In this document: positions 1 through 64,000 of the stretch, one piece after another | Position numbering within the stretch: the first letter of the stretch is position 1 | How the letters are laid out: the number at the start of each line of letters is the position of its first letter | Assembly: GCA_964354985.1 (NCBI GenBank) | Contig: CAYHBR010000001.1 | Span: 18,407-82,406, forward strand | DNA: 64,000 bases | Source: an uncultured Candidatus Saccharibacteria bacterium | Lineage (GTDB): Bacteria; Patescibacteriota; Minisyncoccia; Phycocordibacterales; UBA9973 | Direction of reading: 5' to 3' | Made by a program: the position numbers and the translations under genes | Notes under the pieces: model-generated | What the model was told of the DNA's origin: nothing | The model's database searches: none | The model's input: the letters and a program-made list of their open reading frames with translations, nothing else

Positions 1-938
1 ACTTTCTCAACTTCGATTCCCATTTCAGTTGCGATTTCTTCTGGCAGTGGGTCGCGACCGAGGTCTTGTGCTAAACGGCGGGAGACTTGTTTGTATTTAG
101 AAATAGTTTCCACCATGTGCACAGGAATACGGATTGTGCGTGACTGGTCAGCAAGCGCACGAGTTATCGACTGACGAATCCACCAAGTTGCATAAGTCGA
201 AAATTTAAAACCCTTATGGTAATCGAATTTTTCAACAGCTTTAAACAAGCCGAGGTTACCTTCTTGAATGAGGTCGAGCAAAGTTAAGTCAGGTGAACGA
301 CCAACATATTTTTTGGCGAGCGAGACGACGAGACGAAGATTCGCGCGAGCGAGCAAGTTTTTGGCTTCCTTGTCACCTTCTTCGATACGCTTCGCGAGCT
401 CGCGCTCTTCGGCTGCGACAAGCAGAGGATATTGACCAATTTCCTTCAAGTAAATCTGAATCGAGTCATAGGCTGTTGCTTCGCGACCAGTCTTTGCTGG
501 CACCAAGTCGGTAGCGTCGACATCGAGCAAGTTTCCGCCTTCAAGCACATCAATACCGGCAACAGAAAACTTATCGTAAAGTTTATCGAGAAACATAATG
601 TTGTTCTCTATGTCTGGGAAAAATTTCAAAATCTCATCATAAGTAATAAATCCGCGCTTCTTGCCTTTGAGAATCAATTCATCGGACTTCAAATCGAGGA
701 GCTTTGACCGCTTTTCAGAAGCTGAAAGTTTTTCTTGCTTTCCTGATTTTGCAATCGGATTATTGTTCGGCTTGTTAATTGTCTTTTTGATTGCTTTCTT
801 TTCTATTTTTTTAGCAACCACTTTTTTAACAATTTTTTTCACTGCCTTCTTTACAGCTGTTTTTTTCACCAATTTTTTAACCGCCTTTTTTGCTGGTTTA
901 CTTGTTGGCTTTTTTGTTTTCTTGATTGGTTTTTTCAT
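1..938 (-). CDS. rpoD: RNA polymerase sigma-70 factor RpoD (partial; the gene start is at 938 and the C-terminal part runs off the left edge of the window)
   Basis: Minus-strand translation of 1-300 gives sigma-70 region 2-4 motifs (..[35 protein letters not shown]..). The Lys-rich N-terminus starts at the ATG at 938..936, overlapping the dnaG stop (TAATG). dnaG-rpoD is the classical order. Confidence 0.85.
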
Positions 939-2701
939 TATAGCTCCGTCGTTTGACGATTATTTTTAATCTGATAAATTCTCTCTCCTAGATTTTTTAG
1001 TTCAGAATACAGTACTTTGGCTTTTACCTCATCTTTATTTTGTTCTGCTTCTCTCATTTTTTTTAGTACACCTGATAATAATTCTTCATTATGAGCAAGT
1101 AACAATGTTGAGATAAGTTCAGAGGCAATAATATCGAGCTTTTCACTTTCACTATAATAGAGTTCGGCTTCTAGCGCGAGCGAAGAAATCCTGTCTTCTG
1201 AAAGTTTACTTGAGAATTCTTCGAACGAAGTGTTCATTGCTTCAGCAAACTCTGTCTTAATATTATTTAAATCTACTTTAGAGTGAAATACTTTTTCAAA
1301 TCCGACTATTCTCTCAGCGGCTTCTTCTTTGGCGGTTCTTGATTTTGGTGGTGACGTTTCTTTTGATAATTCTGATGAACCATCTCGCATTGCTTGGGTG
1401 TTTACTTGAATTATTTTTTTCAAGTCTTCTCTCACAGAAGTTTCTGGAATATCGAAAACCTCACTGACTCTTTTTATATAATATGACTGATCCATATTTC
1501 CAGAAAGAACTGCGACAAGTGGTAACACTTCTTCTTTGGATCTTTTTATCTGACCCCGACCAGGCTCAGCCGTGCGTTTTATTGAACTTATTAAATAATC
1601 AATAACAGGTTCGGCTTTCGCAAGAGCTTTTTTCCAGATTTCTGGATCGTCTTTTATGACATCGGCGGGATCTTTTGCGGTTTTAGAATCAGCTAATTCG
1701 GTAGTAATTGTAATCGCCTTAGCTTCTATTCCGATTTCAAAAGAAAGTGTCGCAGCTTTTCGTAATGCTGACTGCCCTGCTTTGTCATTGTCAAAACAAA
1801 AAATAACATTATCTGTGAATCGTTTCAGCAATCTCAAATGTTCTTCTGTTAGTGCTGTACCGGAAACTGCAACTACGTTTTGATTGCCCGCCTGGTGAAC
1901 CATTATTGTGTCCATCTGACCTTCAACAACTATAACTTTTCCTTCTTTCAAGATTGCAGATTTTGCTAAATCAAGACCAAAGAGAACTGATGATTTGTGG
2001 AAAAGTGGAGTTTCTGGAGAATTAACATATTTTCCCATTTGATCATCACCACCCGGTAAAACGCGGCCAGTGAAGGCAATTGGTTTTCCTTGCGTAGAAG
2101 ATATCGGGAACATAATGCGATTTCGAAAACGGTCATACGAATTATTATTCTGAGTATTATTTTTTCCGGGTATGGCTAGTCCTGCTTTTTCAAGCAAGCT
2201 ATCTTTCCAGCCTTTTTGACGAAGATAGTTTGTAAGATTTGACCAACCATCAGGAGCAAAGCCAATGCGAAATGTTTTTGCCGTTTCGCCGGTTATACCG
2301 CGTGATTTTAAATAATCGATTGCAATTTTTGACTTACGGAGCTCCCCTTCGTAAAATTTTGTAGAAGCTTCGAGTACATCGTAGAGCATAGATTTCTCTC
2401 CGCCGTCGCGTTTGGCGCTGTTATCGAGGGTTAAGCCGGCGCGCTCGGCTAAAAGCCGTAGCGCGCCGGGAAAGTCTAACCCCTCTATCTCCTGCACAAA
2501 ACTAAATATATCCCCGCCTTTCGCGCAACCAAAACAATGATAAGTATTCCTCGTTGGAGAAAGCATAAACGAAGGCGTTCGCTCGCTGTGAAAAGGACAT
2601 TTGGCTTTGTAATATATTCCAGATCTTTCAAGTTTGACGTACGAAGAAACCACATCAACAATGGAGAGCTTCTCTTTAATTTGATCAAGTGGAGTGCTCA
2701 T
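938..2701 (-). CDS. dnaG: DNA primase DnaG
   Basis: 587 aa. N-terminal CHC2 zinc finger ([16 protein letters not shown]) and a Toprim region ([15 protein letters not shown]). Confidence 0.9.
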
Positions 2702-2736
2702 ACAACTTTTTATACAGTTTTACCTGACAACTAATA

Positions 2737-5700
2737 TTATTTATTTTTTTTCTTTGCGAGTGCGTCCTGTTGAGCCTTGAAACCGGTACCAGCTGGGATA
2801 AGTCTTCCGATAATAACGTTTTCCATCAGACCACGGAGTCTGTCTTCTCCACCTTTTACGGCGTTTGCAATAAGCACACGGTTTGTATTTTGGAACGAAG
2901 CGGCGGCAAGCCAACTCTGGGTATTGAGCGAAGCTTCAGTAATACCAAGAACGATCATATCGCCTTTGGCTTCTTCAAGGCCTGCTTCTTTCATTTTGCG
3001 GTTTTCTTCAACCAACTCGATATTTTCAACAACTTCACCTGGTGAAAATGTTGTATCTCCTGGCTGTTTAATTTTTCGGCGTGAGAACATTTGGCGAATG
3101 ATTATTTCGATATGTTTTTTCGAAATCGAAGCACCCTGAAGTTCGTAAACTTTCATTATTTCGTCGATGATATATCTTTCTGCCTGATCCTTGCCTCCAA
3201 AATTAAATATATCAGTGATGTCAGCAGAACCATCTGTCAAAATTTGACCAGCAACTATTTTCTGACCAACCTTTGTGTGCAAAGTTCTGTTTGAGCCAAT
3301 TGTATATTCAATAGTATTTGATTTACCAACTTGTACATCGGAAAGTACGACAAGAATTTTTTCTTTTCCATCTACTCGAATTTCCATAACTTCTCCGTCA
3401 GTTTCAGCAACAACAGCAAGCGCACGATGAGGGCGACGTCGTTCAAAGATTTCTTCAATACGAGGCAGACCTTGTGTAATATCGACACCCGCGACACCAC
3501 CGGCGTGGAAGGTTCGAAGAGTAAGCTGAGTACCAGGCTCACCAATAGCTTGCGCTGCAATAATACCGACAGCTTCACCGAGATCTACCATATGGTTGCG
3601 ACCGAGGTCTAGACCGTAACAAAGTTTACAAAGACCATAAACAGTTTTACAAGTAAGTGGTGAACGAACCATCGCTTCTTTGACACCAATTTCCTGAATC
3701 TTAACAGCGTCTTCTTTTGTAATAAGAGTTCCGGATTTGTAAATTACTTTGCCTTCATCATCTTTAAGATCAGCAGCGAGTACGCGACCACGGATATTTT
3801 TTGAAAGCGGAATAGTGATACCGGAGATAATATCTTCGCGAGCAATTCGGCCTTCTTTTGTACCGCAGTCTTCTTCGGTAATACGCACATCTTGAGCGGC
3901 AACAACCAAACGACGAGTAAGGTAACCGGCGCGAGCAGTGTTGAGTGCTGTGTCGGCAAGACCTTTGCGAGCGCCGTGAGTAGTAATGAAGTATTCAATT
4001 GGAGATAGACCTTCTTTGTACGAAGGAACAATAGGGAAATCAATTGTGCGTCCGGCAGTGTTTACAATGAGTCCTTTCATTCCAGCCATCTGAGTTAGGT
4101 TTGACATCGAACCTCGAGCACCAGAGCGAAGCATGTCTTCGACAGAACCATTTTTCTCAAGGGTTCCTGGAAGCATTTTTTCGATTTCTATTTTTACTCC
4201 ATCCCAAATTTCAATTATCTTACGGTATCTTTCATCAACAGAAATAAGACCGTCATTGAATTGTGAGAACACTTCTTCTTCCATCTTTCTTCCCTTTTCA
4301 ATAACAGCTTTTTTGCCTTCTGGAACTTTAACATTGTCGATACCCCAAGTTATGCCGGCTTTAGTTATAAACTTGTAACCAAAGTTTTTAATTTTATCCA
4401 GAATTATTGGAGTCGCATCAATACCATAGCGATAAATAACTTCATCGATAAGTGCTGAAATACGCTTTTGGTTCATTTCTTCATTTAGAAATGGCATATC
4501 AGCTGGCAAGATTGCATTGAACAAAAGTCGTCCAACTGTTGTTTCAAACACCTTTCCGCCATAGACAGAATATTTTTCTTTTTCTGTTCCAAGAACTTTG
4601 ATTTTTGAACGGAATGAGATTTCGTTAAATTCATTAGCCATTATCGCTTGGTTTGGACTCGCATAATATTTTCCTTCATTTTTTTCACCATCAACAGACT
4701 TGGTCATCCAATAACAACCGAGCGCAATATCAAGCAATTTAACAGAAACGATAGGGTCACCATTTTGTGGCTTAAGCAAATTTTTATTTGAAGCCATCAA
4801 ATCATGAGCTTCTTTCTGAGCTTCGTCTGAAAGTGGAACATAAACAGCCATCTGGTCACCGTCGAAGTCAGCGTTGTAAGCCGAACAAACAAGTGGGTGA
4901 ACTTGGATAGCATTGCCTTCAATAAGAACTGGGTGGAAAGCCTGAATACCAAGTCGGTGAAGAGTTGGTGCACGGTTTAGCAGAACATATTTTCCTTCAA
5001 TAACTTCTTCGAGAATTGCCCAAACTTCTGGCACACCTTCTTCAATAAGTCGGTTTGCACCCTTTGTATTGTGAGCATGCTCATACTTTATGAGTTTCGC
5101 AATAACAAATGGGCGGAAAAGTTCGAGTGCCATATGTTTTGGTAAACCACATTGATCAAGTCGAAGCTGAGGACCAACAACGATAACAGATCGTCCTGAG
5201 TAGTCGACGCGTTTTCCAAGCAAGTTTTGTCGGAACAAACCTTGTTTTGATTTTAGGTTATCTGAAAGTGATTTGAGAGCACGGCGCTGAGACTGACTCA
5301 TTGCCTGACTATCACCCTGACTTGTGATCGAGTTATCAAAAAGTGCATCAACTGCTTCTTGCAGAATACGTTTTTCGTTACGCAAAATAACATCTGGTGC
5401 ACCGATTTCTTTAAGTTTTCGGAGACGATTGTTTCGGTTTATGACACGACGATAAAGATCGTTGACATCAGAAGTTGCGTGGCGTCCGCCTTCGAGAGCA
5501 ACCATTGGACGAAGTGCTGGTGGAATAACTGGGATAGCTGTCATAAACATCCACTCTGGACGTAGGTTTGCTGTGTGCATTGAGCGAACTAAACCAATTC
5601 TCTTTTGAAGTTTTTCACGTTCAACAGAACTCGCCTTCTCAACTTTTTCTTCACATTTTTCAAGCAATTTCTTAAGATCAATGTTTTTGAATAAATTGAA

Positions 5701-6354
5701 AATTGCTTCAGCTCCGATTGAGGCCTCAAAACATGTTCCGTATTTTAGACTGTAGTGGTGGTAAGAAATTTCATTCAAAACTTTACCTTCGTGAATTTCA
5801 CCGATTTCTTTTTTGATGTTTGTGAGAAGTTCTTTGAGTCGTTCCTTTGTTTCTTCGTCACTGGCTGTCTTCATCTTTGTTTTGAATTCAGTTTCGACAT
5901 CTTTTAGAACAGTCGCTTTTTCGTCTTCGTAAACTTTGGTGACGATGTAGCCCGCGAAATAAATAACCTTTTCGAGATCGGTTATTGGAATACCAGTAAG
6001 AATAGACATTCGGGATGGCACACCGCGAAGGAACCAAATGTGAGCAACAGGTGAAGCGAGTTCGATATGGCCCATGCGTTCGCGACGAACGACAGCCATT
6101 GTTATTTCAACTCCGCATTTTTCACAAATAATACCGGCGTAACGAATACGCTTGTATTTTCCGCAGTAACACTCGTAATCTTTTTCTGGACCAAACACTC
6201 GTTCGTCGAAAAGACCTCCGCGCTCAGATCGTCCGGTACGATAGTTGATTGTTTCAGGTTTCGTAACCTCGCCATAACTCCATTCACGAATTCGCTCTGG
6301 GCTAGCCATTTTGAGCGTAATGTAGTCGAAACTTGTTGTATCTAGTGTTTTCAT
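2737..6354 (-). CDS. rpoC: DNA-directed RNA polymerase subunit beta-prime
   Basis: 1205 aa. NADFDGDQMAV catalytic motif and typical beta-prime conserved blocks. Confidence 0.95.
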   Translation of the reverse strand: MKTLDTTSFDYITLKMASPERIREWSYGEVTKPETINYRTGRSERGGLFDERVFGPEKDYECYCGKYKRIRYAGIICEKCGVEITMAVVRRERMGHIELASPVAHIWFLRGVPSRMSILTGIPITDLEKVIYFAGYIVTKVYEDEKATVLKDVETEFKTKMKTASDEETKERLKELLTNIKKEIGEIHEGKVLNEISYHHYSLKYGTCFEASIGAEAIFNLFKNIDLKKLLEKCEEKVEKASSVEREKLQKRIGLVRSMHTANLRPEWMFMTAIPVIPPALRPMVALEGGRHATSDVNDLYRRVINRNNRLRKLKEIGAPDVILRNEKRILQEAVDALFDNSITSQGDSQAMSQSQRRALKSLSDNLKSKQGLFRQNLLGKRVDYSGRSVIVVGPQLRLDQCGLPKHMALELFRPFVIAKLIKYEHAHNTKGANRLIEEGVPEVWAILEEVIEGKYVLLNRAPTLHRLGIQAFHPVLIEGNAIQVHPLVCSAYNADFDGDQMAVYVPLSDEAQKEAHDLMASNKNLLKPQNGDPIVSVKLLDIALGCYWMTKSVDGEKNEGKYYASPNQAIMANEFNEISFRSKIKVLGTEKEKYSVYGGKVFETTVGRLLFNAILPADMPFLNEEMNQKRISALIDEVIYRYGIDATPIILDKIKNFGYKFITKAGITWGIDNVKVPEGKKAVIEKGRKMEEEVFSQFNDGLISVDERYRKIIEIWDGVKIEIEKMLPGTLEKNGSVEDMLRSGARGSMSNLTQMAGMKGLIVNTAGRTIDFPIVPSYKEGLSPIEYFITTHGARKGLADTALNTARAGYLTRRLVVAAQDVRITEEDCGTKEGRIAREDIISGITIPLSKNIRGRVLAADLKDDEGKVIYKSGTLITKEDAVKIQEIGVKEAMVRSPLTCKTVYGLCKLCYGLDLGRNHMVDLGEAVGIIAAQAIGEPGTQLTLRTFHAGGVAGVDITQGLPRIEEIFERRRPHRALAVVAETDGEVMEIRVDGKEKILVVLSDVQVGKSNTIEYTIGSNRTLHTKVGQKIVAGQILTDGSADITDIFNFGGKDQAERYIIDEIMKVYELQGASISKKHIEIIIRQMFSRRKIKQPGDTTFSPGEVVENIELVEENRKMKEAGLEEAKGDMIVLGITEASLNTQSWLAAASFQNTNRVLIANAVKGGEDRLRGLMENVIIGRLIPAGTGFKAQQDALAKKKNK

Positions 6355-6389
6355 AATTATTTTAGATTGAATTTTCGCCAGCCGGCGAA

Positions 6390-9300
6390 TTAGGCTTCAT
6401 CTTCATTACTAATAACGACCGGTTTATCACTTCGGAGTTCGACATCGAGAGCAAGACCGCGTAGGTAGTTGAGCATGACCTGGAATGACGCTGGTGAATT
6501 TGGCTCTTTTATCGATTCTCCTTTTATGATTGATTTGAAGGTTTCTGTTCGACCCTTTATATCGTCCGATTTAACTGTGATCATTTCGCGAAGAGTATAG
6601 GCAGCTCCGTAACCTTCGAGTGCCCAGACTTCCATTTCTCCAAATCTCTGACCTCCACCTTGTGCTTTACCGCCGAGAGGTTGCTGAGTAATAAGAGAGT
6701 AAGGACCGATAGAACGCATGTGAATCTTGTCTTCAACCATGTGGTGCAGTTTCAAAATATACATGTATCCGATAGCAATATCTTGTTCGAAGTGTTCGCC
6801 TGTTCGTCCATCGAAAAGTTTAACTTTACCGTTTTCTGGCAAGCCAGCTTTTACAAGCTCTTCTTTGATTTCAACATCAGTTGCACCAGAAAATGGTGGG
6901 ACGATGGCCTGATAGCCAAGAGTGTGCGCGGCAATTCCAAGATGCATTTCAAGAATCTGTCCGAGGTTCATACGAGACGGAACACCAAGTGGAGTAAGGA
7001 TAATATCAATAGGAGTACCATCTGCCATGTGTGGCATATCTTCTTCGGGCAAGATTGTCGAAATAACACCTTTGTTTCCGTGGCGTCCTGCGAGTTTGTC
7101 TCCAACTGAAATATTTCTAACCTGTGCTAGCTCGATAACAACTTTTTTTATAATACCTGACTCAAGTTGGTGTCCTTGTGCACGAGAAAAAATCTTGACT
7201 GAAATAACGCGTCCGCGCTTTCCGTGTTCAAGACGAAGTGATGTGTCTTTTACGTCGCGTGCTTTTTCAGCAAAAATAGAGCGGAGGAGTCTTTCTTCTG
7301 GAGTAAGTTCTGTCTCACCTTTTGGAGTAATTTTTCCAACAAGAATATCATTTTCGCGAACTTCAGCGCCGATACGAACAATACCTTCTTCGTCGAGGTC
7401 TTTAAGTTTAGCTTCAGAAACGTTCGGAATATCACGAGTAGTTATTTCAGGTCCGAGTTTTGTATCGCGAACGGTCGAAACGAATTCTTCGATGTGAATA
7501 GATGTAAATTTACTATGTTTAACAAGTCTTTCAGAAAGAATGATAGCGTCTTCGTAGTTTGAACCATTCCAACTCATGAAAGCCACGAGTGCATTTTGAC
7601 CAATAGCTATTTGTCCACCGTCAGAAGTCGAAGTATCAGCAAGCAATTCACCTTTCTTAACTTTTTGACCAACAGAAACAACAGGACGCTGGTGATATGA
7701 AGTGAAATAGTTTGTTCGCTCGAAGTTTACGAGGGTGTATCCAACTTTTTTGCCTGACTTTGTGCCTTCAACAATAATATGTTTAGCATCAACAGCGACA
7801 ACGGTACCTTCTTCAGCTGACATAACAAGACGGCCTGTGTCTTTTGCAGCGAGTTGTTCAATACCAGTAGCAACAAGTGGAGCTTCTGGAACAATACAAG
7901 GAAGCGCCTGTTTTTGCATGTTCGAACCCATCAGTGCGCGGTTTGCGTCATCGTGTTCGAGAAATGGAATCATGCTTGTCGCAATAGAAAATGCTTGGTT
8001 AGTCGCGACATCCATGTAGTCAACTTTTTCTCGCTCAATCAAACCTGGGGAAGTTTTGACGCGGGCTTCTACTCGAGCATCTAGCAAAACTCCTTTGTCA
8101 TCATATTTAACTCCGGCATGTGCAATGTTGTAACTTTCTTCTTCAAGCGCATTCATATAGACGATTTCGCCTGTGATTTTTCCATTTTTTACTTTTACGT
8201 ACGGGGTTTCGATTATTCCAAATTCATTTACGCGAGCATAAATAGACAAGTGAAGAATAAGACCAATGTTTGGACCTTCTGGAGTGTGGATTGGGCAAAC
8301 GCGACCGTAGTGAGAAGTGTGAACGTCACGAACTTCAAGTCCGGCACGCTCGCGGGAAAGACCGCCGGGACCAAGAGCCGAAAGAGTACGTAAGTGTTCT
8401 ATTTCGTCCATGATGTTATTTTGACTCATAAACTGAGAAAGCTGGTTTGTTGTGAAAAATTCTTTAATACGAGCTTGGAGTGGGCGCTGATTTATAATCT
8501 GAATAGGAAGAGCAGCAGTAGCATCAATAGTAGACATTCTGTCTTGAACATTTCGCTTGATCTGCATCATACCTGTTCGCATTTTTTGCTGGAGAAGTTC
8601 ACCAACAAAACGAACACGGCGCTGTGCCAAGTGGTCGATATCATCAGACTTTGAACCAGGAGTAGAATTTAGAACCATTAAGTTTTCAAGAATGGTAATA
8701 AGGTCATCGGCGTTGAGGGAACGACGCTCGAGGGATTTCTCATCCATTGGTTTTAGAAAGCGCTTGTTGAAACGGAAACGTCCGACTGGAGAAAGGTCGT
8801 ATCTTGTTGTTTCAAAAAGGGAATTTATAAATTCTTTAGCATTGTCTGGGGTAGCAAGGTCGCCATCTCGAAGACGCTTGTATATTTCAATATACGAAGC
8901 ACCGAGATCTTTGGCTGGATCTTTATCGATAGATAGTTTAATTATTTTTTTGTGTTCGTCCTTTTTGAAAAGTTCAATTATTTTGTCATCAGTATGAAGA
9001 CCGAGAACACGAATAAGTGACGCAATAGAAAACTTGCGCTTTTTATCAATGCGAACATAAATAGCACCGTCAACATCAGTTTCGATTTCTATCCAAACTC
9101 CGCGAGCTGGGATAATTTTCGCACCGAAAACACGTTTGCCTTTTAGTTCAGCTTCTGTAAAGAAAACGCCAAAAGAGCGGGCGAGCTGTGGCACGATGAC
9201 ACGCTCAACTCCGTTGATAATAAATGTTCCGTGACCTGTCATAAGTGGAACATCGGAAAGGAAAATTTCCTGTTCTTTGTCTACTCCACCAGAAACTTTG

Positions 9301-9629
9301 TTTGTTAGTTTGACGCGAGCTTTAATAGGAGCCTCATAAGAGACTTTATTTTCCTTTGCAAAAGCTTCATCAGTTTTTGGCTCACCTACCGAAAAAGACT
9401 CAAACGACAATTCAAACTTTTTGCCTGAATAATCGTGAATCGGTGAGAACTCTTTGAAAACCTCTTTCATTCCTTCCTCAATAAGCCATTGGTATGACGC
9501 TATTTGCGTATCCAAAAGATTAGGGAATTCGACGAACGGCTTTTTGTATTTCGAAAAATACTTCTTCTCACGCATACCCACTTGCCCTAGCGCAAAACCT
9601 TTTTTTATTTTCTCCATTAAAAAATGCAA
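6390..9629 (-). CDS. rpoB: DNA-directed RNA polymerase subunit beta
   Basis: 1079 aa. Conserved beta-subunit blocks (GEMEVWALEGYGAAY, NMQRQAVP-like region). It lies upstream of rpoC on the same strand. Confidence 0.95.
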   Translation of the reverse strand: MHFLMEKIKKGFALGQVGMREKKYFSKYKKPFVEFPNLLDTQIASYQWLIEEGMKEVFKEFSPIHDYSGKKFELSFESFSVGEPKTDEAFAKENKVSYEAPIKARVKLTNKVSGGVDKEQEIFLSDVPLMTGHGTFIINGVERVIVPQLARSFGVFFTEAELKGKRVFGAKIIPARGVWIEIETDVDGAIYVRIDKKRKFSIASLIRVLGLHTDDKIIELFKKDEHKKIIKLSIDKDPAKDLGASYIEIYKRLRDGDLATPDNAKEFINSLFETTRYDLSPVGRFRFNKRFLKPMDEKSLERRSLNADDLITILENLMVLNSTPGSKSDDIDHLAQRRVRFVGELLQQKMRTGMMQIKRNVQDRMSTIDATAALPIQIINQRPLQARIKEFFTTNQLSQFMSQNNIMDEIEHLRTLSALGPGGLSRERAGLEVRDVHTSHYGRVCPIHTPEGPNIGLILHLSIYARVNEFGIIETPYVKVKNGKITGEIVYMNALEEESYNIAHAGVKYDDKGVLLDARVEARVKTSPGLIEREKVDYMDVATNQAFSIATSMIPFLEHDDANRALMGSNMQKQALPCIVPEAPLVATGIEQLAAKDTGRLVMSAEEGTVVAVDAKHIIVEGTKSGKKVGYTLVNFERTNYFTSYHQRPVVSVGQKVKKGELLADTSTSDGGQIAIGQNALVAFMSWNGSNYEDAIILSERLVKHSKFTSIHIEEFVSTVRDTKLGPEITTRDIPNVSEAKLKDLDEEGIVRIGAEVRENDILVGKITPKGETELTPEERLLRSIFAEKARDVKDTSLRLEHGKRGRVISVKIFSRAQGHQLESGIIKKVVIELAQVRNISVGDKLAGRHGNKGVISTILPEEDMPHMADGTPIDIILTPLGVPSRMNLGQILEMHLGIAAHTLGYQAIVPPFSGATDVEIKEELVKAGLPENGKVKLFDGRTGEHFEQDIAIGYMYILKLHHMVEDKIHMRSIGPYSLITQQPLGGKAQGGGQRFGEMEVWALEGYGAAYTLREMITVKSDDIKGRTETFKSIIKGESIKEPNSPASFQVMLNYLRGLALDVELRSDKPVVISNEDEA

Positions 9630-9832
9630 AAACGAGACGGCAAAAACGGCGACAAAACTTACGTCACCTTATTTTTCGGCTTATTTTCTTACTAATATTA
9701 AAATTTGCATAATACCTCTCCCTTGGTATTAGCTAGTAATGCTCCGCTTACGCGAAGTTGGTCGATTGAGGCCCCCATAACACAATCGTCAATCAGGCCC
9801 ATAGTATACACCCGAAAAAAGCTGTGTCAATA

Positions 9833-9858
9833 AAAAAACGGCCGAAATGACCGTTTTT
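9833..9858. terminator. A/T-flanked hairpin, a candidate bidirectional intrinsic terminator
   Basis: AAAAACGG-CCGAAATGA-CCGTTTTT. It lies downstream of the minus-strand ORF 9906..10247. Confidence 0.4.
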
Positions 9859-9905
9859 GAAAATTCACAGATACGCAACTCGGGCACTTCTTCGAAAACT
9901 GCACA

Positions 9906-10247
9906 TTACCGATGTCTTTCTGTATGCCTTTTGGTTAAATTCACTATATCCTGCCTGATTACATTTGAGGCAGTTTTAACCATAAATTTCGGGCAGTATC
10001 CTTTAACCACAACTCTACTAGAGTGAATAATTACTTCTCCTTTGATTTTAAAATTGAATATTTCAAAACTAAAAATTGCCTGATAATTTCTCCAAGGAGA
10101 AAATTGGGCTTTATCTATTTTCTCTCCGTGCTCTGCCCGGAGTCTTGTTATCCTATCTGCTATTCTGAGCCAGACGGTGTTTTGTGAAATTTCAGTGAAA
10201 GGCACTTCCACCACTATTTCAGCCATTGATGAATCCTTGTTTTCCAT
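9906..10247 (-). CDS. hypothetical protein (113 aa) at the position where rplS is expected after trmD
   Basis: Clean ORF in the ribosomal operon context. I do not recognise L19 motifs in it. Confidence 0.4.
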   Translation of the reverse strand: MENKDSSMAEIVVEVPFTEISQNTVWLRIADRITRLRAEHGEKIDKAQFSPWRNYQAIFSFEIFNFKIKGEVIIHSSRVVVKGYCPKFMVKTASNVIRQDIVNLTKRHTERHR

Positions 10248-10273
10248 TTTGACCTCCTTTTTCTATATTGTAC

Positions 10274-11053
10274 CTATTTTATATTTTTTGTCAATTTCCA
10301 CTTTTCTATTTCTTTGTGGTCACCCGATAGTAGAACCTTGGGAACTTTGTGCTTTTTGCCTTTCCATTCGAGTATTTCAGGGCGAGTGTAAAATTCGCTC
10401 GCTGAAATGCGTTCTTCTTCGAGTGATTCAAATTTTCCGAGCACTCCTTCTATTTGGCGAGAGATTGAATCTATTAAAATCATAGCTGGCAATTCCCCTC
10501 CTGTCAGAACATAGTCACCGACAGAAATATCTGCGTAATTTTTCACACCAACTTCTTTTTTAAGGATTGCGGCAACGCGCGCATCGATGCCTTCGTAGCG
10601 ACCAGAGATCATGATGATGTCAGTGTATTTCTGCGTCGAGTTTTTGGTTGAGTTTTTGGTTGAGTTTTTAGTAAAGTTTTTTACAAAATCTTTCGCCATA
10701 GCGGTGTCGAACTTTTTACCACTTGGTGAGAAATTTATAATTTTTATTTTAGGTTCTATTTTTTTTGAGGAGTTTTTATTTTTACTTGAAATTTTCTTTA
10801 TCGCAGCTTCAACTGCTTTTAGTACTGGTTCTGCGCGCAGGATCATTCCTGGGCCACCGCCGTATGGACGATCGTCGACAATACGCGAGACATTACCGTC
10901 AGGCCAGACCTTTTTATACTTCCCTGTTACAAATTGACGAGGATCATAAAAACTCACGCGGATCTTTTTCTCCTTAATAGCCCGCGCCAAAATAGACTCG
11001 GCTAGGTACGAGTCAAACATGTTTGGGAAAATGGTGATTATGTGAAAATGCAT
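10274..11053 (-). CDS. trmD: tRNA (guanine37-N1)-methyltransferase TrmD; the likely true start is MHFHIITIFPNMF, internal to the ORF-track ORF
   Basis: SPOUT-fold motifs (ITIFPNMF.., RYEGIDARV, DYVLTGGELPAMILIDS). It contains an in-frame low-complexity insert NSTKNSTKNSTKNST encoded by a 12-bp tandem repeat. Confidence 0.85.
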   Translation of the reverse strand: MHFHIITIFPNMFDSYLAESILARAIKEKKIRVSFYDPRQFVTGKYKKVWPDGNVSRIVDDRPYGGGPGMILRAEPVLKAVEAAIKKISSKNKNSSKKIEPKIKIINFSPSGKKFDTAMAKDFVKNFTKNSTKNSTKNSTQKYTDIIMISGRYEGIDARVAAILKKEVGVKNYADISVGDYVLTGGELPAMILIDSISRQIEGVLGKFESLEEERISASEFYTRPEILEWKGKKHKVPKVLLSGDHKEIEKWKLTKNIK

Positions 11054-11166
11054 ATACACAAGTACTTTAGCGGTTTTAAGGAGAAATGCAAACTTCGAAA
11101 AAGATAACTGCTGATAAAAAACCACCCATTCCTGGGTAGTTTTTTGAAAAAAAAATTTCGGTAAAT

Positions 11167-11493
11167 TTAGATTCCCTTCAAATCTTCCATTGCAGCATCT
11201 ATTGATGAAGCTTCTGTTGGAACTTGTTTTACTGGGCGCTCGTTTGAACCACCTTCTGGTTCGTTGATCTTGAGGTTGACGCGAGCATTGTTTTTCATAC
11301 CAATAACACGAAGCAATGTTCGGATAGCTTTGGCTGTGTGGCCATCGCGACCGATTATTTTACCCATATCGTCACGATTGACAGTAAGAGTAAGGAGAAC
11401 GCCCATTTCATCGACTGCGCGACCGATCTTTACATCGGCTGGATTATCAACTAGAGAACTGACAACATACTGTAGAAATTCTTGGTCTGACAT
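11167..11493 (-). CDS. KH-domain RNA-binding protein (KhpA/YlqC-like)
   Basis: 108 aa with the GKIIGRDGHTAKAIRTLL KH motif. It sits between rpsP and trmD as in the conserved operon. Confidence 0.75.
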   Translation of the reverse strand: MSDQEFLQYVVSSLVDNPADVKIGRAVDEMGVLLTLTVNRDDMGKIIGRDGHTAKAIRTLLRVIGMKNNARVNLKINEPEGGSNERPVKQVPTEASSIDAAMEDLKGI

Positions 11494-11600
11494 AAATCTT
11501 TTTGAAATGACTGATAAGAGGCAGTTTCGATGTACTGCTCTAGTTTAAATTATACCAAATGCTTTTCTTATGGCAATTGATAAACTCTAATATTTAAATA

Positions 11601-11909
11601 TTATTTAGCGGCTTTAAGTTCTTTTCGTTTTACTGTGGGAGTTTTCTTTGGTAAAACATTTTTCTTTTTACCTTCAATGATTCCCTGCTTTACGAGAAAG
11701 TTGTGGACAGTGTCCGAAACCTGAGCACCGGTTTTGATGCGGTTTTTTACTTCTTCGGCGTCGACAATAAACTCACTTGAGTGAGGGTTGTAAGAACCTA
11801 GAACCTTTAGGAACTTGCCTGTTTTGGCTGCATTTTTATGATCCGTCAATATGATACGGAAGTGCGCCTGATTCTTTCGGCCTATGCGTTGCAATCTGAT
11901 CTTTAACAT
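11601..11909 (-). CDS. rpsP: 30S ribosomal protein S16
   Basis: MLKIRLQRIGRKNQAHFRIIL.. is the canonical S16 N-terminus. The ORF-track N-terminal extension is probably not translated. Confidence 0.85.
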   Translation of the reverse strand: MLKIRLQRIGRKNQAHFRIILTDHKNAAKTGKFLKVLGSYNPHSSEFIVDAEEVKNRIKTGAQVSDTVHNFLVKQGIIEGKKKNVLPKKTPTVKRKELKAAK

Positions 11910-12007
11910 GGCGCTTATATTAACAGAAACAAACGAAATTGGCAAATACCAACTTAATAACCAGTTTTTTAAAGAAAGACTTAGAGAAAAAATATTTAGA
12001 ATTAAAC

Positions 12008-12040
12008 ATTTTTTCTTGCTCATGTCAATATTTTGTGCTA
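12008..12040 (+). promoter_or_regulatory. Candidate sigma-70-type promoter for rnr
   Basis: TTGCTC, a 17-nt spacer, then TATTAT, a few nt before the ATGs at 12033/12051. Confidence 0.35.
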
Positions 12041-14138
12041 TTATAGTGTAATGCAGAAAAAACAACATACTCATAAAAAACCGCAAACAAAAACTGACCC
12101 GAAACCTCAAAATAATATAACCAAATCAAAAGACCTCGTTGAAGGTATTTTAGTTATAACTACTCGTGGCTCTGGGGTTATTCGCTCAAAAGAAATTGAG
12201 AAATCGATTGAAATCGATGCGAGCAAATTAAATACCGGTCTCCACGGTGACATGGTCGTGGCAAAAGTTTTGGGACCATCTCGCTACCCCGACAGTCTCA
12301 TTGGTTCGGTTGAAAAAATTGTGCGTCGTTCAAAAGTTGCTCACGCAGGACTGCTCGCTCATCCGACCGACAAAAAAAGTGGAAATGACGCGAGCCAAAA
12401 TGAATGGATTATGACCGGCAATGATCATCGCCTCTACACCAAAGTCAGAATAACTGAATGGGAAGCTGGCACAACGCCAAACAATATCACTCCTGAAGAA
12501 ACAGTCGTCCTCGTCGCCATTACCAAGTGGCCAAAAGATGGAGTCATCGTGAACGCTATGAACGCTATTCCGAACGACAAACTTCCCGAAGGCAAAGTCA
12601 TCAAAATCGCTGGCAAAAAAGGCGAACCCGATACTGAAGAAAAAGTCTTTGCACTCGAACGCGGTTTCGACGGACACTTTCCCAAAGAAGTTGAGGCTGA
12701 AGCACAAAAAATCCGTGAAGATTTTAAAGTCGAACAAACTGAAAAAGACCGTCGCGATATGCGCGGAGTTTTTACTTGTACAATCGACCCAAAAGATGCC
12801 AAAGATTTTGACGACGCTATTTCAATGCAAATTCTCCCAAATGGTAATACTGAAATAGGAGTGCATATAGCCGATGTTGCTTTTTTCGTTCAACCAGGCA
12901 CAGCTCTCGACGCCGAAGCTCGCGAACGAGCGACAAGTGTATATCTCGTTGACCGCACAATACCAATGCTTCCTGAAGTTCTCTCAAACGACCTATGTTC
13001 TCTTACTCCCGCTACTGACAAATGTGCCATGAGCGCTATTGTTGAACTTACCCCAAAAAATGAAATCGTAAACACATGGTACGGACGGACAATTATTCAT
13101 TCTCAAAAAAGATTTACTTACGAAGAAGCATTTGATGTTCTTGAAAATGGCGGTAAATATGAAAACGAACTTAACACTTTAAATAAAATTGCGAAATATC
13201 TGCGAAATAAAAGAATGCAGGGAGGCGCTCTTTCACTTGAAAGTGATGAAATAAAATTCACGCTCGATGATTTTGGTTTTCCAACAGGTATCACTCGCAA
13301 AGTTCGCAACGACGCCCACAAACTTGTCGAAGAATTTATGTTGCTTGCAAACTCTCTCGTCGCAGAAGAGCTTGGTGAAAATAAAGCCGAGGAGCTCGGC
13401 GGTGCTATGCTTTACCGTATTCACGAAAAACCATCTCTTGAAAAAATGATGGATCTGGTTACTTTTATGCACAGTCTGGGTCACGAAACAGAATTAGTAA
13501 AAGGCATTGTTCCCGCTCATGTACTTGCAAAAATTATTGCCAAAACAGAAGATGAAAATGTACGCGAGATAATGCAAAGTGTTATTATTCGTAGCCAACA
13601 AAAAGCAATATATTCTGGAGACAACAAAGGCCACTTTGGGCTTGCTCTTGTATATTACACTCACTTTACTTCTCCGATTCGCCGATACCCGGACGTTGTC
13701 ATTCACAGACTTCTTGCTGAAATTTCCGAAGGCAAGAAAACAAATAAAAATGAGAAAAAATCATTCGTCGAAATTGCCGCCCATGCTTCGATGCGTGAAG
13801 TAGATGCACAAGAAGCCGAACGCGCATCAGACAAGTACTACCAGACTCTATATATGCGCGACAAGGTTGGTCAAATACTTTCTGGAACAGTCACGGGACT
13901 CAACGACCGCGGACTTTATGTTCGCGATGACATTAGTTATTCAGAAGGCTTTGTCAGATTTAAGGATCAGTTCAATGAAAAATTTGTTTTCAGCCGAAAA
14001 AATTACACTGCAATCGGGGAAAAATCTCGAACACGATTTGCTCTCGGCGATAAAATAAAAGTAAAAGTAACTGACGTTCGCCCTGACAGACGCGAAATTG
14101 ATTTTAAGCTTGTTAAAGAAGGAGAAGAGCAGATATAA
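12033..14138 (+). CDS. rnr: Ribonuclease R (RNB-family 3'-5' exoribonuclease with C-terminal S1 domain); the start could be 12033 or 12051
   Basis: RNB catalytic region (..FTCTIDPKDAKDFDDAIS.., YYTHFTSPIRRYPDVVIHR) and a C-terminal S1-like region. Confidence 0.9.
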   Translation: MCYYSVMQKKQHTHKKPQTKTDPKPQNNITKSKDLVEGILVITTRGSGVIRSKEIEKSIEIDASKLNTGLHGDMVVAKVLGPSRYPDSLIGSVEKIVRRSKVAHAGLLAHPTDKKSGNDASQNEWIMTGNDHRLYTKVRITEWEAGTTPNNITPEETVVLVAITKWPKDGVIVNAMNAIPNDKLPEGKVIKIAGKKGEPDTEEKVFALERGFDGHFPKEVEAEAQKIREDFKVEQTEKDRRDMRGVFTCTIDPKDAKDFDDAISMQILPNGNTEIGVHIADVAFFVQPGTALDAEARERATSVYLVDRTIPMLPEVLSNDLCSLTPATDKCAMSAIVELTPKNEIVNTWYGRTIIHSQKRFTYEEAFDVLENGGKYENELNTLNKIAKYLRNKRMQGGALSLESDEIKFTLDDFGFPTGITRKVRNDAHKLVEEFMLLANSLVAEELGENKAEELGGAMLYRIHEKPSLEKMMDLVTFMHSLGHETELVKGIVPAHVLAKIIAKTEDENVREIMQSVIIRSQQKAIYSGDNKGHFGLALVYYTHFTSPIRRYPDVVIHRLLAEISEGKKTNKNEKKSFVEIAAHASMREVDAQEAERASDKYYQTLYMRDKVGQILSGTVTGLNDRGLYVRDDISYSEGFVRFKDQFNEKFVFSRKNYTAIGEKSRTRFALGDKIKVKVTDVRPDRREIDFKLVKEGEEQI

Positions 14139-14150
14139 TTTAATAAAATT

Positions 14151-15203
14151 ATGGGTAAAAAAACAAGCATAATTTTTGGAATAATTTTTATTTTTTTAGG
14201 GTTATTTTTTGTTTTTCGAGAAATTAAAATTTTTGATAAAATTTCTAGCTTGGGAGTCGTAAATTACTCACCCGCCCAAGTTGGGAATTTATTAGAAAAA
14301 ACGGAGCCTGCTAAAATACCAGGTGTAACTTTAACTTTCGCCGGAGATATGATGCTTGACCGAGGAGTAGAGAGCTCAGTGAAGAAAAACTTTGCTGGAG
14401 ATTTTTCTATGCTTTTTGTAAATGCGAGTGAACTGTTTTTAAATGACGATATAACTTTTTTAAACCTTGAAGGCCCGGTTTCTGACAAAGGACACAATGT
14501 GGGTAGTAAATATTCTTTTGAAATGAACCCGCTAGTTTTACCGGTAATAAAAAATTCTGGAATTGATGTTGTTAGTTTCGCAAATAATCATGTCGGTGAT
14601 TATACTATTATAGCGTTTAAAGATACACTTGTTCGTCTTTCTGAAAATAATATTCTATTTGCCGGCGCCGGTAATAATTATACCGAAGCAAAAACTCCAA
14701 CTATTATCACAAAAAATGGAATGACTGTAGGGTACTTGGCATTTTCTGATGTTGGACCAAATTGGTTGCCGGCTAAAGATGGCAACCCAGGAAAAAACAC
14801 AAGTGACAATGCGGGAATACTCCTTGCTAGTGATCCAAATTTTTCTCAAATCATTTCTGAAGCAAAAACTAAGGTCGATGTGTTAGTGGTTTCTTTCCAT
14901 TGGGGCGATGAATACAAGGCCCATAATATACGCCAAGAAAAACTGGCTCATTTGGCTATTGATTCCGGTGCCGATATTATTGCGGGCGGACACCCACATG
15001 TCGCCCAAGATCTTGAAACATACAATGATAAGCTAATTATTTATTCACTTGGTAATTTCATTTTTGACCAATATTTTTCGAAAGAAACAATGCAAGGACT
15101 GGTTGTCCAAACTACTATTTCAAAAGACGGAGTAATAACCGATACAAAGAAATACACAAACCAACTAAACAAATTTTACGCAATTGAGTCAATTGTGAGA
15201 TAA
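14151..15203 (+). CDS. CapA/PGA_cap family metallophosphatase-like protein (poly-gamma-glutamate capsule synthesis-like)
   Basis: N-terminal TM segment, then LTFAGDMMLDRGV.., VVSFHWGDEY, GGHPHV motifs typical of CapA. Confidence 0.7.
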   Translation: MGKKTSIIFGIIFIFLGLFFVFREIKIFDKISSLGVVNYSPAQVGNLLEKTEPAKIPGVTLTFAGDMMLDRGVESSVKKNFAGDFSMLFVNASELFLNDDITFLNLEGPVSDKGHNVGSKYSFEMNPLVLPVIKNSGIDVVSFANNHVGDYTIIAFKDTLVRLSENNILFAGAGNNYTEAKTPTIITKNGMTVGYLAFSDVGPNWLPAKDGNPGKNTSDNAGILLASDPNFSQIISEAKTKVDVLVVSFHWGDEYKAHNIRQEKLAHLAIDSGADIIAGGHPHVAQDLETYNDKLIIYSLGNFIFDQYFSKETMQGLVVQTTISKDGVITDTKKYTNQLNKFYAIESIVR

Positions 15204-15217
15204 TATAGAGTCAAATT

Positions 15218-17002
15218 ATGGATGTCCCGTTTTATAAAAAATTCCTGTATGGCGCATCAATATTTATTGGTGTTTTTGCTATCGGAATTGGGGCAGGTTT
15301 CGCTATTGATAAAGTACAAAGCATAAGGCAAACTGCTGCAATTGCCAATGCAATCACCGGAGATGAAAATAATACAGTTACTGGAGTGGACTCTGAGGCA
15401 GAAGAAAACACCATCCCTGACTACTCGGTTTCCCAGCTATCCTCAACCAACAACAATCTCCCTGGTATTACACTTACTTTTACAGGCGATATCAAGCTAA
15501 ATGGGAGTATGAAAAATCTAGTAAAAACAAAACTAGATGGTGATTACCAAAAAATATTTGGAGCAGCCAAAGGTTTGATCGAAAAAGCAGATATTACATA
15601 TGGAAACTTCGTTGGTACTTTTGGAAATACTGACAGCAACAAAACTGAAGTAGGAGCTCTCAAAGGACTCCAGCAATCTGGCTTTGATGTTTTGTCACTT
15701 AGTTATACTGGCTCAAATCTTTCTATAAAAAACTTAACTGAAACAATGCTTTCTATCGACGGCAATGGTCTTCTGCGAACTGGCGCTGGTTGGTCATATG
15801 CCAATGCTCGTGAACCAAGGCTTATTGAAAAAGATGGCGAAACTATTGGCTACTTATCTTTTTCTGATAATAAAAATGATTGGCCAAAAGCATTTGAAAA
15901 AGATGCGGGCATACTATCCGCAAATGATCCTCAGATAGAAGAAATAATTTCCGAAGCCAGAGCAAAAAGTAATGTTTTAGTTGTGAGTTTCAATTGGGCA
16001 GAGTCCAGTAAAACTCACACACTCAGGCAAGAACTTCTTGCACACACAGCAATAGATTCTGGTGCTTCAATTGTTGTTGGTCATTATGGCAACAATTTAC
16101 AAGACATCGAATATTATCACGGTGGACTTATTGCCTACAACCTTGGAAATCTTTTAACAGGATCTGGGACTAAAGCTGATGGTATTCATGGTCTGATTTT
16201 AGAAACCAATATTAGCCATGGTGTTATCAACAACATTCGTGCCTATGGAGTAACTGAACATAAAAATGGTTACATAGATTCTGTAAACGAAATCTCAGCC
16301 GAATCACTGATCCGTGAAAAAGGTGTTATAAACCAAAAATCGGAGCCTAAAGATTTTGAAAAAATTCTTCCATACAGCATCGCAAGAAATACTGTAAGCC
16401 GTGGTCCGAAAGTAAATAAAGTTGCTATCACAATTGATGATGGCTGGAATCCAGTTGCTGTCAAAAGAGCTCTCGATGTTTTGAGTACGAAAAGTGCAAA
16501 AGCTACTTTCTTTATTGTTGGGTCAGTCGCTGAAGCAAACAATCTAAATCTTATTCGTGCGGTGACGAATGGCATCGAATTAGGAAATCATACCGAAAAT
16601 CACGGCTGGCTAACACTTATGGGACAGGCACAAATCGCCAAAGAAATGGCTGGTTGGCAAACGAAAATTGATGCTGCGATAAACCAACATTACGAAACTT
16701 TTTGGTTTAGACCACCTTTTATGGCTGGTTTTATTGGACATACTCCGACCGCTGAGTTAGTTACAAAAATCGCCAAAGAAAAAAATATGCGCATTGCACT
16801 TTGGGGTATCGATCCATATTCTGGTGTTTCAGAAAAAGCCAATGCACCAGCGATAACAAATTATATAGTTTCAAAAGCTGAACCCGGAAGTATTATCCTT
16901 CTTCATTTTTCCAAAGAACACATCATTGCTCTTCCAGATATTATAGACGGCCTTCGTGCCAAAGGACTTGAGCCTGTCACGATGTCTGAACTAATGAAAT
17001 AA
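15218..17002 (+). CDS. Fusion protein: an N-terminal CapA-like domain and a C-terminal NodB-type polysaccharide deacetylase domain
   Basis: The first half parallels the upstream gene (LTFTGDIKLNG.., VVSFNWAES). The second half has the NodB motifs (ITIDDGWNP.., GNHTENH). Confidence 0.7.
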   Translation: MDVPFYKKFLYGASIFIGVFAIGIGAGFAIDKVQSIRQTAAIANAITGDENNTVTGVDSEAEENTIPDYSVSQLSSTNNNLPGITLTFTGDIKLNGSMKNLVKTKLDGDYQKIFGAAKGLIEKADITYGNFVGTFGNTDSNKTEVGALKGLQQSGFDVLSLSYTGSNLSIKNLTETMLSIDGNGLLRTGAGWSYANAREPRLIEKDGETIGYLSFSDNKNDWPKAFEKDAGILSANDPQIEEIISEARAKSNVLVVSFNWAESSKTHTLRQELLAHTAIDSGASIVVGHYGNNLQDIEYYHGGLIAYNLGNLLTGSGTKADGIHGLILETNISHGVINNIRAYGVTEHKNGYIDSVNEISAESLIREKGVINQKSEPKDFEKILPYSIARNTVSRGPKVNKVAITIDDGWNPVAVKRALDVLSTKSAKATFFIVGSVAEANNLNLIRAVTNGIELGNHTENHGWLTLMGQAQIAKEMAGWQTKIDAAINQHYETFWFRPPFMAGFIGHTPTAELVTKIAKEKNMRIALWGIDPYSGVSEKANAPAITNYIVSKAEPGSIILLHFSKEHIIALPDIIDGLRAKGLEPVTMSELMK

Positions 17003-17053
17003 AAAAAAACCGCCCCTTATAAAAAGAGACGGCTCTAAACTTATTTGAAAAAA

Positions 17054-17653
17054 TCAATGCATTTCATTTTTTTCTTTACTAGGGCTAGTGTTGTTTTTGC
17101 CATAGTGGTTGTGAACTTGACCGTGGTAATTTGTCACCGGCCCGTGGTAATTTGTAGTACCACCACCTCCTGTAGATGGATTACTGTTATTATTTCTCGA
17201 AGTGCTGGTTATTAAAAACACAACTCCTCCAAAAATTAATAATAAAAGCAGTACCCCAAAACCCTGGAAAAATCCAAAATCAGAATAATAAAAATGATGA
17301 CAACTTGATATTTCGTCGCAATGACTTTGTCCTGAAAATGTTGGGCAATTCACATTGACGATAACATCGCCTTCGTTGCGAACCACTCGAGCACTTTTAT
17401 CCGAACAACCAATGTCGTTCGTGACTTTGCGCTGAGACGGCATTATTCGGTGTGTAGGTTCCGAAATTCGAGGCCCTTGTGAATATTGAAACGGAGGGCA
17501 AGGCGGGCATGGATTATCATTTCTGATTAATGTGGCTTGTGTCTCATTTGGTGCCTGATGTTGCTCCAATAAAACTCCGCTTTGAATTGGTGTCGCCGTA
17601 GCAACTAATGTAATCGCGAACATCGCGAAGGCAATTGCAATGATTTTTTTCAT
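17054..17653 (-). CDS. Secreted Cys/Gly-rich hypothetical protein
   Basis: Signal peptide MKKIIAIAFAMFAITLVATA, a CPPCPP motif, several Cys, and a Gly-rich C-terminus. Confidence 0.55.
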   Translation of the reverse strand: MKKIIAIAFAMFAITLVATATPIQSGVLLEQHQAPNETQATLIRNDNPCPPCPPFQYSQGPRISEPTHRIMPSQRKVTNDIGCSDKSARVVRNEGDVIVNVNCPTFSGQSHCDEISSCHHFYYSDFGFFQGFGVLLLLLIFGGVVFLITSTSRNNNSNPSTGGGGTTNYHGPVTNYHGQVHNHYGKNNTSPSKEKNEMH

Positions 17654-17795
17654 TTCTCTATTTTTTTAGTAAGGTTAGAATTGCCAGTATTATAGCACAT
17701 AACAGTCTATTTTGTCAAGCACAATAAAGGGATGGTCGGGAAGCCATTATCTATGGGTATCATCTTATATAAAACGAGTTTTTGTAAAGGCGAAT

Positions 17796-20153
17796 TTATT
17801 TCGCTACTGCAAGCGCCTCCTCAAATTGTATTGAGAGTAATTTAGATCCCCCATCTGCCCCGACAGTAACACCGTAAAGTGCATCCGCTCGGGACATAGT
17901 TTCGCGATTGTGAGTGACAACTATGAGCTGAGAAACTTTTGAAAGTTCAACAATAAGATCACCGTACTTACGAGAATTGGCTTCGTCGAGTGCAGCATCC
18001 GTTTCGTCAAGAACAAGAAATGGTGGTGGATTCACTTGTGACATTGCAAAAAGAAGAGCAATAGAAGTGAGGGATCTTTCGCCACCAGAGAGCATTGTCA
18101 GTTCACGAACTTTTTTTTGAGGCAAAGAAACATTGATATCTATTCCCTGCTCGAAATGCTCTTCGGTATCTCCGTCGCCTGCCAAATCACTTTCAAATTC
18201 CATATCTTCTTCTATCCCGCGACGCTTACGAGGTTTTTCAACAATTACAGAAAGAAATGCATTTCCTCCTCCAAACATTAACGCAAAGAATTTTTGAAAT
18301 TCAATATTTATTTTCTCAATACCAGTTTTAAATTCTACATCTAATTTATCTTTAAGATCGCTTATCATTTCTTCGAGTGACTTCATTGCAAGATTTACAT
18401 CTTCAAGTTCGTGCGTCAAAAAACCATCTCGCTCAACAACCTCATCGTGCTCCTTTATAACATCACCTGCACCACCAATACCAGCTTCTTCAAGTTTTAT
18501 TTTTATGCGTTCTATTTTCTTGCGACGATCTTCTTGGAGAGAACGGTCTTCCAATATTTCACCAATATTCTCATTCTGGCCTGCGCTTTCTTTATTTGAA
18601 TTATCATTTTCTCTATTTACACGAAGCATATGAGCCCCGAGCAAAGCTGATGCTTCGCGCATTTCCTCATCGAAATCCAACTTTGTTTTCAGAAGAGCAT
18701 TTTTTCGGAATGAAAGTTTCTCGAGCTCTGACTCAAGTCTATTTTTCTCCATCAAAAACTCATAGCGTTTGCCTTCCTTAGCTCGGCGATCTTTTTCCTC
18801 TTCCTCGTATTTTTTCTTGGCAGTTTCCTCGCGTGATTTCAATTCTAATTCCTTTTCACCTATCTCATCGAGCGCATCTTCGATAGCATTTTTTTCAGAA
18901 ATAAGTGATTTGATTTTTGAATCATCAACAACATCACTTTGGTTACTATTATTTAAATAATTGGCATTACCTTCTTTTGAAACATAAGTCTGGCGAAATT
19001 GCCCGACGGCTATTTGCATCTTTTTAAGAGTTGGGATTATTTCATGAATATTGGTTTGTGATAAAACAAAAGAAATAAGTCTTTCCATCTCACTCAGCAG
19101 TTCAGAAACTCGCTCCCCGGAGATAGCTTCATTTGCCTCACTTACTCCGGCAATTTCTTTTTCATTTTGACGCTCATTCTCAACCTCAAGCAAAGCTTCG
19201 ATGCGTCCGAGTTTTCGCGAAAGATCATCGTAGGTTCGGCGTAAAGTTTCTCGGTCGGTGGCAAGCATTCCAAGCTCTACTGGTTTTGATAAATTGCGAA
19301 CATCTTCCGAAATGAGTGACAAATCTTTTTGCAAATTACCAAGCAATTCTTTTATCCCTTGTTCTTCTTCTCCGAAAGTTTTTTCACCATCTATAATATA
19401 TTTCTCCTCGCGAACAATATACTCACGATAAAGCTCGGCGAGTTCTTGGCGGAGTGTTTCAGCTTTTTGGATTTTCTCGACTTGGCGCTTTAGAAATGCC
19501 AAGCGTGGTGCAAGTTCACGCTTTTGAACCAAAACTTCTTTCATATTTTCTCGAGTCTTTATAAGTTTACGGTCAGCATCTTTTAGACGATATTGATAGA
19601 CCTTGAGTCCGAGCGCGTCCTCGATCATATCTTTTCGGTCGCGTGAATTTGAAGATAAAAGCCGGTCAGCCTCACCTTGAGAAATAATATGGTGACCAGA
19701 TGCACCAATATGCACACTAGTAAGCAGTTCTAGAATATCTTTGAGGCGAACTTCAGAACCATTTAAAAGATATCGGGAAACACCATCAGCGTAAACTTCT
19801 CGAGTAATTGTTATTTCATCAAAATCGAGTCCGCCGTTGTGGTTTCCAGTTTTCCCAGATGACGGAGAATTTTGTGGAAATTTAAAAACTTTTGTTTTGT
19901 TATCGAAAGTAATTGAAACCGAGGCACGGTTGAGTTTGCTGAGAGATTTTGAGCCTTTGAAAATGAGATCGCTACCAGACTTACCACGCATCGACTTCAT
20001 CGACTGCTCGCCGAGCACAAAACGGAGCGCTTCGACGACATTACTTTTACCCGATCCGTTCGGCCCAACAATAGACGTCACTGGACGCTCAAATGAAAGC
20101 ACGCTTTTTTTGGCAAATGATTTGAAGCCTGACAGCTCGAGCGTTTTTAGCAT
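17796..20153 (-). CDS. smc: SMC-family chromosome segregation ATPase (unusually short, 785 aa)
   Basis: N-terminal Walker A (GPNGSGKSN). Long coiled coils. C-terminal ABC signature LSGGERSLTSIALLFA and Walker B/D-loop (FLVLDETDAALD). It follows rnc, as in the rnc-smc operon. Confidence 0.8.
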   Translation of the reverse strand: MLKTLELSGFKSFAKKSVLSFERPVTSIVGPNGSGKSNVVEALRFVLGEQSMKSMRGKSGSDLIFKGSKSLSKLNRASVSITFDNKTKVFKFPQNSPSSGKTGNHNGGLDFDEITITREVYADGVSRYLLNGSEVRLKDILELLTSVHIGASGHHIISQGEADRLLSSNSRDRKDMIEDALGLKVYQYRLKDADRKLIKTRENMKEVLVQKRELAPRLAFLKRQVEKIQKAETLRQELAELYREYIVREEKYIIDGEKTFGEEEQGIKELLGNLQKDLSLISEDVRNLSKPVELGMLATDRETLRRTYDDLSRKLGRIEALLEVENERQNEKEIAGVSEANEAISGERVSELLSEMERLISFVLSQTNIHEIIPTLKKMQIAVGQFRQTYVSKEGNANYLNNSNQSDVVDDSKIKSLISEKNAIEDALDEIGEKELELKSREETAKKKYEEEEKDRRAKEGKRYEFLMEKNRLESELEKLSFRKNALLKTKLDFDEEMREASALLGAHMLRVNRENDNSNKESAGQNENIGEILEDRSLQEDRRKKIERIKIKLEEAGIGGAGDVIKEHDEVVERDGFLTHELEDVNLAMKSLEEMISDLKDKLDVEFKTGIEKINIEFQKFFALMFGGGNAFLSVIVEKPRKRRGIEEDMEFESDLAGDGDTEEHFEQGIDINVSLPQKKVRELTMLSGGERSLTSIALLFAMSQVNPPPFLVLDETDAALDEANSRKYGDLIVELSKVSQLIVVTHNRETMSRADALYGVTVGADGGSKLLSIQFEEALAVAK

Positions 20154-20490
20154 GTTGCTTCTATTTTACGGGAAAAAGTCGAGAAATCAAAGGGAAAAAC
20201 TTGATAATAAATTTATCTATATTTGGTATCTTAACCACTATGTCACAAACAACCATGACGGTGAGCTTATTCTACAAATAGCCAAGGATTACTACGAGTC
20301 GAGATTGAAATCTACAATACTCATATCAGGAGACGGTGATTACCATTGCATCATCGAGTTCCTGAAGGAAAAACGGGTGCCGATCACAATCATTTCACCA
20401 AATAAAAGTTATCTTTCATCTTTATTGAGAAAGACGAGAGTTCCAATAGTCATTTTAGAAGATTTCAAACATAAATTAAAAGTAAAATGA
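20152..20490 (+). CDS. NYN/LabA-like domain protein, short and possibly N-terminally degenerate
   Basis: ILISGDGDYHCIIEFLKEKRVPITIIS matches the LabA/NYN C-terminal motif. The ATG overlaps the smc start (CATG). The gene is wedged between smc and DGR-1. Confidence 0.4.
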   Translation: MLLLFYGKKSRNQREKLDNKFIYIWYLNHYVTNNHDGELILQIAKDYYESRLKSTILISGDGDYHCIIEFLKEKRVPITIISPNKSYLSSLLRKTRVPIVILEDFKHKLKVK

Positions 20491-20575
20491 AAAAGCCCCG
20501 GATATGCCGTGACATATCAAGGGTCTCTTTCATACTGATAGGAATATCATAATATATTACCTAAAGACATGCAAG

Positions 20576-21562
20576 TTATTGTAATGTTAATTCTTGCCTT
20601 ATCTTATATCCATTACCATGTTTCAGAAAACCCAAATATGATTGGACTATGTTTTCTTTTCTACCACTTTTCTGAATACACTTCCACATTCTTCGTTTAG
20701 TTACCGTTCGGAGCACTTTATGCCTATGGAAATGAACCCAGCCGAGAAAATCCACGCCAGAAGCCAAGGTTTTTATAAAAACTTTGTCGGGGTGCAGAGA
20801 TAGCTTCAAATTTTCGGTCAAAAAAACTGATATCTGGGACAAGATGGTTTCAAGACTTTTCTTGTCTTGTGACAAAAAGACAAAATCATCAGCGTATCTG
20901 ATGTAGTGTCTTGCTTTCAGCTTATGCTTCACGAACTGGTCAAACTCATTCATATAAATATTTACTAGGATTTGAGAAGTAAGGTTGCCGAGTGGTAAGC
21001 CTTTACCTTTTTCTATTGAATGAAAGCTCATAATAATTTTGGACAATAACCATAGGATATTTTGGTCAGGGATATAACTTGTCATAATTTTAGTTAGCAC
21101 CTCTTGGTCTATCGAAGCAAAAAACTTTCTGATGTCACATTTCAAAACCCAGACTGTCTTTGTATTATTTTTTGAAACGATATTTGAAAAAGCCTCAAAT
21201 CTACTCATCGCCTTGTGTGTTCCTTTTCCTTTTCTACAAGAGAAAGAATCGGAAATAAATGTCTTGTCGAAAAATGGGTATAACTTACGATAAAGTGCAC
21301 GGTGAAGCAACCTATCTCGCACGCAAGCTTTGTGTATACTCCTGGGTTTTGGATCTGAAATATTAAAAGCTTTGTACGGTGAATGTAAATATGTTTTATT
21401 GTAAAGATCATTGTGAAGCGCAATAATATTACCCATAAGGTTTCTCTGAAATAATTGAACATCTTTTCTTTGTCTCTTCCCTTTTACAAATTCACCCCAT
21501 GCTTCAAGCAAATTTTCAAGCGATATGATATCTTGGTATGTATGATCGAATTTAATTCTCAT
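20576..21562 (-). CDS. DGR reverse transcriptase (RT-1)
   Basis: 328 aa. Group-II-like fingers/palm with YADD (RYADDFVF). Motif 4 reads GLPLGNLTSQILVNIY, the DGR hallmark, not the group II intron QGxxxSP. There is no En domain. An adjacent TR/VR pair is present. Confidence 0.85.
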   Translation of the reverse strand: MRIKFDHTYQDIISLENLLEAWGEFVKGKRQRKDVQLFQRNLMGNIIALHNDLYNKTYLHSPYKAFNISDPKPRSIHKACVRDRLLHRALYRKLYPFFDKTFISDSFSCRKGKGTHKAMSRFEAFSNIVSKNNTKTVWVLKCDIRKFFASIDQEVLTKIMTSYIPDQNILWLLSKIIMSFHSIEKGKGLPLGNLTSQILVNIYMNEFDQFVKHKLKARHYIRYADDFVFLSQDKKSLETILSQISVFLTENLKLSLHPDKVFIKTLASGVDFLGWVHFHRHKVLRTVTKRRMWKCIQKSGRKENIVQSYLGFLKHGNGYKIRQELTLQ

Positions 21563-21575
21563 TCCTTAAATATTA

Positions 21576-21585
21576 CCCCCCCCCC
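21576..21585. repeat. C10 homopolymer (G10 on the RT coding strand) about 14 nt upstream of the RT-1 ATG
   Basis: cccccccccc seen directly. The same arrangement recurs upstream of RT-2. Confidence 0.9.
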
Positions 21586-21616
21586 GAGCACTTTTACCAG
21601 TTCTAGGCAGTTTTAA

Positions 21617-21940
21617 AAATCTATATATTTTTGGTACGCTATTTATCAAATATTACCAAAAGCACACAGGCACACTCTGGGACAAAGGATTGACACGCTA
21701 TTTATTGAAAGTATTGAAGCAATTTCAATTGCCAGTTTTTTATCACGACAAGAAAAGCAACCATATGTTCGTGTTGCTATTAGAAAAATCGACACTTTAA
21801 AAGTGTTACTCATGATACTCTGGGAAACCAAATCTATAGACGATAAAAAATACATCGCCCTCTCGGTAAAGCTCGAAGAAATTGGAAAGATGCTCGGCGG
21901 CTGGAATGGACAATTAGCAAAACAAAACTCTCCCAAATAG
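21617..21940 (+). CDS. Avd-like accessory protein (four-helix-bundle / 23S rRNA IVS protein family), plus-strand, with no canonical ATG at the head of the frame
   Basis: A 107-codon open frame ending ..ALSVKLEEIGKMLGGWNGQLAKQNSPK. It is collinear with the plus-strand ORF at 47638..47961 (KLEEVGKMFGGW), and the differences between them are mostly synonymous. The ...ELxxQL...KLEEVGKML.G motif is typical of Avd/IVS proteins. Confidence 0.55.
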   Translation, partial: KSIYFWYAIYQILPKAHRHTLGQRIDTLFIESIEAISIASFLSRQEKQPYVRVAIRKIDTLKVLLMILWETKSIDDKKYIALSVKLEEIGKMLGGWNGQLAKQNSPK

Positions 21941-21960
21941 AGGGAGAGAAATGAAGAGAG

Positions 21961-22087
21961 TTGCGAAACGGCAAACGCGAACCCGTTCTCACGATTCCAC
22001 CTGTTATCAGGCTTGTCATAGTACGCATTGAGCCAACGACCATCGTCGTTACGGTTCGCGTTGAGCAAGTTAGGATCGCCATCGGAA
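21961..22087 (-). repeat. DGR-1 template repeat (TR-1); the ORF-track ORF 21646..22068 is a non-coding artefact of it
   Basis: 127 bp aligning to 22424..22550. About 15 mismatches, all at plus-strand T in this copy (A in the minus sense) against C or A in the other copy. Confidence 0.85.
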
Positions 22088-22342
22088 CGCGCGAGATATC
22101 ATCCGTGCCACCACCCTTTGAGTTCTCTCAGGATTGTATTTTATTCGGCATCGCAATGCCTCAATGTCTCGCGCCAAGTATCTTCGTTTTTGCAGGTTAC
22201 ATGCACTACTCTATCCGAAACCATGATCGCGGATACACTCAATGCAAGGATACTGGGTTCGGTAGCGCCCAACCGTGATCGTGCGCATATTCACCTACTG
22301 CCATCGGCAATTATATCGTATTTTATATTTTATGAAAAAAAT

Positions 22343-22370
22343 AGTCCCCGATTTAAAAAATCGAGGACTA
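22343..22370. other. Hairpin downstream of the target-1 stop (AGTCCcCGATTT-aa-AAATCGaGGACT). A second small palindrome, AGAACTgaAGTTCT, is at 22385-22398, immediately 3' of the VR
   Basis: Inverted repeats seen directly. DGR VRs are commonly followed by a stem-loop. Confidence 0.45.
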
Positions 22371-22405
22371 AGGACTAAATGCAAAGAACTGAAGTTCTGA
22401 GCATC

Positions 22406-23029
22406 TTAATTTTGAGTACTAACTTGCGAAACGGCAAACGCGAACCCGCCCTCACGATCCCACCTGCTATCAGGCTCGCCATAGTACGCAAAGAGCCAAC
22501 GACCACCGCCGAAACGGTCCGCGCTGAGCAAGTTAGGATCGCCACCGGAATCCTTGATCGGTTCGTGCATAGCAACGATCCAGATAAGCCCCATTGCTTC
22601 GATCTCCTCGTCTGTGAACTTTTCACGGATGAGACATGCGATCTCAGCGTTTGGTGTTTCCAATTTGCGATTGGCAGCTTCGCTACGGATCTTCTTAGTG
22701 ATACGGTTGTTGTCTTCGAACAGCATCCCTTTGAGTACCGCAACTTCGGTTGTTATTCCAGAAGTAGGCTTGAAATCTTTTGAAAGTAACACACTCTTAG
22801 CATAATCGCTGAGGCGGTATCCTTTTTTCTCAAGACGCACAATCCATTCTGCCCCGGTAGCGCCGTCAGAAATGACATTGAAGTAAATTACTCCATCTTT
22901 TTCTGTCCAGCTCCTTGCCGGTTCTGCAATAGTGATTTCACCACGAAGGAATCTATTAACTCCTTCTTCTCCACCAAGTTTGTTCCATACGGCTTCTACT
23001 CGGCCAAATGTAATATCAGGATATTTCAT
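22406..23029 (-). CDS. DGR-1 target (variable) protein, 207 aa, with a C-terminal CLec-like variable region (VR-1 at 22424..22550)
   Basis: The C-terminus ..RFGGGRWLFAYYGEPDSRWDREGGFAFAVSQ.. is encoded by VR-1. Residues 1-207 are homologous to the C-terminal ~200 aa of the 613-aa target at 48482..50323. Confidence 0.8.
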   Translation of the reverse strand: MKYPDITFGRVEAVWNKLGGEEGVNRFLRGEITIAEPARSWTEKDGVIYFNVISDGATGAEWIVRLEKKGYRLSDYAKSVLLSKDFKPTSGITTEVAVLKGMLFEDNNRITKKIRSEAANRKLETPNAEIACLIREKFTDEEIEAMGLIWIVAMHEPIKDSGGDPNLLSADRFGGGRWLFAYYGEPDSRWDREGGFAFAVSQVSTQN

Positions 23030-23097
23030 TCTTATAAGTTTTTAGGCTATTAGCCTTTTGTTGCTTACTGTCCGCAAGCTGGAGCGTGACTTTTGTT

Positions 23098-23154
23098 AGC
23101 CATAGCCAGAAAGCACCTCGTCGAAAGGAACCTTTTGGCTATGGCTATTTGCAA
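23098..23154. other. 10-bp perfect inverted repeat (GCCATAGCCA .. TGGCTATGGC) with a 27-nt loop, in the rnc / target-1 intergenic region
   Basis: Seen directly. Possibly regulatory or a small RNA. Confidence 0.3.
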
Positions 23155-23218
23155 GTTAGTTGGAAAGGAACTGTTTTATATTATACTCTTATTAACACAA
23201 AAGTCAATAGCTATGTAG

Positions 23219-23914
23219 TTATTCCCTCCACCCCTTTTTCTCAAGCGCACCTTCCGCCGCCGAAGTTTCGGCTTCTTGTTTAGATTTGCCTTTGCCACTC
23301 GCAATGTGCTCGCTACCAAAGAAAATACCGACAGTAAATTGTTTGTCGTGGTCTGGCCCAGTTTCCTTCATCACTTTGTAGGCCGGAGTGAGCGAGTAGT
23401 GTTCTTGCGCCATTTCTTGGATATAGCTTTTGGCGTCGCGCCAGAGTTTCTTTTTTACGATTTCATCGATACGACCTGCGAGAGTTTTTAAAATAAATTC
23501 GGTTGCAATATCGTAACCTTGGTCGAGGTAGATAGCACCGACAACAGCTTCATAGGTATTGGCGAGTATGTACTGACGGGCTTTGCCATTGTCTTTCTGC
23601 TCGCCTTTCGACAAAAGCAAATATTCATTCATACCGAGCTCGCTAGCAACCTCAGAAATGATAACAGCATTGACGAGTGCCGAACGGTAGCTCGTGAGTT
23701 CACCTTCGGTAACATTTGGATACTTATCAAAAAGGAAACGGGTGATAGCGAGTTCAAGAACCGCATCACCAAGGAATTCGAAGCGTTCGTTGTGAAAAAG
23801 TCCGGTGTTCGGATTTTCGTTGATATATGAGCGATGGATAAATGCTTGAGTTAAAAGACCTCGGTCTTTAAAATTGACGCCGATGGCTTTTTCAAATGAT
23901 GGAAAATCTGGCAT
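23219..23914 (-). CDS. rnc: Ribonuclease III
   Basis: ERFEFLGDAVLEL signature and a C-terminal dsRBD (..GKGKSKQEAETSAAEGAL..). Confidence 0.9.
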   Translation of the reverse strand: MPDFPSFEKAIGVNFKDRGLLTQAFIHRSYINENPNTGLFHNERFEFLGDAVLELAITRFLFDKYPNVTEGELTSYRSALVNAVIISEVASELGMNEYLLLSKGEQKDNGKARQYILANTYEAVVGAIYLDQGYDIATEFILKTLAGRIDEIVKKKLWRDAKSYIQEMAQEHYSLTPAYKVMKETGPDHDKQFTVGIFFGSEHIASGKGKSKQEAETSAAEGALEKKGWRE

Positions 23915-23998
23915 AGAGTTTTTAGATTTCGCAAAAACAGTGTTCCGAAACGATTCGGCACGCTCTTTTTACGCAGAGACTGTACGCGTGACTGCGCG

Positions 23999-24898
23999 TT
24001 AGTTCTGGCTAGTTATAAATTCGACTGATTTTTGAATCATAGCGACAGTATCGTCGTATGTTGTCAGGCTTGGTACTTCGGTCACTGGAAACCATTTGGC
24101 ATCGGTGAGACCGTCTTTTTGCTCCAGGAGTAGCGTCTGAAAGGGCGCTTCACCAAGGAAGTATGTCACCTGCTTTCGTATCTTACCCTTTTCTGGATGA
24201 GATGCAATATACTCGTTTTCGCCGAGAACAGTTTTGACAACAATTGGCAAACCGATCTCTTCACCAATATCGCGGACAATACCGTCTTCTGGTGTTTCGC
24301 TATCTTCAAGACTGCCTTTGGAAAGAGTCCAGTAGCCGAAAATGTCATGCACGAGTGCGAGGTATATCATGCCTTCGTGAAGTGCATAGACAACGGCACC
24401 AACTTTTTTCTCAATTGGCAGAGACTCAATGTCGACAAGCTCGTCTTTTTTCTTTTTGGAAACTTCATCTTTGCCTGGCTCGCCGATTTCTTTGTAAACA
24501 GCACCGAGTACTCCATTGATAAACTTACTGGAATTTTCACCACCAAAACTTTTGGCAAGTTCAATAGCTTCGTTGATTGCGACTTTTGGTGGGACTTGGG
24601 TTCTGTCACCAAAAAGAAGCTCAGTGAGCCCCATGCGCAGAATATTTCGATCAACAATATTTATTTTCTCAAGTGGCCAGTCTGGCGCAGCTTTTGAAAT
24701 AATATCATCAACAACAGAACGATGACGCAGTACGTCAGTGGTGAGAGCAAGAATGAAATCGCCATCTTCAAGACCTGGGCCGTATTCTTTGATATCCCTT
24801 TCTACTACATCAGCAACAGCCTCGTCTGGCACCTTACGAAAATCCCACTCAAAGAGTGATTGGAGAACAATGGATCTTGAAAGATGTCGATGTGCCAT
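23999..24898 (-). CDS. nusB: NusB-like antitermination domain fused to a C-terminal NUDIX hydrolase domain
   Basis: The N-terminal ~140 aa are NusB-like (..SRSIVLQSLFEWDF.., ..AINEAIELAKSFGGE..). The C-terminal half carries the Nudix box GSLEDSETPEDGIVRDIGEEIGL. Confidence 0.7.
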   Translation of the reverse strand: MAHRHLSRSIVLQSLFEWDFRKVPDEAVADVVERDIKEYGPGLEDGDFILALTTDVLRHRSVVDDIISKAAPDWPLEKINIVDRNILRMGLTELLFGDRTQVPPKVAINEAIELAKSFGGENSSKFINGVLGAVYKEIGEPGKDEVSKKKKDELVDIESLPIEKKVGAVVYALHEGMIYLALVHDIFGYWTLSKGSLEDSETPEDGIVRDIGEEIGLPIVVKTVLGENEYIASHPEKGKIRKQVTYFLGEAPFQTLLLEQKDGLTDAKWFPVTEVPSLTTYDDTVAMIQKSVEFITSQN

Positions 24899-24937
24899 AT
24901 TTGATGTAAGGAACTAAATACTTGTGCCGGTGGGCGA

Positions 24938-25192
24938 TTACTTTTTCTTTGCTACTTTTTTACCTGCCTTCTTGTCCGCTTTCTTTGCTGTCTTTTTCGT
25001 TGTTTTTTTCTCTACGCGCTTCATGACGTCGATAACTTGGCGACCTCTGTACACACCTGTGACGAGACTAGCGCGGTGGCGGAGGTGCGGAACACCTGTT
25101 TTGCCGTCCACGGCAATAGGCAAGCCCGAGAGGGCGTGGTGGGAGCGGCGGTTTCGCGTATGACTGCGAGTATGTCTCATTCGTACTACCAT
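24938..25192 (-). CDS. rpmF: 50S ribosomal protein L32 with a Lys-rich C-terminal tail
   Basis: MRHTRSHTRNRRSHHALS..GVPHLRHRASLVTGVYRGRQVI matches the L32 core. The tail is KKTTKKTAKKADKKAGKKVAKKK. Confidence 0.75.
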   Translation of the reverse strand: MVVRMRHTRSHTRNRRSHHALSGLPIAVDGKTGVPHLRHRASLVTGVYRGRQVIDVMKRVEKKTTKKTAKKADKKAGKKVAKKK

Positions 25193-25239
25193 GTAAGATA
25201 GTATACGGATTTCTGAGAAAAAGGCAATATATTAGGCAA

Positions 25240-27288
25240 TTAACTGGCTTTTTGGCCTTCAAATATTTTGACTCTCGCCTTTTCAAGTCGTTTGTTGGCA
25301 TCGGAGAATTTTTCGTAAATTTCGATTTTTTCAGATGGATATTTTTCAGATGAAATTTCGGTTAGTTTTTCTTCAAGTCTTTTTAGCATTTCTTCGATAT
25401 ACATCCCGTCTGTTACGTCAGCGTCTTTTTGGGCACTAAATCCTTCTACTTTGGATAGTTTGTCAAAGAGAATCTTCATAGATGAATTGTCTTGATTTAT
25501 GAGGTATTTTCGATTATTCAAAAAATTAATTCTTTCATCCTCATTTTTCTTTATAAGTTCCTCCATTTTATTTATTGCTTCGGCATGTTTTGCTTTACTA
25601 TCTAAAAATCCCAATTTTTTATTTTTCAATTGTGTAAGTTTTATTTTTTCCTCCAGAATATCCAGATCTTTCACACCTATTTTACCAGTGTAATCACCTA
25701 TTTCTTCAAACTCTTTTCCAAGTTTGGGAACATTCAAAGTTATTCCGACAGATGGGATTTTGAAATAGATTTTTTCACTCATTTGCCCGTCAAAACGACC
25801 CATACTATTCCTAACAGTTTGAAGTGCCCAGTCTGCATTTTCCTTTCTGTTTTCAGTATTTTTAATTTCGCGAGCAATTTCTTCGGGATATGTGTTCATT
25901 TCTCTACTTTGCATATAGATCATATTTTGATCAACGCCGGCATCAACAAAATCATTTATATCATTTTTTTCAACCTCTTGTTTCTGCATTTTTTCTTCAA
26001 AATATTTCTTCAACTCGCTCGGAGATAGTTTGAGCGCTAGTGAGACTGGATTTTTTATTAGTGAAATTTTTCCGCCTAATTTCCGAGAAAGTGAATAGCT
26101 ATTTTCTACACCAAAATTTTCCTCCCAACCTACGCTATTATTTTTTGAACTAAATATTTCATTTATTTTTTCAATATCTCTTCCCTCAATGATTTCAAGC
26201 AAACCATCGTTGGCTTTTTGAACACCTTCCAAATATTCTCTCACTGAAACCAAGTCGACTACCGGACCATTGTCGTTGACTCTTTCTCCAAGTTCCTTAT
26301 TTATACTAAGAAGATTTTTACTTCCTGACTCAAAGCCAAGTGTTGAAATATGAGTGATTAATTTCTGGCCACTTTCACCGTAATAGCGCATAATTCTTTG
26401 GTAAATTTCGCTATCTTTATCTACAAAAACTCTGTTGTATCTTTCGTTGTATTCATGCAATTTATTTTCGCGGAATTCAGAAAACATCTTATAGGCTTCT
26501 CCTCTTTCAGCTTCGTATTTTTCTACTCTCTCTACATCTTGCCCAATAGCTTCCAGATTTCCTTTATTTTTGACCTCGTACATATTCGCGACCTTAGAAT
26601 GTAATTCGTTTTTTATTATAGCAAGAACTTTTTCTTGCTCTTCCTTTGGTAGCATTAATATTTCTTCTTTTTTCTCAATAATATTTAAATCCCATTTGCC
26701 ATTCTGCAAAGCGGAAAGACCGAAATAATGACTTAGGTTTCCCTCACTAGGTAGGTATTTATTAAGGATTGCTTCTTTCTCTTTTTCTTCGGCAACCCGT
26801 ATCCCTTCTTTAGTTTTAGTAAAGAGTTCTTCGACTGTTTTTTCTTTTTTTGACAAAGCTTCTTGATTTTTCTCTTTTTCTGTACTTAAAGTAATAACTT
26901 TTTCCTGCAAACTTTTCCATTCATTTTTTTCAGTACTGAAAACATCGCTGAAAACATCTTTGGTTTTCAATTTGTTATATAAAGCACCGTCATTGTCTGC
27001 GTTTTTGGCTTCGTTTACTACTTGACGACCACTTGAAATAATTCGGCCTCGCTCGCCTCTTACTTCACTAAGTGATGAAAATATTTCATCTCGCTTGTTT
27101 TGGATGTCTTCGAGCTCTGCTTTTTCTTTCTCGTATTCTTCTTGAACTGATTTTTCTTCATCTTGCTTTTTTTGTTTTTTGAGATTTTCTTCTTCCTGTT
27201 TCAAATTTTCCTGCTCTGTTTTTAGAGCTTGGATTTTTTCGAGCGAGGAAGGAATGCCACCTGGATTCATATACAAGAATAATACCAC
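25240..27288 (-). CDS. Large E/K-rich coiled-coil hypothetical protein (682 aa)
   Basis: Long ORF with strong heptad-like E/K/L composition and no signal peptide. Confidence 0.55.
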   Translation of the reverse strand: MVLFLYMNPGGIPSSLEKIQALKTEQENLKQEEENLKKQKKQDEEKSVQEEYEKEKAELEDIQNKRDEIFSSLSEVRGERGRIISSGRQVVNEAKNADNDGALYNKLKTKDVFSDVFSTEKNEWKSLQEKVITLSTEKEKNQEALSKKEKTVEELFTKTKEGIRVAEEKEKEAILNKYLPSEGNLSHYFGLSALQNGKWDLNIIEKKEEILMLPKEEQEKVLAIIKNELHSKVANMYEVKNKGNLEAIGQDVERVEKYEAERGEAYKMFSEFRENKLHEYNERYNRVFVDKDSEIYQRIMRYYGESGQKLITHISTLGFESGSKNLLSINKELGERVNDNGPVVDLVSVREYLEGVQKANDGLLEIIEGRDIEKINEIFSSKNNSVGWEENFGVENSYSLSRKLGGKISLIKNPVSLALKLSPSELKKYFEEKMQKQEVEKNDINDFVDAGVDQNMIYMQSREMNTYPEEIAREIKNTENRKENADWALQTVRNSMGRFDGQMSEKIYFKIPSVGITLNVPKLGKEFEEIGDYTGKIGVKDLDILEEKIKLTQLKNKKLGFLDSKAKHAEAINKMEELIKKNEDERINFLNNRKYLINQDNSSMKILFDKLSKVEGFSAQKDADVTDGMYIEEMLKRLEEKLTEISSEKYPSEKIEIYEKFSDANKRLEKARVKIFEGQKAS

Positions 27289-27338
27289 CTATGACACCAC
27301 TATCGATAAAGCCGGTGTGGATTTATATATATTATTTG

Positions 27339-27409
27339 AGCCGAGAGCGGGAATCGGACCCACGTTCCTACTTTACGAAAGTAGTGTTCTGCCACTGAAC
27401 TATATCGGC
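27339..27409 (-). tRNA. tRNA-Thr (anticodon CGU)
   Basis: Manual cloverleaf: acceptor GCCGATA (one mismatch with its partner strand), D-arm GTTC-AGTGGCA-GAAC, anticodon arm CTACT-TTCGTAA-AGTAG, T-arm GTGGG-TCCGATT-CCCGC. No CCA is encoded. Confidence 0.6.
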
Positions 27410-27466
27410 CTACTAAAACAAGTCTGAGGCACAGACTTGTTCAGTTTTATTTTTAGTTAGAATAAA

Positions 27467-28015
27467 TTATGGTTGCTTTTTAGGGGTTTCTACTGGAGCT
27501 TCTTTTTTTACGGCTTGTGTCACTCCTTGAGATGGATTGATCGAGATCGGAGCAACATTGATTATCTTGTTAGTCGATGGACGATACAATATCGCTTTCA
27601 TCGCGGTGGTGTATGCGAACAGAACATCACCATTTTCAGCTAGTGTAAAAAAATCCTGTCCCTTTAGTTTTTCTTTATCTGAAATCGTGGCAACAGTAGG
27701 AACCTCATCTTTTGGTAATTCCATTAGCTTGCCAAGTGTTCCAACTAGTGTAGCTGTTTTTTTCTGCACTTCAATACTTGGATCTATTTTTAGAGCTTGG
27801 TATTTTTTATAATAATGGAATGAGCCGTATACACCGAGTATTGCAATCAGAAAAATCGTGGGTACAAAAAATTTCTTGTAACTTCTTTTTTTAGCAACAA
27901 TTTCTTTTCTTTCAATTATTTTTTCTTCTTGAATGCTTCCGTCTTTTGTATTCACCTCCTTCATATTTATTTCTTTCATATGTTTAAATAATATTAATAA
28001 TTTTATAATAACCAT
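27467..28015 (-). CDS. Single-pass membrane protein (182 aa) immediately downstream of the giant gene
   Basis: One TM helix (FFVPTIFLIAILGVYGSFHYY) and a ~120-aa extracytoplasmic domain. Its start codon is 3 nt from the giant gene stop, so they are probably co-transcribed. Confidence 0.6.
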   Translation of the reverse strand: MVIIKLLILFKHMKEINMKEVNTKDGSIQEEKIIERKEIVAKKRSYKKFFVPTIFLIAILGVYGSFHYYKKYQALKIDPSIEVQKKTATLVGTLGKLMELPKDEVPTVATISDKEKLKGQDFFTLAENGDVLFAYTTAMKAILYRPSTNKIINVAPISINPSQGVTQAVKKEAPVETPKKQP

Positions 28016-28017
28016 AT

Positions 28018-31000
28018 CTATTGTACAGGAACGGGAGAATCAACTACTGGCAACGGCGGGGCAACTTCTGTAACCGTCGGCACAACTTCAGGAGGAACCT
28101 CTGTTTGTACTGCTGTTATATCTGGGACCAAACCAATGTCTGGTGTCGGTATAGTCTCAGGAACAGGAGCAACCTCTGAAGTAGTGGAATCTGCTGTTGG
28201 TATATTAACATTATTAAGAAGTGTTTGCATCTGGTCACCGGTCACGCAAACTTCAGAACCATCTGATTTTTTAACACATATTTCTTCTGTGTGTACTTTT
28301 TTAGCAAATACTTCATCAAAGTATCCGCGAATAGCAATGACACGGGCGGACACAAAGTCGGTAAGAATTTTTGTTCCAGTTGCGACTTTTGCTTCAATAA
28401 TTGAAATAGGATTTTGAGCTATCTCGGATTGAACATCAGAAATGAGAGTTACCAATCCTTCTGTTGTAGAAATATCTCCCATCAAAAGCGATTGATCTTT
28501 CATTGAATATTTACCCGGCGAATATGTATTTTTTATAAAGGCGATTACTTGACCAACACCTTCTCCGCCAAAAGAAGTAAGTGCTTGTCCGATAACCATT
28601 CCATCTTCTGTTGCTTTCATTGCGACTCCCGGAGTCGTGGAGCTAGCAAGGAAATCCCCCGGTTCAATCACACCATTTTCAACAGAAACATTCATTGGAA
28701 CGCGACCAGAGAGTGCGACTGCAACTTGTGACGAGCCTATTCTTTTTCCATCATCAAGTATAAGTCCCGGCTGAGTAGAAACAACGCCTAATACTTCTTT
28801 ATCGTAAGTATTCGTTGTTCTTGTGACGCCTGACTCAAGTGAGTGATCTATTCTGACCAATTCTCCTGGTAGCAATCCCACATCACTCGTATTGTATATT
28901 TCAGCCAAATCAGCACCGCCTGTATTTGTAGAATTCGTTACCATTAGAAAACTTCCGGCATTGACAACGGGCGATGCGGCTACCGTTGCTACGTTTTGTG
29001 CAAATTGGAATTGGAGGTTTCCAGCGGTTCCAGCTGTCGTTACATATCCATGAACAAATACGCGCTGGGTTAATACTGCCGTTGTTGCAATAGCGCAAGA
29101 AGTTCCACTGGCAATAATATTACAATATGCGGAAGAGGTAGCAGAAATAGCATTAACTCCCTCCAGATTTATTGTCGCGCCGGCTGGAGTAGTGAATGTA
29201 TATTTCAAATCAGCAGTTGCATTTGATACGTTAGTATTAATACTTGCCTGAACATAATAAGTTGTATTTGCAGCCATAGCAAAAACTAATTCCGGATCAT
29301 TTAGAAAGACTGTCGAATTTGAAGTAGCCGTTGTCGGAGAAGCTTTTACTATATATTTACTGCCATCAGTATCGCAATTCTTCCAGGCTCCATTTTCATA
29401 ACAACGGAATTTATTTGAAGTAGTATTGTAATAAGTTCCACCATTTATACCAGCCGGATCAGCGCTCCCTGCGTCAAGCACCAATAGATCCGGTGTCGCT
29501 TTTCCAGTAATAGAACCGATTTGGATTTTACTTGATGTCGCTGTTCCGCCAGCCTCAAGAGTAATCGCGTTTGCGCCAGTTGTCGTAATTGTTCCTGCTC
29601 CTGCAAAAGTTAACCCTGTAGCTGATGTGCCAATAGTATCTATCGAGAGTACGCCGGTTAGTGCACCGCCTGTTGTGAGATTGAGTCCTGTTGAGGCAAT
29701 TGCCAAAGTATCGGAAGTAGAGCCCAACACAATAGTGTCAGTAGATGCCCCGTTTGTACCAATATTGATTGCGTTGTTTCCGCTACCAGTACCGATATTA
29801 ATTGTTTTTGAATCGTTGCCGTTTCCAATATTTACAGTTCCTGTTGTTCCAGAATCTAATGTCACTGAGCCTGTTGTGTCAGATTTTATGGAAACCACAC
29901 CGCCAGTACTAGCAAGCAATGTAATTCCGCCAGAACCAGAATATATATTGACAGTAGTTCCATCTGTAATATTACCAATTGTCACAGTTTTTCCAGAAGC
30001 ACCTGTTCCGATATTTACCGCACCAGTAGTTCCTGAGTCAACAGTTATATCGGAAGTTGTCGTTGAAGAAATTGTTCCCGCACTAGCAAAAGTTAGACCG
30101 GTTGCTGAAGCTCCGATTGTGTCGATAGAGGAGACACCAGTTATGGCGCCCGCACTAGAAACATTTAAACCAGAGGAAGTAACGACAAATGTCCCAGTTG
30201 CATTTCCAATAGCTGTATTTGATGATCCGGTTGTATTTATACTTGCCGTTCCACCAGAGACAGTAATGCCGGCGGACCCTATCAACAAGCCTGCGGAAGT
30301 AATTGTTCCTGACCCAGTTGAAGAAATATTTCCGGAAGTTGAAATAGCGCCAATTGAAGAGACGGAAGCAACTCCAGTTAGTGCGCCCGCGCTCGAAACA
30401 TTTAACCCGGAAGATAATAATGAGAACGTATCATCAGCTCCGTTACCAATGACTATTGTATTTACAGCGACACCATCACCAATGTGAATTGTTTTTCCAC
30501 TTGTTCCTGTACCAAGATTAACCGCACCCGTAGAACCAGAGTCAAGATTGAGAGCACCTGTTGTTCCTGAGGTTATTGAAAGAGCTGAGCCAGAAGCTGA
30601 AGTAATAGCGAGAGTGCTTCCGCCAGCGAGAGTTGTTGCACCTGTGCCTGTCAGTGTTGCGCTTCCTGCAGAAACTCCGAAACGAGTACTACCGCCGGTA
30701 ATAAAGTTTAAACCTTGAGCGTCTGTGGTTCCGAGAGAAGCAGAAGTTCCGAAAGCATTGCCCGACTGAACAAAAGCAAAAGAGTTAATTGTTGTTGCAG
30801 TGGTTGGAGTACATCCTAGACGCCATCTAGTAGCACCGGAATCGTACTGTGTACAGAAAGTTGTACCCGCTGGAATAATAACATCGGAACTAGTTCCAGT
30901 GATAATTCTATTTCCGGCAGTGGAGCTTGCAGACTCATTGCTTATCGTCAGATTGAAAGATGACGCATTCATAAACCGAATATACAAACCATCTACACCG

Positions 31001-34000
31001 CCTGCTATTCCAGTAAATGTTGCAGTATCAGTGCCTGTATAACGGATTAAACCACCCGAAGCTAACACAATATTATTTTGCACGCCTGTTGTTGCATAGT
31101 CAGTTCCTTTTGGTGTAATAAAATTGCCAGCAAAAGTTGAATTTCCGTTTACTGTTAAATTTCCGCCAGCAGTAATTAGTCCGCTTCCTGTAGTTATTGG
31201 TCTATTTGTTGTTGTATTAATACCGAGAGTGCCTGCACCAGTCATATTTAGGATCGAATCGTCCGCGACGAAAGTAAGGGCATTCGCATTATTAGTCATA
31301 ATCCCAGATCCAGTCGTAAAAGTATGACCTCCGGTAATAGCAACATCACCACCCAAATTTATTCCACCAGAACCACTATTTATATTTATAGCAGTTGATG
31401 TAGTAACATTTCCAATAGTAATATTTTTTGCATTTGCATTTGTTCCAATATTTATTGCACCAGTAGTTCCTGAATCTAAAGTTAGGATTCCAGTTGTTCC
31501 CGTAGAAACACTAAGCGAAGAACCATTGCCCGATGAAAGACTGGTAGTCCCCGCTCCAGATAAAGTAAGTGTTCCACCGGAAGACATACTCAAATTTCCT
31601 GCACCACTATCGGTGATACTTAAATTTTTCCCTGCCAAGTCTATCGTGCTATTTGCATCAACAGTCATCGAGTCAGATAGTTCACTAAAATCAAGAGCGT
31701 CGGTTAGACTTGAAGCAATTGATGACCATTTTATCCCTGTAGCTTGGGTAGAATCAGTGGTCAAAACAAAACCATTTGTAACACCAACAGGCAGTCTTGT
31801 TGAACTATTTACTCCGTTTCCAATAATTAAGTCACCTTTTGTCGTCACCGGAGAAAGTGCACTGAATGCAGAAGCAACTGTTGTTTGCCCGGTCCCACCC
31901 TGAGCAACACCCACTGTTCCGGTTGAAGTTAGATTTTTTGAAGCATCAGTAAATACAACTTTTGAAGCAGTAAGACTTGGGAGACTTACTGTACTACCGA
32001 GACTTATTGTCCCCGCACCTGAAATATTAAAATCTCCAGAAGCTAGAGCAAAAGAAATCGGGGTACTACTTGCGGTAGTGATTGTTGCATTGTTATTGTA
32101 AGCGCCTTGCATTGTGCTTATACCACAATCAGCCCAAGCACCTTGCACATAACAACGGAAAATACCGAGAGAATTGTTGTAATACATACTTCCGTTTGTA
32201 CCACCAACTGGGTCGCCGGTATCTGATTTTACATCAAGAGAAAATAAATCTGGAGTGACAGAACCGGCTCCGCCTGTTCCAATCTGAACTTTTCCTGTTC
32301 CTGTCCCAGCAGATTGCAATGACAATGTTCCGGTGCTTGTTCCCCACGTCGAAGCAGCGCCACCAGTCAAAGTCAAAGCTCCGCCTGAAGTAAAAGAAGA
32401 AGCAGATGTTGGAGTAAGATTTACTGCACCAGTTCCTGTTGCGGTGAAGTTTCCTGAAGAAAGTAAGATTGAAAGATCCGATGAAGACGTTGTAGTAATA
32501 GTTGAATTACTTACATATGCTTGTTGTAATGTAACAGCACTGGCAACAGAAGCACCGCAATCCTGCCATCCACCACCTTCATAACATCTAAAAGAATCAC
32601 GGGCGGCATTAAAATACATATCACCGTTATCACCAGTTGGGTCACCAGTTCCACTTGCGATACTTTTTTGATCTAAAGAAAATAAATCTGGAGTAGCAGA
32701 TGGTGCATCGTCGGCTCCAACATGCACGATACCTGTAGCTGAGCCATTTACACTTATAACCAAATCACCCGTACTCGTACCCCATGTCGAAGCAGCGCCA
32801 CCAGTCAAAGTCAAAGCTCCGCCTGAAGTAAAAGAAGAAGCAGATGTTGGGGTAAGGCTTACCGCACCAGCTCCTGAGGCAGTGAAGTTGCCTGAAGTTA
32901 ATACCAAACCTACATCAACCGCACCGGCAGTTGTAATAGTTCCTCCGCTATTATATGCACTTTGTAGTGATGTCGAGCCACCTGTTGTATCGCAGTCAGA
33001 CCAAGAACCATTTGTGTAACATCTAAATTTATTGGAATTTAGATTGTAATACATACTTCCGTTTGTGCCTTCGGCTGGATCTCCTGAATCTGATTTAACA
33101 TCGAGAGACAATAAATCCGGAGTAGTTGACCCTGCTCCGCCAACACCTATTTTAATAACACCAGTTGCGCCTCCGCCGGCTGACTGGAAAGTGATATTCC
33201 CTGCTGTTGTACTTAAACTCGAAGCAGCTCCTCCAACAAAAGTTAGTCCACTACTAGAAGTTATGCCAATAGCTCCAGCTGAACTATTTCCAATATTAAC
33301 AGCACCAGAAGATGTGCCTGTATTTATATTTGTTGCAAAATTACTACTAGCATTTATATTCGCTACTGCCCCAACCGCAGAAAGTCCCGCTGAAGCAGTA
33401 AAAAGTCCAGCCGAAGTCATTGTTCCAGTAGCTGTTGTAAAAATATTTCCTGAAGTTGTTAAATTGTCTCCCGCAGTTAAGGGCGATATTGTCGTGCCAA
33501 CTCTTTGAAATTTACTAGTGTTTGGACTCCAAGATAATCCTCCTGTGCCGTCAGTAATCAAGGCTTCCCCTAGTGCTCCGTCGGCGCTTGGCAATGTGTA
33601 TGTTGTTGAACCGGCAGTTGCAGGAGGAGCAAAACCAACATAGCCTGAAGTAGCGCCGGACAATCTAAGTTCGCCTTTTACATCAAGTGCTGAGCCTGGA
33701 ACTGCTTTTCCGATTCCCACTAAAGGATTTCCAAGACCGTCATCCATTATTCGCATTCTTTCTGAAGATGAGTCTGTTCCACTTGTAAAAAAAACAAGAG
33801 AAGTCCCTGTATCATTTGTTCCAATTACTAAATCACCGCCAAGTCCTCCAACTCCTCTCGAAACCAAGTAGGAATCATTTTTACCAGCTGGCGACCAACT
33901 AGCATCCGTAAAACCAGAAGAATTTATTCCCAAATCAACATACCCGCTTGTTTCACTTCCATTGTCTGCAGTTGCAACAATGTCTGAAGAAGCATTTGTG

Positions 34001-37000
34001 CCAGCATTACTGTTCTTAATGTTTAATTGTAAATAATTATTAACATCACCATATCCGCCGATTATATTGTATGAGGTACTTCCTGAAGGCATCACAACTT
34101 TCAAACGCTCTGGACTAATTGGATCAAAGATATCAGAACCGATCGCAAGATTTCCATTATTATCAATTATAAATGGAGATGTATCACTCGATGAATCATC
34201 TACTCGAAAACTATTTCCATTTCCCAAATTTGAAACAAATAACGGCATTGAAGCAGACGAAGCTAATGTTGTTGCTTTAACTATTGATGCCGTGCTATTT
34301 GCAGTCGATGCGATATTTTCACCAAAAGTAATTCCAGACTGACCGCTAGTTGCAAGTGACCAATTCCACACTTGTCCCAAATCCCCATTGTTGATTGTGT
34401 TTGTTGCAAGTGCTTCTGTTAGAGACGAAAGATGTGTTGCTCCATTAAATCCCCCGGAACAAGTAAGGACTCCAACTGTTCCATCTACACTACATCCAGT
34501 TGAGCCATAACCACCCATAAGATTGAGAGTACCAGATGCGCCCGGAGCACCAATATTTACGGTTGTTGCTGATCCTCCAATATTTAAAGCTGTGGCATTT
34601 GTATTAAAAAGATTTCCTGTTGCGCTTGTAGTAGAAATCGTTCCGCCATTTATTGCGGAGTTTGAAGCAGTGGTAAATAAACCGCTTGAATTGACTGACC
34701 AATTTGCAGAATTTAAAGAAAGAGAATCAAGACCACTTCCCAATGAAATAGTATCCGCAAGAGTATCATCTGTCCCTACATTAATAACGTTACCAGCATT
34801 TCCTGTTCCAATAGATATTGTTTTTCCACTTGTTCCTGTACCAAGATTAACCGCACCCGTAGAACCAGAGTCAAGATTGAGAGCACCTGTTGTTCCTGAG
34901 GTTATTGAAAGAGCTGAGCCAGAAGCTGAAGTAATAGCGAGAGTGCTTCCGCCAGCGAGAGTTGTTGCACCTGTGCCTGTCAGTGTTGCGCTTCCTGCAG
35001 AAACTCCGAAACGAGTACTACCGCCGGTAATAAAGTTTAAACCTTGAGCGTCTGTGGTTCCGAGAGAAGCGGTTGTTCCGAATTGATTGCCACCTTGTAT
35101 ATAAGCAAACCCCGAAAGTGTTCCGATTGTCGCAGGTAATACCACAATGCGCCAGCGACTTATAGCTGAATCATATTCAAGACCGATAGACACTCCTGCC
35201 GGAACAGTTTGATTTAAACTAGATGCCGTTACAATGCGATTGATATCCGTAGAACTTAAACTCTCGTTAACAAGTGTTACTGCAAAACTTGAAGCATTCA
35301 TTATACGGATTTGTTTTCCATCTGCTCCCCCAGTTATTCCCGTGAAAGTAGCTACGCCCAGTCCTGTATAACGGAAAAGATAGCCGGATCCAAAATCAAC
35401 ATCATTATGCGAACCTGTTGTTGCATAATCAGTTCCTTTTGGTGTGATAAAATCTCCTGAAACAGTCAAGTTGCCACTTAGAGTTTTTGCACCCGATATT
35501 GTCTGCGTTCCGCTTGTTACAAGTCCTCTGTTTGTTGCAGAGGCATCTGGAATATTCAATGTAAGAGTTCCTCCGAGCGAAGTCGGTGAACCTGAAATAT
35601 TTGCGTCTGTTCCGGATGTTCCTAGTGTTAAACCAATAGTTGAATTTACTAATTTATTATTTGCAATCGTCCCAGTAACAATATCGCCATTGACGATAGA
35701 GCCGGCGAGATTGAGTTTACTATATGCAACTGATGCACTTGCTGAAAGATCTCCGTCTACAATCGTTCCGTCTAATATTTTGCCTGTAGTAATTGCCCCA
35801 GTGCCAATAGTAATAGCACCAGCATTACTGACAGTTGCGTCGCCCGATGCTGTAACAAAAGTTGGAACACCAGAAACATTGGCGACCAGAAACTGACCCG
35901 AAGAACCTGCTGTAGTGGCAGAAAGAGCGCTCGTTCCATTGCCATAAAGTAAACCTTTTGTTGTAAATGTCCCTGATCCAGTTCCACCTCGCGCGACAGA
36001 AAGATTTCCGGAAGTAATAGCTCCGACATCGAGGGATGTTGTGCCGGCAGCGGTCAATCTACCTTGTGCGTCCACTGTAAAAGTTGGGACCAAAGTACTA
36101 GAACCATAGTCACCTAAAGTGACAGCAGTATTATTTAAAGCGAAAGTAATATTCCCCGAACCAATAAGCCTGTTCGTAAGTGTTCCACTCAATCCAACTC
36201 CAGTGCCTGCGAGCAGGTCACCGTTACCTGTATTTAACAAGCAAGTTGGACAATCAATATTTCCAGTAGTGGCTGAATAACTTATTGGTCCAACACCAGC
36301 TATTGAATTCCTCGCACGGGCATTTGTAAAATATTGATTTGTCCCTTCAGAAATATTACTTGTTGTTAAGCTTACCGCGCCAGTTAGGCCATTTACACTA
36401 GCAACATTTGTTCCCTGTTGAATACGATCCCAAGTTGCACCGTTGTTTAAAATCCAATCCCCAACCGCCCAAGTTGAATTGCCATCTATAGATGTGCTTC
36501 CTGCGACACTTACAATAAATAAATCTCCTGCAATATCAGGTAGTCCATTTTCTAGCCCACCACTAGCAAGAGGCGGTGTATTGGTGTCTGCATCCCAAAC
36601 TCCATCATATTTTAATGAACCAGTAATTGAGCTAGGTAATAATGAAGTATTTATCTTACCACCAACATCAAGAAGAGATATCCAAGAAAGATCGCCCGCA
36701 AGAACTGCGTGGTTGTCAGCAGTACCTGTCCCTAAGTCCGCAGGAACGATTGAACGAAAAGTGGGATTAGTGGAAACGCCATCAGTCGGTCCAAGTAAAA
36801 AATTGTTAGCAGCAACAATTTCTGAAAATACACCGCCACCTTTACATTCAAAGATAGTGCCGTTCCAGCTAAGCCTTTCGTTACTAGCACAAGTTGGGAC
36901 ATTTACTTTTAAGTCTGTCCCTGAAAAAATTAAACCATTACCGATGCTTATTTCTGAAGTATTATCTGATGACCCAGTTGGATTTCCAAGCAATTTACTA

Positions 37001-37605
37001 GCGCTAACACTTGGTAGTTTTGCAAAAGTGACGCTACCATTTAGAATTTTTGAAGAAGTAATAGCATTGCTTACAATAGAAAATGCGCCGGCACTACTCA
37101 TTGAGGCATCACCCGAAACGGTAACTTGGCTCGCCAAGTTTGAACCATCGCCGACAAGTATTTTCCCTGACGACAAAGAAGGTGAGAGTTTGTTATTAAA
37201 TGTCGTCCAATCTGTAGCCGAAAGCAATCCTCTTTTTATAGAAGAGGCAGAAGGAAAATTGAAAGTGTGAATATCTGAGCCGGAAACAATATTAAAATCG
37301 GTGCCGGTTGTCCCTGTGGTAAATGTTTGAGTAGAACCACTTTGACTGTTTAGAATTAAACTGGTTGGTATTATTCCGCAACTAGGACTTCCTGCGGTAC
37401 AATCTGGCTCTAGTGTAACTCCGGGCAAATACAGGGTTGCGTTGGCTATTCGTGGAGCTATTAGACTAAGACCAAAAGTAGATAGAATTAAAATAAAAAT
37501 TCCAAACATAGAAAAAACCGATTTGCGGTTTTGGATAAACCGATAATGAACCAAGTTGGAAATGACAAATTTCTTGAAAGATTTTTCTTTCATTTGACTA
37601 CACAC
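28018..37605 (-). CDS. Giant surface protein (3195 aa): an N-terminal signal/anchor, Gly/Thr/Ser/Ala-rich repetitive beta-solenoid-like modules, a C-terminal globular region and a Pro/Thr/Val-rich tail
   Basis: One uninterrupted ORF. N-terminal hydrophobic segment (FSMFGIFILILSTFGLSLIAP). Pervasive GxT/GS repeats. Four copies of a FRCY..G.W.DC module. ~250-bp exact internal DNA repeats. Only spurious antisense ORFs overlap it. Confidence 0.85.
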   Translation of the reverse strand: MCSQMKEKSFKKFVISNLVHYRFIQNRKSVFSMFGIFILILSTFGLSLIAPRIANATLYLPGVTLEPDCTAGSPSCGIIPTSLILNSQSGSTQTFTTGTTGTDFNIVSGSDIHTFNFPSASSIKRGLLSATDWTTFNNKLSPSLSSGKILVGDGSNLASQVTVSGDASMSSAGAFSIVSNAITSSKILNGSVTFAKLPSVSASKLLGNPTGSSDNTSEISIGNGLIFSGTDLKVNVPTCASNERLSWNGTIFECKGGGVFSEIVAANNFLLGPTDGVSTNPTFRSIVPADLGTGTADNHAVLAGDLSWISLLDVGGKINTSLLPSSITGSLKYDGVWDADTNTPPLASGGLENGLPDIAGDLFIVSVAGSTSIDGNSTWAVGDWILNNGATWDRIQQGTNVASVNGLTGAVSLTTSNISEGTNQYFTNARARNSIAGVGPISYSATTGNIDCPTCLLNTGNGDLLAGTGVGLSGTLTNRLIGSGNITFALNNTAVTLGDYGSSTLVPTFTVDAQGRLTAAGTTSLDVGAITSGNLSVARGGTGSGTFTTKGLLYGNGTSALSATTAGSSGQFLVANVSGVPTFVTASGDATVSNAGAITIGTGAITTGKILDGTIVDGDLSASASVAYSKLNLAGSIVNGDIVTGTIANNKLVNSTIGLTLGTSGTDANISGSPTSLGGTLTLNIPDASATNRGLVTSGTQTISGAKTLSGNLTVSGDFITPKGTDYATTGSHNDVDFGSGYLFRYTGLGVATFTGITGGADGKQIRIMNASSFAVTLVNESLSSTDINRIVTASSLNQTVPAGVSIGLEYDSAISRWRIVVLPATIGTLSGFAYIQGGNQFGTTASLGTTDAQGLNFITGGSTRFGVSAGSATLTGTGATTLAGGSTLAITSASGSALSITSGTTGALNLDSGSTGAVNLGTGTSGKTISIGTGNAGNVINVGTDDTLADTISLGSGLDSLSLNSANWSVNSSGLFTTASNSAINGGTISTTSATGNLFNTNATALNIGGSATTVNIGAPGASGTLNLMGGYGSTGCSVDGTVGVLTCSGGFNGATHLSSLTEALATNTINNGDLGQVWNWSLATSGQSGITFGENIASTANSTASIVKATTLASSASMPLFVSNLGNGNSFRVDDSSSDTSPFIIDNNGNLAIGSDIFDPISPERLKVVMPSGSTSYNIIGGYGDVNNYLQLNIKNSNAGTNASSDIVATADNGSETSGYVDLGINSSGFTDASWSPAGKNDSYLVSRGVGGLGGDLVIGTNDTGTSLVFFTSGTDSSSERMRIMDDGLGNPLVGIGKAVPGSALDVKGELRLSGATSGYVGFAPPATAGSTTYTLPSADGALGEALITDGTGGLSWSPNTSKFQRVGTTISPLTAGDNLTTSGNIFTTATGTMTSAGLFTASAGLSAVGAVANINASSNFATNINTGTSSGAVNIGNSSAGAIGITSSSGLTFVGGAASSLSTTAGNITFQSAGGGATGVIKIGVGGAGSTTPDLLSLDVKSDSGDPAEGTNGSMYYNLNSNKFRCYTNGSWSDCDTTGGSTSLQSAYNSGGTITTAGAVDVGLVLTSGNFTASGAGAVSLTPTSASSFTSGGALTLTGGAASTWGTSTGDLVISVNGSATGIVHVGADDAPSATPDLFSLDQKSIASGTGDPTGDNGDMYFNAARDSFRCYEGGGWQDCGASVASAVTLQQAYVSNSTITTTSSSDLSILLSSGNFTATGTGAVNLTPTSASSFTSGGALTLTGGAASTWGTSTGTLSLQSAGTGTGKVQIGTGGAGSVTPDLFSLDVKSDTGDPVGGTNGSMYYNNSLGIFRCYVQGAWADCGISTMQGAYNNNATITTASSTPISFALASGDFNISGAGTISLGSTVSLPSLTASKVVFTDASKNLTSTGTVGVAQGGTGQTTVASAFSALSPVTTKGDLIIGNGVNSSTRLPVGVTNGFVLTTDSTQATGIKWSSIASSLTDALDFSELSDSMTVDANSTIDLAGKNLSITDSGAGNLSMSSGGTLTLSGAGTTSLSSGNGSSLSVSTGTTGILTLDSGTTGAINIGTNANAKNITIGNVTTSTAININSGSGGINLGGDVAITGGHTFTTGSGIMTNNANALTFVADDSILNMTGAGTLGINTTTNRPITTGSGLITAGGNLTVNGNSTFAGNFITPKGTDYATTGVQNNIVLASGGLIRYTGTDTATFTGIAGGVDGLYIRFMNASSFNLTISNESASSTAGNRIITGTSSDVIIPAGTTFCTQYDSGATRWRLGCTPTTATTINSFAFVQSGNAFGTSASLGTTDAQGLNFITGGSTRFGVSAGSATLTGTGATTLAGGSTLAITSASGSALSITSGTTGALNLDSGSTGAVNLGTGTSGKTIHIGDGVAVNTIVIGNGADDTFSLLSSGLNVSSAGALTGVASVSSIGAISTSGNISSTGSGTITSAGLLIGSAGITVSGGTASINTTGSSNTAIGNATGTFVVTSSGLNVSSAGAITGVSSIDTIGASATGLTFASAGTISSTTTSDITVDSGTTGAVNIGTGASGKTVTIGNITDGTTVNIYSGSGGITLLASTGGVVSIKSDTTGSVTLDSGTTGTVNIGNGNDSKTINIGTGSGNNAINIGTNGASTDTIVLGSTSDTLAIASTGLNLTTGGALTGVLSIDTIGTSATGLTFAGAGTITTTGANAITLEAGGTATSSKIQIGSITGKATPDLLVLDAGSADPAGINGGTYYNTTSNKFRCYENGAWKNCDTDGSKYIVKASPTTATSNSTVFLNDPELVFAMAANTTYYVQASINTNVSNATADLKYTFTTPAGATINLEGVNAISATSSAYCNIIASGTSCAIATTAVLTQRVFVHGYVTTAGTAGNLQFQFAQNVATVAASPVVNAGSFLMVTNSTNTGGADLAEIYNTSDVGLLPGELVRIDHSLESGVTRTTNTYDKEVLGVVSTQPGLILDDGKRIGSSQVAVALSGRVPMNVSVENGVIEPGDFLASSTTPGVAMKATEDGMVIGQALTSFGGEGVGQVIAFIKNTYSPGKYSMKDQSLLMGDISTTEGLVTLISDVQSEIAQNPISIIEAKVATGTKILTDFVSARVIAIRGYFDEVFAKKVHTEEICVKKSDGSEVCVTGDQMQTLLNNVNIPTADSTTSEVAPVPETIPTPDIGLVPDITAVQTEVPPEVVPTVTEVAPPLPVVDSPVPVQ
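30491..30741. repeat. ~250-bp exact intragenic direct repeat, copy 1 (copy 2 at 34820..35070)
   Basis: An identical string runs from tttttccacttgttcctgtaccaagattaaccgcacccgtag... to ...gtggttccgagagaagc at both positions. It encodes the duplicated segment ..STRFGVSAGSATLTGTGATTLAGGSTLAITSASGSALSITSGTTGALNLDSGSTGAVNLGTGTSGKT.. Confidence 0.9.
34820..35070. repeat. ~250-bp exact intragenic direct repeat, copy 2
   Basis: See copy 1. A second repeat pair (~70 bp near-exact, ~120 bp similar) lies at 32342..32460 and 32780..32898. Confidence 0.9.
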
Positions 37606-37639
37606 ACATTATAGTTCATTTATCTAGGAAAAAGTGGGT

Positions 37640-37647
37640 GGGGGGGG
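37640..37647. repeat. G8 homopolymer (C8 in the gene sense) about 30 nt upstream of the giant gene start
   Basis: gggtggggggggtg seen directly in an AT-rich intergenic region. Confidence 0.85.
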
Positions 37648-37693
37648 TGCATTACTTATTCATAAATATATCCAAAAGTTGAGTGTAAGAAGG

Positions 37694-37766
37694 AGCCGTT
37701 GATCGGGATTGAACCGATGACCTCGATATTACCAATATCGTGCTCTACCAACTGAGCTACAACGGC
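37694..37766 (-). tRNA. tRNA-Thr (anticodon GGU)
   Basis: GCCGTTG-TA-GCTC-AGTTGGTA-GAGC-A-CGATA-TTGGTAA-TATCG-AGGTC-ATCGG-TTCAATC-CCGAT-CAACGGC-T. A clean cloverleaf. Confidence 0.8.
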
Positions 37767-37819
37767 GAAGCGAGGAGCAAAATGGAAACTTGTTCACATT
37801 TTGTTCGAGCGAGCCGTTG

Positions 37820-37853
37820 TATGCCTCATACAACGGCGAAGCGAATGGAAAAA
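37820..37853. repeat. Duplicated tRNA-Thr 5'-end fragment inside an 11-bp-stem hairpin
   Basis: The 15-mer acaacggcgaagcga occurs at 37758-37772 (overlapping the tRNA 5' end) and again at 37837-37851. The second copy sits in the palindrome gccgttgtatg-cct-catacaacggc. Confidence 0.6.
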
Positions 37854-37996
37854 CTATACAGGCTTGAAAATCATACTGTATTTTAGGCTTTTATTCAATA
37901 TCTACCTCAAACTATCGTGATTGTCACCTCATATGGTTAACTATACATTCGTTTGACAAAACCTGCATACATGATATAATTAGAAAAAAGAGGAAA

Positions 37997-38407
37997 ATGA
38001 AAGATGTATATATGCCATATAGATCTCTCGGAATAATTGAGAACAACCCGGGAGAGTATTTAATAGTAAAGCGAAGAGGGCAAAACCTTTTCAGTTTTAT
38101 TGGGGGTAAGGAATCCCCTATAGATATGCAAATGCCCATAAAAACCATGATTCGAGAGAACATGGAGGAGGCAGAAATTTGCGGAAATAAAATAGAATTA
38201 AGTGAGGTACGAACCTCGTTTACATATAGAGGTAAAATATTTTATGTTTTCACTGGCAAGATGAAGAAAATAGACCCTTTGCCAGGTTACATTAGCCATG
38301 ACGAAGACATAGAATATTATGTCTGGCTGAATCTGGAAAAGATTGGGCAATTACCTTTAACAGAGGTAGATGTCGAAGTATATTGTTGGGCTTACAATAA
38401 TCTATAA
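37997..38407 (+). CDS. NUDIX-like hydrolase (degenerate Nudix box), 136 aa
   Basis: GGKESPIDMQMPIKTMIRENMEEAEI approximates the GX5EX7REUXEEXGU motif. Confidence 0.45.
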   Translation: MKDVYMPYRSLGIIENNPGEYLIVKRRGQNLFSFIGGKESPIDMQMPIKTMIRENMEEAEICGNKIELSEVRTSFTYRGKIFYVFTGKMKKIDPLPGYISHDEDIEYYVWLNLEKIGQLPLTEVDVEVYCWAYNNL

Positions 38408-38470
38408 AAAATATTTTAAGCTCTAAAAAAGCTGTGCACCACACGGCTTTTTATTTTGTATTTTTTAATA

Positions 38471-38713
38471 TTAATTAGAAATCTTATTTTTACCTTTTAT
38501 TAAAGTCTCGAGCATAAAAGTCAAACTCTCCTCTTCTGACATGGTAGTCTTGTGCTCAAGTGAGCCAAGTAGTTCTACTCGTGCACGGAAAACAAGCATA
38601 GCGTCTTTAAATCGACGCACCAATTCTGGATCTCTAATGTCATCTCGATCACGAATTATTCCGTAATTTGGCTGTATTTTATATATTTTATTATAAGAAT
38701 TTAATGTCTTCAT
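38471..38713 (-). CDS. hypothetical protein (80 aa)
   Basis: An ORF only; no recognisable motif. Confidence 0.3.
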   Translation of the reverse strand: MKTLNSYNKIYKIQPNYGIIRDRDDIRDPELVRRFKDAMLVFRARVELLGSLEHKTTMSEEESLTFMLETLIKGKNKISN

Positions 38714-38739
38714 TTATTAAATAATTATTTATAAATAAA

Positions 38740-39501
38740 CTATACTAAATCTTCTATAATACTTTTAAAACCGTTGCGCGAGACTATTACATGGTCTATG
38801 AGTTCTATCCCGAGAAGTTTACCTGCGTCTATCAACTGACGAGTGACGACAATATCGTCGTTGCTAGGTTTTAAAATACCTGATGGATGATTGTGGACTA
38901 AAATAAGTGCGACAGCTGAATATTCTAGCGCTGGTTTAAAAACTTCGCGTGGGTGGATGATATTTGCATCTATTGTTCCAATAGAAATAACTTCGTCGTG
39001 GATAACTTTGTAATGACTGTTTAAATATATTCCACGCAAGTGTTCCTTTGGCAATTCTGCCATTGCTTGGGTATAGTTGTGGACATCCTTCGCAGTACGA
39101 ATAACCTTGCCTCCATTTGGATTGCGCTCAAAAAGTCTTCGTCCGAGTTCGACAATAGCAACCAGCTGAGTTGCTCTTCCAATTGGTATATCTAAATCCT
39201 TGCTTAATTCTTTTGGGTTGCGGGCATTTGCTAAACTTTTTTCGCCATATTCTTTTATTATCCGATTGCTCAATGTAAGAATATCTTCTTTCTTTGTACC
39301 GACATTTAATATTACAGCTAAAAGTTCTGACATTGAGAGATTTGTGGAGCCATCACGCAATAATTTTTCTCTAGGCTTTTGTTCGTTTGGCAGATCCCGA
39401 ATGGTTAAAACATACGGCTTTTCAGCAGTAATATTTTTATTTTGAACCGAACTAATAATCGGGACCTTAAATGTTGTGGTATAAATATCTTTGGCTTTCA
39501 T
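38740..39501 (-). CDS. radC: RadC-like JAB/MPN domain protein
   Basis: HNHPSG motif (..LILVHNHPSGILKPSNDDIVVTRQL..) and an N-terminal HhH-like region. Confidence 0.8.
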   Translation of the reverse strand: MKAKDIYTTTFKVPIISSVQNKNITAEKPYVLTIRDLPNEQKPREKLLRDGSTNLSMSELLAVILNVGTKKEDILTLSNRIIKEYGEKSLANARNPKELSKDLDIPIGRATQLVAIVELGRRLFERNPNGGKVIRTAKDVHNYTQAMAELPKEHLRGIYLNSHYKVIHDEVISIGTIDANIIHPREVFKPALEYSAVALILVHNHPSGILKPSNDDIVVTRQLIDAGKLLGIELIDHVIVSRNGFKSIIEDLV

Positions 39502-39522
39502 TCCTATAGTCTACCACTCATT

Positions 39523-40191
39523 TTATTTCTTTAGCAATTCCTCGATTTTTGCCTTGAAAGAATCGTAGCTTGAGACACCATCTCCAAACTTTACCCCGTT
39601 TATATAGAATGTTGGGGTAGAATCTACTCCGAGTTTTTCACCATCAGCATAGTCAGCGGAAATAATAGCTGAGTACTTATTACTCTTTACTTCACTCAGA
39701 AATATTTTAGTATCAAGTCCAAGTTTTGAAGCATAACTAGTAAAAATATCTACTGCAGTATTTGAGTTACTCCACTCTGTTTGTTTTTCATATATCATGT
39801 CGTGCATTTCCCAAAACTTACCCTGCGCCGAAGCTGCCTCAGCAGCTTCGGCGCTTGAATGAGAATTTTGGTGAGCCGAGAGCGGAAAATTCCTAAATAC
39901 AAAACTCACATTTGGATTGTCTTTATAATCAGCAATGATTTTCATTACTATTGGATTTACTGCACCACATGCTGGACACTGATAGTCACCAAATTCAACG
40001 ATTTGAACTTTCGCGTTTTTTGCTCCTTCTACTCCGTTTATTCCAGCAACATGACTTCCCTCGCGGATAAGTAAACTGCCATCAACTGGCGCTGTAACCA
40101 GTGCTGGTTTTGGTTGAAATGACCAAAGCAAAATACCACCAACGATTGCGACCAAACTGACAATTAAAATAATTTTTGATTCTTTATTCAT
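39523..40191 (-). CDS. DsbA/BdbD-like thiol:disulfide oxidoreductase (thioredoxin fold, membrane-anchored)
   Basis: N-terminal TM segment and a CPAC active site (FGDYQCPACGAVNP). Confidence 0.75.
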   Translation of the reverse strand: MNKESKIILIVSLVAIVGGILLWSFQPKPALVTAPVDGSLLIREGSHVAGINGVEGAKNAKVQIVEFGDYQCPACGAVNPIVMKIIADYKDNPNVSFVFRNFPLSAHQNSHSSAEAAEAASAQGKFWEMHDMIYEKQTEWSNSNTAVDIFTSYASKLGLDTKIFLSEVKSNKYSAIISADYADGEKLGVDSTPTFYINGVKFGDGVSSYDSFKAKIEELLKK

Positions 40192-40606
40192 GATTTTGTT
40201 TTTTATAAATCACCATTAAGATAGTGATTGCTATTAGTGATAATAGTGACAACAGTGGAATCGTTAGAAAACCAAAATATTCGACGTATTTTGTCGTACA
40301 AGACACTCCTATCTTACACGGAGCAAAGGCCTCTGGTATGACTTTGTAATAAAGTAAATTTTGGTAAATAGAAACCAACAATCCAGCCACTGAAAGTGGC
40401 AAAATATATGATGCCAGTTTTTTATCTTTTAGTAAAATTCCAACTGGGATAAGCAACACAAGTGGGTAGATGGCAACCCTCTGAAACCAACAAAGGATGC
40501 ATGGCGCAAAACCAAGTACTTCACTAAAATACAAACTACCTATCAATGAAAATAAAGCTATCGTCCATGCGATATATGCGCTGTTTAGTTTAATGAATTT
40601 TTTCAT
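40184..40606 (-). CDS. DsbB/BdbC-like disulfide bond formation protein
   Basis: 140-aa polytopic membrane protein with a CILCWFQR CxxC motif. It overlaps the start of the downstream DsbA-like gene. Confidence 0.7.
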   Translation of the reverse strand: MKKFIKLNSAYIAWTIALFSLIGSLYFSEVLGFAPCILCWFQRVAIYPLVLLIPVGILLKDKKLASYILPLSVAGLLVSIYQNLLYYKVIPEAFAPCKIGVSCTTKYVEYFGFLTIPLLSLLSLIAITILMVIYKKQNHE

Positions 40607-40648
40607 GTTCTCTATTTTACCACGAAATTAAGACTAAAATATTTAAAT

Positions 40649-41053
40649 TTATCTATTAAGATAAGTGATGCTTATCTGCAAACAGGTAGCAAATGTTCCC
40701 CACAAAAGGTACGGGATATTGACGTAGACAACCCAGCGGAGCTCAGATGACGCATGCCAAATAGCAGATAGTGCCCATACAAGAGTGCAGAGAACGAGGA
40801 TGATATCGATCGAAGCAAGTATGTTGTTTTTAAGGCCAAATTGAAAATAAGTGAACAAAAAATTGAAAAGTAAATTGAGTGCAAATGGCAATGCAACTAT
40901 CCACGGAATGTTTTTTGTGAATGCTTTATAAAATACAGTGCCAAATGAAAAAATAATAATAGTATATAGTACTGTCCAAACTGGCCCAAAAAGCCACGAA
41001 GGCGGTGCCCATGTTGGTTTTATCAATTGTGAATACCAGTTGTATGTGTTCAT
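40649..41053 (-). CDS. tspO: TspO/MBR family tryptophan-rich sensory protein (likely start MNTYNWYS.., internal to the ORF-track ORF)
   Basis: W..L.KP.WAPP...FGPVWTVLY motif and multi-TM hydropathy. Confidence 0.7.
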   Translation of the reverse strand: MNTYNWYSQLIKPTWAPPSWLFGPVWTVLYTIIIFSFGTVFYKAFTKNIPWIVALPFALNLLFNFLFTYFQFGLKNNILASIDIILVLCTLVWALSAIWHASSELRWVVYVNIPYLLWGTFATCLQISITYLNR

Positions 41054-41127
41054 AATATTATTATAACATCTTACATTAAAAAACAAAAAGCCCCTTTTAA
41101 AGGATGGCTTTTTATTAAAAATTCTTG

Positions 41128-41199
41128 CGCGGCTGATGGGTGCTGACCCCACGACCTTTCCCGTGACAGGGGAATATTCTACCGTTGAACTACAGCCGC
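41128..41199 (-). tRNA. tRNA-Asp (anticodon GUC), with an unusual T-loop
   Basis: GCGGCTG-TA-GTTC-AACGGTA-GAAT-A-TTCCC-CTGTCAC-GGGAA-AGGTC-GTGGG-GTCAGCA-CCCAT-CAGCCGC-G. The T-loop GTCAGCA is atypical. Confidence 0.65.
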
Positions 41200-41247
41200 A
41201 ACTTAACTAAATTACCATAAAACCATCGGAATTGCCACCTTGCAATG

Positions 41248-41321
41248 TGTCGGGGGAGAGAATCGGACTCTCGACCTGACGCTTATGAAGCGCCCGCTCT
41301 TACCAACTGAGCTACCCCGAC
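41248..41321 (-). tRNA. tRNA-Met (anticodon CAU). An elongator, or possibly tRNA-Ile2 (lysidine); it is not initiator-like
   Basis: GTCGGGG-TA-GCTC-AGTTGGTAA-GAGC-G-GGCGC-TTCATAA-GCGTC-AGGTC-GAGAG-TCCGATT-CTCTC-CCCCGAC-A. The G1-C72 pair and lack of GGG/CCC in the anticodon stem argue against an initiator. Confidence 0.75.
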
Positions 41322-41428
41322 AATAGCGACAATATAACATATTTTTATCTTAATTCAAGGTTTTATACTTAAAAAAAATTATCCGATAAAAAAAGACCCA
41401 CATCTCTGTGAGTATTTTTTTATCTTGT

Positions 41429-41745
41429 TGCGGGGCCACGAATCGAACGTGGGTCTTAAGGTTATGCATACCGCTACAGTTTTCACTGCAATTGCTTTTT
41501 GTGGTCTGGACTATGCCTTCACCCATTTGCGCAAACCGATTGGTTATTACAAATTAGGGGTCTGCCGTCTAGTCTCTACACCTTCAATAAAATTGTTTAA
41601 CGAATTTTAAAGCTTGGCTCGGCGTTGTCATTTGTCGTACTTTCTTATAACAAGAAGATTTCACCGAATTTGACAGATATTCCACTAGCTATTACTGGCT
41701 AGTGAGCCCAATTGAGCCTTACGAGATACCTCTTCTCTACCCCGC
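41429..41745 (-). ncRNA. ssrA: tmRNA (ssrA), about 317 nt
   Basis: 5' GCGGGGT pairs with 3' GCCCCGC-A. A tRNA-like T-arm CCACG-TTCGATT-CGTGG sits at the 3' end. The length and position beside a tRNA cluster fit. The internal tag reading frame was not resolved. Confidence 0.65.
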
Positions 41746-41870
41746 GATGTCGCAAAACATTGCCCAACAATGATACCACAGTTTTGCTTTTTTGCAATTT
41801 TTAAGAATAGTGTTTTGTGGACAGATACAGGGGCTTCATTTAGCTGATTTAGCGTGGTAGTATTGTCTGT

Positions 41871-43706
41871 ATGAATGAAGCACAAAACTCACAGAACTCG
41901 GAGGAGAAATTGCACGCTCTCCGCCACACCCTCGCTCACCTTTTGGGGGCATCGGTACTGAAACTTTACCCTGGTTCCAAGCTCACTCTCGGACCTTCTG
42001 TCGATAATGGTTTCTACTACGACATAGATATGACAAGCGCCGACGGCGGCAAAAGCGGTACTGTTGGCGGTGGTGGTAATGGGGGCACTGGTTTCAAAAT
42101 CGGCGATGCTGACATGCCAAAAATCGAAGCTGTCATGCGTGAACTTTTGCCAACATGGACGAAAATGGAACGCCGTGAAGTTTCAGCAGACGAAGCAAAA
42201 GAGATCTTTGCTGGCAATGAATTTAAACACGAACTGATTGAAGAATACTCCGCAACTGGTTTGACAACATACACATCCGGCGCTGGTAGCGCGCACGAAT
42301 TTACTGACCTTTGCCGTGGTGGTCATCTCGAAAATCCAGCCAAAGAAATCGATCCGAATGGCTTCAAACTCGACCGCATCGCTGGCGCGTACTGGCGTGG
42401 TAGTGAGAAAAATAAAATGCTCACTCGTATATACGGTCTAGCATTTGAAGATGAAGAAAAACTTAAGGAATATTTGGCGATGCGCATTGAAGCTGAAAAA
42501 AATGATCATCGCAAACTCGGGGCTGAAATGGACATCTTTGCCTTCGACGACGATGTCGGTGCCGGTCTTCCACTTTGGCTGCCAAACGGTGGTGTGCTTA
42601 CAGAAGAACTAGAGAAACTCGCCAAAGAAACAGAATTCCTCGCTGGCTACGACCGTGTCAAAACTCCGCACCTCGCCAAAGAGTCGATGTATAAAACATC
42701 TGGCCATCTTCCCTACTACGAAGATTCAATGTATCCGCCAATGGAATATGATGGAGGTAAATATTATTTGCGGGCCATGAACTGTCCGCACCACCACAAA
42801 GTTTTTGACGCACGACCAAAGTCATACCGCGACTTGCCACTCCGCCTCGCTGAATACGGCACAGTTTATCGTCATGAAAAATCTGGAGAACTTTTCGGTT
42901 TGATGCGAGTGCGTTCACTTTCGATGAACGACGCACACATTTACTGCACCGAAGAACAATTTGCCGATGAATTTCGCGCGGTCAATGAAATGTATTTGAA
43001 ATATTTCAAAATTTTTGGGATAGAAAAATATGTCATGCGCCTCTCCACTCACGATCCAAAAAAACTTGGTGAAAAATATGTTGATGAACCAGAACTTTGG
43101 AAAAAAACTGAAGATATGGTGCGCAACGTTTTAATTGAATCAAATATTCCATTTATTGAAGTTCCCAACGAAGCTGCTTTTTATGGTCCTAAAATTGATG
43201 TGCAAGTTTGGAGTGCGATTGGTCGTGAGTTTACTCTTGCCACAAACCAAGTCGACTTTGCAGTTCCGGCTCGCTTTGGACTTGTTTACACAGACAAAGA
43301 CGGTACGCAAAAAACACCACTTTGCATTCACCGCGCGCCACTCGGCACACACGAACGCTTTATCGGATTCCTGATCGAACATTACGCTGGCAACTTCCCT
43401 ACTTGGCTCGCACCACTTCAAGTTGCTATTGTTCCAGTTCGCGAAAATCACACCGAAGCCGCTCGAGCACTTGCGCAAAAACTCCGCGAACAAATGATCC
43501 GCGCTGAAATCTACGATGACAGCAACAGCCTTGGTAAAAGAATCCATACAGCAAAAGCCATGCATACGCCGTACACTATTGTGCTTGGCGACAAGGAAAT
43601 CGAAAGCGGCAATCTCTCAATCGAACTTCGCAATGGTGAAAAAATGCAAACAAACGAGGCTGATTTTATTGCGAAATTGATTGAAGAAATTAAGGAGAGA
43701 AAATAA
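41871..43706 (+). CDS. thrS: Threonyl-tRNA synthetase (lacks the N-terminal TGS domain)
   Basis: Class II motifs and HRAPLGTHERFIGFLIEHYAGNFPTWLAP. The N-terminus aligns with the ThrRS editing-domain region (HTLAHLLG..GP..GFYYD). Confidence 0.9.
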   Translation: MNEAQNSQNSEEKLHALRHTLAHLLGASVLKLYPGSKLTLGPSVDNGFYYDIDMTSADGGKSGTVGGGGNGGTGFKIGDADMPKIEAVMRELLPTWTKMERREVSADEAKEIFAGNEFKHELIEEYSATGLTTYTSGAGSAHEFTDLCRGGHLENPAKEIDPNGFKLDRIAGAYWRGSEKNKMLTRIYGLAFEDEEKLKEYLAMRIEAEKNDHRKLGAEMDIFAFDDDVGAGLPLWLPNGGVLTEELEKLAKETEFLAGYDRVKTPHLAKESMYKTSGHLPYYEDSMYPPMEYDGGKYYLRAMNCPHHHKVFDARPKSYRDLPLRLAEYGTVYRHEKSGELFGLMRVRSLSMNDAHIYCTEEQFADEFRAVNEMYLKYFKIFGIEKYVMRLSTHDPKKLGEKYVDEPELWKKTEDMVRNVLIESNIPFIEVPNEAAFYGPKIDVQVWSAIGREFTLATNQVDFAVPARFGLVYTDKDGTQKTPLCIHRAPLGTHERFIGFLIEHYAGNFPTWLAPLQVAIVPVRENHTEAARALAQKLREQMIRAEIYDDSNSLGKRIHTAKAMHTPYTIVLGDKEIESGNLSIELRNGEKMQTNEADFIAKLIEEIKERK

Positions 43707-43754
43707 ATTTCTTAGTAAAAAATAAAATATTAATAATTTTTTTAGTAAACTAAA

Positions 43755-44240
43755 TTAATTTGCCGTTTTATATTTTGTGATATTAAATGTTGGAAAAGGT
43801 ATTCCCGAGCCAGTAACACAATTTGTTGTTGTTGGAAATGTTTCGTAAAATCCTAAAATCCACTGACCGCTCCGCACTGCAGTTTTGGATTGTTCTCTGC
43901 TATATGCACTATTTGCAGATCCTGCTTCGCTATGTAGTTGAGAATTTTCATCGAGTAAACTTTGGCTTGGAGTAATTCCTTGTTGACCAAGCAGTGCAAG
44001 GTTATCGTCACTTGCTTTTGCCCTAGATGAGGCTGATTTCATTGTTTCGTACAACTCTTTTATTTTTGCACTAAATATCGAATACGGATAAACCGGACTC
44101 ATTCCTGCGGGTTTTATTAAAATAGGTCCTGTCCCCATACAAGTAACCCCCGGTGTAAATGTTGTTAATATTCTCCCACCAAAACCTCTTGTACCCCCCC
44201 CATTGCAAATGAAGTAATCGGAATAGCAGTAATTAAGCAA
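43755..44240 (-). CDS. Secreted hypothetical protein whose N-terminus depends on a G/C homopolymer
   Basis: The ORF-track frame starts at a TTG. An upstream ATG frame encodes a textbook signal peptide MKNKIIILCLITAIPITSFA that meets the main frame inside a poly-C run (8-9 nt, about 44195-44203). I could not count the tract reliably enough to say whether the two frames are in phase. Confidence 0.5.
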   Translation of the reverse strand: MLNYCYSDYFICNGGGTRGFGGRILTTFTPGVTCMGTGPILIKPAGMSPVYPYSIFSAKIKELYETMKSASSRAKASDDNLALLGQQGITPSQSLLDENSQLHSEAGSANSAYSREQSKTAVRSGQWILGFYETFPTTTNCVTGSGIPFPTFNITKYKTAN

Positions 44241-44358
44241 AGAATTATAATTTTATTTTTCATACAATAATATTAACATATAAAAAAATCTGCAACAAAA
44301 TTTTTTTATATATTTTCAAAAATTCTTAAGACAGATCTGCTCCCATAACTATAGAAAC

Positions 44359-46500
44359 CTAGATATCCAGTTTCGCCATCTTGGCATTGGACTGGATGAA
44401 GCTCTTGCGTGGCGCAACTTCAGAGCCCATGAGTGTGTCGAAAACTTTGTTGGCTTCTTCGGCGTCGTCGATAGTAACTTGCTTGAGAATGCGCTTGGCA
44501 GGATCCATGGTTGTTTCCCAAAGCTCATCGGCATTCATTTCGCCGAGACCTTTGTAGCGTTGGATGTGGATTTTGTTGGCAGCTTTTTTGCCTTTTGCTT
44601 CGGTTTCTTCTTCGGTTTCATCGGCACCAGTGTCTCCTGAACCACCTGCCTCGTCGTCAAGGGCTTCTATTTCTTCTATCTCAACATCGCCTCCAGTTAT
44701 CTTGTTTTTTTCTTCATCTGAATATGCATAGGAAATCTGTTTGCCCTGTTTTATTTTATACAGCGGTGGCTGTGCGATGTAAACATAGCCGGCATCGATC
44801 ACACTTCGGAAATAACGGAACATAAGGGTCAAAATAAGTGTACGAATGTGCGCGCCGTCAACATCGGCATCGGTTGCCAGGATAATTTTGTGATAGCGAA
44901 TTTTCGAAATATCGAGCGTGTCGCCGATCGAAGTTCCCATCGCAATGACGAGATTTTTGATCTGCTCACTACCGAGCATGCGGTCGAGTCTGGCTCGTTC
45001 AACATTTAAAATTTTACCACGCAAAGGAAGCACGGCTTGCGTCTTTCGGTCGCGACCCATTTTGGCAGTACCGCCGGCCGAGTCTCCCTCTACAATGAAA
45101 ACTTCTGACTCACTGGCGTCTTTGCTCTGACAATCTGCGAGTTTGCCCGGAAGTGTCATGCCTTCAAGTGCGCCTTTGCGGAGAATAGAATCCTTGGCAG
45201 CTTTGGCGGCTTTGCGAGCGCGAAGTGCAAGAACGGCTTTGCCGATAATACCTTTGGCATCGTCAGGATTTTCTTCGAGGTACTGCTCGAAGGCTTCACC
45301 GAAAACTTTTTGGACTGCACCCTGTGCTTCGGTTGAACCGAGCTTGGCTTTGGTTTGACCTTCAAACTGGATTTCAGCAAGCTTGACGGAAATTATCGCA
45401 GTCAAACCTTCGAGTACATCGTCGCCGGTAAATCCACCATCGGCTTCTTTGAGTACAGAATTTTTCTTGGCGAAGCTGTTGACCAAACGAGTGAGCGCCA
45501 TTTTGAAACCAGCGACATGGGTTCCGCCTTCAGCTGTGTAGATATTGTTGGCAAATGGCATGAGCCTGTCTGCCATATCGTCGACATACTGGAGCGCAAC
45601 TTCAACGCCGACGCCATCGATTTCTTTTTCAACATAGAAAATTTTATCGTGAACAGGCTTGAGGTGCTTGTTGGTGAATTTGACGAGCGAAACGAGACCG
45701 CCTTCAAAAAAGAACGAGACGGATGGAAGTTCGAGGTCAAGGTCTTTGATCCAGTAAGTGTCAGTGTCGTCTATTGTTGCGCCTTTTTTTGAGACTGTTT
45801 TTTCATCATTATTTTTTTCATCACCGTACCCACGCGCGTCGACGATTTCTATACGAAGTGAACTTACCAAATATGCTTGCTGACGCAAATGGTTGACGAT
45901 TGTTTCAAAATTGAAAGTTGTATCTGGAAAAATAATACCGTCTGGCTGGAAAGTAATAATCGTACCGTTTTTCTTTGACGCGTCGACTTTTTTGACGGCA
46001 GCTTTTTTCTTGCCTTGCGAATATTCTTGGACAAACTTACCTCCTTCACGATGGACTTCAGCACGAGTATAAATAGAAAGTGCGTTGACGACAGAGGCGC
46101 CGACACCGTGCAAACCGCCAGAAACTTTGTAGCCAGATTCATCGCCACCAAATTTGCCGCCAGCGTGGAGTGTCGTCATGACAGTTTCAAGAGCCGAGAC
46201 TTTAGTTTTTGAGTGAATACCAGTTGGAATACCGCGACCGTTGTCGGCAACACGGATTTTGTTTCCCGGCAAAAGCACGACTTCGATACGATTACAAAAA
46301 CCACCCATGGCTTCGTCGCGCGAGTTGTCGAAAATTTCCCAAATGAGGTGATGCAGACCGTCAATGCCTGTCGTACCAATGTACATACCAGGGCGTTTGC
46401 GAACTGGTTCGAGACCTTCAAGGACGGAAATAGCCTCCGCACCGTAATTGCCTTTCTTAGTCTTTTCTTTGGTTTCTTTCTGTTCTGATTCTTTGGCCAT
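44359..46500 (-). CDS. gyrB: DNA gyrase subunit B
   Basis: GHKL ATPase motifs (..ILRKGALEG..), a Toprim region (VEGDSAGG) and the gyrB-specific C-terminal domain. Confidence 0.9.
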   Translation of the reverse strand: MAKESEQKETKEKTKKGNYGAEAISVLEGLEPVRKRPGMYIGTTGIDGLHHLIWEIFDNSRDEAMGGFCNRIEVVLLPGNKIRVADNGRGIPTGIHSKTKVSALETVMTTLHAGGKFGGDESGYKVSGGLHGVGASVVNALSIYTRAEVHREGGKFVQEYSQGKKKAAVKKVDASKKNGTIITFQPDGIIFPDTTFNFETIVNHLRQQAYLVSSLRIEIVDARGYGDEKNNDEKTVSKKGATIDDTDTYWIKDLDLELPSVSFFFEGGLVSLVKFTNKHLKPVHDKIFYVEKEIDGVGVEVALQYVDDMADRLMPFANNIYTAEGGTHVAGFKMALTRLVNSFAKKNSVLKEADGGFTGDDVLEGLTAIISVKLAEIQFEGQTKAKLGSTEAQGAVQKVFGEAFEQYLEENPDDAKGIIGKAVLALRARKAAKAAKDSILRKGALEGMTLPGKLADCQSKDASESEVFIVEGDSAGGTAKMGRDRKTQAVLPLRGKILNVERARLDRMLGSEQIKNLVIAMGTSIGDTLDISKIRYHKIILATDADVDGAHIRTLILTLMFRYFRSVIDAGYVYIAQPPLYKIKQGKQISYAYSDEEKNKITGGDVEIEEIEALDDEAGGSGDTGADETEEETEAKGKKAANKIHIQRYKGLGEMNADELWETTMDPAKRILKQVTIDDAEEANKVFDTLMGSEVAPRKSFIQSNAKMAKLDI

Positions 46501-46523
46501 ATATGACGATATTATAGCAGATT

Positions 46524-47567
46524 TTAGATGGAAATGCGAGGGATTTTAGGTGGAAATTGCTGGGTTTTTGGTCCGATTTTGGTGGGTTTTCTAAAATTAT
46601 ATATAATCGTTTGCTTAAGTCGATGAGTATTCCCATGACTAAGTAATCCAATATAAGATGTTGTAGTTGCACCTGATTGTCTCTGTCTTAAATTTCTGAA
46701 CATTCTCTTTTTGGTAGATGTCCTTGGCACTCGATGGTACGGGAAATGCACCCAACCGAGAAAATCCACACCTGAGGCAAATGTTTTTATAAATACCTTA
46801 TCAGGATGCAAGGATAGATTGAGTCTTGTCTCTAGAAATGCCGATATTTTTGGCAGAACATCTTCTAAGTATTTTTTGTCTTTATGAAGGATAACAAAAT
46901 CATCCGCATATCTGACGCAGTATGTAATTTTCAAATCTCTCTTAAGAAAGTGATCGAACTCGTTCATATAAATGTTCACTAAAAGTTGGCTCGTGAGATT
47001 ACCAAGAGGTAGTCCGACGCTGTGCCTGTCTTTTGTGTTGAAACTGCCGACAATCTCCTTGAAAAGCCGTATTATATCTTCATCTCCCATTCGGAGTTTC
47101 AAAATATCTTCCAAGATTCTGTGATCAATATTCGCAAAAAACTTTCTGATGTCGCATTTCAGCACCCACATAGTCTGCGTATGATTTTTAGAAACCTTAA
47201 GCGCATAGTTTCGAAATCTATCAAGCGCGCGGTGTGTGCCTTTGCCTCGACGACATGAGTACGAATCAAAAATAAATTTGGTGTCAAAATATGGATACAA
47301 AATCCTATAAATAGCATGGTGGAGAAGCCGATCGCGGACACTTGCCTTGTGAATGTCCCGAGGCTTTGGGTCGTTGATACGAAAAGCTTTGTACGGACCG
47401 TGACGGTATGTCTTGTCGACAAGTTCACGGTGAAGGGCAAGTATATTATCGGTTAGATGCACTGAAAATTGGGCGACATCTTTACGGTTCCGTTTTCCGC
47501 GCAGGAATTCTCGCCACGCAACAAGTAAGTTTTCCACCGAAATGATATTATTGTAGGTATGAATCAA
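46524..47567 (-). CDS. DGR reverse transcriptase (RT-2); the likely true start is the TTG at 47567, and the ORF-track N-terminal extension reads through the poly-G tract
   Basis: 348 aa, about 65% identical to RT-1. Same GLPLGNLTSQLLVNIY and YADD motifs. Homology with RT-1 begins at ..IHTYNNIISVENLL.. Confidence 0.85.
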   Translation of the reverse strand: MIHTYNNIISVENLLVAWREFLRGKRNRKDVAQFSVHLTDNILALHRELVDKTYRHGPYKAFRINDPKPRDIHKASVRDRLLHHAIYRILYPYFDTKFIFDSYSCRRGKGTHRALDRFRNYALKVSKNHTQTMWVLKCDIRKFFANIDHRILEDILKLRMGDEDIIRLFKEIVGSFNTKDRHSVGLPLGNLTSQLLVNIYMNEFDHFLKRDLKITYCVRYADDFVILHKDKKYLEDVLPKISAFLETRLNLSLHPDKVFIKTFASGVDFLGWVHFPYHRVPRTSTKKRMFRNLRQRQSGATTTSYIGLLSHGNTHRLKQTIIYNFRKPTKIGPKTQQFPPKIPRISI

Positions 47568-47577
47568 CCGACTAATA

Positions 47578-47587
47578 CCCCCCCCCC
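47578..47587. repeat. C10 homopolymer (G10 in the RT sense) about 10 nt upstream of the RT-2 start
   Basis: cccccccccc seen directly, in the same position as at RT-1. Confidence 0.9.
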
Positions 47588-47637
47588 GAATTTCGTACAG
47601 CAACGCCTCGATCCTGAGCAGGATCAAAGAGGGATAT

Positions 47638-47961
47638 TTGATTTGGGTTAGTATTGTTCCGCATATTGCTAAAGGTGCTCGCTATACGATAGGTTCACGA
47701 ATTGAGAATAAATTCCTCGACCTGCTTGAACTTTCATACATTGCTTATTTTATAGAAAAAGATAAGAAAGAGGGAAAAATCACACAATGCATTTTAATGT
47801 TGGATACACTAAAGTTTCTTGTTTCTGTTGCATGGGAGGGTAAACTGATTTCAAATGCACACTGCGAGAATGTGGCATTGAAACTCGAAGAAGTCGGCAA
47901 GATGTTTGGTGGTTGGAAGAAAAATCTCGCAAATCCCGAAAAGAAAAACCGCGATCTATAA
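47638..47961 (+). CDS. Avd-like accessory protein (four-helix bundle / 23S rRNA IVS protein family), TTG start, on the opposite strand from RT/TR/VR
   Basis: 107 aa ..IAKGARYTIGSRIENKFLDLLELSYIAYF...VALKLEEVGKMFGGWKKNL. Conserved with the locus-1 frame with synonymous third-position changes. The antisense ORF-track ORF 47745..48149 has a low-complexity, nonsense-like translation here. Confidence 0.65.
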   Translation: MIWVSIVPHIAKGARYTIGSRIENKFLDLLELSYIAYFIEKDKKEGKITQCILMLDTLKFLVSVAWEGKLISNAHCENVALKLEEVGKMFGGWKKNLANPEKKNRDL

Positions 47962-47994
47962 AAACTATAGCAGTCGCGGAAAAGAAAATAGTTT

Positions 47995-48123
47995 CGGAGA
48001 CGGAACACGAACTTGTTGTCCGGATTCCACTCATTACCCTGTTTCGCCCAATTGTTGTTCAGCCACAAACCATCACCGTCGCGTTTGAGATTGAAGACGT
48101 TCGAGTTACCGTCAGAGTCAGTA
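47995..48123 (-). repeat. DGR-2 template repeat (TR-2); the ORF-track ORF 47745..48149 is a non-coding artefact of it
   Basis: 129 bp aligning to 48498..48626. About 21 mismatches at TR adenines (plus-strand T against C/A/G in the VR) and a single non-A mismatch. Confidence 0.85.
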
Positions 48124-48481
48124 TTTGTGCGGCATGCCATCTGTGTCACTGCCGACTTAAGCGCACCATGTGCCAGAAGCCGTGCTGTATTGGTATGCGT
48201 GATCTAACCCAGTAGGCGATCCTGTTGGATCGAAATCACCCAGCGCGTCGCACCAAGTTTTTTCTTTTTAAAGACCTCTATGTAAATCCTCCGCGAAAAG
48301 CCGTAACCGTTCGCGCTCTCAATCCACACGAAGTAAATTGGTCTTGAAAAACCGTAGCCGTTCAATGAAACCAATCTAGAAATAGTATACCAAAAAAACT
48401 GAACTCGCTTCGCGAGTAAATGCCAAAGGGTCAAAGAACCCAAGAGTCAAAGAATCAGAAAAATACAAAGAAACAATTGGT

Positions 48482-50323
48482 CTAAGATTTAGACTTGCGG
48501 AGACGGAACACGAACTCGTAGCCCGGAGAACACACAAAACCCTGCGACGCCCAACTGTAGTACAGCCACAAACCAACACCGTCGCGTCCGAGAAAGAAGA
48601 CGTACGAGTCACCGTCAGAGTCAGTAATTTGCTTCATTCCAATACGCACCCATTCATTGAGGGGTTGATCTTTGTATTTGAGGCGATAATTCGGACCAGT
48701 ATCGGGTGGACATAATTCTAAACCAAGCTTTTGCGCTCGCTCAAATATTTGGTCAGTTGTGGCATTTGTCTTGAATCCAAGATCGGCGACAGTGAGGCGG
48801 ATGAGGGTGGCTTCTTCTTGATTCTTCCCTGGAATAAAGTCCGGGTTTTTCATCATGGATTTTGCGTAATCAGAAATGTTGATTTTAGCAGTCTCCATTT
48901 CGGAAATGAGCTGTTCTGCTGTCTTTCCGCCGATCACAATGTTCTCTCTGCGGATTTTCTTGTCAGGAAAAGACGTGTACACATGCTCAAGATTTTCCGG
49001 CAATTTTTGAAAGATTCCTGGCTCAAGCTGGCCAACATAGGCTTTGGTATTTTCGTCTATTTCGCTAGGTACGTGGGCAATTTGATCTTTACTGCAATCA
49101 AAAATGACGAGCATGTCTGCCTCGGTATTTCTGCCTGCGCGAAGTTCGGCAATACGCGGGTCGGTCTGGTAACCGAAACCTTCGATTGAGGAGTTTATTT
49201 CATACAAGAATATCAAATCGTCTTTATTGAACGGCTCTTCCTGTTCACGCTTCTGGTCGAGAGCAGTAAGCATTTTCATGTCATTGCTTTTCTTTCGGTA
49301 CGCATCTGCTTCACCACCAAAATCCTGGAGTTTTGTATCAAGCGCTTCCTGCATAATTGGCTCTACTCCCTGGTGCGGCAGAACACCCCGAACTTCGCCG
49401 ATTCGGTTATCGCCATCCATGCGGATGGCAAGACGAGGCTGGGTCGGCTCACCATTTGAGTCGTTCGTATAGAAAACATAGAAGTCGCCATTTTCGATTT
49501 GCGCTTCAGCAGTTGCCTGACCGGCAGTACACCAACCAGTACCCTTACCATCGAGCGAATCATATAATTTTTCAGCGGCGCCGTCTTCGCCTTGTTCATA
49601 TTTTTTCCATTCACCTTTGACTTCCTCGCGGTTCTCCATTGAAGCGGCGAGAGATTTTGAAATGAGTTCGGCGTATAAGCTCGGAAACTTTTGAGAAAAG
49701 GCTTCGCGGATCTCGGGTTCTTTGAGATTTTTATTATCCTCCTTAACTTTAAGATAAATGTCGGCGATTTGCGCCAACGGCTCACGGTAGATATCGGGGT
49801 ATGGTGCAACAGTACTATCGGTACGCTTTTTGAACTCGCCACGCTCTTTGTCGAATTGGGAAAGTTTGGTGATATTTTTCCAAACAAAGTATTTGAACCA
49901 TGCAGGATACATGGCATCGTCTGAAGTAAGGTAGTCCATCCATGAATCAAGTGATGCACGTTGATCTTCAATGGCAACATTCATCATCTGCTCGCGGACA
50001 TTTTCTGGTATTTCCTCTACCGATTGTCCTCGTTCGCGGGCAATGCGTTTCTGCAACTCAAAATATGATTCAGGAAAATTCTCCTTCTTTATGATGAACG
50101 CATCATAGATTTTATCGCGAAACATTTCGAGATTGCGTTCGCGTTTCTTTTCGTCAGGGTTGAGAAAAACATTCTCCAAACGATCCATATAAGCCTCAAT
50201 ACGCTCGGAAGGATCGTTAGGCATTTTTTCGCCAGTGTGACGTTCTTCTCGTACAACGGCTCGATTTACCTCAGGAGAAGTTTGGAGTTCTGGGCTCTTA
50301 ATGTGGAGTGGATGCTTTTCCAT
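48482..50323 (-). CDS. DGR-2 target (variable) protein, 613 aa, with a C-terminal CLec-like variable region (VR-2 at 48498..48626)
   Basis: The C-terminus ..DSDGDSYVFFLGRDGVGLWLYYSWASQGFVCSPGYEFVFRLRKSKS is encoded by VR-2. The C-terminal ~200 aa are homologous to the 207-aa DGR-1 target. Confidence 0.8.
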   Translation of the reverse strand: MEKHPLHIKSPELQTSPEVNRAVVREERHTGEKMPNDPSERIEAYMDRLENVFLNPDEKKRERNLEMFRDKIYDAFIIKKENFPESYFELQKRIARERGQSVEEIPENVREQMMNVAIEDQRASLDSWMDYLTSDDAMYPAWFKYFVWKNITKLSQFDKERGEFKKRTDSTVAPYPDIYREPLAQIADIYLKVKEDNKNLKEPEIREAFSQKFPSLYAELISKSLAASMENREEVKGEWKKYEQGEDGAAEKLYDSLDGKGTGWCTAGQATAEAQIENGDFYVFYTNDSNGEPTQPRLAIRMDGDNRIGEVRGVLPHQGVEPIMQEALDTKLQDFGGEADAYRKKSNDMKMLTALDQKREQEEPFNKDDLIFLYEINSSIEGFGYQTDPRIAELRAGRNTEADMLVIFDCSKDQIAHVPSEIDENTKAYVGQLEPGIFQKLPENLEHVYTSFPDKKIRRENIVIGGKTAEQLISEMETAKINISDYAKSMMKNPDFIPGKNQEEATLIRLTVADLGFKTNATTDQIFERAQKLGLELCPPDTGPNYRLKYKDQPLNEWVRIGMKQITDSDGDSYVFFLGRDGVGLWLYYSWASQGFVCSPGYEFVFRLRKSKS

Positions 50324-50378
50324 ATATGGTTCGTATTTTAGCAGATTTAGATGATAAAACGAAAATTTGGATCATGAT

Positions 50379-52415
50379 TTATCTCACCTCCCAACCTTTC
50401 ACTTTCAGCGCTTCAGTCACCTTTTGCATTATCGGCTCTATCTCAGCGTCGGTCAGCGTTTTATCGTTCGATTGAAAAACCGTTCGGAAAGCCACGCTCG
50501 TTTTTCCGTCTTTTGTAAATGTATCGAAAAGTCTCGGACCAGCCACGACAAGCTCGCCGGCATTTTCGCGGATAGTTGTAGCGACAGTTTCGGGGTCAGT
50601 CCCCTCGTTCACCCAAAGAGCAATGTCGCGAACAATGAAAGGATACGACGACCACATTTTGAATTGCCTTACAGTTCCACTTTTTCCATATTTTTTATTT
50701 ATGCCATTTATTGTTTTTTCAATTATGTTATTTTTCGGAAAAATATATTCGGTCGCTGAATGCTCTTTGGTTCCTTCTTCGAGTGTGCATTCTTGCACGC
50801 CTTTTTTGTCAGCCCAGGCAACATGGATTTCTTCGCCCTCGGTACTATCTTTTGGAAAAACCGTCCCGATTTCGAAAAGTTTAATTTCATCCATCTCAAG
50901 TAGTGCGGAATTTTTAACATTAAGGTCATAGGCTTCTTTGAGACCGTCGCTGAGGTTTGTGCGAAGCGCTGATTTATCTTTGGCAGCATAAGCAACTTCT
51001 ATTTCACCTTTCTTGCGGAATGCGTAGGTGAGCACTTCGGAAAAACCAGTCTCAAGAAAATGCGCGCGGGTCATCATTATTTTTGCACTTGTGTCGTTGA
51101 GTTTTGGTGAGAAAACGGCCATGCTTTGACCTACAGAGTTTTCTGTCGCACGCGTAATATCTGGCAAAATGCCGGCGATTTTTTCATAACCATAAACACG
51201 ACCGATTTCATCGGCGATATCGTGCGGACCAGTGAGGTCAGGGCGATTGGAAGGAACTGTTAGCACGAAAGAATTTTTTTTATTTGCATCATTCACGACA
51301 TTTTCATTATTTACTCCGTTGTTACCGCCACGCGTATATATATAACTATACTGTTTCAAAATCTTTTCGGTTTCATCTCCAGAAATATTCGCGCCGAGCA
51401 ATTTATTTATTTCAAAAACAGAAAATGAAACTGTTTTCGGTGAAGCCTGCAAAGATGGCGCTGGATAAACATCAACAATTTCTTCGAAAACTGCGTCGGG
51501 ACACATTTCCAAAATAATTGACGAGAGTTCGAGCATGGCATACGGCGCAAGCTCTGGTGTGAGGTCATTTTCAAAACGCTTTGCGGCATCAGTAAGTAGA
51601 CCAAGCCTGCGTGCAGTTTTGCGAACGGTGACGGGCTCAAAATTGGCGACTTCCAAAACGATGTCTGTGGTGTTTGCATCAACCTCAGCTTTTGTGCCAC
51701 CTTTGACACCAGCGATAGCGAGCACGGCATTGCCACTATCACGCGGACCACTCGTTATCACGAGCTCGTCGTTTTTGAGTGTCGTATATGCATCACTACC
51801 GAGAAGAGTCACGCCTTCGACTGGGTGAATAATATTTCTAGCTACTATTTTTTGTGAGCCATCTGATTCGGTTTCAATTTTCCGTGTATCAAAAGCATGT
51901 GTCGGCTGACCAGTATTGAAAAGCACGAGGTTTGTGGCATCGACAATGTTGTTGATCGAGCGCTGGCCGATTGATTCGAGATGCGTGACAACCCAAGCTG
52001 GCGATGGACCGATTTTTATATTGCGAACAATGCGTCCCATATAGCGACGAGCTCGATCGTCTTCTATTTCAACAACGAGTTTCGTCGCGACTGATTCGGG
52101 AACTTTATAGTGCGGAGTCGGATCGTTATATGGAATATTGAGCAAACCAGAAAGTTCGCGCGCGACACCCATGTGCGAAAGCAAGTCGTGTGCACGGTCT
52201 GGCAAAACTTTCAAATCGAAAATCCAATCCTTTTGCATTTTTGTTTCGCCGTTTTTGGTGCCGTTTTTGGTGCCGTTTTTTTCATCTGAAATCTTTTGCT
52301 CGATCTCGTCGATCGATTCTATTTCGCAAACATGAAAAGTAAAAACCTCCGCCAATTTTTCGGGAGCCGGAATTTCGGGAACATACCATTTGAGCCAGTT
52401 GTAGGAGATTTTCAT
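50379..52415 (-). CDS. pheT: Phenylalanyl-tRNA synthetase beta subunit (likely start MKISYNWLKWYVP)
   Basis: A canonical PheT N-terminus, a B3/4 domain, and a C-terminal ferredoxin-fold anticodon-binding domain. Confidence 0.85.
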   Translation of the reverse strand: MKISYNWLKWYVPEIPAPEKLAEVFTFHVCEIESIDEIEQKISDEKNGTKNGTKNGETKMQKDWIFDLKVLPDRAHDLLSHMGVARELSGLLNIPYNDPTPHYKVPESVATKLVVEIEDDRARRYMGRIVRNIKIGPSPAWVVTHLESIGQRSINNIVDATNLVLFNTGQPTHAFDTRKIETESDGSQKIVARNIIHPVEGVTLLGSDAYTTLKNDELVITSGPRDSGNAVLAIAGVKGGTKAEVDANTTDIVLEVANFEPVTVRKTARRLGLLTDAAKRFENDLTPELAPYAMLELSSIILEMCPDAVFEEIVDVYPAPSLQASPKTVSFSVFEINKLLGANISGDETEKILKQYSYIYTRGGNNGVNNENVVNDANKKNSFVLTVPSNRPDLTGPHDIADEIGRVYGYEKIAGILPDITRATENSVGQSMAVFSPKLNDTSAKIMMTRAHFLETGFSEVLTYAFRKKGEIEVAYAAKDKSALRTNLSDGLKEAYDLNVKNSALLEMDEIKLFEIGTVFPKDSTEGEEIHVAWADKKGVQECTLEEGTKEHSATEYIFPKNNIIEKTINGINKKYGKSGTVRQFKMWSSYPFIVRDIALWVNEGTDPETVATTIRENAGELVVAGPRLFDTFTKDGKTSVAFRTVFQSNDKTLTDAEIEPIMQKVTEALKVKGWEVR

Positions 52416-52428
52416 AATATATATAAAA

Positions 52429-53154
52429 TTAAATTTGATTGAAGCGAAGGTCCCCATGATACGCCGGTCTTATATCTGGCATGCTGTAGCGGATTTTCAT
52501 CAAGCGGTCGGCGCCCATACCAAAAGCAAAACCCTGCCATTCTTTCGGGTCGATCCCGGCCGATTCCAAAACTTTCGGATGAAACATACCAGCGCCGAGA
52601 ACTTCGAGCCACTTGTCGCCGACTTTGACATCGACTTCAACACCGGGCTCGACAAACGGAAAAAACGACGGACGCAAACGAACTTCGGTAGCGTCGCCAA
52701 AAAATTGTTTCATAAAATGATCGAGCACACCCTTGAGATTTGCGAGAGTGATATCTTTGCCGATCATGACGCCGTCGATCTGATAAAACTGTGTTTCGTG
52801 TGTCGCGTCTGTGGCTTCGTTGCGGAAAACTTTGCCAAAAGAAACAAAAGCACATGGCAAGCGACCTTCTTCGGCAGCGCGTTTGATCGAGCGAAGTGAA
52901 GTGTTGGTATTGTGTGTACGCATGACGAAACCGGGTTTGTCTTTAATGTGATATGTGTCCTGCATGTCGCGAGCGGGATGGTCTTTGGGAACATTGAGCG
53001 CATCAAAGTTGAACCATTCACTTTCGAGTTCAGGCCCATTGGCAGTTTCAAAACCGAGATCGTTTAAAATACGTACGGCTTCAAAACCCGTGTGCATAAG
53101 CGGGTGTTCGCGACCAAGGATTTGGGGGGTATTTTTATTATTCTGATCTGCCAT
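52429..53154 (-). CDS. pheS: Phenylalanyl-tRNA synthetase alpha subunit (minimal, 241 aa)
   Basis: Class II motifs (..FRNEATDATHETQFYQIDG.., GFAFGMGADRLMKIRY). It lies upstream of pheT. Confidence 0.85.
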   Translation of the reverse strand: MADQNNKNTPQILGREHPLMHTGFEAVRILNDLGFETANGPELESEWFNFDALNVPKDHPARDMQDTYHIKDKPGFVMRTHNTNTSLRSIKRAAEEGRLPCAFVSFGKVFRNEATDATHETQFYQIDGVMIGKDITLANLKGVLDHFMKQFFGDATEVRLRPSFFPFVEPGVEVDVKVGDKWLEVLGAGMFHPKVLESAGIDPKEWQGFAFGMGADRLMKIRYSMPDIRPAYHGDLRFNQI

Positions 53155-53321
53155 ATATAGAGCCCATTATACACGATTGGGCTTGGTTATAAAGGTCGGC
53201 GAGACTATAATATAGCCATGAAAAAATGGCTATTTATTTTTGCTATCGCGCTCCTTATTTTGGGTTTGTATTTGGGCTGGCTAGATAATGGTCCGAGGTG
53301 GTAAAATATAATTTTTAATAA

Positions 53322-56300
53322 CTATTTATACATCTCTGCAATCTTGCAGTATGGGCACTCTTTTTCTTTGCCACCATAACCCTTCCAGTTGCAGGGACGC
53401 TCCGTCCAAGTTCCATCTTTCATCGACAAATCATAGTCTTTGATGTCTTTTACTAAAAGAGAAATTTGTTCTTCGTTGATAGCCGTCTGATAAATCATTT
53501 TCTTAGCATCAATTTCTTCCACATAACACAAACGAGAAAGTTCGACTTTTTGATTCCCTGCTTTGTTTTTTCCATTGATATTATTTTCGATTAAGTATGA
53601 ATACATGGCAAGTTGTCTCATATAATCAGACAAACGACCTTCGTCATCAAGCCTTTCGACATCTTTCGCTGTCCGAGTTTTGCCAGTTTTAAAGTCTGTC
53701 ACGCGGAGCGCTTCACTGCTATCACTTTCTATCAAGTCAATCTTGCCAGTAATTATTAAGTCCGGAGCTTCTGGATCTCTGTATGAAAAAGATTTTTCAC
53801 TCTCGCGCATTTCCCATAAGTCAGGCAATTGATTTTCAACAAATCTAACAACAGCGCTGTTGGCTTCTTTAGAAAATCTTGAGATTGTATTCATATCAAC
53901 AATATTGCATTTGTCGATTGCTGATTTTACAGCTTCCAATATCTCATTTTTTGAAGGAGTATTTTCATTTTTTATTATTTGCTCAATCGCCCCATGAACA
54001 ATACTGCCAAATTGCAGACTCTCCGACTGGGGTTCAGGTATTTGTAAAAAAGATTTGAAATACCATTTCCACGGGCAATCATAGAAAGTATTAAGAAGAG
54101 TGACTGAAACTTTTTTACTTGAGTATTCGAGGGCAACAAGTTCTTGAAGCTCTTTTTTGGAAAGTGGTTTATCTTCCGTTTTTGATGTATTCACGAAAAG
54201 GAGTGGGTCATTTTCCAAAATTTCATTTTCTGTTTTGACGCTATTCCGGAAATCAAAAGTGCCGTCAGGCAATGCTTCGAGGATTGATGCTATTTTTTCT
54301 GGTGAACCACTGTGAGACAAAAGTGAATATGAGATAGTGCAAAACTTTTTCGCGCGAGTGATAGCAACATAGAGTTCGCGTTTTGCGACCGACTCATCTT
54401 TCTTTTCGATTTTACTAGAAAGGGATTCTGGCAAACTAAAACCTGACTTATTTGAGCCCATTAAAGAACGCTCACCTATATGGGCCACCCAAACCACTTC
54501 AAATTCTAGTCCTTTCGAGCCATGTAAAGTCATAACCTGTATTCCGTCATTTGAACCGAAAATAGCAAGTGGAATATTTTCGCCGTACTCTTCAAGACGA
54601 GAAACGTACTGCAGGAAATCAGAGAGACTAGCTTTCGGGTTTCTTTCTATTAGAGTTAGCGCCAGATGCAACATTGAGCGAATGATCTCTATACGTTTGA
54701 TGTAAACTTCGTGAGACGACACACTGTCAGTAAAAAAATCGCTTCCGATAGTTTGAATAATATTGTAAATACTTTTTTCTTTTGTCTCTAATATTATGTT
54801 TTCTATTTTTTTGCCAAAGAAAGAAGTGTCTTCATTTTGAAGCAAACTGTTTAGCGAAATTTTATAGGAATTTGTATCATAAAGAAAACGATGAGCAAGA
54901 ATAGGATTTATGTTTGAGATAGGATCGAGTACCAATTCCGCAACTGAAGTATTGTCGTAAGGATTATTTACTACTTTTAATATCTTTAAAAAAGTACCGA
55001 CTTCTGGAATATCAAAAAGTCGAAGTGATTGGTTTGAAGAGACAGGTAAACCCATATCGCGTAAAATAGTAATCGCATTTCTGACTTGTGCATTTTTAGG
55101 AACAAGCAAAGCGCATTCTTTAGCCGGAACCCCGCTGGCTATTTTTTCTTTAAATAATAGCCCCGCATTAATAATTTCATCACGCGGATATTTTGTCTCA
55201 ACAAGCGAAATCGGATGACTAAAAGCATCGTGTGATTCGAGCTTTCCGATTGAAAGAGAACTCGACAAGAGTGCGTCTGCCACATCGAGAATGTTTTGAG
55301 TTGAACGATAGTTTTCTATAAGCGTGATTACTTTTGTGCCGATAAAAGTTTCGACAAACTCCTTGAAATGAGAAAGCTTGGCCCCGCCAAAACCATAGAT
55401 AAGTTGCCTATCATCCCCAACAACAAAAATATTGGCTTGCTCTACTCCGCCCCAAACAAGTTTTAGAAATTCATTTTGAATACCTGATGAATCTTGGTGT
55501 TCATCCACCAAAACATAAAGGTAACGCTCACGGAGTGATGCGACGGCATCCTGCGACTCGCCGACAATTTTTATTAGAAAAGAAAGAATGTCGTCATAGT
55601 CCATAACATTTTTTTCACGCTTTTCTTGCTCGTAAAGTTCATAAAACTTCACCACCTCACGGGTACGAGCAAGACTATCCAGTCTGTTTTGTATTTCTTT
55701 TTTTATCTGGCCCTTTGTTTCACCGCGAGAAGAAAGACTGCTTGGATCGTCCGAAATAGTCGCAATTTCTTTTTCTATTTCAATTAAAAAATTTTCGGGC
55801 GACATCCCCTCTCTTCTCAAAAGTGAAATCAACGACTTTAGGTCGTGATAATACATTGAGCTGTTTCCGCGAGGTCTAAGATATTCCCAATCATTAGTAT
55901 TTAAAATATGATCGAAAAGTGAAATAGTTTCAGAGTCTTCGAGAGTTGTCGGCGCTTTCTGTAAACCAATATGAGCATAGAATTCTTCTATTATTTTTGT
56001 ACCAAAAGAGTGATAAGTATTTATCTCTACCTTACTCGAATCCGCGCCAATATATTTACGCAACCTCTGGCGCATTGCCTCAACGCCGGACTTTGTGAAA
56101 GTAAGGCAAAGGATTCCGTCGGCAGGAGCAAGGTTATTGTTTATTATGTTAGCTATTCGGAGAGACAGGATTTGAGTTTTCCCTGTGCCGGGTCCCGCGA
56201 TAACCATAACCGGCCCCTCGGTCGTGCCTGCAGCCTTCTTTTGGGCAACATTGAGCTTGTCATAGGCCTCTATAAAGTTTTTTCTGTAAGCATCTTGCAT

Positions 56301-56333
56301 TTGAGCATTATAGCGTACTTGGATTTTAGACAC
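53322..56333 (-). CDS. UvrD/PcrA-like SF1 helicase fused to a C-terminal PD-(D/E)xK (RecB/Cas4-like) nuclease domain with a 4-Cys cluster
   Basis: N-terminal Walker A (GPGTGKTQ) and UvrD motifs (..VLVDEHQD.., VGDDRQLIYGFGGA). The C-terminus has CPWKWYF...C-x-C...CPYC, consistent with an Fe-S-binding nuclease. Confidence 0.75.
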   Translation of the reverse strand: MSKIQVRYNAQMQDAYRKNFIEAYDKLNVAQKKAAGTTEGPVMVIAGPGTGKTQILSLRIANIINNNLAPADGILCLTFTKSGVEAMRQRLRKYIGADSSKVEINTYHSFGTKIIEEFYAHIGLQKAPTTLEDSETISLFDHILNTNDWEYLRPRGNSSMYYHDLKSLISLLRREGMSPENFLIEIEKEIATISDDPSSLSSRGETKGQIKKEIQNRLDSLARTREVVKFYELYEQEKREKNVMDYDDILSFLIKIVGESQDAVASLRERYLYVLVDEHQDSSGIQNEFLKLVWGGVEQANIFVVGDDRQLIYGFGGAKLSHFKEFVETFIGTKVITLIENYRSTQNILDVADALLSSSLSIGKLESHDAFSHPISLVETKYPRDEIINAGLLFKEKIASGVPAKECALLVPKNAQVRNAITILRDMGLPVSSNQSLRLFDIPEVGTFLKILKVVNNPYDNTSVAELVLDPISNINPILAHRFLYDTNSYKISLNSLLQNEDTSFFGKKIENIILETKEKSIYNIIQTIGSDFFTDSVSSHEVYIKRIEIIRSMLHLALTLIERNPKASLSDFLQYVSRLEEYGENIPLAIFGSNDGIQVMTLHGSKGLEFEVVWVAHIGERSLMGSNKSGFSLPESLSSKIEKKDESVAKRELYVAITRAKKFCTISYSLLSHSGSPEKIASILEALPDGTFDFRNSVKTENEILENDPLLFVNTSKTEDKPLSKKELQELVALEYSSKKVSVTLLNTFYDCPWKWYFKSFLQIPEPQSESLQFGSIVHGAIEQIIKNENTPSKNEILEAVKSAIDKCNIVDMNTISRFSKEANSAVVRFVENQLPDLWEMRESEKSFSYRDPEAPDLIITGKIDLIESDSSEALRVTDFKTGKTRTAKDVERLDDEGRLSDYMRQLAMYSYLIENNINGKNKAGNQKVELSRLCYVEEIDAKKMIYQTAINEEQISLLVKDIKDYDLSMKDGTWTERPCNWKGYGGKEKECPYCKIAEMYK

Positions 56334-56437
56334 TATTTATAACCACCAAAGCAAGGTTTTTTATAACAGAATCGCGTTATTTGACAATAATAAATACAGG
56401 TGTATAATGTGGGCTCATTCTTTAAAAAACTAAAAAC

Positions 56438-56779
56438 ATGAAAGTTAAGAAGATCAACACCGCCCTAGCAAATTTCTTTAAAAATTTTAATGGTGGTTTA
56501 TCAAAACCATCGATTGAAGAAATCCGAGTTGAAATCAGAAATTATATCGATGACCGAAAAGCCGGTGCAACAGTTGCCCTACTCGAGTCGATAAAATCTG
56601 CGGGTTCAACACCCAAAAAGGTGGGAGAAATTTATGCCGAACAAGTTCTCGAAAAAGAACTTGCGGAAAAAAAATTAAACAAACACGAGTATGAAAAAAA
56701 ATTCACTAAACTTTCAAAAGAGTTTTGTGAACTGATAACTACTGCCGACATGGCTTGGCGAAGTTTTAGTCGGAATTAA
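56438..56779 (+). CDS. hypothetical protein (113 aa)
   Basis: A clean ORF followed by a terminator. Confidence 0.4.
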   Translation: MKVKKINTALANFFKNFNGGLSKPSIEEIRVEIRNYIDDRKAGATVALLESIKSAGSTPKKVGEIYAEQVLEKELAEKKLNKHEYEKKFTKLSKEFCELITTADMAWRSFSRN

Positions 56780-56801
56780 AAAAAATTAAATATATCCACA
56801 A

Positions 56802-56830
56802 ATCCCCAGCACAAGCCGGGGATTTTTTAT
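56802..56830 (+). terminator. Rho-independent terminator
   Basis: CCCCAGCacaaGCCGGGG followed by TTTTTT. Confidence 0.6.
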
Positions 56831-56878
56831 TTTATATTTTGCTTATAAATTATTCGGAAAATTTGTGCGGAATCAAAA

Positions 56879-57991
56879 CTACTTTGCAATAGTATTTTCA
56901 AAAGCCTTTAATATACCTAGTACAATATTTGCTTGGTCGGATTTTGAAAGTTTTTCACCCTTTGAGAGAGTTGCATTTTCTAGGATAGTTTCTGGTGTAA
57001 CTTTTCCACCAGTTGCGCTGGAAATAAATTTATACCAAGGATATTTTACACTTGCTGTACCGTCAGCATTTACAACAGCATGAACATTCATTTTTACAGG
57101 AAGCAATCCGAAAAGTTTACCTTTTTGCTTATAGACAGCTTCTGTCCTGCTTCCATCAGTCACGACACTTTTAACATTTACATCACCAGCAATAGCTAGA
57201 GTAATAAATGACTTGAGTGAATCTTCGCTTTTAACGGTTGTGACAACAGGAAGCTCTTTACCCTTATCTTCTTCTTTAACATCGTTTTGAGTAATCGTTA
57301 TTGGAACACCAATAGATGCAGCCACTCCCGCAATTGCATCTTTTACACTTGTTCCATTTTTTAAACACTCAGCAGATTTATCAAGAAAATTGCGGATTTT
57401 TTCATCACGAACTTTGTTTACTCCGCCATCTCTGTATTCGGACATAAGATCAAGATATGAACCACGGATAGCGGCCTTGTCACTTGAAGTTGTATCTCCG
57501 TCATCTGAAATAGAACTTGAAATCTCGTCGTAAGAATCTTTTAGTGAGTTGTACTCTTCGGCTTCATCATCGGAAGCATTTTTTGAGGCATCAAGTTTAA
57601 TATTTTTTGAGTAACTATCAGATCTCCAAGCAAGACTAGCTTTCTCTTCTGGTGAAAGAGTTGCGACTGCTCCAGAAATCTTACTGCAGAAATCGGCATC
57701 ACTTACGCCCTCCATTTTTTTAATAAGTGAGTCCACCGCAGAGCTAAGGCCTGCGTTAGTACCAGCAACCACCGTATCGGTGGAACTAGAATCATCGCTA
57801 CTATCTTCTGAGCTATCTTCTAGGTCATTTTCTGAATCGTTTTCTGATTCTGATGAACTTGAGCTTAAGTTCCCTCCTGTAATAACTGAATCATCGAGAC
57901 CTCCGTCTTTTGCAAAAATAAAACTAGGGATACCTACCAAGAGTGACAGCACGCTGATTGTGAGTAAGAATTTTCGCATATTTTTAATCAT
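56879..57991 (-). CDS. Secreted acidic low-complexity protein (370 aa)
   Basis: Signal peptide MRKFLLTISVLSLLVGIPSFIFA followed by S/D/E-rich tracts. Confidence 0.55.
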   Translation of the reverse strand: MIKNMRKFLLTISVLSLLVGIPSFIFAKDGGLDDSVITGGNLSSSSSESENDSENDLEDSSEDSSDDSSSTDTVVAGTNAGLSSAVDSLIKKMEGVSDADFCSKISGAVATLSPEEKASLAWRSDSYSKNIKLDASKNASDDEAEEYNSLKDSYDEISSSISDDGDTTSSDKAAIRGSYLDLMSEYRDGGVNKVRDEKIRNFLDKSAECLKNGTSVKDAIAGVAASIGVPITITQNDVKEEDKGKELPVVTTVKSEDSLKSFITLAIAGDVNVKSVVTDGSRTEAVYKQKGKLFGLLPVKMNVHAVVNADGTASVKYPWYKFISSATGGKVTPETILENATLSKGEKLSKSDQANIVLGILKAFENTIAK

Positions 57992-58085
57992 TATTATTTA
58001 TTAATAGGCCTACTGGCCACTATGTTTAATTATATCAAAGATTGACTTATGTCTATAATTTGGGAAAATCGTGTTTTTTTCATCT

Positions 58086-58115
58086 AAAGCCCCGCCTGTT
58101 TACAGGCGGGGCTTT
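58086..58115. terminator. Strong bidirectional intrinsic terminator
   Basis: AAAGCCCCGCCTG-ttta-CAGGCGGGGCTTT. Confidence 0.7.
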
Positions 58116-58119
58116 GTGT

Positions 58120-58401
58120 TTAATAATTATTTTGATGTTCGCGTCTTGGTCTCTCTTCCATTGGACGAGCGATGTTGACGATCAGTTTTCGGCCTTCAAA
58201 TTCTTTGCCATTCCACATTTCAATGGCTTTGTCCGCACCAGCTTGGTCTGACATTTCGATAAAACCAAAACCGCGTGAGCGTCCGGTCATCTTGTCGGTG
58301 ATAATACGAGCCAATGTTACTTCCCCTGCTCCTGCGAACGCATCGCGAAACGCATCTTCGGTTGTTCCGTAAGGTAAACCGCCAATGTACAATTTTACAC
58401 T
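58120..58401 (-). CDS. RRM-type RNA-binding protein (start at MSVKLYIGGL)
   Basis: RNP-2 KLYIGGL and RNP-1 RGFGFIEM motifs. Confidence 0.8.
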   Translation of the reverse strand, partial: SVKLYIGGLPYGTTEDAFRDAFAGAGEVTLARIITDKMTGRSRGFGFIEMSDQAGADKAIEMWNGKEFEGRKLIVNIARPMEERPRREHQNNY

Positions 58402-58472
58402 CATGAATTTTAAAAACACTAACTAATAAACTATGTAGGGAATATAGCATATAATAAACAATAGGCAACAAT

Positions 58473-59504
58473 ATGAAATACCTATTTTACACAACTTCAC
58501 AGACCGCCTGGGCGGGACTACTAAAGTCTATTGAAAAGGCTGAAAAATCGATATACCTAGAAATGTATATTTTTATAGATGACACACCGGAAGCCAACTA
58601 CCTTATTGATGTTTTTTCAAATAAAGCCAGGCAGGGGGTTTCCGTCAAGATAATACTGGACGCATTTGGAAGTTACTCACTTTCTAGAAAAGCAGTTGAA
58701 TCCATGAGAGAAGCCGGCGTTGAAGTAATATTTTTCAAAAAGATTTTTAGACGACTCCATAGAAAATTTGTTGTAATCGATGAAAAAGTAGGATTCCTCG
58801 GTGGAGTGAATGTCCATAAAACTGCACGACTTTGGAATGACTTATTGGTCAGACTCGAAGGAGCAATACTGCGATCACTGATAACCTCATTTCGTAGAAC
58901 ATACATCTCTTGTGGTGGGAAAGACACCTATTTGCATTCATACAAAGCCAAAGCAATTTTTGGACGAACGAGGACATGGATACTTGAGCACTTACCCGCA
59001 ATTCGTAATTTTCGTCTGCGTGATACTTATATTGAAACAATAGAAAAAGCCGAACATCATGTTACTTTTGTTACGCCATATTTTTTGCCACACAAATGGT
59101 TTATAAAACTCTTAAAGGAAACATTGCGACGTGGAGTAACTATTGAAGTTATCGTCCCACTTGAAACTGATATTCTTTTTCTAACAACTGCCAACAAATA
59201 CTATATGAATCTTCTGTCTAGATATGGCGTTATTTTCTATCAGACAAATCAAATGACACACGCAAAAGTATTTATGATAGATGACAAATTGACCCTTCTT
59301 GGATCAAACAACATTGACGCCTTGTCTTTTGATTACAACGCGGAAATCGGAGTTTTTTTTGAGAACGAAAAAATGATAGCGGGCTTAAGAAAAATAATTG
59401 AAAAGTGGAAAGCTAATTCTGTAATATTTACGGAACTCAAACGGATTTCCTTTCCCGCAAAGATCTTCTCATTATTTGTGAGACTTTTTCAACCGTATTT
59501 GTAG
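58473..59504 (+). CDS. Phospholipase D-family protein (cardiolipin synthase-like) with two HKD motifs
   Basis: HRKFVVIDEKVGFLGGVN and HAKVFMIDDKLTLLGSNN. Confidence 0.8.
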   Translation: MKYLFYTTSQTAWAGLLKSIEKAEKSIYLEMYIFIDDTPEANYLIDVFSNKARQGVSVKIILDAFGSYSLSRKAVESMREAGVEVIFFKKIFRRLHRKFVVIDEKVGFLGGVNVHKTARLWNDLLVRLEGAILRSLITSFRRTYISCGGKDTYLHSYKAKAIFGRTRTWILEHLPAIRNFRLRDTYIETIEKAEHHVTFVTPYFLPHKWFIKLLKETLRRGVTIEVIVPLETDILFLTTANKYYMNLLSRYGVIFYQTNQMTHAKVFMIDDKLTLLGSNNIDALSFDYNAEIGVFFENEKMIAGLRKIIEKWKANSVIFTELKRISFPAKIFSLFVRLFQPYL

Positions 59505-59513
59505 TAGTTCCTG

Positions 59514-59554
59514 CGTAAAAAAATCCTGCAGTTTCCTGCAGGATTTTTTTACGC
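59514..59554. terminator. 19-bp perfect inverted repeat, a candidate bidirectional terminator
   Basis: GCGTAAAAAAATCCTGCAG-tttc-CTGCAGGATTTTTTTACGC. Confidence 0.65.
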
Positions 59555-59722
59555 AACCTCGTCACCTTCTTCTTCCTCATCTACCATCTGAACTCCAGCA
59601 TCATCCATCATCTCTTCGTCGTCCATATCTGCCATATCATCAGGACTATCAGTGAGAGGCATATCAGCTGCTTCCATCTCTAAAGACTTCTTCTCTTCTT
59701 CGTCCACAATATCATTGCTCAT
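59549..59722 (-). CDS. Small highly acidic protein (57 aa), absent from the ORF track because it is under 60 aa
   Basis: MSNDIVDEEEKKSLEMEAADMPLTDSPDDMADMDDEEMMDDAGVQMVDEEEEGDEVA, lying between a terminator and the ABC exporter gene. Confidence 0.35.
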   Translation of the reverse strand: MSNDIVDEEEKKSLEMEAADMPLTDSPDDMADMDDEEMMDDAGVQMVDEEEEGDEVA

Positions 59723-59794
59723 AATAAATATATTTTTATCTAGTAATTTCTCAGCCCTGATTGTAACGGAAGTGAAAATAAATGCAACCTAAAA

Positions 59795-61546
59795 TTATTT
59801 TCCGTGCATCAACATATCCATTGCGTGATCTATAGAACCTGCCGGAACAACCTTTGTCCCGTTTACAAAAAATATTTCATCTGCCTTTTCGATAGTATGC
59901 AATCGGTGTGCTATCACAACTCTGGTTGTTTCTTTTGGTAATTTTTCAAGAATACTTTGGAGTAGGGCTTCTGAAATAGTATCAATGTTCGCTGTGGCTT
60001 CATCTAAAATCAAGATATCTGGCTTCCTTAAAACAGCCCTGATAAATGCAATCAGCTGTTTTTGTCCCAAGCTTATAGACTCAGCACCAGTTGAAACTAC
60101 TGTGTCGAGTCCATTATCAAATCTGTTTATTAAATCAGCAAGACCAGCCGATAAAATCAATTTTGAAATTTGTTCGTTAGTATAACCGGAATAATCAGAA
60201 TTACCATAAAGAATATTTTCACCAACTGTCCCTGCAAATAAAAATGGTTCTTGTAAAATAAAACCAATTCTTTTTGTTCGCTCTACACTGGAATAAGAAC
60301 GAAGATCTTTGCCGTGAAGCAAAACAGTACCTTTTGTCGGATCAAAAAGGCGGGCCATAAGTGATGCGGTAGTGGTCTTTCCACCTCCGGTTGGGCCAAC
60401 AAGGGCGTAAGTTTTGCCTTTTTCCAAAACAAAATGGGCATTCCGCAAAACTTCTGTTCCCTCGGGATAAACGAAATCAACGTGATGAAATTCGAGCAAT
60501 GAATCAGAGTTTGTTGGTTTCTCGTCAGTTTCTATCAATTCCAAATCAGAGTCGAGAGCGAGAATATCCGATATTCTGTCCCAGCCTGCCATCGCAACTT
60601 GGAAGTTTGCCCAAACAACCGCAATCTGACGGAGAGGCGTATAGAAATTTGTTGTATATGATAAAAAACTTACTAGCAATCCTAGTGTAAAATTTCCAGT
60701 AGAAATAAAGTAAACCCCGAAAGCCAAGACCAAGACCTGCGCAATATTTGACGCCAAGCCGTAAACAGGAGGGAAAATATTATTTGCAATACCCGCTTTT
60801 ACGGCAGTTTTATAACTTCTCTCATTTGCGTCGCTAAAGCGAGTTCTAAAATAATCTCTTCTATTAAAAGCTACTACGACTTTAAAATTTTCAATACTCT
60901 CCTGAATTTCCGAGCTAAGCCCACCGATACTTTTTAGATTGTTTGCATTGGTTTTTTTTACCCAAGGTGAAACAATGCTTGTAAAAATAAATATGAGCAA
61001 TGCGGGAAAGAGAGCAATAATTCCCAATTCCCAATTTATAAATATCAGAAAAATACCTGCACCTGTCATTATAAAAACGCTTCCGATGAACTGAACGAGA
61101 GATTGCGACAAAAAATTATTTAATTTATCAGTATCATTATTTATCCTCGAAATAAGGTCACCGGCTTTATTTTGATTAAAAAAAGAAATAGGGAGCGATT
61201 GCAATTTATTAAAAATCGAATTGCGCATATTGAACAATGCGTGTTGTCCGACAGTGCCCATCAATTTTGTTTGATAGTAACTCGAAACCAGTCCGCCTAG
61301 ATAAACCACTAAAAGAATTCCGGAAAAAACAATAACGCCGTGAAATTGTTTTGTAATAATATAATTATCAATTGTAAAACCAATAATAATCGGAGCAATG
61401 AGCGTCAATGCTGAATTTATTATTATGGCAATCATTGCGAGTGACAATCGCTTTTTTTCAGTCAGTAAAAGTGGCGCCAGTGCCCGAAAGGTACCTATAA
61501 TACCTACCTTTTTTTGTATTTTTTCTCTATTAAGATTGTATTTCAT
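59795..61546 (-). CDS. ABC exporter, fused permease plus ATPase (MsbA/MdlB-like); likely start MKYNLNREK
   Basis: Six TM helices, then Walker A (GPTGGGKTT), the ABC signature (LSLGQKQLIAFIRAV) and Walker B (ILILDEATANID). Confidence 0.85.
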   Translation of the reverse strand: MKYNLNREKIQKKVGIIGTFRALAPLLLTEKKRLSLAMIAIIINSALTLIAPIIIGFTIDNYIITKQFHGVIVFSGILLVVYLGGLVSSYYQTKLMGTVGQHALFNMRNSIFNKLQSLPISFFNQNKAGDLISRINNDTDKLNNFLSQSLVQFIGSVFIMTGAGIFLIFINWELGIIALFPALLIFIFTSIVSPWVKKTNANNLKSIGGLSSEIQESIENFKVVVAFNRRDYFRTRFSDANERSYKTAVKAGIANNIFPPVYGLASNIAQVLVLAFGVYFISTGNFTLGLLVSFLSYTTNFYTPLRQIAVVWANFQVAMAGWDRISDILALDSDLELIETDEKPTNSDSLLEFHHVDFVYPEGTEVLRNAHFVLEKGKTYALVGPTGGGKTTTASLMARLFDPTKGTVLLHGKDLRSYSSVERTKRIGFILQEPFLFAGTVGENILYGNSDYSGYTNEQISKLILSAGLADLINRFDNGLDTVVSTGAESISLGQKQLIAFIRAVLRKPDILILDEATANIDTISEALLQSILEKLPKETTRVVIAHRLHTIEKADEIFFVNGTKVVPAGSIDHAMDMLMHGK

Positions 61547-63320
61547 AAGTATTTGTAGACTTTTGTGAATTAAAAATCTGAACATATTCTGGTGAAGTTT
61601 CAAGTAATTCTGCGTGTTTACCCTGAGCCAAGAGCTCGCCTTCCATGAGGACAATAATGCTGTCATATTCTTCTATTGAAGATATTTTTTGGGTTACAGA
61701 AATCAGTGAAATATTAGGATAATTTTTTGCAATATTATTTAAAATATTTAATTCTGTTTTTACGTCAACTCGAGCAGTAAAATCATCGAGTAAAAGAATA
61801 CTCGGATTCGTGGCAAGCGCCCTCGCCAACATAATTCTCTGTTTCTGCCCACCAGAGAGACTTGTACCGCGCTCTGATACTACCGTCTCAAGTCCATTTG
61901 GGAGTGAGCTTATAAAATCTGTGAGCTCGGCTGTTTCTATCGCCAAAGAAAGCGACTTGTCTGTAACTTTTGTATTAAATGCAATATTCTCTCGGATACT
62001 CATATTGAAAATACCACTGTCTTGGAAAACTAAACCGACCTGATTGTGAAAACTTTCAGAATCATATTTATTTATTTCTAAACTATCGAACAAGACCAGT
62101 CCTTCGGTGGGGTAAATAAGTCCAGTTAAAACATAAAGTAACTGAGTCTTTCCGGCAGCAGTTGGGCCAATGATCGCAGTTCTCGTCCCTGCTTTGAGAG
62201 AAAAACTAACATCCTTTAGAGAATAATTATCGCCATAAGTCATTGTGATATTTTTAAACTCAATATCGCCTTTTATTTCATCTTTTATAAAACCCGGCTC
62301 TTCAACTTCTTTCGAGTCCAAAACTTCACAAATGCGGGAATACGACGCACTGGCTTGAGCAATTAAATTACTCATAAAACCGATTATAATTATTGGGAAA
62401 ATCAAAAGTGCGATGTATGCATAAAAAGCGGTAAAGTCTCCGATAGTCATATTGCCATTTATCACATAATGCCCACCGACTGAAACAACAGCCAAAGTGG
62501 CAAGGCCGGAAACAAAAGTAATTATTGGGATAAGCGATGCGAATAATGACAAAATACCGAGGCCAACATTTTTGGCTTCAGTATTTACTTTTAGAAATTT
62601 TTGATATTCTGACTGTTGTGCATTTACAACTCGAACGATTGCTGCCCCTAAAATACTTTCATTGATGACTTTGTTGAGCCAATCAACTATTTCCCTAATT
62701 TTCAAAAACAAAACTTTTATTTTTGAAAAAATAATTCCAAAAGTTACGCCAATAATTGGGATTATTGTAAGGACAATGAGTGCCAACCTCCAGTTTATAG
62801 AAATGAGCAGTGCACTTGCTCCAAAAATTATCACAACAGAAGAAACTAAAGTAACTATAGCTTGAGAGACAAATAATTTTATAGAATCAATATCAGAAGT
62901 GAGTGTTGTTAGAATTTTAGATGGTTGTATTTTTTGGATGAAAGCAAAACTTTGTCTAGAAATTTTATCAGAAAGTTTTGTCCTGAGATCTTTTGCAACG
63001 CGCTCTGAGGCATATGTCTGAACGAGGCTTTGTAAATAAAGAAAAATAAAAATTGAAATTATCACAACAGCGAACTGTATAATAGTCATGTTGATATTTA
63101 AAGTTTCATTTATGTATGCATCTATGCTTTTGGCAATCATTTTCGGCACAAGCAAATTTAAAATATTTGTCAGAAGTGCAAAACCACACAGAAGTGAAAT
63201 TATTTTTTTATACGGGGAAAGAACCGCAAAAACGCTCGGTTTTTTTTCTTCTTTTTGTGTGTTGTTGTATTTTTGTTTATCGTTTTTTTTCATAAAAAAA
63301 ATGGTGCGGAGGCAAAACAT
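61530..63320 (-). CDS. ABC exporter, fused permease plus ATPase; the heterodimer partner of the downstream gene
   Basis: TM domain, then GPTAAGKTQ, LSGGQKQRIMLARAL and LLLDDFTARVD. Confidence 0.85.
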   Translation of the reverse strand: MFCLRTIFFMKKNDKQKYNNTQKEEKKPSVFAVLSPYKKIISLLCGFALLTNILNLLVPKMIAKSIDAYINETLNINMTIIQFAVVIISIFIFLYLQSLVQTYASERVAKDLRTKLSDKISRQSFAFIQKIQPSKILTTLTSDIDSIKLFVSQAIVTLVSSVVIIFGASALLISINWRLALIVLTIIPIIGVTFGIIFSKIKVLFLKIREIVDWLNKVINESILGAAIVRVVNAQQSEYQKFLKVNTEAKNVGLGILSLFASLIPIITFVSGLATLAVVSVGGHYVINGNMTIGDFTAFYAYIALLIFPIIIIGFMSNLIAQASASYSRICEVLDSKEVEEPGFIKDEIKGDIEFKNITMTYGDNYSLKDVSFSLKAGTRTAIIGPTAAGKTQLLYVLTGLIYPTEGLVLFDSLEINKYDSESFHNQVGLVFQDSGIFNMSIRENIAFNTKVTDKSLSLAIETAELTDFISSLPNGLETVVSERGTSLSGGQKQRIMLARALATNPSILLLDDFTARVDVKTELNILNNIAKNYPNISLISVTQKISSIEEYDSIIVLMEGELLAQGKHAELLETSPEYVQIFNSQKSTNTYEIQS

Positions 63321-63381
63321 GGTCGCTTCGCTCCCTGTTTATGCACTCTCGCGTTTTATAGTCGCTTCGCTCCTTAAAACG

Positions 63382-63467
63382 CGGAGGATGTGAGATTCGA
63401 ACTCACGGTCCCATTACAGGACGACGGTTTAGTAAACCGTTGGTTTAAACCACTCACCCAATCCTCC
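63382..63467 (-). tRNA. Type II tRNA (long variable arm), Ser-like, with an apparent anticodon ACU
   Basis: GGAGGAT-TG-GGT-..-ACC-A-ACGGT-TTACTAA-ACCGT-CGTCCtgtaatGGGACCG-GTGAG-TTCGAAT-CTCAC-ATCCTCC-G. The GCU anticodon expected for tRNA-Ser reads ACU here. Confidence 0.6.
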
Positions 63468-63657
63468 AATAACTATTAATCTCAAACTGCGATGGCGGTG
63501 GCGATGTCCGGAAGTTTGAACCGAAAAGGTGGCTCAAATTCGATGATATTGATAAAAGTATACGCGAATTAAGGGCTATGTTCAAGGTTCATCCAGAATG
63601 GTTTGAAACACCTCACCCAGAGTCCAATAGGGGTAAAAATGAGGTGGATTATAATAT

Positions 63658-64000
63658 TTAAAGCAAGCTCTCTACAACCTTCTTTAATTCTATAATTTTA
63701 TCTTCACTAATATTGCCGTTCTTATAATTCCACATAACATTTAAAGGCTTTAAATCTCTACGGCTTGCTTTGCTTATCCCAAGATAATTCTCAATATCAA
63801 CATCAAAACTATAAATTTTTTTTGTAAAATCATTCTTTTTATTTTCAATAAAGCCGTTTATTAAATCATGCACACCTTGATTTTGATCTTTATCGTAAAT
63901 AACGGAGTGGTAAATACCAAGCTCTCCAAACAAATTCATATATCTATGAATATTATATTTTCCCATAGCATCAAGAAAATATAAATGTTTGGTTTTCAAA
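63658..64000 (-). CDS. hypothetical protein, probably truncated by the window edge
   Basis: The ORF reaches the last window base and has no recognisable motif. Confidence 0.3.
   Translation of the reverse strand, partial: LKTKHLYFLDAMGKYNIHRYMNLFGELGIYHSVIYDKDQNQGVHDLINGFIENKKNDFTKKIYSFDVDIENYLGISKASRRDLKPLNVMWNYKNGNISEDKIIELKKVVESLL

What the first reader, a model, noticed from the sequence alone, without database searches (positions are those of the whole stretch)
20576..23029. A second, paralogous DGR (DGR-1) inserted between rnc and smc
TR-1 (21961-22087) and VR-1 (22424-22550, the last ~42 codons of the 207-aa gene) are 127 bp with about 15 mismatches. Every one is at a TR adenine (plus-strand T in the TR against C/A in the VR), and the 3' ~24 nt are identical, which is IMH-like. 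RT-1 is about 65% identical to RT-2 and has the same GNLTSQ motif. rnc and smc are directly adjacent in the B. subtilis rncS-smc-ftsY operon, so the whole 2.5-kb cassette, together with a degenerate NYN-like gene, looks like an insertion into a conserved operon.
Basis: partly seen in the sequence, partly recalled or inferred. Interest (0 to 1): 0.85.

Follow-up and report, generated by a model that had tools for sequence, protein, structure and literature searches.

The report
Patescibacterial DGR cassette inserted after rnc
This is a genuine diversity-generating retroelement, a reverse-transcriptase cassette that rewrites the tip of one small binding protein, of the type already known to be common in Candidate Phyla Radiation bacteria; it was inserted between two housekeeping genes, and its helper gene is now broken.

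Summary
TR-1 (21961-22087) and VR-1 (22424-22550) are 127-nt repeats with 15 mismatches, all at template adenines on the coding (minus) strand (p about 1e-11). The last 25 nt are identical.

The cassette is a complete DGR of the known Patescibacteria/CPR "B3" layout: target, TR, inverted avd, RT.
- a bAvd-like gene on the opposite strand;
- a ~220-nt covariation-supported structured RNA leader 5' of the TR;
- a conserved terminator-like hairpin just after the TR;
- a C10/G10 homopolymer at the avd/RT junction.

None of 80 related Paceibacteria loci carries a DGR at the rnc-smc junction. The closest relative has 65 bp where the window has about 2.65 kb, so this is an insertion. The NYN gene was there before it.

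DGR-1 is not a recent duplicate of DGR-2. RT identity is 59%, against 59-70% to cassettes in other genomes.

avd-1 carries a lineage-specific 1-nt deletion and a premature stop. The VR is identical in all 7 contigs found. The element is probably silent or decaying.

Verdict: new member of a known kind. The most novel lead is that simple-sequence tracts may gate avd expression.

The parts
20576..23218 (-). Whole inserted DGR-1 cassette, about 2.65 kb, lying between the rnc stop codon and the pre-existing NYN/smc intergenic sequence
   Evidence: Homology to the closest relative L001 ends at window 23219 and resumes at about 20540-20590, within the last ~15 nt of the RT ORF. L001 has 65 bp there.
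23180..23207 (-). Promoter-like site (TTGACT-16-TATAAT, 11/12) upstream of the target gene, inside the insertion
   Evidence: Consensus scan. Function is inferred, not shown.
22406..23029 (-). Target gene: 207 aa, no Pfam or NCBIfam match, no hydrophobic segment, C-type-lectin-like fold
22424..22550 (-). VR-1 (variable repeat), codons about 160-202 of the target
   Evidence: The nine most variable columns of a 56-member family alignment are exactly the codons that carry two A in TR-1.
22424..22448 (-). IMH-like 3' end of the VR: 25 nt identical to TR 21961-21985, beginning GC-rich (GGGTTCGCG...), never mutated
   Evidence: Codon CAA (Q202), which has two A, is nearly invariant across the family (53 of the 56 aligned members have Q).
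22342..22370 (-). Intrinsic-terminator-like hairpin (13 pairs plus a T run) after the target stop codon
22310..22338 (-). Promoter-like site (TTTTCA-17-TATAAT) directly 5' of the leader RNA. The -10 element is conserved in homologous cassettes.
22088..22309 (-). Structured non-coding leader RNA (~220 nt, 7 helices) abutting the 5' end of the TR
   Evidence: Alignment of 25 cassettes: 50 pairs, 96.6% paired, 36 pairs with compensatory changes, 0/500 shuffles reach this, slid controls give 10-17. The covariance model independently finds the DGR-2 leader at 48125-48384 (90 bits, E 1e-24). It gives no hit in 1.29 Mb of other Paceibacteria DNA. No Rfam match.
21961..22087 (-). TR-1 (template repeat): 30 A, 29 of them in codon positions 1-2, nine AAY codons
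21918..21960 (-). Conserved 12-nt pyrimidine linker (CTCTCTTCATTT), hairpin 21928-21948 and U tract (TTTTGTTTT). This is a terminator-like 3' end of the TR RNA and overlaps the avd C-terminal codons KQNSP on the other strand.
   Evidence: The hairpin plus U tract is found in 28 of 29 cassettes by the automated fold, with differing, mutually complementary stem sequences. The 29th was mis-anchored and shows the hairpin by eye.
21542..21940 (+). avd-1: bAvd-like accessory gene on the opposite strand, head-to-head with the RT. It is disrupted by a premature TAA at 21614-21616 and a 1-nt deletion in the T run 21628-21632.
   Evidence: PF22296 bAvd 46 bits (above the gathering threshold of 40). NCBIfam DivGenRetAVD 61 bits (below the cutoff of 80). 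Frames. The deletion is unique among 14 aligned cassettes and is present in all three independent assemblies.
21576..21585 (.). C10 (G10 on the RT strand) homopolymer between the avd ATG and the conserved avd helix 1, 14 nt upstream of the RT start
   Evidence: It is C11 in two otherwise identical assemblies. 34 of 42 G/C runs of 8 or more in 1.95 Mb of held CPR DNA lie at this junction.
20576..21562 (-). RT-1: 328 aa, intact, with the DGR-type motifs LPLGNLTSQ and YADD
   Evidence: RVT_1 2e-26. Best solved relative 8ub7_A at 5e-39. 59-70% identical to RTs of homologous cassettes.

Best explanation
DGR-1 is a complete diversity-generating retroelement of the Patescibacteria (CPR) type with 'B3' architecture.

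Layout on the minus strand: promoter, 207-aa target gene with a C-terminal VR, terminator, promoter, ~220-nt structured leader RNA, TR, linker with terminator-like hairpin, an inverted avd, a homopolymer tract, then the RT.

Origin. The 2.65-kb unit was inserted directly after the rnc stop codon, into an rnc-(NYN)-smc interval that varies between relatives.

Mechanism (inferred from the Bordetella paradigm). A roughly 400-nt RNA carrying leader, TR and hairpin is bound by RT and Avd. It is reverse-transcribed with misincorporation opposite adenines. The cDNA then replaces the VR up to the invariant 25-nt IMH-like end. This recodes up to 19 codons, about 2.6e16 variants, on the ligand-binding face of a C-type-lectin-like domain.

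Current state. The 15 adenine-only differences show that retrohoming has happened. In the sequenced population avd-1 is inactivated by a 1-nt deletion plus a premature stop, and the VR is identical in every contig recovered. The element is most likely silent and at an early stage of the decay seen in relatives, unless Avd-2 complements it.
For: - TR/VR adenine specificity: p 1.3e-11. A positions fall in codon positions 1-2, and all changes are non-synonymous.
- Family-wide hypervariability sits exactly on TR AAY codons. About 27 homologous loci show clearly adenine-biased TR/VR pairs.
- RT-1 is closest to the Bordetella bRT structure and has the [LIV]GxxxSQ and YxDD motifs.
- Avd homologue present.
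- The layout TR-(avd)-RT is architecture B3, which covers 90% of CPR DGRs (PMC5758913).
- Leader RNA covariation, with an independent hit at DGR-2.
- Conserved hairpin plus U tract after the TR.
- CLec-like fold.
- Empty site in L001, and 80 relatives without a DGR at this junction.
- avd-1 deletion unique among 14 cassettes and present in 3 assemblies.
- Identical VR on 7 contigs, and a one-member 90% cluster.
- A decay series in relatives: pseudogenised avd in L090, VR/TR collapse in L084, and leader relics behind orphan targets.
Against: - No reads were available, so minority VR variants and true tract lengths are unknown. Assembly consensus hides low-level diversification.
- The real avd start codon is not known. 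Only 11 of about 28 distinct cassettes have the upstream ATG in frame, which is close to chance. 'Out of frame' may therefore not mean 'off'.
- Avd-2 (38% identical) or transcriptional slippage could supply function.
- The promoters and terminators are consensus matches only.
- The insertion is inferred from genomes only about 76% identical in DNA, so exact breakpoints and any target-site duplication cannot be read.
Confidence: 0.85

Rival explanations
1. DGR-1 is fully active and autonomous. A functional Avd-1 is made despite the apparent frameshift, through RNA-polymerase or ribosome slippage on the C10, A5 or T5 runs, or from a non-canonical start.
For: The RT, TR, VR, leader and hairpin are all intact. 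Many homologous cassettes also look out of frame from the upstream ATG, so frame may not predict activity. The tract length is polymorphic in this population, C10 versus C11.
Against: The 1-nt deletion in the YLLWY codons is unique to this locus among 14 cassettes. It cannot be corrected by any C-tract length. There is no ATG, GTG or TTG after the TAA until residue ~60 of the Avd body. The VR is identical in 7 contigs.
Confidence: 0.12
2. DGR-1 works with Avd-2 supplied in trans from DGR-2, 26 kb away. The broken avd-1 is therefore tolerated.
For: Both cassettes share the same architecture, homologous RTs (59%) and a homologous leader RNA (90-bit CM hit). The avd-2 body is intact.
Against: Avd-1 and Avd-2 are only 38% identical. 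avd-2 is itself out of frame with its upstream ATG at C10. No VR variation is seen. Cross-complementation between DGRs has not been tested here.
Confidence: 0.15
3. The cassette is ancestral at this site and was deleted in the relatives, rather than inserted here.
For: The rnc-smc interval varies between relatives, with gaps from 11 bp to 3.5 kb.
Against: None of 80 relatives, spanning rnc identities of 58-95%, has any RT, avd, target or leader relic at this junction. Homologous cassettes elsewhere sit in unrelated contexts. One gain is far more parsimonious than dozens of clean losses.
Confidence: 0.04
4. The repeat pair is an ordinary duplication, and the RT belongs to another class: group II intron, retron or a defence RT.
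For: NCBIfam's best named hits are group II RT and Drt models, all far below their cutoffs.
Against: Adenine-only mismatches at p 1e-11. The best solved relative is the DGR RT by 20 orders of magnitude. An Avd gene is present. No intron or retron RNA was found by Rfam.
Confidence: 0.01

Closest known systems
CPR/Patescibacteria DGRs: architecture B3 of Wu et al. 2018 (PMC5758913) and DGR clade 2 of Roux et al. 2021 (PMC8144416). First surveyed by Paul et al. 2017, which I could not read.
   Same: The order TR-(inverted avd)-RT. A chromosomal cassette in Paceibacteria. A small target without a transmembrane segment or known domain. A C-terminal VR. Low apparent activity.
   Different: Nothing essential. 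This is another member. I did not find the following in the literature I could search or in Rfam:
- the 5' structured leader;
- the terminator hairpin that overlaps the avd 3' end;
- the simple-sequence tract in the avd 5' end.
Bordetella phage BPP-1 DGR (mtd-avd-TR-Sp-brt)
   Same: Adenine-specific TR-to-VR information flow. AAY-rich TR. GC-rich invariant 3' end (IMH-like). A bRT-like RT (E 5e-39). An Avd-family accessory protein. A CLec-fold target.
   Different: [quoted passage not shown] There is no 140-nt Sp downstream of the TR. Instead there is a ~45-nt linker, hairpin and U tract, and the large structured RNA lies upstream of the TR. IMH and IMH* are identical. There is no GC-rich cruciform after the VR. 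The element is chromosomal, not phage-borne (best phage RT 39% identical).
RT-10 RNA motif / Sp spacer RNA of the BPP-1 DGR (Weinberg et al. 2017, PMC5737381; Handa et al., bioRxiv 10.1101/2023.10.23.563531)
   Same: A conserved structured RNA adjacent to the TR, presumably the RT-Avd binding and priming scaffold.
   Different: It lies on the other side of the TR (5', not 3'). There is no Rfam match at E of 1 or below. A priming site is not identifiable.
Simple-sequence contingency loci: Haemophilus influenzae (CAAT)n in lic1A and (CCAA)n in hgp genes, and poly-G/C tracts in Neisseria and Bordetella fim genes (from my own knowledge)
   Same: Homopolymer (C8-C13) or tetranucleotide repeats, (CAAT)7 and (CCAA)11-12 on the avd strand, lie just downstream of an ATG in the 5' end of avd. 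Tract length is polymorphic between otherwise identical contigs.
   Different: No expression data. In-frame states are not enriched (11 of about 28). Sequencing error at homopolymers is not excluded. Transcriptional slippage is an alternative.

Membership tests
Diversity-generating retroelement (DGR) | Reverse transcriptase of the DGR clade (motif 4 [LIV]GxxxSQ, catalytic YxDD, closest to bRT) | tested here: met
   LPLGNLTSQ and YADD are present. The best PDB relative, 8ub7_A, has a sequence I recognise as bRT, at E 5e-39 against about 1e-18 for group II RTs. No formal phylogeny was made.
Diversity-generating retroelement (DGR) | TR/VR near-repeat whose differences fall overwhelmingly at TR adenines | tested here: met
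   15 of 15 mismatches are at TR adenines, p 1.3e-11.
Diversity-generating retroelement (DGR) | VR inside a protein-coding target, usually at the 3' end. TR adenines in codon positions 1-2 (AAY). | tested here: met
   The VR covers codons 160-202 of 207. 29 of 30 adenines are in positions 1-2. There are nine AAY codons. Only one codon (AAG) can mutate to a stop.
Diversity-generating retroelement (DGR) | IMH at the 3' end of the VR with IMH* in the TR, marking the boundary of mutagenesis | tested here: inconclusive
   A 25-nt identical, initially GC-rich 3' segment carries two unmutated adenines. IMH and IMH* do not differ, so any discrimination must lie downstream. Function cannot be tested here.
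Diversity-generating retroelement (DGR) | Accessory variability determinant (Avd), intact | tested here: not met
   The homologue is present: PF22296 at 46 bits, above the threshold of 40, and NF033474 at 61 bits, below the cutoff of 80. The ORF is interrupted by TAA at 21614 and a unique 1-nt deletion. The family feature is present but the gene is disrupted.
Diversity-generating retroelement (DGR) | VR displayed on a C-type-lectin (or Ig) fold | tested here: inconclusive
Diversity-generating retroelement (DGR) | Ongoing diversification (VR heterogeneity within or between populations) | tested here: not met
   The protein is identical on all 7 contigs read; the three loci returned come from three samples. 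Its 90%-identity cluster has one member. Read-level heterogeneity cannot be tested with these tools.
CPR-type DGR (architecture B3 / clade 2) | Order TR-(avd on reverse strand)-RT | tested here: met
   The same order is seen in DGR-2 and in 37 metagenome loci. Definition from PMC5758913.
CPR-type DGR (architecture B3 / clade 2) | Host in Patescibacteria; RT within clade 2 | tested here: inconclusive
   Flanking genes are 91-95% identical to proteins of MAGs whose record titles read Paceibacterota, Parcubacteria or, for L002, Saccharibacteria; all are Patescibacteria. Placement of the RT in the Roux et al. tree was not done.
Phase-variable contingency locus (simple-sequence repeat switch) | SSR with a unit not divisible by 3, in a 5' coding region or promoter | tested here: met
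   C10 at 21576-21585 and C10 at 47578-47587. Homologues carry G8-G13, (GGTT)n or (GATT)n.
Phase-variable contingency locus (simple-sequence repeat switch) | Tract length polymorphic among otherwise identical sequences | tested here: inconclusive
   Length differs in 4 of 5 groups of identical cassettes: 10/11, 9/10, 10/8 and 11/8, with 0-2 flank mismatches in 600 nt. Homopolymer sequencing or assembly error is not excluded, and two of the contigs end at the tract.
Phase-variable contingency locus (simple-sequence repeat switch) | Tract length switches expression on and off | not testable with these tools
   This needs reporter fusions or proteomics. In-frame states are 11 of about 28, near chance.

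The most novel reading that the evidence does not exclude
In this clade of Patescibacteria DGRs the hypermutation machine may itself be gated by a hypermutable switch. A poly-C tract (8-13 nt), or (CAAT)n or (CCAA)n repeats, sits between the avd start codon and the first Avd helix, head-to-head with the RT. The start codon is an ATG that is the antisense of the conserved RT His-7 codon.

Tract length, or RNA-polymerase slippage on the tract, would set whether Avd is made, and so whether retrohoming can occur.

In addition, the RNA scaffold for RT-Avd lies 5' of the TR as a ~220-nt structured leader. This RNA family is absent from Rfam and takes the place of the 3' Sp element of the Bordetella paradigm.
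Probability: 0.35. Interest if true: 0.7.

Novelty: new member of a known kind. Interest (0 to 1): 0.45.

Why it matters
As a DGR the locus adds little. CPR bacteria are already known to be rich in B3-type DGRs that diversify small, unannotated C-lectin-like proteins.

Its value is as a clean, dated example:
- It has an empty-site comparison showing that a whole 2.65-kb cassette moves as a unit, bringing its own promoters and terminators.
- It lands in a permissive gap of a conserved operon with no recombinase gene inside the cassette.
- Its relatives show the stages of decay: avd frameshift, VR/TR collapse and leader relics.

The family-level features found on the way would matter more to DGR specialists if confirmed. 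The covariation-supported leader RNA and the post-TR hairpin define the likely DGR RNA of CPR elements, which is needed to reconstitute one. The simple-sequence tracts suggest a testable regulatory layer on targeted hypermutation.

Tried and rejected
- Rfam at E of 1 or below over 20300-23400 gave only two chance-level hits. None of the RT-1 to RT-19 motifs matched.
- Foldseek against the PDB gave nothing significant.
- Avd-1 against PDB sequences gave no Avd hit by phmmer.
- A long-range duplex between the conserved A-rich leader block and the post-TR linker, which would be analogous to a cPRT-stop or primer duplex, is weak: mean z of -1 over 25 cassettes. I am not claiming it.
- Enrichment of in-frame (ON) tract states is 11 of about 28, no better than chance.
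- I tested whether an orphan target 12 kb from a cassette on the same contig (L108 against the L094 TR) is a second target. Of 29 mismatches only 17 are at A, so it looks like a diverged paralogue rather than a clean target.
- No third VR-like site for TR-1 or TR-2 exists in the window.
- The two other G9 runs next to rnc, in L027 and L045, belong to unrelated inserts: a pair of short ORFs in L027 that I read as HicAB-like from their sequence alone, and a 776-aa surface protein in L045.
- Programmed -1 ribosomal frameshifting at TTTAAAAAT was considered and rejected, because the sequence does not fit the X XXY YYZ rule.
- Paul et al. 2017 could not be read. No paper holding the PDB code 8UB7 was found.
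- Searches for papers linking DGRs to homopolymeric phase variation, or to structured RNAs upstream of the TR, found nothing relevant.
Full report
OBSERVATION. Window 21961-22087 and 22424-22550 align without gaps over 127 nt with 15 mismatches, and similarity ends abruptly on both sides. Every mismatch is a plus-strand T in the upstream copy. On the minus strand, which is the coding strand of ORF 22406-23029, each is therefore an A in the TR replaced by G (11 times) or T (4 times) in the VR. With 30 A among 127 positions the hypergeometric probability is 1.3e-11. Of the 30 adenines, 29 lie in codon positions 1 or 2. Twelve codons differ and all differences are non-synonymous. Only one TR codon (AAG) can mutate to a stop. 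The theoretical repertoire is about 2.6e16 proteins. The last 25 nt are identical and contain two unmutated adenines. RT-1 (20576-21562, minus, 328 aa) is 59% identical to RT-2, not 65%, and both carry LPLGNLTSQ and YADD.

ANATOMY.

- avd. [quoted passage not shown] It scores 46 bits against PF22296, above the gathering threshold, and 61 bits against NCBIfam DivGenRetAVD, below its cutoff. DGR-2 has the same layout. So do 37 of 80 metagenome loci that encode a homologue of the target. This TR-(avd)-RT order is architecture B3 of Wu et al. 2018, which they report for 90% of CPR DGRs (PMC5758913).
- Target transcription signals. A near-consensus promoter-like site (23207-23180) precedes the target. 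A strong terminator-like hairpin (22370-22342) follows it. A second promoter-like site (22338-22310) follows that.
- Leader RNA. From there to the TR runs a ~220-nt non-coding segment that is conserved in 25 cassettes and clearly structured. It has 50 base pairs in 7 helices, 96.6% of cells paired, and 36 pairs with compensatory double changes. No shuffle out of 500 reaches this, and slid controls give 10-17. A covariance model built from these sequences finds only two places in the 64-kb window. One is the training copy. The other is an independent 90-bit hit (E about 1e-24) immediately 5' of TR-2. The model hits every cassette locus just upstream of its TR. It hits nothing in 1.29 Mb of other Paceibacteria DNA, apart from relics behind two orphan targets. 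Rfam has no match.
- Post-TR element. Thirteen nucleotides after the TR comes a conserved pyrimidine linker, then a hairpin (21948-21928) and a TTTTGTTTT tract. The automated fold finds this hairpin in 28 of 29 cassettes, with differing but mutually complementary stems. The 29th was mis-anchored and shows the hairpin by eye. The element also encodes the conserved Avd C-terminus KQNSP on the other strand.

WHAT THE PROTEINS ARE.

- RT. Its best solved relative is chain 8ub7_A (E 5e-39, against 1e-17 to 1e-18 for group II intron and retron-type RTs). From the printed alignment I recognise that sequence as the Bordetella phage bRT, with IGSLTSQ and YMDD. That recognition rests on my memory, and no paper holding the PDB code was found. 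The nearest phage-encoded RT is only 39% identical.
- Target family. There are 2011 homologues, nearly all about 205-213 aa, from CPR metagenomes. In the family alignment the nine most variable columns are exactly the nine codons that carry two adenines in this window's TR. About 27 homologous loci have their own clearly adenine-biased TR/VR pairs. This matches Roux et al. 2021. Their clade 2 is restricted to Patescibacteria, its targets lack transmembrane or known domains, and its activity is below average (PMC8144416).

INSERTION. Eighty Paceibacteria/Parcubacteria loci retrieved with Rnc keep the order nusB-rnc-smc. None has an RT, avd, target or leader hit anywhere in 10-kb flanks. In the closest relative, L001 (Rnc 95% identical), homology stops at the rnc stop codon (window 23219). 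It resumes at about 20540-20590, inside the last ~15 nt of the RT ORF. L001 has 65 bp there and the window has about 2.65 kb. The inserted unit is exactly promoter-target-leader-TR-avd-RT, and no recombinase gene lies within it.

L001 has an intact 167-aa NYN gene between rnc and smc, whereas the window keeps only its C-terminal ~100 codons. The NYN gene therefore predates the DGR and is decaying independently. The rnc-smc gap is a variable spot in this group. Across 65 loci, the gap is at most 120 bp in 23, 121-700 bp in 26, 701-1500 bp in 12 and longer in 4. Its contents include a pair of short ORFs that I read as HicAB-like from sequence alone, and a 776-aa surface protein.

DGR-1 is not a recent copy of DGR-2. 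Its RT, Avd and target are closer to cassettes in other genomes (59-70%, up to 80%, up to 78%) than to DGR-2 (59%, 38%, 29%).

IS IT STILL WORKING? The 15 adenine-specific changes prove past retrohoming. Two lines of evidence argue against present activity.

First, avd-1 is broken. In homologous cassettes the avd ORF often begins at an ATG that is the antisense of RT codon 7. That codon is His and is CAT in 13 of 13 cases, against a 65% background (p 0.004). The ORF then crosses a homopolymer and continues into a conserved helix-1 motif, LLPVLxKxKxxYLLWY. In the window the ATG frame runs into TAA at 21614. The helix-1 motif is in another frame. A 1-nt deletion in the T run 21628-21632, unique among 14 aligned cassettes, separates it from the rest of Avd. 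No length of the C tract can restore a full-length protein. The same sequence is present in three independent assemblies.

Second, the exact target protein is found on 7 contigs, and its 90%-identity cluster has a single member. No VR variant of this locus exists in the database.

Relatives show later stages of the same decay:
- avd with in-frame stops in L090;
- collapse of the VR onto the TR in L084;
- 'orphan' targets, 13 of 50 informative loci, several of which keep a leader-RNA relic or, in L149, a 51-nt TR relic with 8 of 8 mismatches at A;
- two orphan targets that are sequence-identical across 15 contigs each.

Caveats: no reads could be examined, the true avd start is unproven, and Avd-2 might act in trans.

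THE SIMPLE-SEQUENCE TRACT. At the avd/RT junction the window has C10 (21576-21585). DGR-2 has C10 at the same relative position (47578-47587). These are the only G/C runs of 10 or more in the 64 kb.

- Most homologous cassettes with a readable junction carry G8-G13 there. In three loci with a readable junction the tract is replaced by (GGTT)11-12 or (GATT)7, which reads (CCAA)n or (CAAT)n on the avd strand.
- In 1.95 Mb of held CPR sequence, 34 of 42 G/C runs of 8 or more lie at this junction. So do all four tetranucleotide repeats of 5 or more units.
- Tract length differs in 4 of 5 groups of otherwise identical contigs. The window has 10 against 11 in two other assemblies, and other groups show 9/10, 10/8 and 11/8.

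This is the signature of contingency loci. However, in-frame states are not enriched (11 of about 28), homopolymer error is not excluded, and RNA-polymerase slippage is an alternative reading. I found no mention of this in the searchable literature. I treat it as a lead, not a finding.

MECHANISM. The shown steps are the parts list, adenine-specific information transfer from TR to VR, the conserved RNA structure, the insertion, and the avd lesion.

The inferred steps, from the Bordetella system, are as follows (Handa et al., bioRxiv 10.1101/2023.10.23.563531). RT and Avd bind a ~400-nt RNA made of leader, TR and hairpin. cDNA synthesis is primed near the 3' end of the TR, with misincorporation opposite A. 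The cDNA replaces the VR up to the invariant 25-nt end. In Bordetella the large structured element (Sp) lies 3' of the TR. Here it lies 5', and the 3' side is only a linker and hairpin, so the priming geometry cannot be deduced. A test for a leader-linker duplex was weak.

VERDICT. This is a genuine DGR and a new member of the known CPR B3 kind. It was inserted into the rnc-smc interval and is now probably silent. Interest is moderate. The family-level RNA leader and the simple-sequence tract are the parts worth following up.

Noticed in passing
window 21576-21585 and 47578-47587; L084-L163 avd/RT junctions: A homopolymer sits at the head-to-head avd/RT junction of both DGRs and of most homologous cassettes (C10 here; G8-G13 on the RT strand elsewhere). 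It is replaced by (GGTT)n, (GATT)n or (CTGG)n in L100, L158, L126 and L085. 34 of 42 G/C runs of 8 or more in 1.95 Mb lie here. Length differs between otherwise identical contigs. This is a candidate phase-variation or slippage switch for avd.
   Followed up: partly
window 22088-22309 (-) and 48125-48384 (-): A ~220-nt structured RNA lies immediately 5' of each TR, with strong covariation (36 of 50 pairs compensatory). It is absent from Rfam and specific to these cassettes.
   Followed up: yes
window 21918-21960 (-); the same position in 28 of 29 cassettes: A conserved linker, hairpin and U tract directly follow the TR. They overlap the Avd C-terminal codons (KQNSP) on the other strand, so one stretch of DNA is constrained both as an RNA hairpin and as protein.
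   Followed up: partly
window 21542-21640 (+): avd-1 has a premature TAA (21614-21616) and a 1-nt deletion in the T run 21628-21632 that no other aligned cassette has. It is a probable pseudogene.
   Followed up: yes
L084:129-1070; L101:566-1502; L102:7001-7937: In these cassettes the target gene is followed directly by the hairpin and avd, with no leader and no separate TR. In L084 the target ends in an Asn-rich TR-like sequence. This looks like a deletion by VR/TR recombination.
   Followed up: partly
L164/L165:3331-3553; L160:7723-7853; L118:7719-7982; L149:7769-8018: 'Orphan' target genes with no RT or avd within several kb still carry a relic of the leader RNA behind them. In L149 there is also a 51-nt TR relic. 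These are decayed cassettes. Two orphan proteins (P0068, P0041) are identical in 15 contigs each.
   Followed up: partly
L091:5100-9500; L115:5000-12400: Two complete cassettes of this family lie in tandem on one contig.
   Followed up: no
window 20155-20487 (+); L001:10813-11316 (-): Only the C-terminal ~100 codons of an NYN-domain gene remain in the window (matching profile positions 72-136 of 145). The gene is intact (167 aa) at the same position in the closest relative.
   Followed up: yes
window 17796-20153 (-): The SMC homologue is only 785 aa and has no hinge-domain Pfam hit. Relatives have similar lengths (741-767 aa), so a short SMC appears typical of this lineage.
   Followed up: no
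window 23999-24898 (-): A NusB-NUDIX fusion protein (299 aa) lies upstream of rnc and is conserved in the relatives.
   Followed up: no
window 29800-35500: There are many long internal direct repeats (families D1, D2, D4, D7, D8, D10, D11), including two 300-nt copies 94% identical. They may belong to the very large ORF (product about 3191 aa) called on the matching contig, of which I saw only the end (window about 28018-29029). I did not check this.
   Followed up: no
L027:10852 and L045:10722: Two relatives have G9 runs just downstream of rnc inside unrelated inserts. L027 carries a pair of short ORFs that I read as HicAB-like from their sequence alone (no family search was run). L045 carries a 776-aa Thr/Ser-rich surface protein. 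The rnc-smc gap is a variable spot.
   Followed up: partly

Follow-up and report, generated by a model that had tools for sequence, protein, structure and literature searches.

A perfect repeat lies at the start of avd in both DGR cassettes of the window, the whole 64-kb stretch of DNA that was analysed, and we consider it probable that this tract is a hypermutable simple-sequence repeat acting as a slipped-strand ON/OFF switch of avd. This reading is built on the position of the tract, its conservation, its length polymorphism, its consequences for the avd reading frame, and the selection on the start codons.

The two DGR cassettes and their tracts

Both cassettes are true DGRs with the CPR layout TR-(avd)-RT, in which avd lies on the opposite strand. 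Their features are listed below by position in the window.

20576 to 21562, reverse strand: RT1, 328 aa, with its own ATG 13 nt after tract 1
21542 to 21940, forward strand: avd1 (bAvd / DivGenRetAVD), with its ATG at 21542 antisense to an RT1 His codon
21576 to 21585, forward strand: tract 1, C10 in the avd sense and G10 in the RT sense, coding PPP in the N-terminal tail of avd1; now in an OFF phase
21961 to 22087, reverse strand: TR1, with a promoter-like site at 22338-22310 and a terminator-like hairpin at 21948-21928 after TR1
22424 to 22550, reverse strand: VR1, at the 3' end of the target ORF 23029..22406, departing from TR1 solely at TR adenines
46524 to 47664, reverse strand: RT2, with a short form from TTG 47567, an ORF in the G10 phase from TTG 47627, and a putative long form from ATG 47664
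47559 to 47961, forward strand: avd2, with its ATG at 47559 antisense to an RT2 His codon and the frame of its body open from 47563
47578 to 47587, forward strand: tract 2, C10 in the avd sense, with a C11 allele in a sister sample; C10 and C11 are both OFF
47992 to 48126, reverse strand: TR2, the TR of cassette 2
48495 to 48629, reverse strand: VR2, at the 3' end of the target ORF 50323..48482

In both cassettes the differences between TR and VR fall at TR adenines, and VR2 departs from its counterpart in the sister-sample contig at 22 positions, 21 of which are TR-adenine sites. A DGR-type RT adjoins each TR, matching Pfam RVT_1 at 2e-26 and 5e-24, respectively. The two RT proteins are 59% identical and have the motif LPLGNLTSQ in common with 583 CPR relatives. 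Five other contigs carry RT1. Avd homology was found on the + strand, opposite to the RTs, with matches to Pfam bAvd (45-46 bits, above the 40-bit cut-off) and to NCBIfam DivGenRetAVD (57-62 bits, below the curated 80-bit cut-off).

The tracts themselves, G10 in the RT sense and C10 on the + strand, occupy exactly 21576-21585 and 47578-47587. The preliminary description had placed them 10-14 nt before both RT starts, and this was confirmed: 13 nt separate tract 1 from the RT1 ATG at 21562, and 10 nt separate tract 2 from the RT2 TTG at 47567. The N-terminal extension of RT2 that was said to cross the tract is likewise present, as a 367-aa ORF (46524..47627) reading through tract 2. The G+C content of the window is about 40%, and just four places in its 64 kb have a run of G8 or more; G8 matches, counted with overlap, number eight, compared with 0.42 expected from shuffles, and none of 100 shuffles reached eight. 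G10 is also found in ENA ERZ4201063 (the same contig in an independent assembly record; SPAdes, 33x) and in the Logan assembly of another run.

Position, length and phase of the repeat in avd

The tract sits between the avd ATG and the conserved body of Avd, where it codes Pro-Pro-Pro. The NCBIfam Avd profile starts about 10 residues past the tract, and no canonical start codon was found between the tract and the start of the profile. The avd ATG lies exactly antisense to a His codon (CAT) that is invariant in the RT and close to its N-terminus. CAT is used for this His in 62 loci and CAC in one, compared with 722 versus 468 elsewhere in the same RTs (p=3e-12, which is optimistic, as are the codon-bias p-values given below, because the related loci share phylogeny and are not independent). 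In all eight relatives that lack the repeat, an in-frame ATG precedes the Avd homology, and in the four of them checked by eye (L001, L037, L063 and L082) this ATG is antisense to the RT His codon. Taken together, the CAT bias and the in-frame ATGs of the repeat-free relatives show a signature of selection for an avd ATG upstream of the tract.

Orthologous DGRs were checked for the tract, and the conservation noted earlier for the two cassettes was borne out beyond them, with a repeat at the same position in more than 130 related loci. It was found at the avd/RT junction in 72 of the 80 analysable related loci, both window cassettes counted, and in all 66 metagenome loci. It consists of poly-G (6-18), (GA)n (10-42 nt), a hybrid of these, or (GT)n, the last in one locus of each set, genome-derived and metagenome. 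Away from the junction, repeats of this kind are about 18-fold less frequent in the same DNA, with 74 matches at the junction and four in the remaining 415 kb.

As in contingency genes, tract length is polymorphic among near-identical genomes. L094 and L095 have no mismatches in 3331 nt, and their tracts are G11 and G10, respectively. The window differs from L092 by G10 versus G11 and by 22 further changes, all of them in VR2; coverage of the G11 sister contig is only 4x, and this G10 versus G11 difference could be a homopolymer error. One (GA)n element was recovered from five samples with tracts of 17, 21 and 25 nt, representing all three phases and both ON and OFF alleles, and independent samples concur on the 21-nt and 25-nt alleles. 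A single lineage spans G7 to G18. Frame offsets of 0, 1 and 2 all occur (metagenome phases 24, 21 and 13). A programmed ribosomal frameshift or transcriptional realignment with a fixed offset was also considered, and was rejected because all three offsets occur.

C10 is a perfect repeat of switching length (homopolymer of at least 7, or dinucleotide of at least 5 units) within an ORF, and in silico the length of tract 2 toggles avd2 between intact and truncated products, as expected of a contingency gene. Translated from its ATG, avd2 stops after 30 aa with C10 and after 19 aa with C11, and full-length Avd2 is obtained with C9 or C12. In the window both tracts are in an OFF phase, and avd1 has a second frameshift. 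It is broken at tract 1 and at the T5 run 21628-21632, and it is probably a pseudogene, since an intact ORF requires C9 or C12 plus T6.

The mechanism that we propose starts from a repeat placed within the first 10-20 codons of avd, a gene transcribed divergently from the RT, in the order ATG, tract coding PPP or (LS)n, and conserved first Avd helix. Replication slippage would gain or lose repeat units, and the ATG would be in frame with the Avd body for only one length class in three. We infer that the switching is reversible, takes place in the DNA within populations, and that Avd function is lost in the OFF phases. In the only DGR to have been reconstituted, that of BPP-1, the RT is inactive when Avd is missing (PMC6182149), and a switch of Avd would therefore be a stochastic, heritable and reversible ON/OFF switch on mutagenic retrohoming.

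RT starts and alternative roles of the tract

The preliminary description had suggested a slipped-strand switch on RT expression. The slipped-strand part of this idea is upheld by the length differences between near-identical contigs, but the main effect falls on the frame of avd and not on that of the RT. The RT1 frame is independent of tract length because its own ATG follows the tract, and the RT frame is affected only in the cassette-2 clade, via a long form starting upstream. This long form, the translation of which is putative, begins about 66 nt upstream of the tract and is codon-aligned antisense to avd. In RT2 this form would start at the ATG at 47664, which lies antisense to the Avd His codon of IVPHIAK, and only a G9 or G12 tract puts it in frame. 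Opposite the long-RT ATG, 40 loci have CAT for this His and none has CAC, compared with 46 versus 49 elsewhere (p=3e-10, again optimistic). Three avd codons that read as stops in antisense, TTA, CTA and TCA, account for 9 of the 176 Leu/Ser codons within the overlap and 171 of 676 elsewhere (p=1e-10, optimistic likewise). Because of the codon-aligned arrangement, the same tract phase would open both the avd and the long RT ORFs in this clade. One slippage event may then switch Avd and the long RT together, as a second-order contingency locus that would be a common DGR logic of this CPR clade; we put this forward tentatively, as a possibility a little short of even.

An unlikely alternative is that the slippage occurs during expression. 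Slips of RNA polymerase or the ribosome on the long C/G or CT/GA run would give a small in-frame fraction of Avd in every genotype, and the tract, as an attenuator, would hold Avd at a low level. Slippage is known to occur at CCC-C runs and long homopolymers. VR2, with its differences at 21 TR-adenine sites, diversified recently although both observed cassette-2 alleles, G10 and G11, are OFF, which fits with such leakage and weighs against the DNA switch. The same can be said of the ON phases, as no enrichment of in-frame alleles, a sign of selection, was seen among 72 genome loci (28 in frame, 29 expected) or 58 metagenome loci (13 in frame). Programmed shifts, however, hold one fixed offset, whereas here the three offsets are similarly frequent; length differences are directly seen in the DNA of near-identical contigs; and for (CT)n or (GA)n dinucleotide runs slippage in expression has not been established as a mechanism. 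The lack of in-frame enrichment would be equally expected if the tract lay outside the translated avd, which leads to a distinctly improbable reading in which Avd starts downstream and the tract works in the RT sense or as DNA, either as a purine-rich ribosome-binding leader of the RT or as non-B DNA (H-DNA/Z-DNA) between the divergent genes. Indeed, the tract is purine-rich in the RT sense in 71 of 72 loci, and the RT ATG lies 1-6 nt after (GA)n and at a conserved spacing of 13-16 nt after poly-G, which by our reasoning could pair with the anti-Shine-Dalgarno CCUCC via one G-U pair. In addition, an internal TTG of the cassette-2 clade, at 47638, has a good Shine-Dalgarno-like sequence, AAAGAGGGA, 5 nt upstream. 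Gene callers annotate just the 107-aa portion of avd2 from this TTG, which could yield a 107-aa Avd regardless of the tract, a point against the switch. A Shine-Dalgarno sequence requires 4-6 nt, though, and not a perfect repeat of 10-42 nt, and a start codon between tract and RT body is absent in 31 of 73 loci. The Shine-Dalgarno element of the preliminary description, for which a short purine motif complementary to the 16S 3' end would be expected 5-10 nt ahead of the start, may at most be a side function. The replacement of purine repeats by (GT)n in one locus per set and the selection for an avd ATG upstream of the tract also argue against a role confined to the RT sense or the DNA.

A structured element of the DGR RNA, suggested earlier as well, found no support: the RNA around the tract, in both senses, folds no better than shuffles (z-scores from -1.0 to +1.5, namely +0.48, -1.00, -0.08 and +1.52), and an Rfam scan of the window returned tRNAs and a group I intron only, with no match at the tract. 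With a promoter-like site and a terminator hairpin belonging to TR1 itself, a terminated TR transcript would not include the tract, a further point against action in the RT sense. It is very improbable that the repeat arose as an artefact of sequencing or assembly, or that it is a functionless hotspot of neutral mutation. Long homopolymers are error-prone and long poly-G tracts do get garbled, as in L102 at the place where L101 has G14, and the low coverage of the G11 sister contig belongs here too. Assembly error, which had been raised as a caution, cannot explain a perfect repeat that occupies the same place in almost all related loci examined, which come from many projects, assemblers and lineages, with RT identity down to about 60%. 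Nor does it account for a repeat type that varies by lineage while such repeats are near-absent from the flanking DNA, or for alleles shared by independent samples; neutral repeats, for their part, would decay via interruptions.

Relation to known systems and meaning for CPR bacteria

As described in Wu et al. 2018 (architecture B3 'TR-(avd)-RT', PMC5758913) and Roux et al. 2021 (DGR clade 2, PMC8144416), this CPR type of DGR has in common with the window the order of target with 3' VR, TR, reverse-strand avd and RT, as well as the adenine-specific TR-to-VR changes, the LPLGNLTSQ RT and the relatives in Patescibacteria. In the passages of these two surveys retrieved by term, there is no mention of a junction repeat, an antisense start overlap or variation of the avd frame. 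The DGR of Bordetella phage BPP-1 (avd-TR-brt) has the same parts, including an Avd needed for RT activity (PMC6182149), but there avd and brt run in one direction, and avd is located upstream of TR and contains no repeat, whereas avd in the window is antisense. The interval between TR and brt, spacer RNA in BPP-1, is here taken by the antisense avd.

With the contingency loci, such as the poly-G genes of Campylobacter, Neisseria and Haemophilus and the phase-variable mod genes, the tract shares a perfect homo- or dinucleotide repeat in the first codons, length polymorphism between near-identical strains, and a phase that sets ON or OFF. Those loci gate surface or restriction-modification genes, whereas the gene here encodes the cofactor of a targeted hypermutation enzyme in uncultured CPR hosts. 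The (TA)n switch of hifA-hifB in Haemophilus influenzae is alike in that one repeat between two divergent genes would govern both. The hif repeat, however, alters promoter spacing, whereas the tract in the window is translated and alters the reading frame and, in the cassette-2 clade, lies within an antisense dual-coding overlap.

A link between DGRs and a repeat switch was not found in the literature searched, in which DGRs and Avd were looked up together with phase variation, with repeats or homopolymers, and with frameshifts; an earlier description in Paul et al. 2017, the main CPR DGR paper, is possible. Gene callers consistently annotate these avd genes wrongly, as 107-aa fragments, and place the RT starts variably. 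The locus is also an example of compact dual antisense coding, in which a conserved His codon of either gene has the start codon of its partner as its complement. According to recent work, DGRs in bacteria are frequently silent or under tight regulation with no known mechanism (bioRxiv 10.1101/2024.11.15.621889), and how they are restrained is an open question. One of the largest DGR clades is found in CPR bacteria. If the repeat does gate Avd, and sometimes the RT, DGR activity in CPR bacteria would be a stochastic, population-level trait, and its ON/OFF state could be read directly from metagenomic reads.

Two DGR cassettes and the tracts at their RT starts

The window contig, assembled with SPAdes at 33x, is ENA ERZ4201063 NODE_296, and a Logan assembly from another run was identical to it, likewise with G10. 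The homologues of the RTs are from Patescibacteria, and the neighbouring genes (NusB, RNase III, SMC and gyrase B) show that the genome is cellular. The two cassettes lie on the minus strand and are genuine DGRs, with TR-VR differences confined to TR adenines.

Parts of the two DGR cassettes (window positions)
23029..22406, minus strand: cassette 1 target ORF
22550..22424, minus strand: VR1, within target ORF 23029..22406
22087..21961, minus strand: TR1
20576..21562, minus strand: RT1, starting 13 nt after tract 1
21542, plus strand: ATG, candidate start of avd1, 34 nt upstream of tract 1
50323..48482, minus strand: cassette 2 target ORF
48629..48495, minus strand: VR2, within target ORF 50323..48482
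48126..47992, minus strand: TR2
47567, minus strand: TTG start of RT2, 10 nt past tract 2
47559, plus strand: ATG, candidate start of avd2, 19 nt upstream of tract 2

In both cassettes avd lies in the TR-RT interval on the plus strand, opposite to the RT, and was matched by Pfam bAvd over the cut-off and by NCBIfam DivGenRetAVD under it. This is the layout of the B3 "TR-(avd)-RT" architecture, which makes up 90% of CPR DGRs according to Wu et al. (PMC5758913). In two close relatives of cassette 2 (L101 and L102; JGI 3300055488 and 3300056809) a 613-aa target gene is called opposite the RT strand, in which the window differs. On the minus strand, a promoter-like site (10/12 matches, in 22310-22370) precedes TR1 and a terminator-like hairpin with a T-run (21928-21948) directly follows it; a further such hairpin stands after the target gene. 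This bracketing points to a short, free-standing TR RNA, which would end before the antisense avd.

The preliminary description placed a G10 tract before both RT starts, and both were found as C10 on the plus strand, at 21576-21585 (tract 1) and 47578-47587 (tract 2). The extension of the RT2 ORF does read through tract 2, in an ORF of 367 aa. Only four places in the window have G8 or a longer run, with 0.42 matches expected from shuffles. On the minus strand, a G8 run at 44194-44201 (ORFs 44263.. and 44240..43755) directly follows a signal-peptide-like start (MKNKIIILCLITAIPITSFAMGG...), whose frame stops soon past the run; G9 would be needed to bring the 161-aa body ORF into frame. It has the look of another candidate phase-variable gene, now OFF. 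A run at 37640-37647 reads C8 in the minus sense. The GTG start (37605) of a repeat-rich ORF of 3195 aa (28018..37605) follows about 35 nt downstream, a tRNA gene adjoins, and the run might be a repeat in a promoter or leader. A group I intron match (Rfam, 56.9 bits) was recorded at 41485-41724 on the minus strand, about 290 nt from the tRNA gene 41128-41199.

Repeats at the avd/RT junction of related loci

Conservation of the tract was confirmed among related DGRs. Eighty loci were fetched from CPR genomes by RT alignment; after viral relatives and both window cassettes were added, 80 were analysable, and 72 of them carried a simple-sequence tract at exactly the avd/RT junction, the tract being poly-G (6-12) or (GA)n (10-42 nt), a hybrid in three cases and (GT)13 in one. 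The metagenome set, retrieved with a 24-nt motif antisense to the avd 5' end, had the junction tract in all 66 analysable loci. Within the 415 kb surrounding the 80 genome loci, the junction accounted for 74 repeats of this size and all other sites together for 4. Two of those 4 are G10 runs in locus L066, at +1039 and +2888 nt relative to its RT start. Since the repeat type switches within clades, with hybrids occurring and cassette 2 having poly-G although its clade has mostly (GA)n, the conserved thing is a repeat and not a particular sequence.

The feature is too widespread and too specific to be an artefact, and this also rules out the assembly error that had been considered for the window. 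Long poly-G does corrupt some assemblies: L102 reads GCGGGGGCGCCCCCCAG at about 1300-1330, where the 99.6% identical L101 has G14 (1281-1294), which resembles damage introduced in sequencing or assembly.

Start codons and reading frames across the tract

Read in the avd sense, the tract is CCC CCC CCC C. Alignment to the Avd profile begins about 10 residues past it, and no ATG, GTG or TTG was found between the tract and that point. The ATGs at 47559 and 21542 are the exact antisense of an invariant His codon near the RT N-terminus, which is CAT in 62 loci and CAC in 1, compared with 722 CAT and 468 CAC for other His in the same RTs (p=3e-12; kinship ignored). All 8 repeat-free relatives have an in-frame ATG upstream of the Avd homology, and in L001, L037, L063 and L082 this ATG was seen by eye to be antisense of the RT His codon. 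The only other start, an internal TTG at 47638, is a live alternative for avd2, and public gene calls in five loci (L091, L092, L094, L095, L102) begin avd at the internal TTG, giving 107 aa. In the same five loci near-identical RTs are called at many lengths (301-393 aa), the open ORF extension depending on tract phase. The family-level Avd N-terminus lies upstream of TTG 47638, and this, together with the CAT bias and the repeat-free relatives, indicates that avd starts at the ATG antisense to the RT His codon.

In silico, the avd2 ATG frame ends after 30 codons with C10, while C9 or C12 gives an Avd of 133 or 134 aa. For avd1 a second frame break lies at the T5 run 21628-21632, the N-terminal helix (RALLPVLGSFKNLYIF) and the body being in different frames; since an intact gene requires both C9 or C12 and one extra T in this run (in silico), avd1 is probably a pseudogene.

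RTs of the cassette-1 clade have their own ATG 13-16 nt past the tract. This ATG is antisense to a His codon of the Avd tail, and the tract would thus gate avd alone. In the cassette-2 clade, a start codon between tract and RT body is missing in 31 of 73 loci, and an ATG about 66 nt upstream of the tract is antisense of the Avd His in IVPHIxK. This His is CAT in 40/40 loci, compared with 46 CAT and 49 CAC elsewhere in Avd (p=3e-10; kinship ignored), and the avd codons TTA, CTA and TCA, which are antisense stops, are depleted in the overlap (9/176 vs 171/676; p=1e-10; kinship ignored). These patterns point to translation of a putative long RT form from this ATG. The start codons of avd and of the long RT form are antisense partners in codon register, and the phase opening avd would therefore open the long RT form too, in cassette 2 with G9 or G12 (in silico).

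Length variation and its interpretation

The suspected length heterogeneity was seen between near-identical contigs. Over 3331 nt, G10 vs G11 is the sole difference between two Logan contigs. One (GA)n element with identical flanks has tracts of 25, 25, 17, 21 and 21 nt in five samples, the 25-nt allele giving an intact Avd and the 17- and 21-nt alleles being out of frame. Within one poly-G lineage the tract varies between G7 and G18, and the cassette-2 clade includes a G14 allele that is in frame. The same variation in length is visible in the proteins of 90%-identity RT clusters. In the sister sample ERZ4201065 the cassette 2 tract is G11 (contig coverage 4x only), vs G10 in the window; over 4044 nt the other differences are 22 substitutions, all within VR2, 21 of them at TR-adenine sites. 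The remaining one, at 48530, faces a TR guanine. Cassette 2 was therefore active in the recent past, and the tract appears to have altered over a similarly short time.

In-frame loci numbered 28 of 72 in the genome set, with 29 expected under random phase, and the metagenome phases were 24, 21 and 13; consensus genomes are thus often OFF, i.e., with the avd ATG out of frame with the Avd body. Phase counts alone cannot tell a switch from an untranslated tract, which the start-codon evidence does. A programmed frameshift with a fixed offset was ruled out, as all three offsets occur. Transcriptional or ribosomal slippage at the tract may coexist with slippage of the DNA, and would account for the recent VR2 change under OFF consensus alleles. 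The Shine-Dalgarno-like role proposed earlier is possible as a secondary effect on the RT, since the tract is purine-rich in the RT sense in 71/72 loci, but it leaves unexplained both 10-42 nt of perfect, length-variable repeat and the loci without a downstream start. The RNA structural element suggested with it was not borne out, folding at the tract being no better than in shuffles and Rfam giving no match there.

Our literature search found no paper linking DGRs with repeat-driven phase variation, and an earlier description is possible. The separate parts are known already: the B3 type of CPR DGR, phase variation driven by repeats and, in BPP-1, an RT that depends on Avd (PMC6182149). VR1 bears past adenine changes despite the frame breaks of avd1; because the helix and body of avd1 are out of register, cassette 1 may rely on Avd2 or have no activity.

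Follow-up and report, generated by a model that had tools for sequence, protein, structure and literature searches.

Two diversity-generating retroelements with a reverse-strand avd gene, a frameshift in one avd copy and a length-variable repeat at the RT-avd junction

The stretch of DNA analysed here, 64,000 nucleotides long and referred to below as the window, carries two cassettes, locus 1 and locus 2, whose parts are collected in Table 1. In both loci the reverse transcriptase (RT) gene, the template repeat (TR) and the VR all lie on the minus strand, the VR is found at the 3′ end of the target open reading frame, and a plus-strand frame, termed avd1 or avd2, lies between TR and RT. The LGNLTSQ and YADD motifs can be read directly in both RT translations, which match Pfam RVT_1 with E values of 2e-26 (RT1) and 6e-24 (RT2); RT1 has at least 7987 homologs at E ≤ 1e-60. 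Comparing TR with VR in the minus sense, we observed that all 15 of the 15 mismatches in the core of the TR1/VR1 pair change an A to G or T, and that the 24 mismatches between TR2 and VR2 are of the type A to N. Both loci are diversity-generating retroelements (DGRs), with adenine-specific TR-VR differences, an adjacent RT and a VR in the 3′ end of the target. Because the two RTs are 59% identical (from residue 3) and the two avd products only 38%, we regard locus 1 and locus 2 as two divergent paralogous cassettes. An Rfam scan of positions 20400-23200 gave no meaningful match. An exact-protein look-up of the locus 2 target returned no record, although the same DNA is present in contig NODE_296; we do not count this as evidence.

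Table 1. Parts of the two cassettes, in window coordinates
Feature	Position	Strand	Details and basis
RT1, locus 1 DGR reverse transcriptase	20576..21562	-	328 aa, ATG start; Pfam RVT_1 E=2e-26
Junction poly-C, locus 1	21576..21585	.	C10 simple-sequence repeat between RT1 and avd1
Displaced N-terminal avd1 segment LLPVLGSFKNLYIF	21591..21632	+	Three-frame translation; most of helix 1; frame differs from that of the body
avd1 1-nt deletion site TATATTTTTGG	21624..21634	+	MAFFT gap between conserved codons Y(-3) and W(0)
avd1 body (frame of the initial annotation)	21617..21940	+	Homologous part from W, 21632; Pfam bAvd
Hairpin 21948->21928 and U-run UUUUGUUUUG, locus 1	21918..21948	-	12 nt 3′ of TR1 on the TR-sense strand
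TR1 template repeat	21959..22094	-	Adenine-mutagenised core ~21961-22081; 136-nt TR-VR alignment
Terminator-like hairpin 22370->22342, then promoter-like site 22338->22310 (10/12)	22310..22370	-	Consensus scan; putative function
Locus 1 target gene, 207 aa, VR1 at 22422-22557	22406..23029	-	ORF list and TR-VR alignment
RT2, locus 2 DGR reverse transcriptase	46524..47567	-	Probable TTG start, 347 aa; Pfam RVT_1
Junction poly-C, locus 2	47578..47587	.	C10 simple-sequence repeat between RT2 and avd2
avd2	47605..47961	+	First canonical start TTG 47638; homologous helix reaches ~47611 (ILSRIKEGY)
Interrupted hairpin 47979->47949 and U-rich run, locus 2	47938..47979	-	3′ of TR2, overlaps avd2 stop
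TR2 template repeat	47995..48139	-	TR-VR alignment
Locus 2 target gene, 613 aa, VR2 ~48498-48641	48482..50323	-	ORF list and TR-VR alignment

The initial annotation had described the two plus-strand frames as Avd-like, a description that the profile searches bear out. Both frames pass the gathering score of 40 bits for Pfam bAvd PF22296 (avd1, 46.3 bits; avd2, 45.8 bits), and both fall below the cut-off of 80 bits for the NCBIfam Avd equivalog NF033474 (61.1 and 54.7 bits, respectively), by which they class as divergent members of the Avd family and not as equivalogs. The sequence match to PF05635, the 23S rRNA intervening-sequence (23S-IVS) family, is 17.3 bits, below its threshold of 33.8. 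The predicted proteins are basic, with a pI of 9.7 for avd1 and 9.1 for avd2; a value of 9.5 ± 0.7 is given for Avd in the cited passages of Wu et al. 2018 (PMC5758913). There are 1707 homologs of avd1, the best of which are 75-81% identical and come from genomes of Patescibacteria/CPR and from metagenomes; the annotated ones are named "four helix bundle protein". An AF2 model of one homolog (P0002, 79% identical to avd1; pLDDT 89) consists of four long helices, at residues 2-18, 23-48, 52-78 and 84-100. Its top Foldseek matches are 2gsc and 2rld of the 23S-IVS family (TM 0.76-0.83); the match to the Bordetella phage bAvd 4dwl has a TM of 0.74-0.82, and 4dwl taken together with Avd in the DGR RNP 8ub7 spans 0.72-0.82. 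The 23S-IVS proteins thus share the fold of the model, but their family profile does not reach its threshold on the sequence, and the genomic context in the window is that of a DGR. Across the relatives, protein-coding constraint runs along the whole avd frame, as judged from codon-position entropy and synonymous codon usage. Sequence and the model of a close homolog identify both plus-strand frames as avd genes, whose product would serve the DGR RT as its basic four-helix-bundle partner; the partnering to RT and RNA is assigned by analogy.

Several particulars of the initial annotation can be read off the sequence. A TAA at 21614-21616 precedes the avd1 frame, which runs open through 107 codons as far as the TAG at 21938-21940, and the motif KLEE[IV]GKM is common to both frames, with exactly two occurrences in the window against 0.01 expected by chance. 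The statement that the two copies differ mostly by synonymous changes is incorrect: of the 96 codons that align, 60 show a non-synonymous and 19 a synonymous difference, and 17 are the same, which corresponds to the low amino-acid identity given above.

In both cassettes avd lies on the strand opposite to RT, TR and VR, as had been noted; the coordinates and the adenine-specific mismatches, which appear in the minus sense, agree on this. For comparison we fetched 80 related loci on one-genome-per-species contigs, chosen from 440 matching places, and found an RT in 72 of them. The RT lies upstream of avd on the opposite strand in 71 of these 72, usually within about 130 nt, so a co-oriented avd is not the rule among the relatives. 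The same arrangement is catalogued by Wu et al. 2018 (NAR 46:11, PMC5758913) as Architecture B3, written TR-(avd)-RT with parentheses for the reverse strand; according to the cited passages, B3 accounts for 90% of their CPR DGR set and cassettes of this type need at least two transcription units. The B3 DGRs described there have the same order and orientation, Patescibacteria hosts and a basic Avd of about 105-120 aa, and on that description we see no architectural difference from the cassettes in the window. The Bordetella phage BPP-1 DGR (mtd-avd-TR-brt; Handa et al., PMC6182149) shares the adenine-specific transfer from TR to VR and the Avd four-helix bundle, but there avd lies upstream of TR and is co-oriented with it, whereas in the window it is inverted between TR and RT. 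The suggestion of a distinct DGR architecture therefore holds relative to the Bordetella phage prototype only. A reverse-strand avd is what CPR DGRs normally have; it is already catalogued and calls for no new explanation.

The two cassettes can also be compared with other assemblies. Over 4 kb of locus 2, the differences between the window and an assembly from another sample (L085) amount to one additional C in the poly-C run and 22 substitutions, every one of which falls inside VR2 (48516-48621) and 21 of which are at TR adenines. Three other contigs end at 48515/48516, that is, at the edge of the VR, as would be expected if the VR were heterogeneous within a sample. Since VR2 differs between samples at TR adenines, the locus 2 cassette is judged to be active and diversifying. 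At locus 1, three assemblies agree throughout the cassette, VR1 included, and differ only in the length of the poly-C tract; one of the three comes from the sample that also gave L085. The locus 1 contigs were retrieved by the exact target protein, a procedure biased towards an identical VR. The locus 1 cassette appears to be static. We stress that the contrast between an inactive locus 1 and an active locus 2 is a correlation drawn from few assemblies of one project.

The position of the avd start must be considered for the family as a whole. The N-terminal consensus of the family, (I/L)LP(V/L)LxK(V/L)KxxYLLW, ends at an invariant Trp, counted here as codon 0, which is W6 of the frame that begins at 21617. 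This segment makes up most of helix 1 (residues 2-18) of the P0002 model, and in the relatives coding constraint, seen as codon periodicity and synonymous variation, reaches upstream to about codon -14. Codons -19 to -1 hold no canonical start codon that is conserved across the family. Codons -13 and -14 were rejected as candidates for one, since codon -13 varies between TTA (27 loci), TTG (24 loci) and CTA (12 loci) and codon -14 is ATT, CTT or GTT. The ATG antisense to His7 of RT was not adopted as a universal start, as in loci with poly-C it falls in frame about as often as chance predicts. The first usable canonical start lies between the junction repeat and codon -10 in 44/72 relatives; 32/72 have a usable in-frame start upstream of the repeat, and 16 of these also belong to the former group. 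In 7/72 the first usable canonical start comes only later than codon -10, and 5/72 have none. The avd2 frame belongs to the minority with a late start only: it is intact and, as the initial annotation had it, the open stretch 47638-47961 begins with TTG, but the in-frame codons upstream, ILSRIKEGY, are homologous to helix 1 of the family, so this TTG (codon -2) lies inside the helix, with about ten codons of conserved coding before it. No canonical start was found upstream of the TTG before the stop at 47560. The public gene call for avd2 is 107 aa long and has the bAvd match.

Between the start of RT and the conserved N-terminus of Avd, each cassette carries a run of ten C residues; read on the RT strand, it precedes the RT start by 10-13 nt (13 nt before the ATG at locus 1). 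These are the only C/G runs of at least 9 nt in the 64-kb window. At the same junction in the relatives, we found a poly-C tract of 7-13 nt in 47/72 loci and repeats with units of 2, 4 or 7 nt in about 14/72, namely (AACC)n, (GCCA)n, (AATC)n, (TCAG)n, (ACGA)n, two 7-nt units and (AC)n; a repeat whose unit length is not divisible by three thus occurs at the same position in about 60/72. All 23 of the 23 C/G runs of at least 8 nt in the full-length related loci are at the RT-avd junction, with none elsewhere. The length of the repeat varies within four populations, on assembly-level evidence with essentially identical flanks. The locus 1 tract is C10 in the window, and two other assemblies whose cassette is identical apart from this have C11; the locus 2 tract is C11 in L085 and C10 in four others, and public gene calls of RT2 are 337, 347 or 359 aa long depending on its length. 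In a third population (P0218; ten contigs with identical RT) the tract is C10 or C11 with a linked SNP, and in a fourth (RT P0200) four contigs carry three different (AC)n alleles.

A unit length not divisible by three together with length polymorphism within populations is, at the level of sequence, the signature of a contingency locus. Examples of such loci are the (TA)n tract in the divergent promoter of hifA/hifB of Haemophilus and the poly-G/C tracts in 5′ coding regions of Neisseria and Campylobacter. The poly-C promoters of the Bordetella fim genes are a further example (PMC1891110). Contingency loci have in common with the window and its relatives a homopolymeric or 2-, 4- or 7-nt repeat that lies 5′ in a gene or separates a divergent pair, with a copy number that varies in the population. 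A difference is that many relatives have a start downstream of the junction repeat.

A tentative alternative, which we think possible but less probable than not, is that the repeat is such a contingency switch: slippage would shift the frame of avd, or retune the divergent 5′ regions of RT and avd, and would thereby turn DGR mutagenesis ON or OFF in subpopulations. The two C10 tracts and the avd frames without a start in the window would then represent an OFF phase; in both loci C9 or C12 would join an upstream ATG in frame to the conserved Avd N-terminus. The recurrence of non-triplet repeats at one place in most of the relatives, the restriction of the long C/G runs to the junction and the length variation in four populations all point in this direction, as does an in-frame start upstream of the repeat in 10/14 loci with 2-, 4- or 7-nt units. 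There is, in addition, a sub-clade in which an ATG or TTG directly abuts the poly-C; in L050, L055, L034 and L027 this codon shares the frame of avd, whereas in L049, L039, L074 and L024 it does not. In the poly-C loci as a whole, however, an in-frame start upstream of the repeat is found in 17/47, about the rate expected by chance, so this fraction cannot tell a switch from neutrality. Repeat length would not matter to the 44/72 relatives, counted above, whose canonical start follows the repeat and precedes codon -10. Both alleles of locus 2, C10 and C11, would be OFF with respect to the upstream ATG, yet VR2 is diversifying, which argues against a simple translational switch at that locus. 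Part of the differences in homopolymer length could be assembly noise, and the related loci are phylogenetically non-independent. Full-text literature searches found no report that links DGRs to phase variation or control mediated by repeats, and the cited passages of Wu et al. 2018 do not describe a junction repeat, an unconserved Avd start or an overlap of the 3′ end of avd with a hairpin adjoining TR.

At locus 1 the absence of a start near the head of the avd frame has a more specific explanation. As the initial annotation had reported, the frame contains no ATG, GTG or TTG near its head; the first of these codons is the GTG at 21803. The open frame 21617-21940 stands as it was given, but 21617 is not the head of the gene: the N-terminal segment (21591-21632) lies in another frame. 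When aligned with 12 relatives by MAFFT, the window sequence, and no other, shows one gap of 1 nt between Tyr(-3) and Trp(0), within TATATTTTTGG, and this deletion puts 12 of the 17 helix 1 residues of avd1 out of frame. The lack of a start in the avd1 frame follows from this displacement of the conserved N-terminal segment, whose own frame was likewise found to hold no canonical start. Among the 76 anchored loci, which are those listed and uncut by a contig end, locus 1 is the only one in which no more than 5 open codons precede the Trp; in all the others there are at least 17. Three assemblies from different runs have the deletion in common, and the public annotation at avd1 is a fragment of 42 aa only. 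As assembled, avd1 is predicted to be unable to yield a complete four-helix bundle by ordinary translation. Given that the 1-nt deletion cuts most of helix 1 off from the remainder of Avd, we infer that this copy is probably non-functional, a view that the unchanged VR1 fits.

We considered whether avd1 might nevertheless be intact in the cell, either because the deletion is a sequencing or assembly artefact or because -1 ribosomal or transcriptional slippage on TATATTTTTGG bypasses it. The deletion does lie in a T5 run (21628-21632), where tRNA-Phe could pair anew in the -1 frame, and the rest of avd1, 75-81% identical to intact homologs, is free of further stops or frameshifts. This reading is unlikely, as the three independent assemblies from different runs agree in sequence here, the displaced frame is also without a canonical start, and VR1 is invariant where VR2 varies, even within the same sample (ERZ4201065). 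The break is absent from the other 75 anchored loci (all uncut by a contig end), so TATATTTTTGG is not a conserved recoding site. The alternative offered by the initial annotation, a decaying accessory gene, is accordingly apt for locus 1, where the frameshift and an identical VR are found in three assemblies, but not for locus 2, where the frame is intact and the VR differs between samples.

Directly after TR, on the TR-sense strand, the relatives carry a hairpin of the form CGCAACUCUCUUCAUUUCUCUCC-[variable inner stem and loop]-GGAGAGUUUUGUUUUG. Folding 46 distinct sequences with RNAalifold gives a consensus stem of 9 bp, with compensatory changes at 4 pairs. The hairpin of locus 1, whose U-run extends down to 21918, is flagged as terminator-like by a scan and has a fold energy z-score of -3.9; that of locus 2 is interrupted and weaker (z-score -1.5). 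The locus 1 hairpin overlaps the avd codons for K-Q-N-S-P and the stop. Synonymous variation in the family collapses at codons +95 to +99 only, and the distal arm is conserved even where the avd stop falls in the loop, from which it follows that the hairpin is constrained at the nucleotide level. Of 278 DGRs that carry Avd, 207, with CPR members among them, are reported to have a putative Avd-binding stem-loop, commonly of 9 bp, just downstream of TR, the Bordetella phage counterpart being Sp5-32 (Handa et al., bioRxiv 10.1101/2023.10.23.563531). In BPP-1 the Avd-binding element Sp5-32 is the stem-loop directly downstream of TR, and the loci in the window have a stem-loop at the same place; by this analogy the hairpin 3′ of TR is most likely the Avd-binding stem-loop of Handa et al.

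BPP-1 differs in having a 140-nt non-coding spacer between TR and brt; in the window loci conservation at the nucleotide level covers only some 55 nt on the 3′ side of TR and stops with a U-run, and so a long Sp-like RNA is not evident. Such an RNA antisense to avd was rejected, as synonymous sites are free except in the last eight or so codons. The related notion that the plus-strand frame is no protein gene at all, its conservation being that of the antisense of a long TR-RT spacer RNA comparable to Bordetella Sp, could appeal to the essential 140-nt Sp RNA downstream of TR in the phage and to the constrained last avd codons, but it is effectively refuted by the codon-level constraint along avd: between codons -13 and +94 both the entropy at third positions and the use of synonymous codons are high, the Leu codons TTA and CTA would be read as stops on the antisense strand, the Pfam match and the four-helix-bundle fold point to a protein, and the constraint at the nucleotide level is limited to the roughly 55 nt that adjoin TR.

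The U-run of the hairpin may also end the TR transcript. A terminator-like hairpin after the target and a promoter-like site precede TR1, which suggests that TR1 may form its own short transcription unit. The initial annotation had held that any read-through transcript from TR to RT would be antisense to avd. The strand of avd is indeed the opposite one, but the read-through itself is uncertain: if TR is a short unit of its own, transcription across the antisense avd is not a given, and the conserved hairpin with its U-run may end the transcript 3′ of TR. Consensus promoter scans of both RT-avd junctions gave no convincing promoter for avd or RT. An extended -10 on the RT strand, formed from the avd codons ATT-TTA-CCA, was dropped as a candidate, being absent from both window loci and from many relatives.

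Taking these observations together, we consider, with a probability of roughly 0.85, that the best explanation of the whole is that both cassettes are ordinary B3-type CPR DGRs that encode Avd, avd1 being broken by a frameshift and locus 2 being active. In the scheme that we propose, the order along the minus strand is target with VR, TR, the reversed avd and RT; avd would be transcribed divergently from RT, out of the junction of about 55-70 nt, and would converge on TR. By analogy with the Bordetella phage, a complex of RT and Avd would bind the RNA just downstream of TR and would copy TR with errors at adenines, and the resulting cDNA would replace the VR.

For annotation the analysis is of practical value, since public gene calls miss or truncate avd genes of the CPR type. 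The two loci moreover offer a natural comparison within one genome, between a broken avd with a static VR and an intact avd with a diversifying VR. The part of the analysis with a potential for novelty is the control by the junction repeat, and it is the only one. If the repeat does control the expression of Avd or RT, it would be the first described case of slipped-strand on/off control of DGR mutagenesis; were this true, a stochastic phase-variation switch would sit atop a machine for targeted hypermutation.

In most relatives of the two diversity-generating retroelement (DGR) cassettes, a simple-sequence repeat separates the start of RT from the conserved N-terminus of Avd, and it takes the form either of a poly-C tract of 7-13 nt or of repeated units of 2, 4 or 7 nt. 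Its length varies among otherwise near-identical contigs in four populations, and in those related loci that are full-length, every C/G run of at least 8 nt is found at this RT-avd junction. We note that, besides the junction tracts, the only C/G homopolymers of at least 8 nt in the window are a G8 at 37640 and a C8 at 44194, the latter upstream of the gyrB ORF end region. Three of the fetched loci (L001, L010 and L074) carry a Patescibacteria-type cassette, yet have been assigned to bins of a Methanosarcinales archaeon, Nitrospira sp. and a Gammaproteobacteria bacterium; these are probably mis-binned short CPR contigs.

The called start of the locus 2 RT is unstable because its open frame continues upstream through the variable poly-G: public annotation gives 337, 347 or 359 aa depending on the assembly (L085, L086 and L087, contigs of this locus from other assemblies), and the mechanical ORF list gives 367 aa. 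The RT likely starts at the TTG at 47567.

Coordinates of the junction repeat, RT frame and TR-associated elements (window positions)
Feature	Locus 1	Locus 2	Strand	Basis or detail
Simple-sequence repeat, RT-avd junction	21576-21585	47578-47587		window; related loci L001-L080; L090-L103
RT open frame		46524-47627	-	window and public gene calls in L085, L086, L087
Conserved hairpin 3' of TR	21918-21948	47938-47979	-	alignment A2 (relatives across this element)
Terminator-like hairpin, then promoter-like site	22310-22370		-	13-bp stem; sigma-70-like match 10/12

Directly 3' of the TR, on the TR-sense strand, we observed a 9-bp hairpin that is conserved and shows compensatory changes; UUUUGUUUUG follows it, and together they overlap the final KQNSP codons of avd and the avd stop. 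The hairpin is probably the Avd-binding stem-loop, and it may also act as a terminator of the TR RNA. On the other side of TR1, a 13-bp terminator-like hairpin 3' of the locus 1 target gene is immediately followed by a sigma-70-like promoter match (10 of 12 positions) upstream of TR1, which suggests that TR1 has a transcription unit of its own. A 299-aa ORF (23999-24898, minus strand) has precomputed Pfam matches on the public contig to both NusB (PF01029) and NUDIX (PF00293) domains, which would be an unusual fusion.

VR1 showed no difference among the three assemblies compared. Between the window and L085, VR2 (48516-48621) differs at 22 positions between samples, 21 of which fall at TR adenines, and three further assemblies (contigs L086, L088 and L089) end at 48515/48516, the exact edge of VR2. 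Together, the substitutions at TR adenines and the assembly breaks at the VR2 edge are direct evidence of DGR activity at locus 2 in the sampled population.

Follow-up and report, generated by a model that had tools for sequence, protein, structure and literature searches.

Perfect direct repeats as probable gene-conversion tracts in a giant modular fiber gene of an uncultured Patescibacteria bacterium

The window, by which we mean the whole 64-kb stretch of DNA that was analyzed, carries a giant open reading frame on its minus strand, placed on a bacterial chromosome amid housekeeping genes. An exact-protein look-up matched the product that begins at the ATG and did not match the form that begins at the upstream GTG. 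The protein is rich in Thr, Gly, and Ser (14.3, 14.3, and 13.1%, respectively). As a whole it belongs to no family in Pfam or NCBIfam, sequence searches of Pfam, NCBIfam, PHROGs, and the PDB give next to no matches for it, and in a cluster look-up it is a singleton at the 90% level. The other contents of the window include an AddA-like UvrD helicase with a PD-(D/E)XK nuclease, encoded at 53322-56333, with no recA in the window, and two DGRs, whose two RT genes have bona fide TR/VR pairs that behave as expected. The parts of the giant gene, listed from its start to its end, are as follows.

28018-37605, minus strand: giant open reading frame, 3,195 codons from the GTG at 37605
37593 (ATG start), minus strand: start of the called gene within that frame, product of 3,191 amino acids (aa)
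37438-37518, minus strand: N-terminal hydrophobic segment (VFSMFGIFILILSTFGLSLIAPRIANA), read from the translation
36298-36678, minus strand: N-proximal domain, matching the phage tail-protein PHROGs phrog_31460 ("tail protein", 1.7e-11) and phrog_29238 (2.7e-15)
34771-35469, minus strand: module M1a, aa ~713-945, the older paralog of M1b
33406-34608, minus strand: central domain, aa 1000-1400, whose homologs are ~690-aa "tail fiber domain-containing" proteins
32125-33429, minus strand: three tandem ~145-aa modules, T1-T3, with a shared terminal motif
32557-32991, minus strand: module T2, aa 1539-1683, holding one copy of a 65-bp core
32125-32556, minus strand: module T3, aa 1684-1827, holding the other copy of that core
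30442-31140, minus strand: module M1b, aa ~2156-2388, a paralog of M1a
29374-29811, minus strand: module T4, a fourth T copy apart from T1-T3
28201-29370, minus strand: C-terminal region, aa 2746-3135, made up of a TNF/C1q-like jelly roll and, after it, an autochaperone domain of the phi29 gp12 type

The N-terminal hydrophobic segment is predicted by eye to be a signal peptide or a membrane anchor. The 2 M1 modules lie 1,443 codons apart, and M1a is made up of a small beta-sandwich-like part and then a Gly/Ser/Thr-rich repeat part. The AF2 model of the M1 module, predicted as a monomer only and from a 9-sequence alignment, is poor, with a pLDDT of 60 and with the region of the repeat tract described below unstructured as a monomer. 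A protein search with the M1 module was swamped by low-complexity words, to the point that even the parent protein was not returned. Among the homologs of the central domain, many carry Peptidase_S74 (PF13884). Each of T1-T3 ends with the motif GDP..NG.MY(Y/F)N....FRCY..G.W.DC; the period is ~146 codons, and the pairwise nucleotide identity among T1-T4 is 46-65%, with T2 and T3 at 65% overall.

The C-terminal region has the features of a C-terminal intramolecular chaperone fold, including the conserved autochaperone motif ADLAE.Y...VALSGRVP.KV...PGVAMKA, with the border between the jelly roll and autochaperone sub-domains being approximate. Some homologs of this C-terminal domain carry PF13884 or PF11962; a Pfam search with the C-terminal 460 aa was empty at E ≤ 1, so neither profile is matched by the protein itself. 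These features support the prediction of a tail-fiber-like trimeric fiber with a C-terminal autochaperone, for which trimerization and autocleavage are putative. The best explanation of the gene, as far as its sequence tells, is that it encodes a giant modular extracellular fiber of a Patescibacteria (CPR, Nomurabacteria-like) bacterium, assembled from phage-tail-fiber-like modules, several of which would be old, diverged internal duplicates.

Exact direct repeats of at least 22 nt number only 4 in the entire window, with lengths of 254, 65, 25, and 23 nt, compared with a longest repeat of ~15-16 nt expected by chance from log4(N^2/2). The 25-nt repeat is a DGR TR/VR pair. The giant gene contains these two:

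34817-35070, minus strand: copy B of the 254-bp repeat, aa 846-929 (SLGTTDAQGLNF...GTGTSGKTI), in M1a, exact match
30488-30741, minus strand: copy A of the 254-bp repeat, aa 2289-2372, in M1b, exact match
32786-32850, minus strand: 65-bp exact core, T2 copy, exact match
32348-32412, minus strand: 65-bp exact core, T3 copy, exact match

Both pairs are direct and intragenic, within the 3,195-codon frame, and their offsets are multiples of 3: the maximal exact match of 254 bp has an offset of 4,329 bp (3 × 1,443), and the 65-bp pair an offset of 438 bp (3 × 146). The initial annotation had read 30491-30741 as identical to 34820-35070, which holds at 251 of 251 positions, the true extent being 3 bp longer. 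It had also called 32342-32460 near-identical to 32780-32898 and, in its title, counted these ~70-120-bp repeats as perfect. The 2 spans are indeed homologous and contain the exact core, but "near-identical" is generous for 108/119 matches (90.8%, 11 mismatches), and "perfect" is wrong over the full span, being true of 65 bp only.

Since the window derives from a metagenome assembled from short reads (a SPAdes NODE contig) and 254 bp exceeds typical k-mers and reads, the question arises of whether the 2 copies are absent or non-identical in the genome, and come from a mis-join, a collapse of copies, or a merging of strains. The Logan assemblies use k = 31, and a genuine sequence in 2 contexts would make their contigs end k − 1 = 30 nt inside the copies. 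For copy A, this means a start at 30517, a position predicted beforehand, and 2 Logan contigs were found to start there. Contig ERR3856787_28307 starts at 30517 and has 0 mismatches over 12,500 nt, and contig ERR3856788_32991 (13,476 nt) matches the window without a mismatch and stops at 35041, which is 30 nt into copy B. These are from 2 different runs, and the contigs reach the copies from the outer unique flanks. Hence, the fragmentation of the k = 31 assemblies exactly at the repeat, which taken by itself could be held against the assembly, indicates that the 254-bp repeat is present in the reads, since independent k-mer assemblies of 2 runs break 30 nt inside each copy.

In addition, at least 2 long contigs of differing extent have an identical 3,191-aa gene: NODE_296 from SPAdes, at 71.5 kb, and the source contig of the window, which is longer. 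The frame is open through both copies, which occupy homologous positions within paralogous modules, as a random mis-join would not produce, and with a direct repeat in 2 copies there is no linear Eulerian path other than the assembled order. We therefore regard an artifact of assembly as very unlikely. A few SNPs that distinguish repeat copies can be lost in assembly, for example through the bulge removal of SPAdes. "Perfect" is thus a statement about the assemblies, and the perfection of the 254-bp tract could partly reflect such a collapse. The warning in the initial annotation that short-read assemblies are unreliable here is fair inasmuch as the k = 31 assemblies break at the repeat borders, but it is overstated: with the order fixed and the loop count alone uncertain, the assembly is less unreliable than was implied.

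Along the diagonal at offset 4,329, identity is 100% over 254 nt, 50-80% for ~420 nt on one side, and at background on the other. Outside the tract, M1a and M1b have 58% nucleotide identity and share no exact run above 17 nt, and their amino acid identity is ~35-75% per 20-codon window. Given that flank identity, the chance of 254 consecutive matches is P ~1e-60, so that the run of identity (254/254 vs 58%) is far beyond what the divergence of the homologous flanks would lead one to expect. Within the tract, 84/84 codons are identical with 0 differences. In the flanks, even where the residues are identical the codons mostly differ, with same/different counts such as 6/9, 3/9, and 2/5 per 20-codon window. 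Synonymous sites are thus homogenized in the tract and diverged outside it, which excludes selection at the protein level as the cause of the identity. The 65-bp core repeats this synonymous pattern in miniature, since in a 10-codon window running from inside the core past its 3′ end, T2 and T3 have the same amino acids and 6/10 codons differ.

The contrast between 84 identical codons and flanks of ~58% identity, with differences at the majority of synonymous sites, argues for gene conversion rather than protein-level selection or a single recent duplication. A recent duplication whose flanks were then split by fast positive selection would draw on the fact that surface proteins are often fast-evolving, but positive selection on the protein leaves the saturation of the flanks at synonymous positions unexplained. 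Selection acting on the nucleotides of an embedded DNA or RNA element would fit a tract that is identical at every site; against it, an Rfam search finds no family within the giant gene, the tract codes for an ordinary Gly/Ser/Thr repeat segment, and the homologous stretch in L024, a natural shorter homolog, is only 66% identical at the nucleotide level. Taken together, we consider these origins by duplication or nucleotide-level selection highly improbable.

The presence of 2 RT genes with TR/VR pairs in the same window raises the thought that the repeats of the giant gene could themselves be a DGR template/variable repeat pair. The mismatch spectrum rules this out, as the first pair lacks any mismatch, and in the second pair the spectrum is mixed, with coding-strand mismatches involving A in only 6/11 cases and in both directions. 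Both copies are coding and at least 7 kb from either RT, and beyond the TR/VR pairs of the DGRs themselves there is no exact match of at least 22 nt between either DGR and the giant gene. We give a DGR origin a negligible chance.

We conclude, with a probability of roughly 0.75, that gene conversion between older, diverged modules of the giant fiber gene accounts for the perfect repeats of 254 and 65 bp. Judging by the patterns of identity, non-reciprocal homologous recombination between paralogous modules would have overwritten one copy recently, or may keep the segment homogenized, erasing all differences, synonymous ones included, while the flanks stayed diverged. RecA-type recombination in E. 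coli has a minimal length of ~25-30 bp, and both 254 bp and 65 bp are above that minimum. A piece of recombination machinery is encoded in the window as well, in the form of the AddA-like helicase-nuclease. Because there is no long identical stretch in the flanks to seed a first conversion, continuous homogenization ever since the duplication and one recent event are equally likely. Being islands in older, diverged duplications, the perfect tracts would be footprints of conversion, hence a consequence of recombination and not the units of a variable array. They are a real but ordinary feature of repetitive surface-protein genes, and no new mechanism is called for.

Among the homologous genes, neither of the 2 best-matching ones (L005 from Nomurabacteria and L006 from Uhrbacteria) has an exact repeat above 49 nt, which would make the 254-bp tract lineage-specific and recent. 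Other homologous giant genes contain in-frame exact repeats of 40-110 nt, suggesting that intragenic conversion is habitual in the family. L024 has a single M1 module joined straight to the C-proximal part, and its flanks are 70% identical to M1a versus 58% to M1b, although the relatives are too distant for a proper tree. In the genome and metagenome collections, no related locus exceeds ~62% identity, and a 47-nt stretch taken from the tract has no exact match in the JGI metagenomes.

A by-product of conversion would be that the identical tracts become substrates for unequal crossing-over. As the offsets of 4,329 and 438 bp are multiples of 3, unequal homologous recombination would give in-frame losses or gains of 1,443 aa or 146 aa, and we regard frame-preserving deletion or duplication between the copies as plausible. 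The product with 1,443 aa deleted would match the module order of L024. To this extent we agree with the initial annotation, which had proposed that the repeats enable in-frame expansion and contraction of the fiber: the repeats are direct, intragenic, and in frame, but no length variant of the giant gene was found in the metagenome or genome collections searched.

A stronger proposal is that such variation is programmed or selected, with the tracts kept in order to switch between 3,191-aa and 1,748-aa forms or to change the number of T modules. The in-frame offsets and the one-M1 architecture that a deletion would mimic lend themselves to it, and in the Periscope proteins surface stalks do vary in length by way of high-identity DNA repeats (PMC8201768). 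The giant gene, in contrast, has no tandem array of whole domains at ~80-100% identity: TRF reports 0 rows, i.e. no tandem array, the T modules are at 46-65%, and the long repeat has 2 copies only, 4.3 kb apart. Every contig with the giant gene encodes the same product, and no variant came up in any collection searched. We thus hold a maintained, Periscope-like function for the tracts to be unlikely. It is equally doubtful that recombination switches a presumed episymbiotic CPR attachment fiber between a two-unit form of 3,191 aa and a one-unit form of 1,748 aa, or alters its T number; if it did, the switch would be a dispersed-repeat analog, in Patescibacteria, of Periscope-type length variation.

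With gene conversion as the preferred reading, a giant CPR surface-fiber gene would be evolving by intragenic recombination between its modules, and short in-frame exact repeats in several homologs point to this mode of evolution in the family at large, which bears on how episymbiotic Patescibacteria diversify structures of probable host contact. It is also a locus where short-read metagenome-assembled genomes may misreport gene length, so that its practical value is as a warning for curation and as a candidate locus of fiber-length polymorphism.

Among known systems, the phi29 gp12 pre-neck appendage and other trimeric tail fibers or spikes share with the giant protein a C-terminal autochaperone-type domain and a TNF/C1q-like jelly roll before the chaperone, and phage fibers more generally share the internal domains homologous to "tail fiber domain-containing" proteins and a phage tail PHROG. 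Unlike phi29 gp12, the giant fiber is encoded on a bacterial chromosome and carries an N-terminal hydrophobic segment, a putative signal or anchor; it is also ~4 times longer than fibers of the gp12 type, and lacks a Pfam-level match to Peptidase_G2 or Peptidase_S74. The Periscope proteins (SasG, Rib, and the SHIRT arrays of Sgo_0707) are built from whole domains repeated in tandem at 82-100% identity, and the copy number of these domains is documented to vary between strains (Whelan et al. 2021, PMC8201768). Common to them and to the giant protein are a long surface protein and identical DNA repeats through which length could be gained or lost in frame, whereas here the tandem modules have diverged, the long perfect repeat occurs as 2 dispersed copies, and length variation is absent from the collections searched. 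The closest likeness is to the intragenic gene conversion and concerted evolution known from bacterial surface-protein genes, with which this locus shares a perfect tract with abrupt borders in diverged paralogous modules, synonymous homogenization, and an in-frame position in a large repetitive secreted protein. It differs in that the host is an uncultured Patescibacteria bacterium, that the modules are phage-tail-fiber-like where the classic cases have Ig-like or other adhesin repeats, and that 2 small islands are homogenized here as opposed to the whole array.

The maximal exact match in the giant gene is 254 bp, 30488-30741 being identical, by both repeat scan and direct comparison, to 34817-35070, which lies 4329 bp away, so that the identity of 30491-30741 with 34820-35070 in the initial annotation is borne out and extends slightly further. 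The term perfect, applied there to the repeats, fits this pair, but the second pair (32342-32460 versus 32780-32898) is identical at 108 of 119 positions and exact over only about half its length, in a 65-bp core (32348-32412 = 32786-32850, offset 438 bp). Exact direct repeats of at least 22 nt number only four in the 64-kb window, at 254, 65, 25, and 23 nt, where the longest expected by chance from the formula would be about 15 to 16 nt. Both pairs are correctly located inside a single ORF, 28018-37605 (-), of 3195 codons, and both offsets are divisible by three.

The exact 3191-aa product (start ATG 37593) is recorded on the metagenome contig ENA ERZ4201063 NODE_296 of 71.5 kb, and an NCBI/ENA contig (up to 94.6 kb) carries it too. 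NODE_296 has 0 mismatches to the window across the 36 kb compared, and since its end falls within the window, the window derives from another, longer contig. Stronger support is given by Logan contigs, which are assembled with k=31. One of them, ERR3856788_32991, matches the window without a mismatch for 13,476 nt and stops at 35041, which is exactly 30 nt (k-1) into copy B (34817-35070) as approached from the outer flank. The prediction, made first, was that a contig from the other outer flank should begin at 30517, and when the C-terminal fragment (28018-30516, translated) was looked up, exactly this start appeared in two Logan contigs; the one compared, ERR3856787_28307, has 0 mismatches to the window over 12,500 nt. 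Breaks at both outer repeat borders in independent runs mean that the de Bruijn graph branches there. The 254-bp sequence is genuinely common to two contexts, and when a direct repeat has two copies only one linear path exists, the order a-R-b-R-c as assembled (R the repeat copy; a, b, and c unique segments), with the limit that short reads do not fix the number of loop traversals and may collapse a few SNPs between copies.

Protein self-comparison describes the giant protein as a modular mosaic, with these repeated modules on the (-) strand product:

aa ~679-993 and ~2125-2424: module M1, two copies (M1a and M1b)
aa 1393-1827: ~145-aa T module, three in tandem (T1-T3)
aa 2599-2744: one more T module (T4)

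The T modules end in the motif GDP..NG.MYYN....FRCY..G.W.DC and are 46-65% identical pairwise in nucleotides. Outside the tract, M1a and M1b share ~58% identity and no exact run beyond 17 nt, and the sequence divergence indicates that the M1 and T duplications are old. On the diagonal at offset 4329, 254 nt match at 100%; identity is then 50-80% over ~420 nt on one side and at background on the other. Codon-by-codon comparison finds the M1 flanks synonymously saturated, codons of identical residues being mostly different, while the tract has 0 differences across its 84 codons; at 58% identity, 254 matches have a probability of ~1e-60. The T2/T3 pair repeats this pattern on a smaller scale: next to a 65-nt perfect core, a 10-codon window running from within the core to past its 3' end encodes the same residues with 6 of 10 codons different.

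Selection on the protein is ruled out as the cause, because the tract codons are identical while flank codons for the same residues differ. Nor does a single duplication age account for both tract identity and flank divergence. The best reading is that paralogous modules have undergone gene conversion, or are still being homogenised, and that this made the perfect tracts. An origin by DGR might be considered, as two genuine ones are present:

20576-23029 (-): DGR 1, complete, with RT, TR, and VR
20576-21562 (-): DGR 1 RT ORF (RVT_1, 2e-26)
~21955-22085 (-): DGR 1 template repeat (TR)
~22418-22548 (-): DGR 1 variable repeat (VR), 3' end of the 207-aa ORF 22406-23029
46524-50323 (-): DGR 2, with RT, TR, and VR
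46524-47627 (-): DGR 2 RT ORF (RVT_1, 6e-24), adjoining gyrB
~47992-48126 (-): DGR 2 TR
~48495-48629 (-): DGR 2 VR, 3' end of the 613-aa ORF 48482-50323

Neither VR-bearing ORF has a Pfam match. In DGR 1 and in DGR 2 alike, TR/VR mismatches fall only at TR adenines, and despite their presence the mismatch spectrum excludes a DGR origin of the repeats.

In the best-matching homologous genes, L005 from a Nomurabacteria MAG and L006 from an Uhrbacteria MAG, no exact repeat exceeds 49 nt, so the long tract is lineage-specific. Other homologous giant genes have in-frame exact repeats of 40-110 nt, among them those of five loci from CPR and other MAGs (L009, L026, L028, L039, and L041) at 65-110 nt with offsets in multiples of 3; such events thus seem habitual in the family, and the sequences suggest frequent intragenic conversion across it. 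Longer repeats would be under-represented in short-read assemblies.

The setting is a bacterial chromosome, with dnaG, rpoB, rpoC, trmD, RNase R, SMC, RNase III, nusB, radC, dsbA/B, thrS, gyrB, and pheST in the window. Also present is an AddA-like helicase-nuclease (53322-56333 (-), 1003 aa, UvrD helicase plus PD-(D/E)XK nuclease), so double-strand-break recombination machinery is encoded near the giant gene. The giant gene and a small downstream ORF are flanked by tRNA-Thr genes at 27338-27409 and 37692-37766 (-), anticodons CGT and GGT, and Thr makes up 14.3% of the protein (457 codons); the pair could be there by chance, mark an island bounded by tRNA genes, or serve a gene with a high demand for Thr. 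That small ORF (27467-28015 (-), 182 aa), whose start abuts the giant gene stop codon, and a 682-aa ORF further downstream (25240-27288 (-)) have no family match and may encode accessories or partners of the fibre. ARAGORN places a tRNA-Ser at 63381-63467 (-) with anticodon ACT, which is unusual in bacteria, GCT being the norm for AGY codons.

Among genomes, a Candidatus Nomurabacteria MAG matches the giant protein most closely, sharing 59% identity across residues 5-2024. Pfam and NCBIfam searches gave the protein no family. It has a hydrophobic segment at the N-terminus, a domain at aa ~310-436 matching phage tail PHROGs, and a central domain (aa 1000-1400) homologous to "tail fiber domain-containing" proteins of ~690 aa, many of which have Peptidase_S74; some homologues of its C-terminal domain carry PF13884 or PF11962. 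By analogy it is most likely a homotrimeric fibre, which would be anchored or exported via the N-terminus and whose folding a C-terminal intramolecular chaperone would nucleate. The M1 monomer model is poor, with the tract region unstructured, and is uninformative, although it would fit a fold that depends on oligomerisation.

If the 254-bp tracts recombined unequally, 1443 codons would be removed or duplicated in frame; at the 65-bp cores, such recombination would alter the T-module count by one. The deletion product would run N-terminus, one M1, beta-repeat segment, T4, jelly roll, autochaperone. The homologue on locus L024 has that order naturally, with 70% identity to aa 587-928 and then directly aa 2511-3088, so the product would probably fold. 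L024 (ENA ERZ27250635 k141_2395977, 1-2554) is a single frame broken only by four in-frame TGA (214, 2083, 2206, and 2488), two of them aligning with Gly of the window protein, which suggests that its source, an organism or a phage, reads TGA as a sense codon, for example under code 25 or code 4. The giant ORF itself has zero in-frame TGA, and the 29 large window ORFs stop at TAA (20), TAG (8), or TGA (1). Length variants were found neither in the cluster look-up, where the giant protein is a singleton, nor in JGI metagenomes, which gave no exact tract match, nor in the genome and metagenome collections, neither of which contained a close relative. Size variation, for which the initial annotation proposed the repeats as enabling units, is possible in principle, but they are better read as islands of gene conversion within modules that were duplicated long ago in the giant, tail-fibre-like surface protein of a CPR bacterium.

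In Periscope proteins, domains of high identity stand in tandem arrays whose copy number is documented to vary (PMC8201768). Unlike these, the tandem modules here have diverged, TRF finds no array in the giant gene, and no length variation is seen, so membership is rejected, although a Periscope-like outcome is mechanistically possible. Conceptually the giant gene comes closest to repetitive surface-protein genes that undergo intragenic gene conversion, or concerted evolution, a phenomenon already known and of which this locus is a fresh example.
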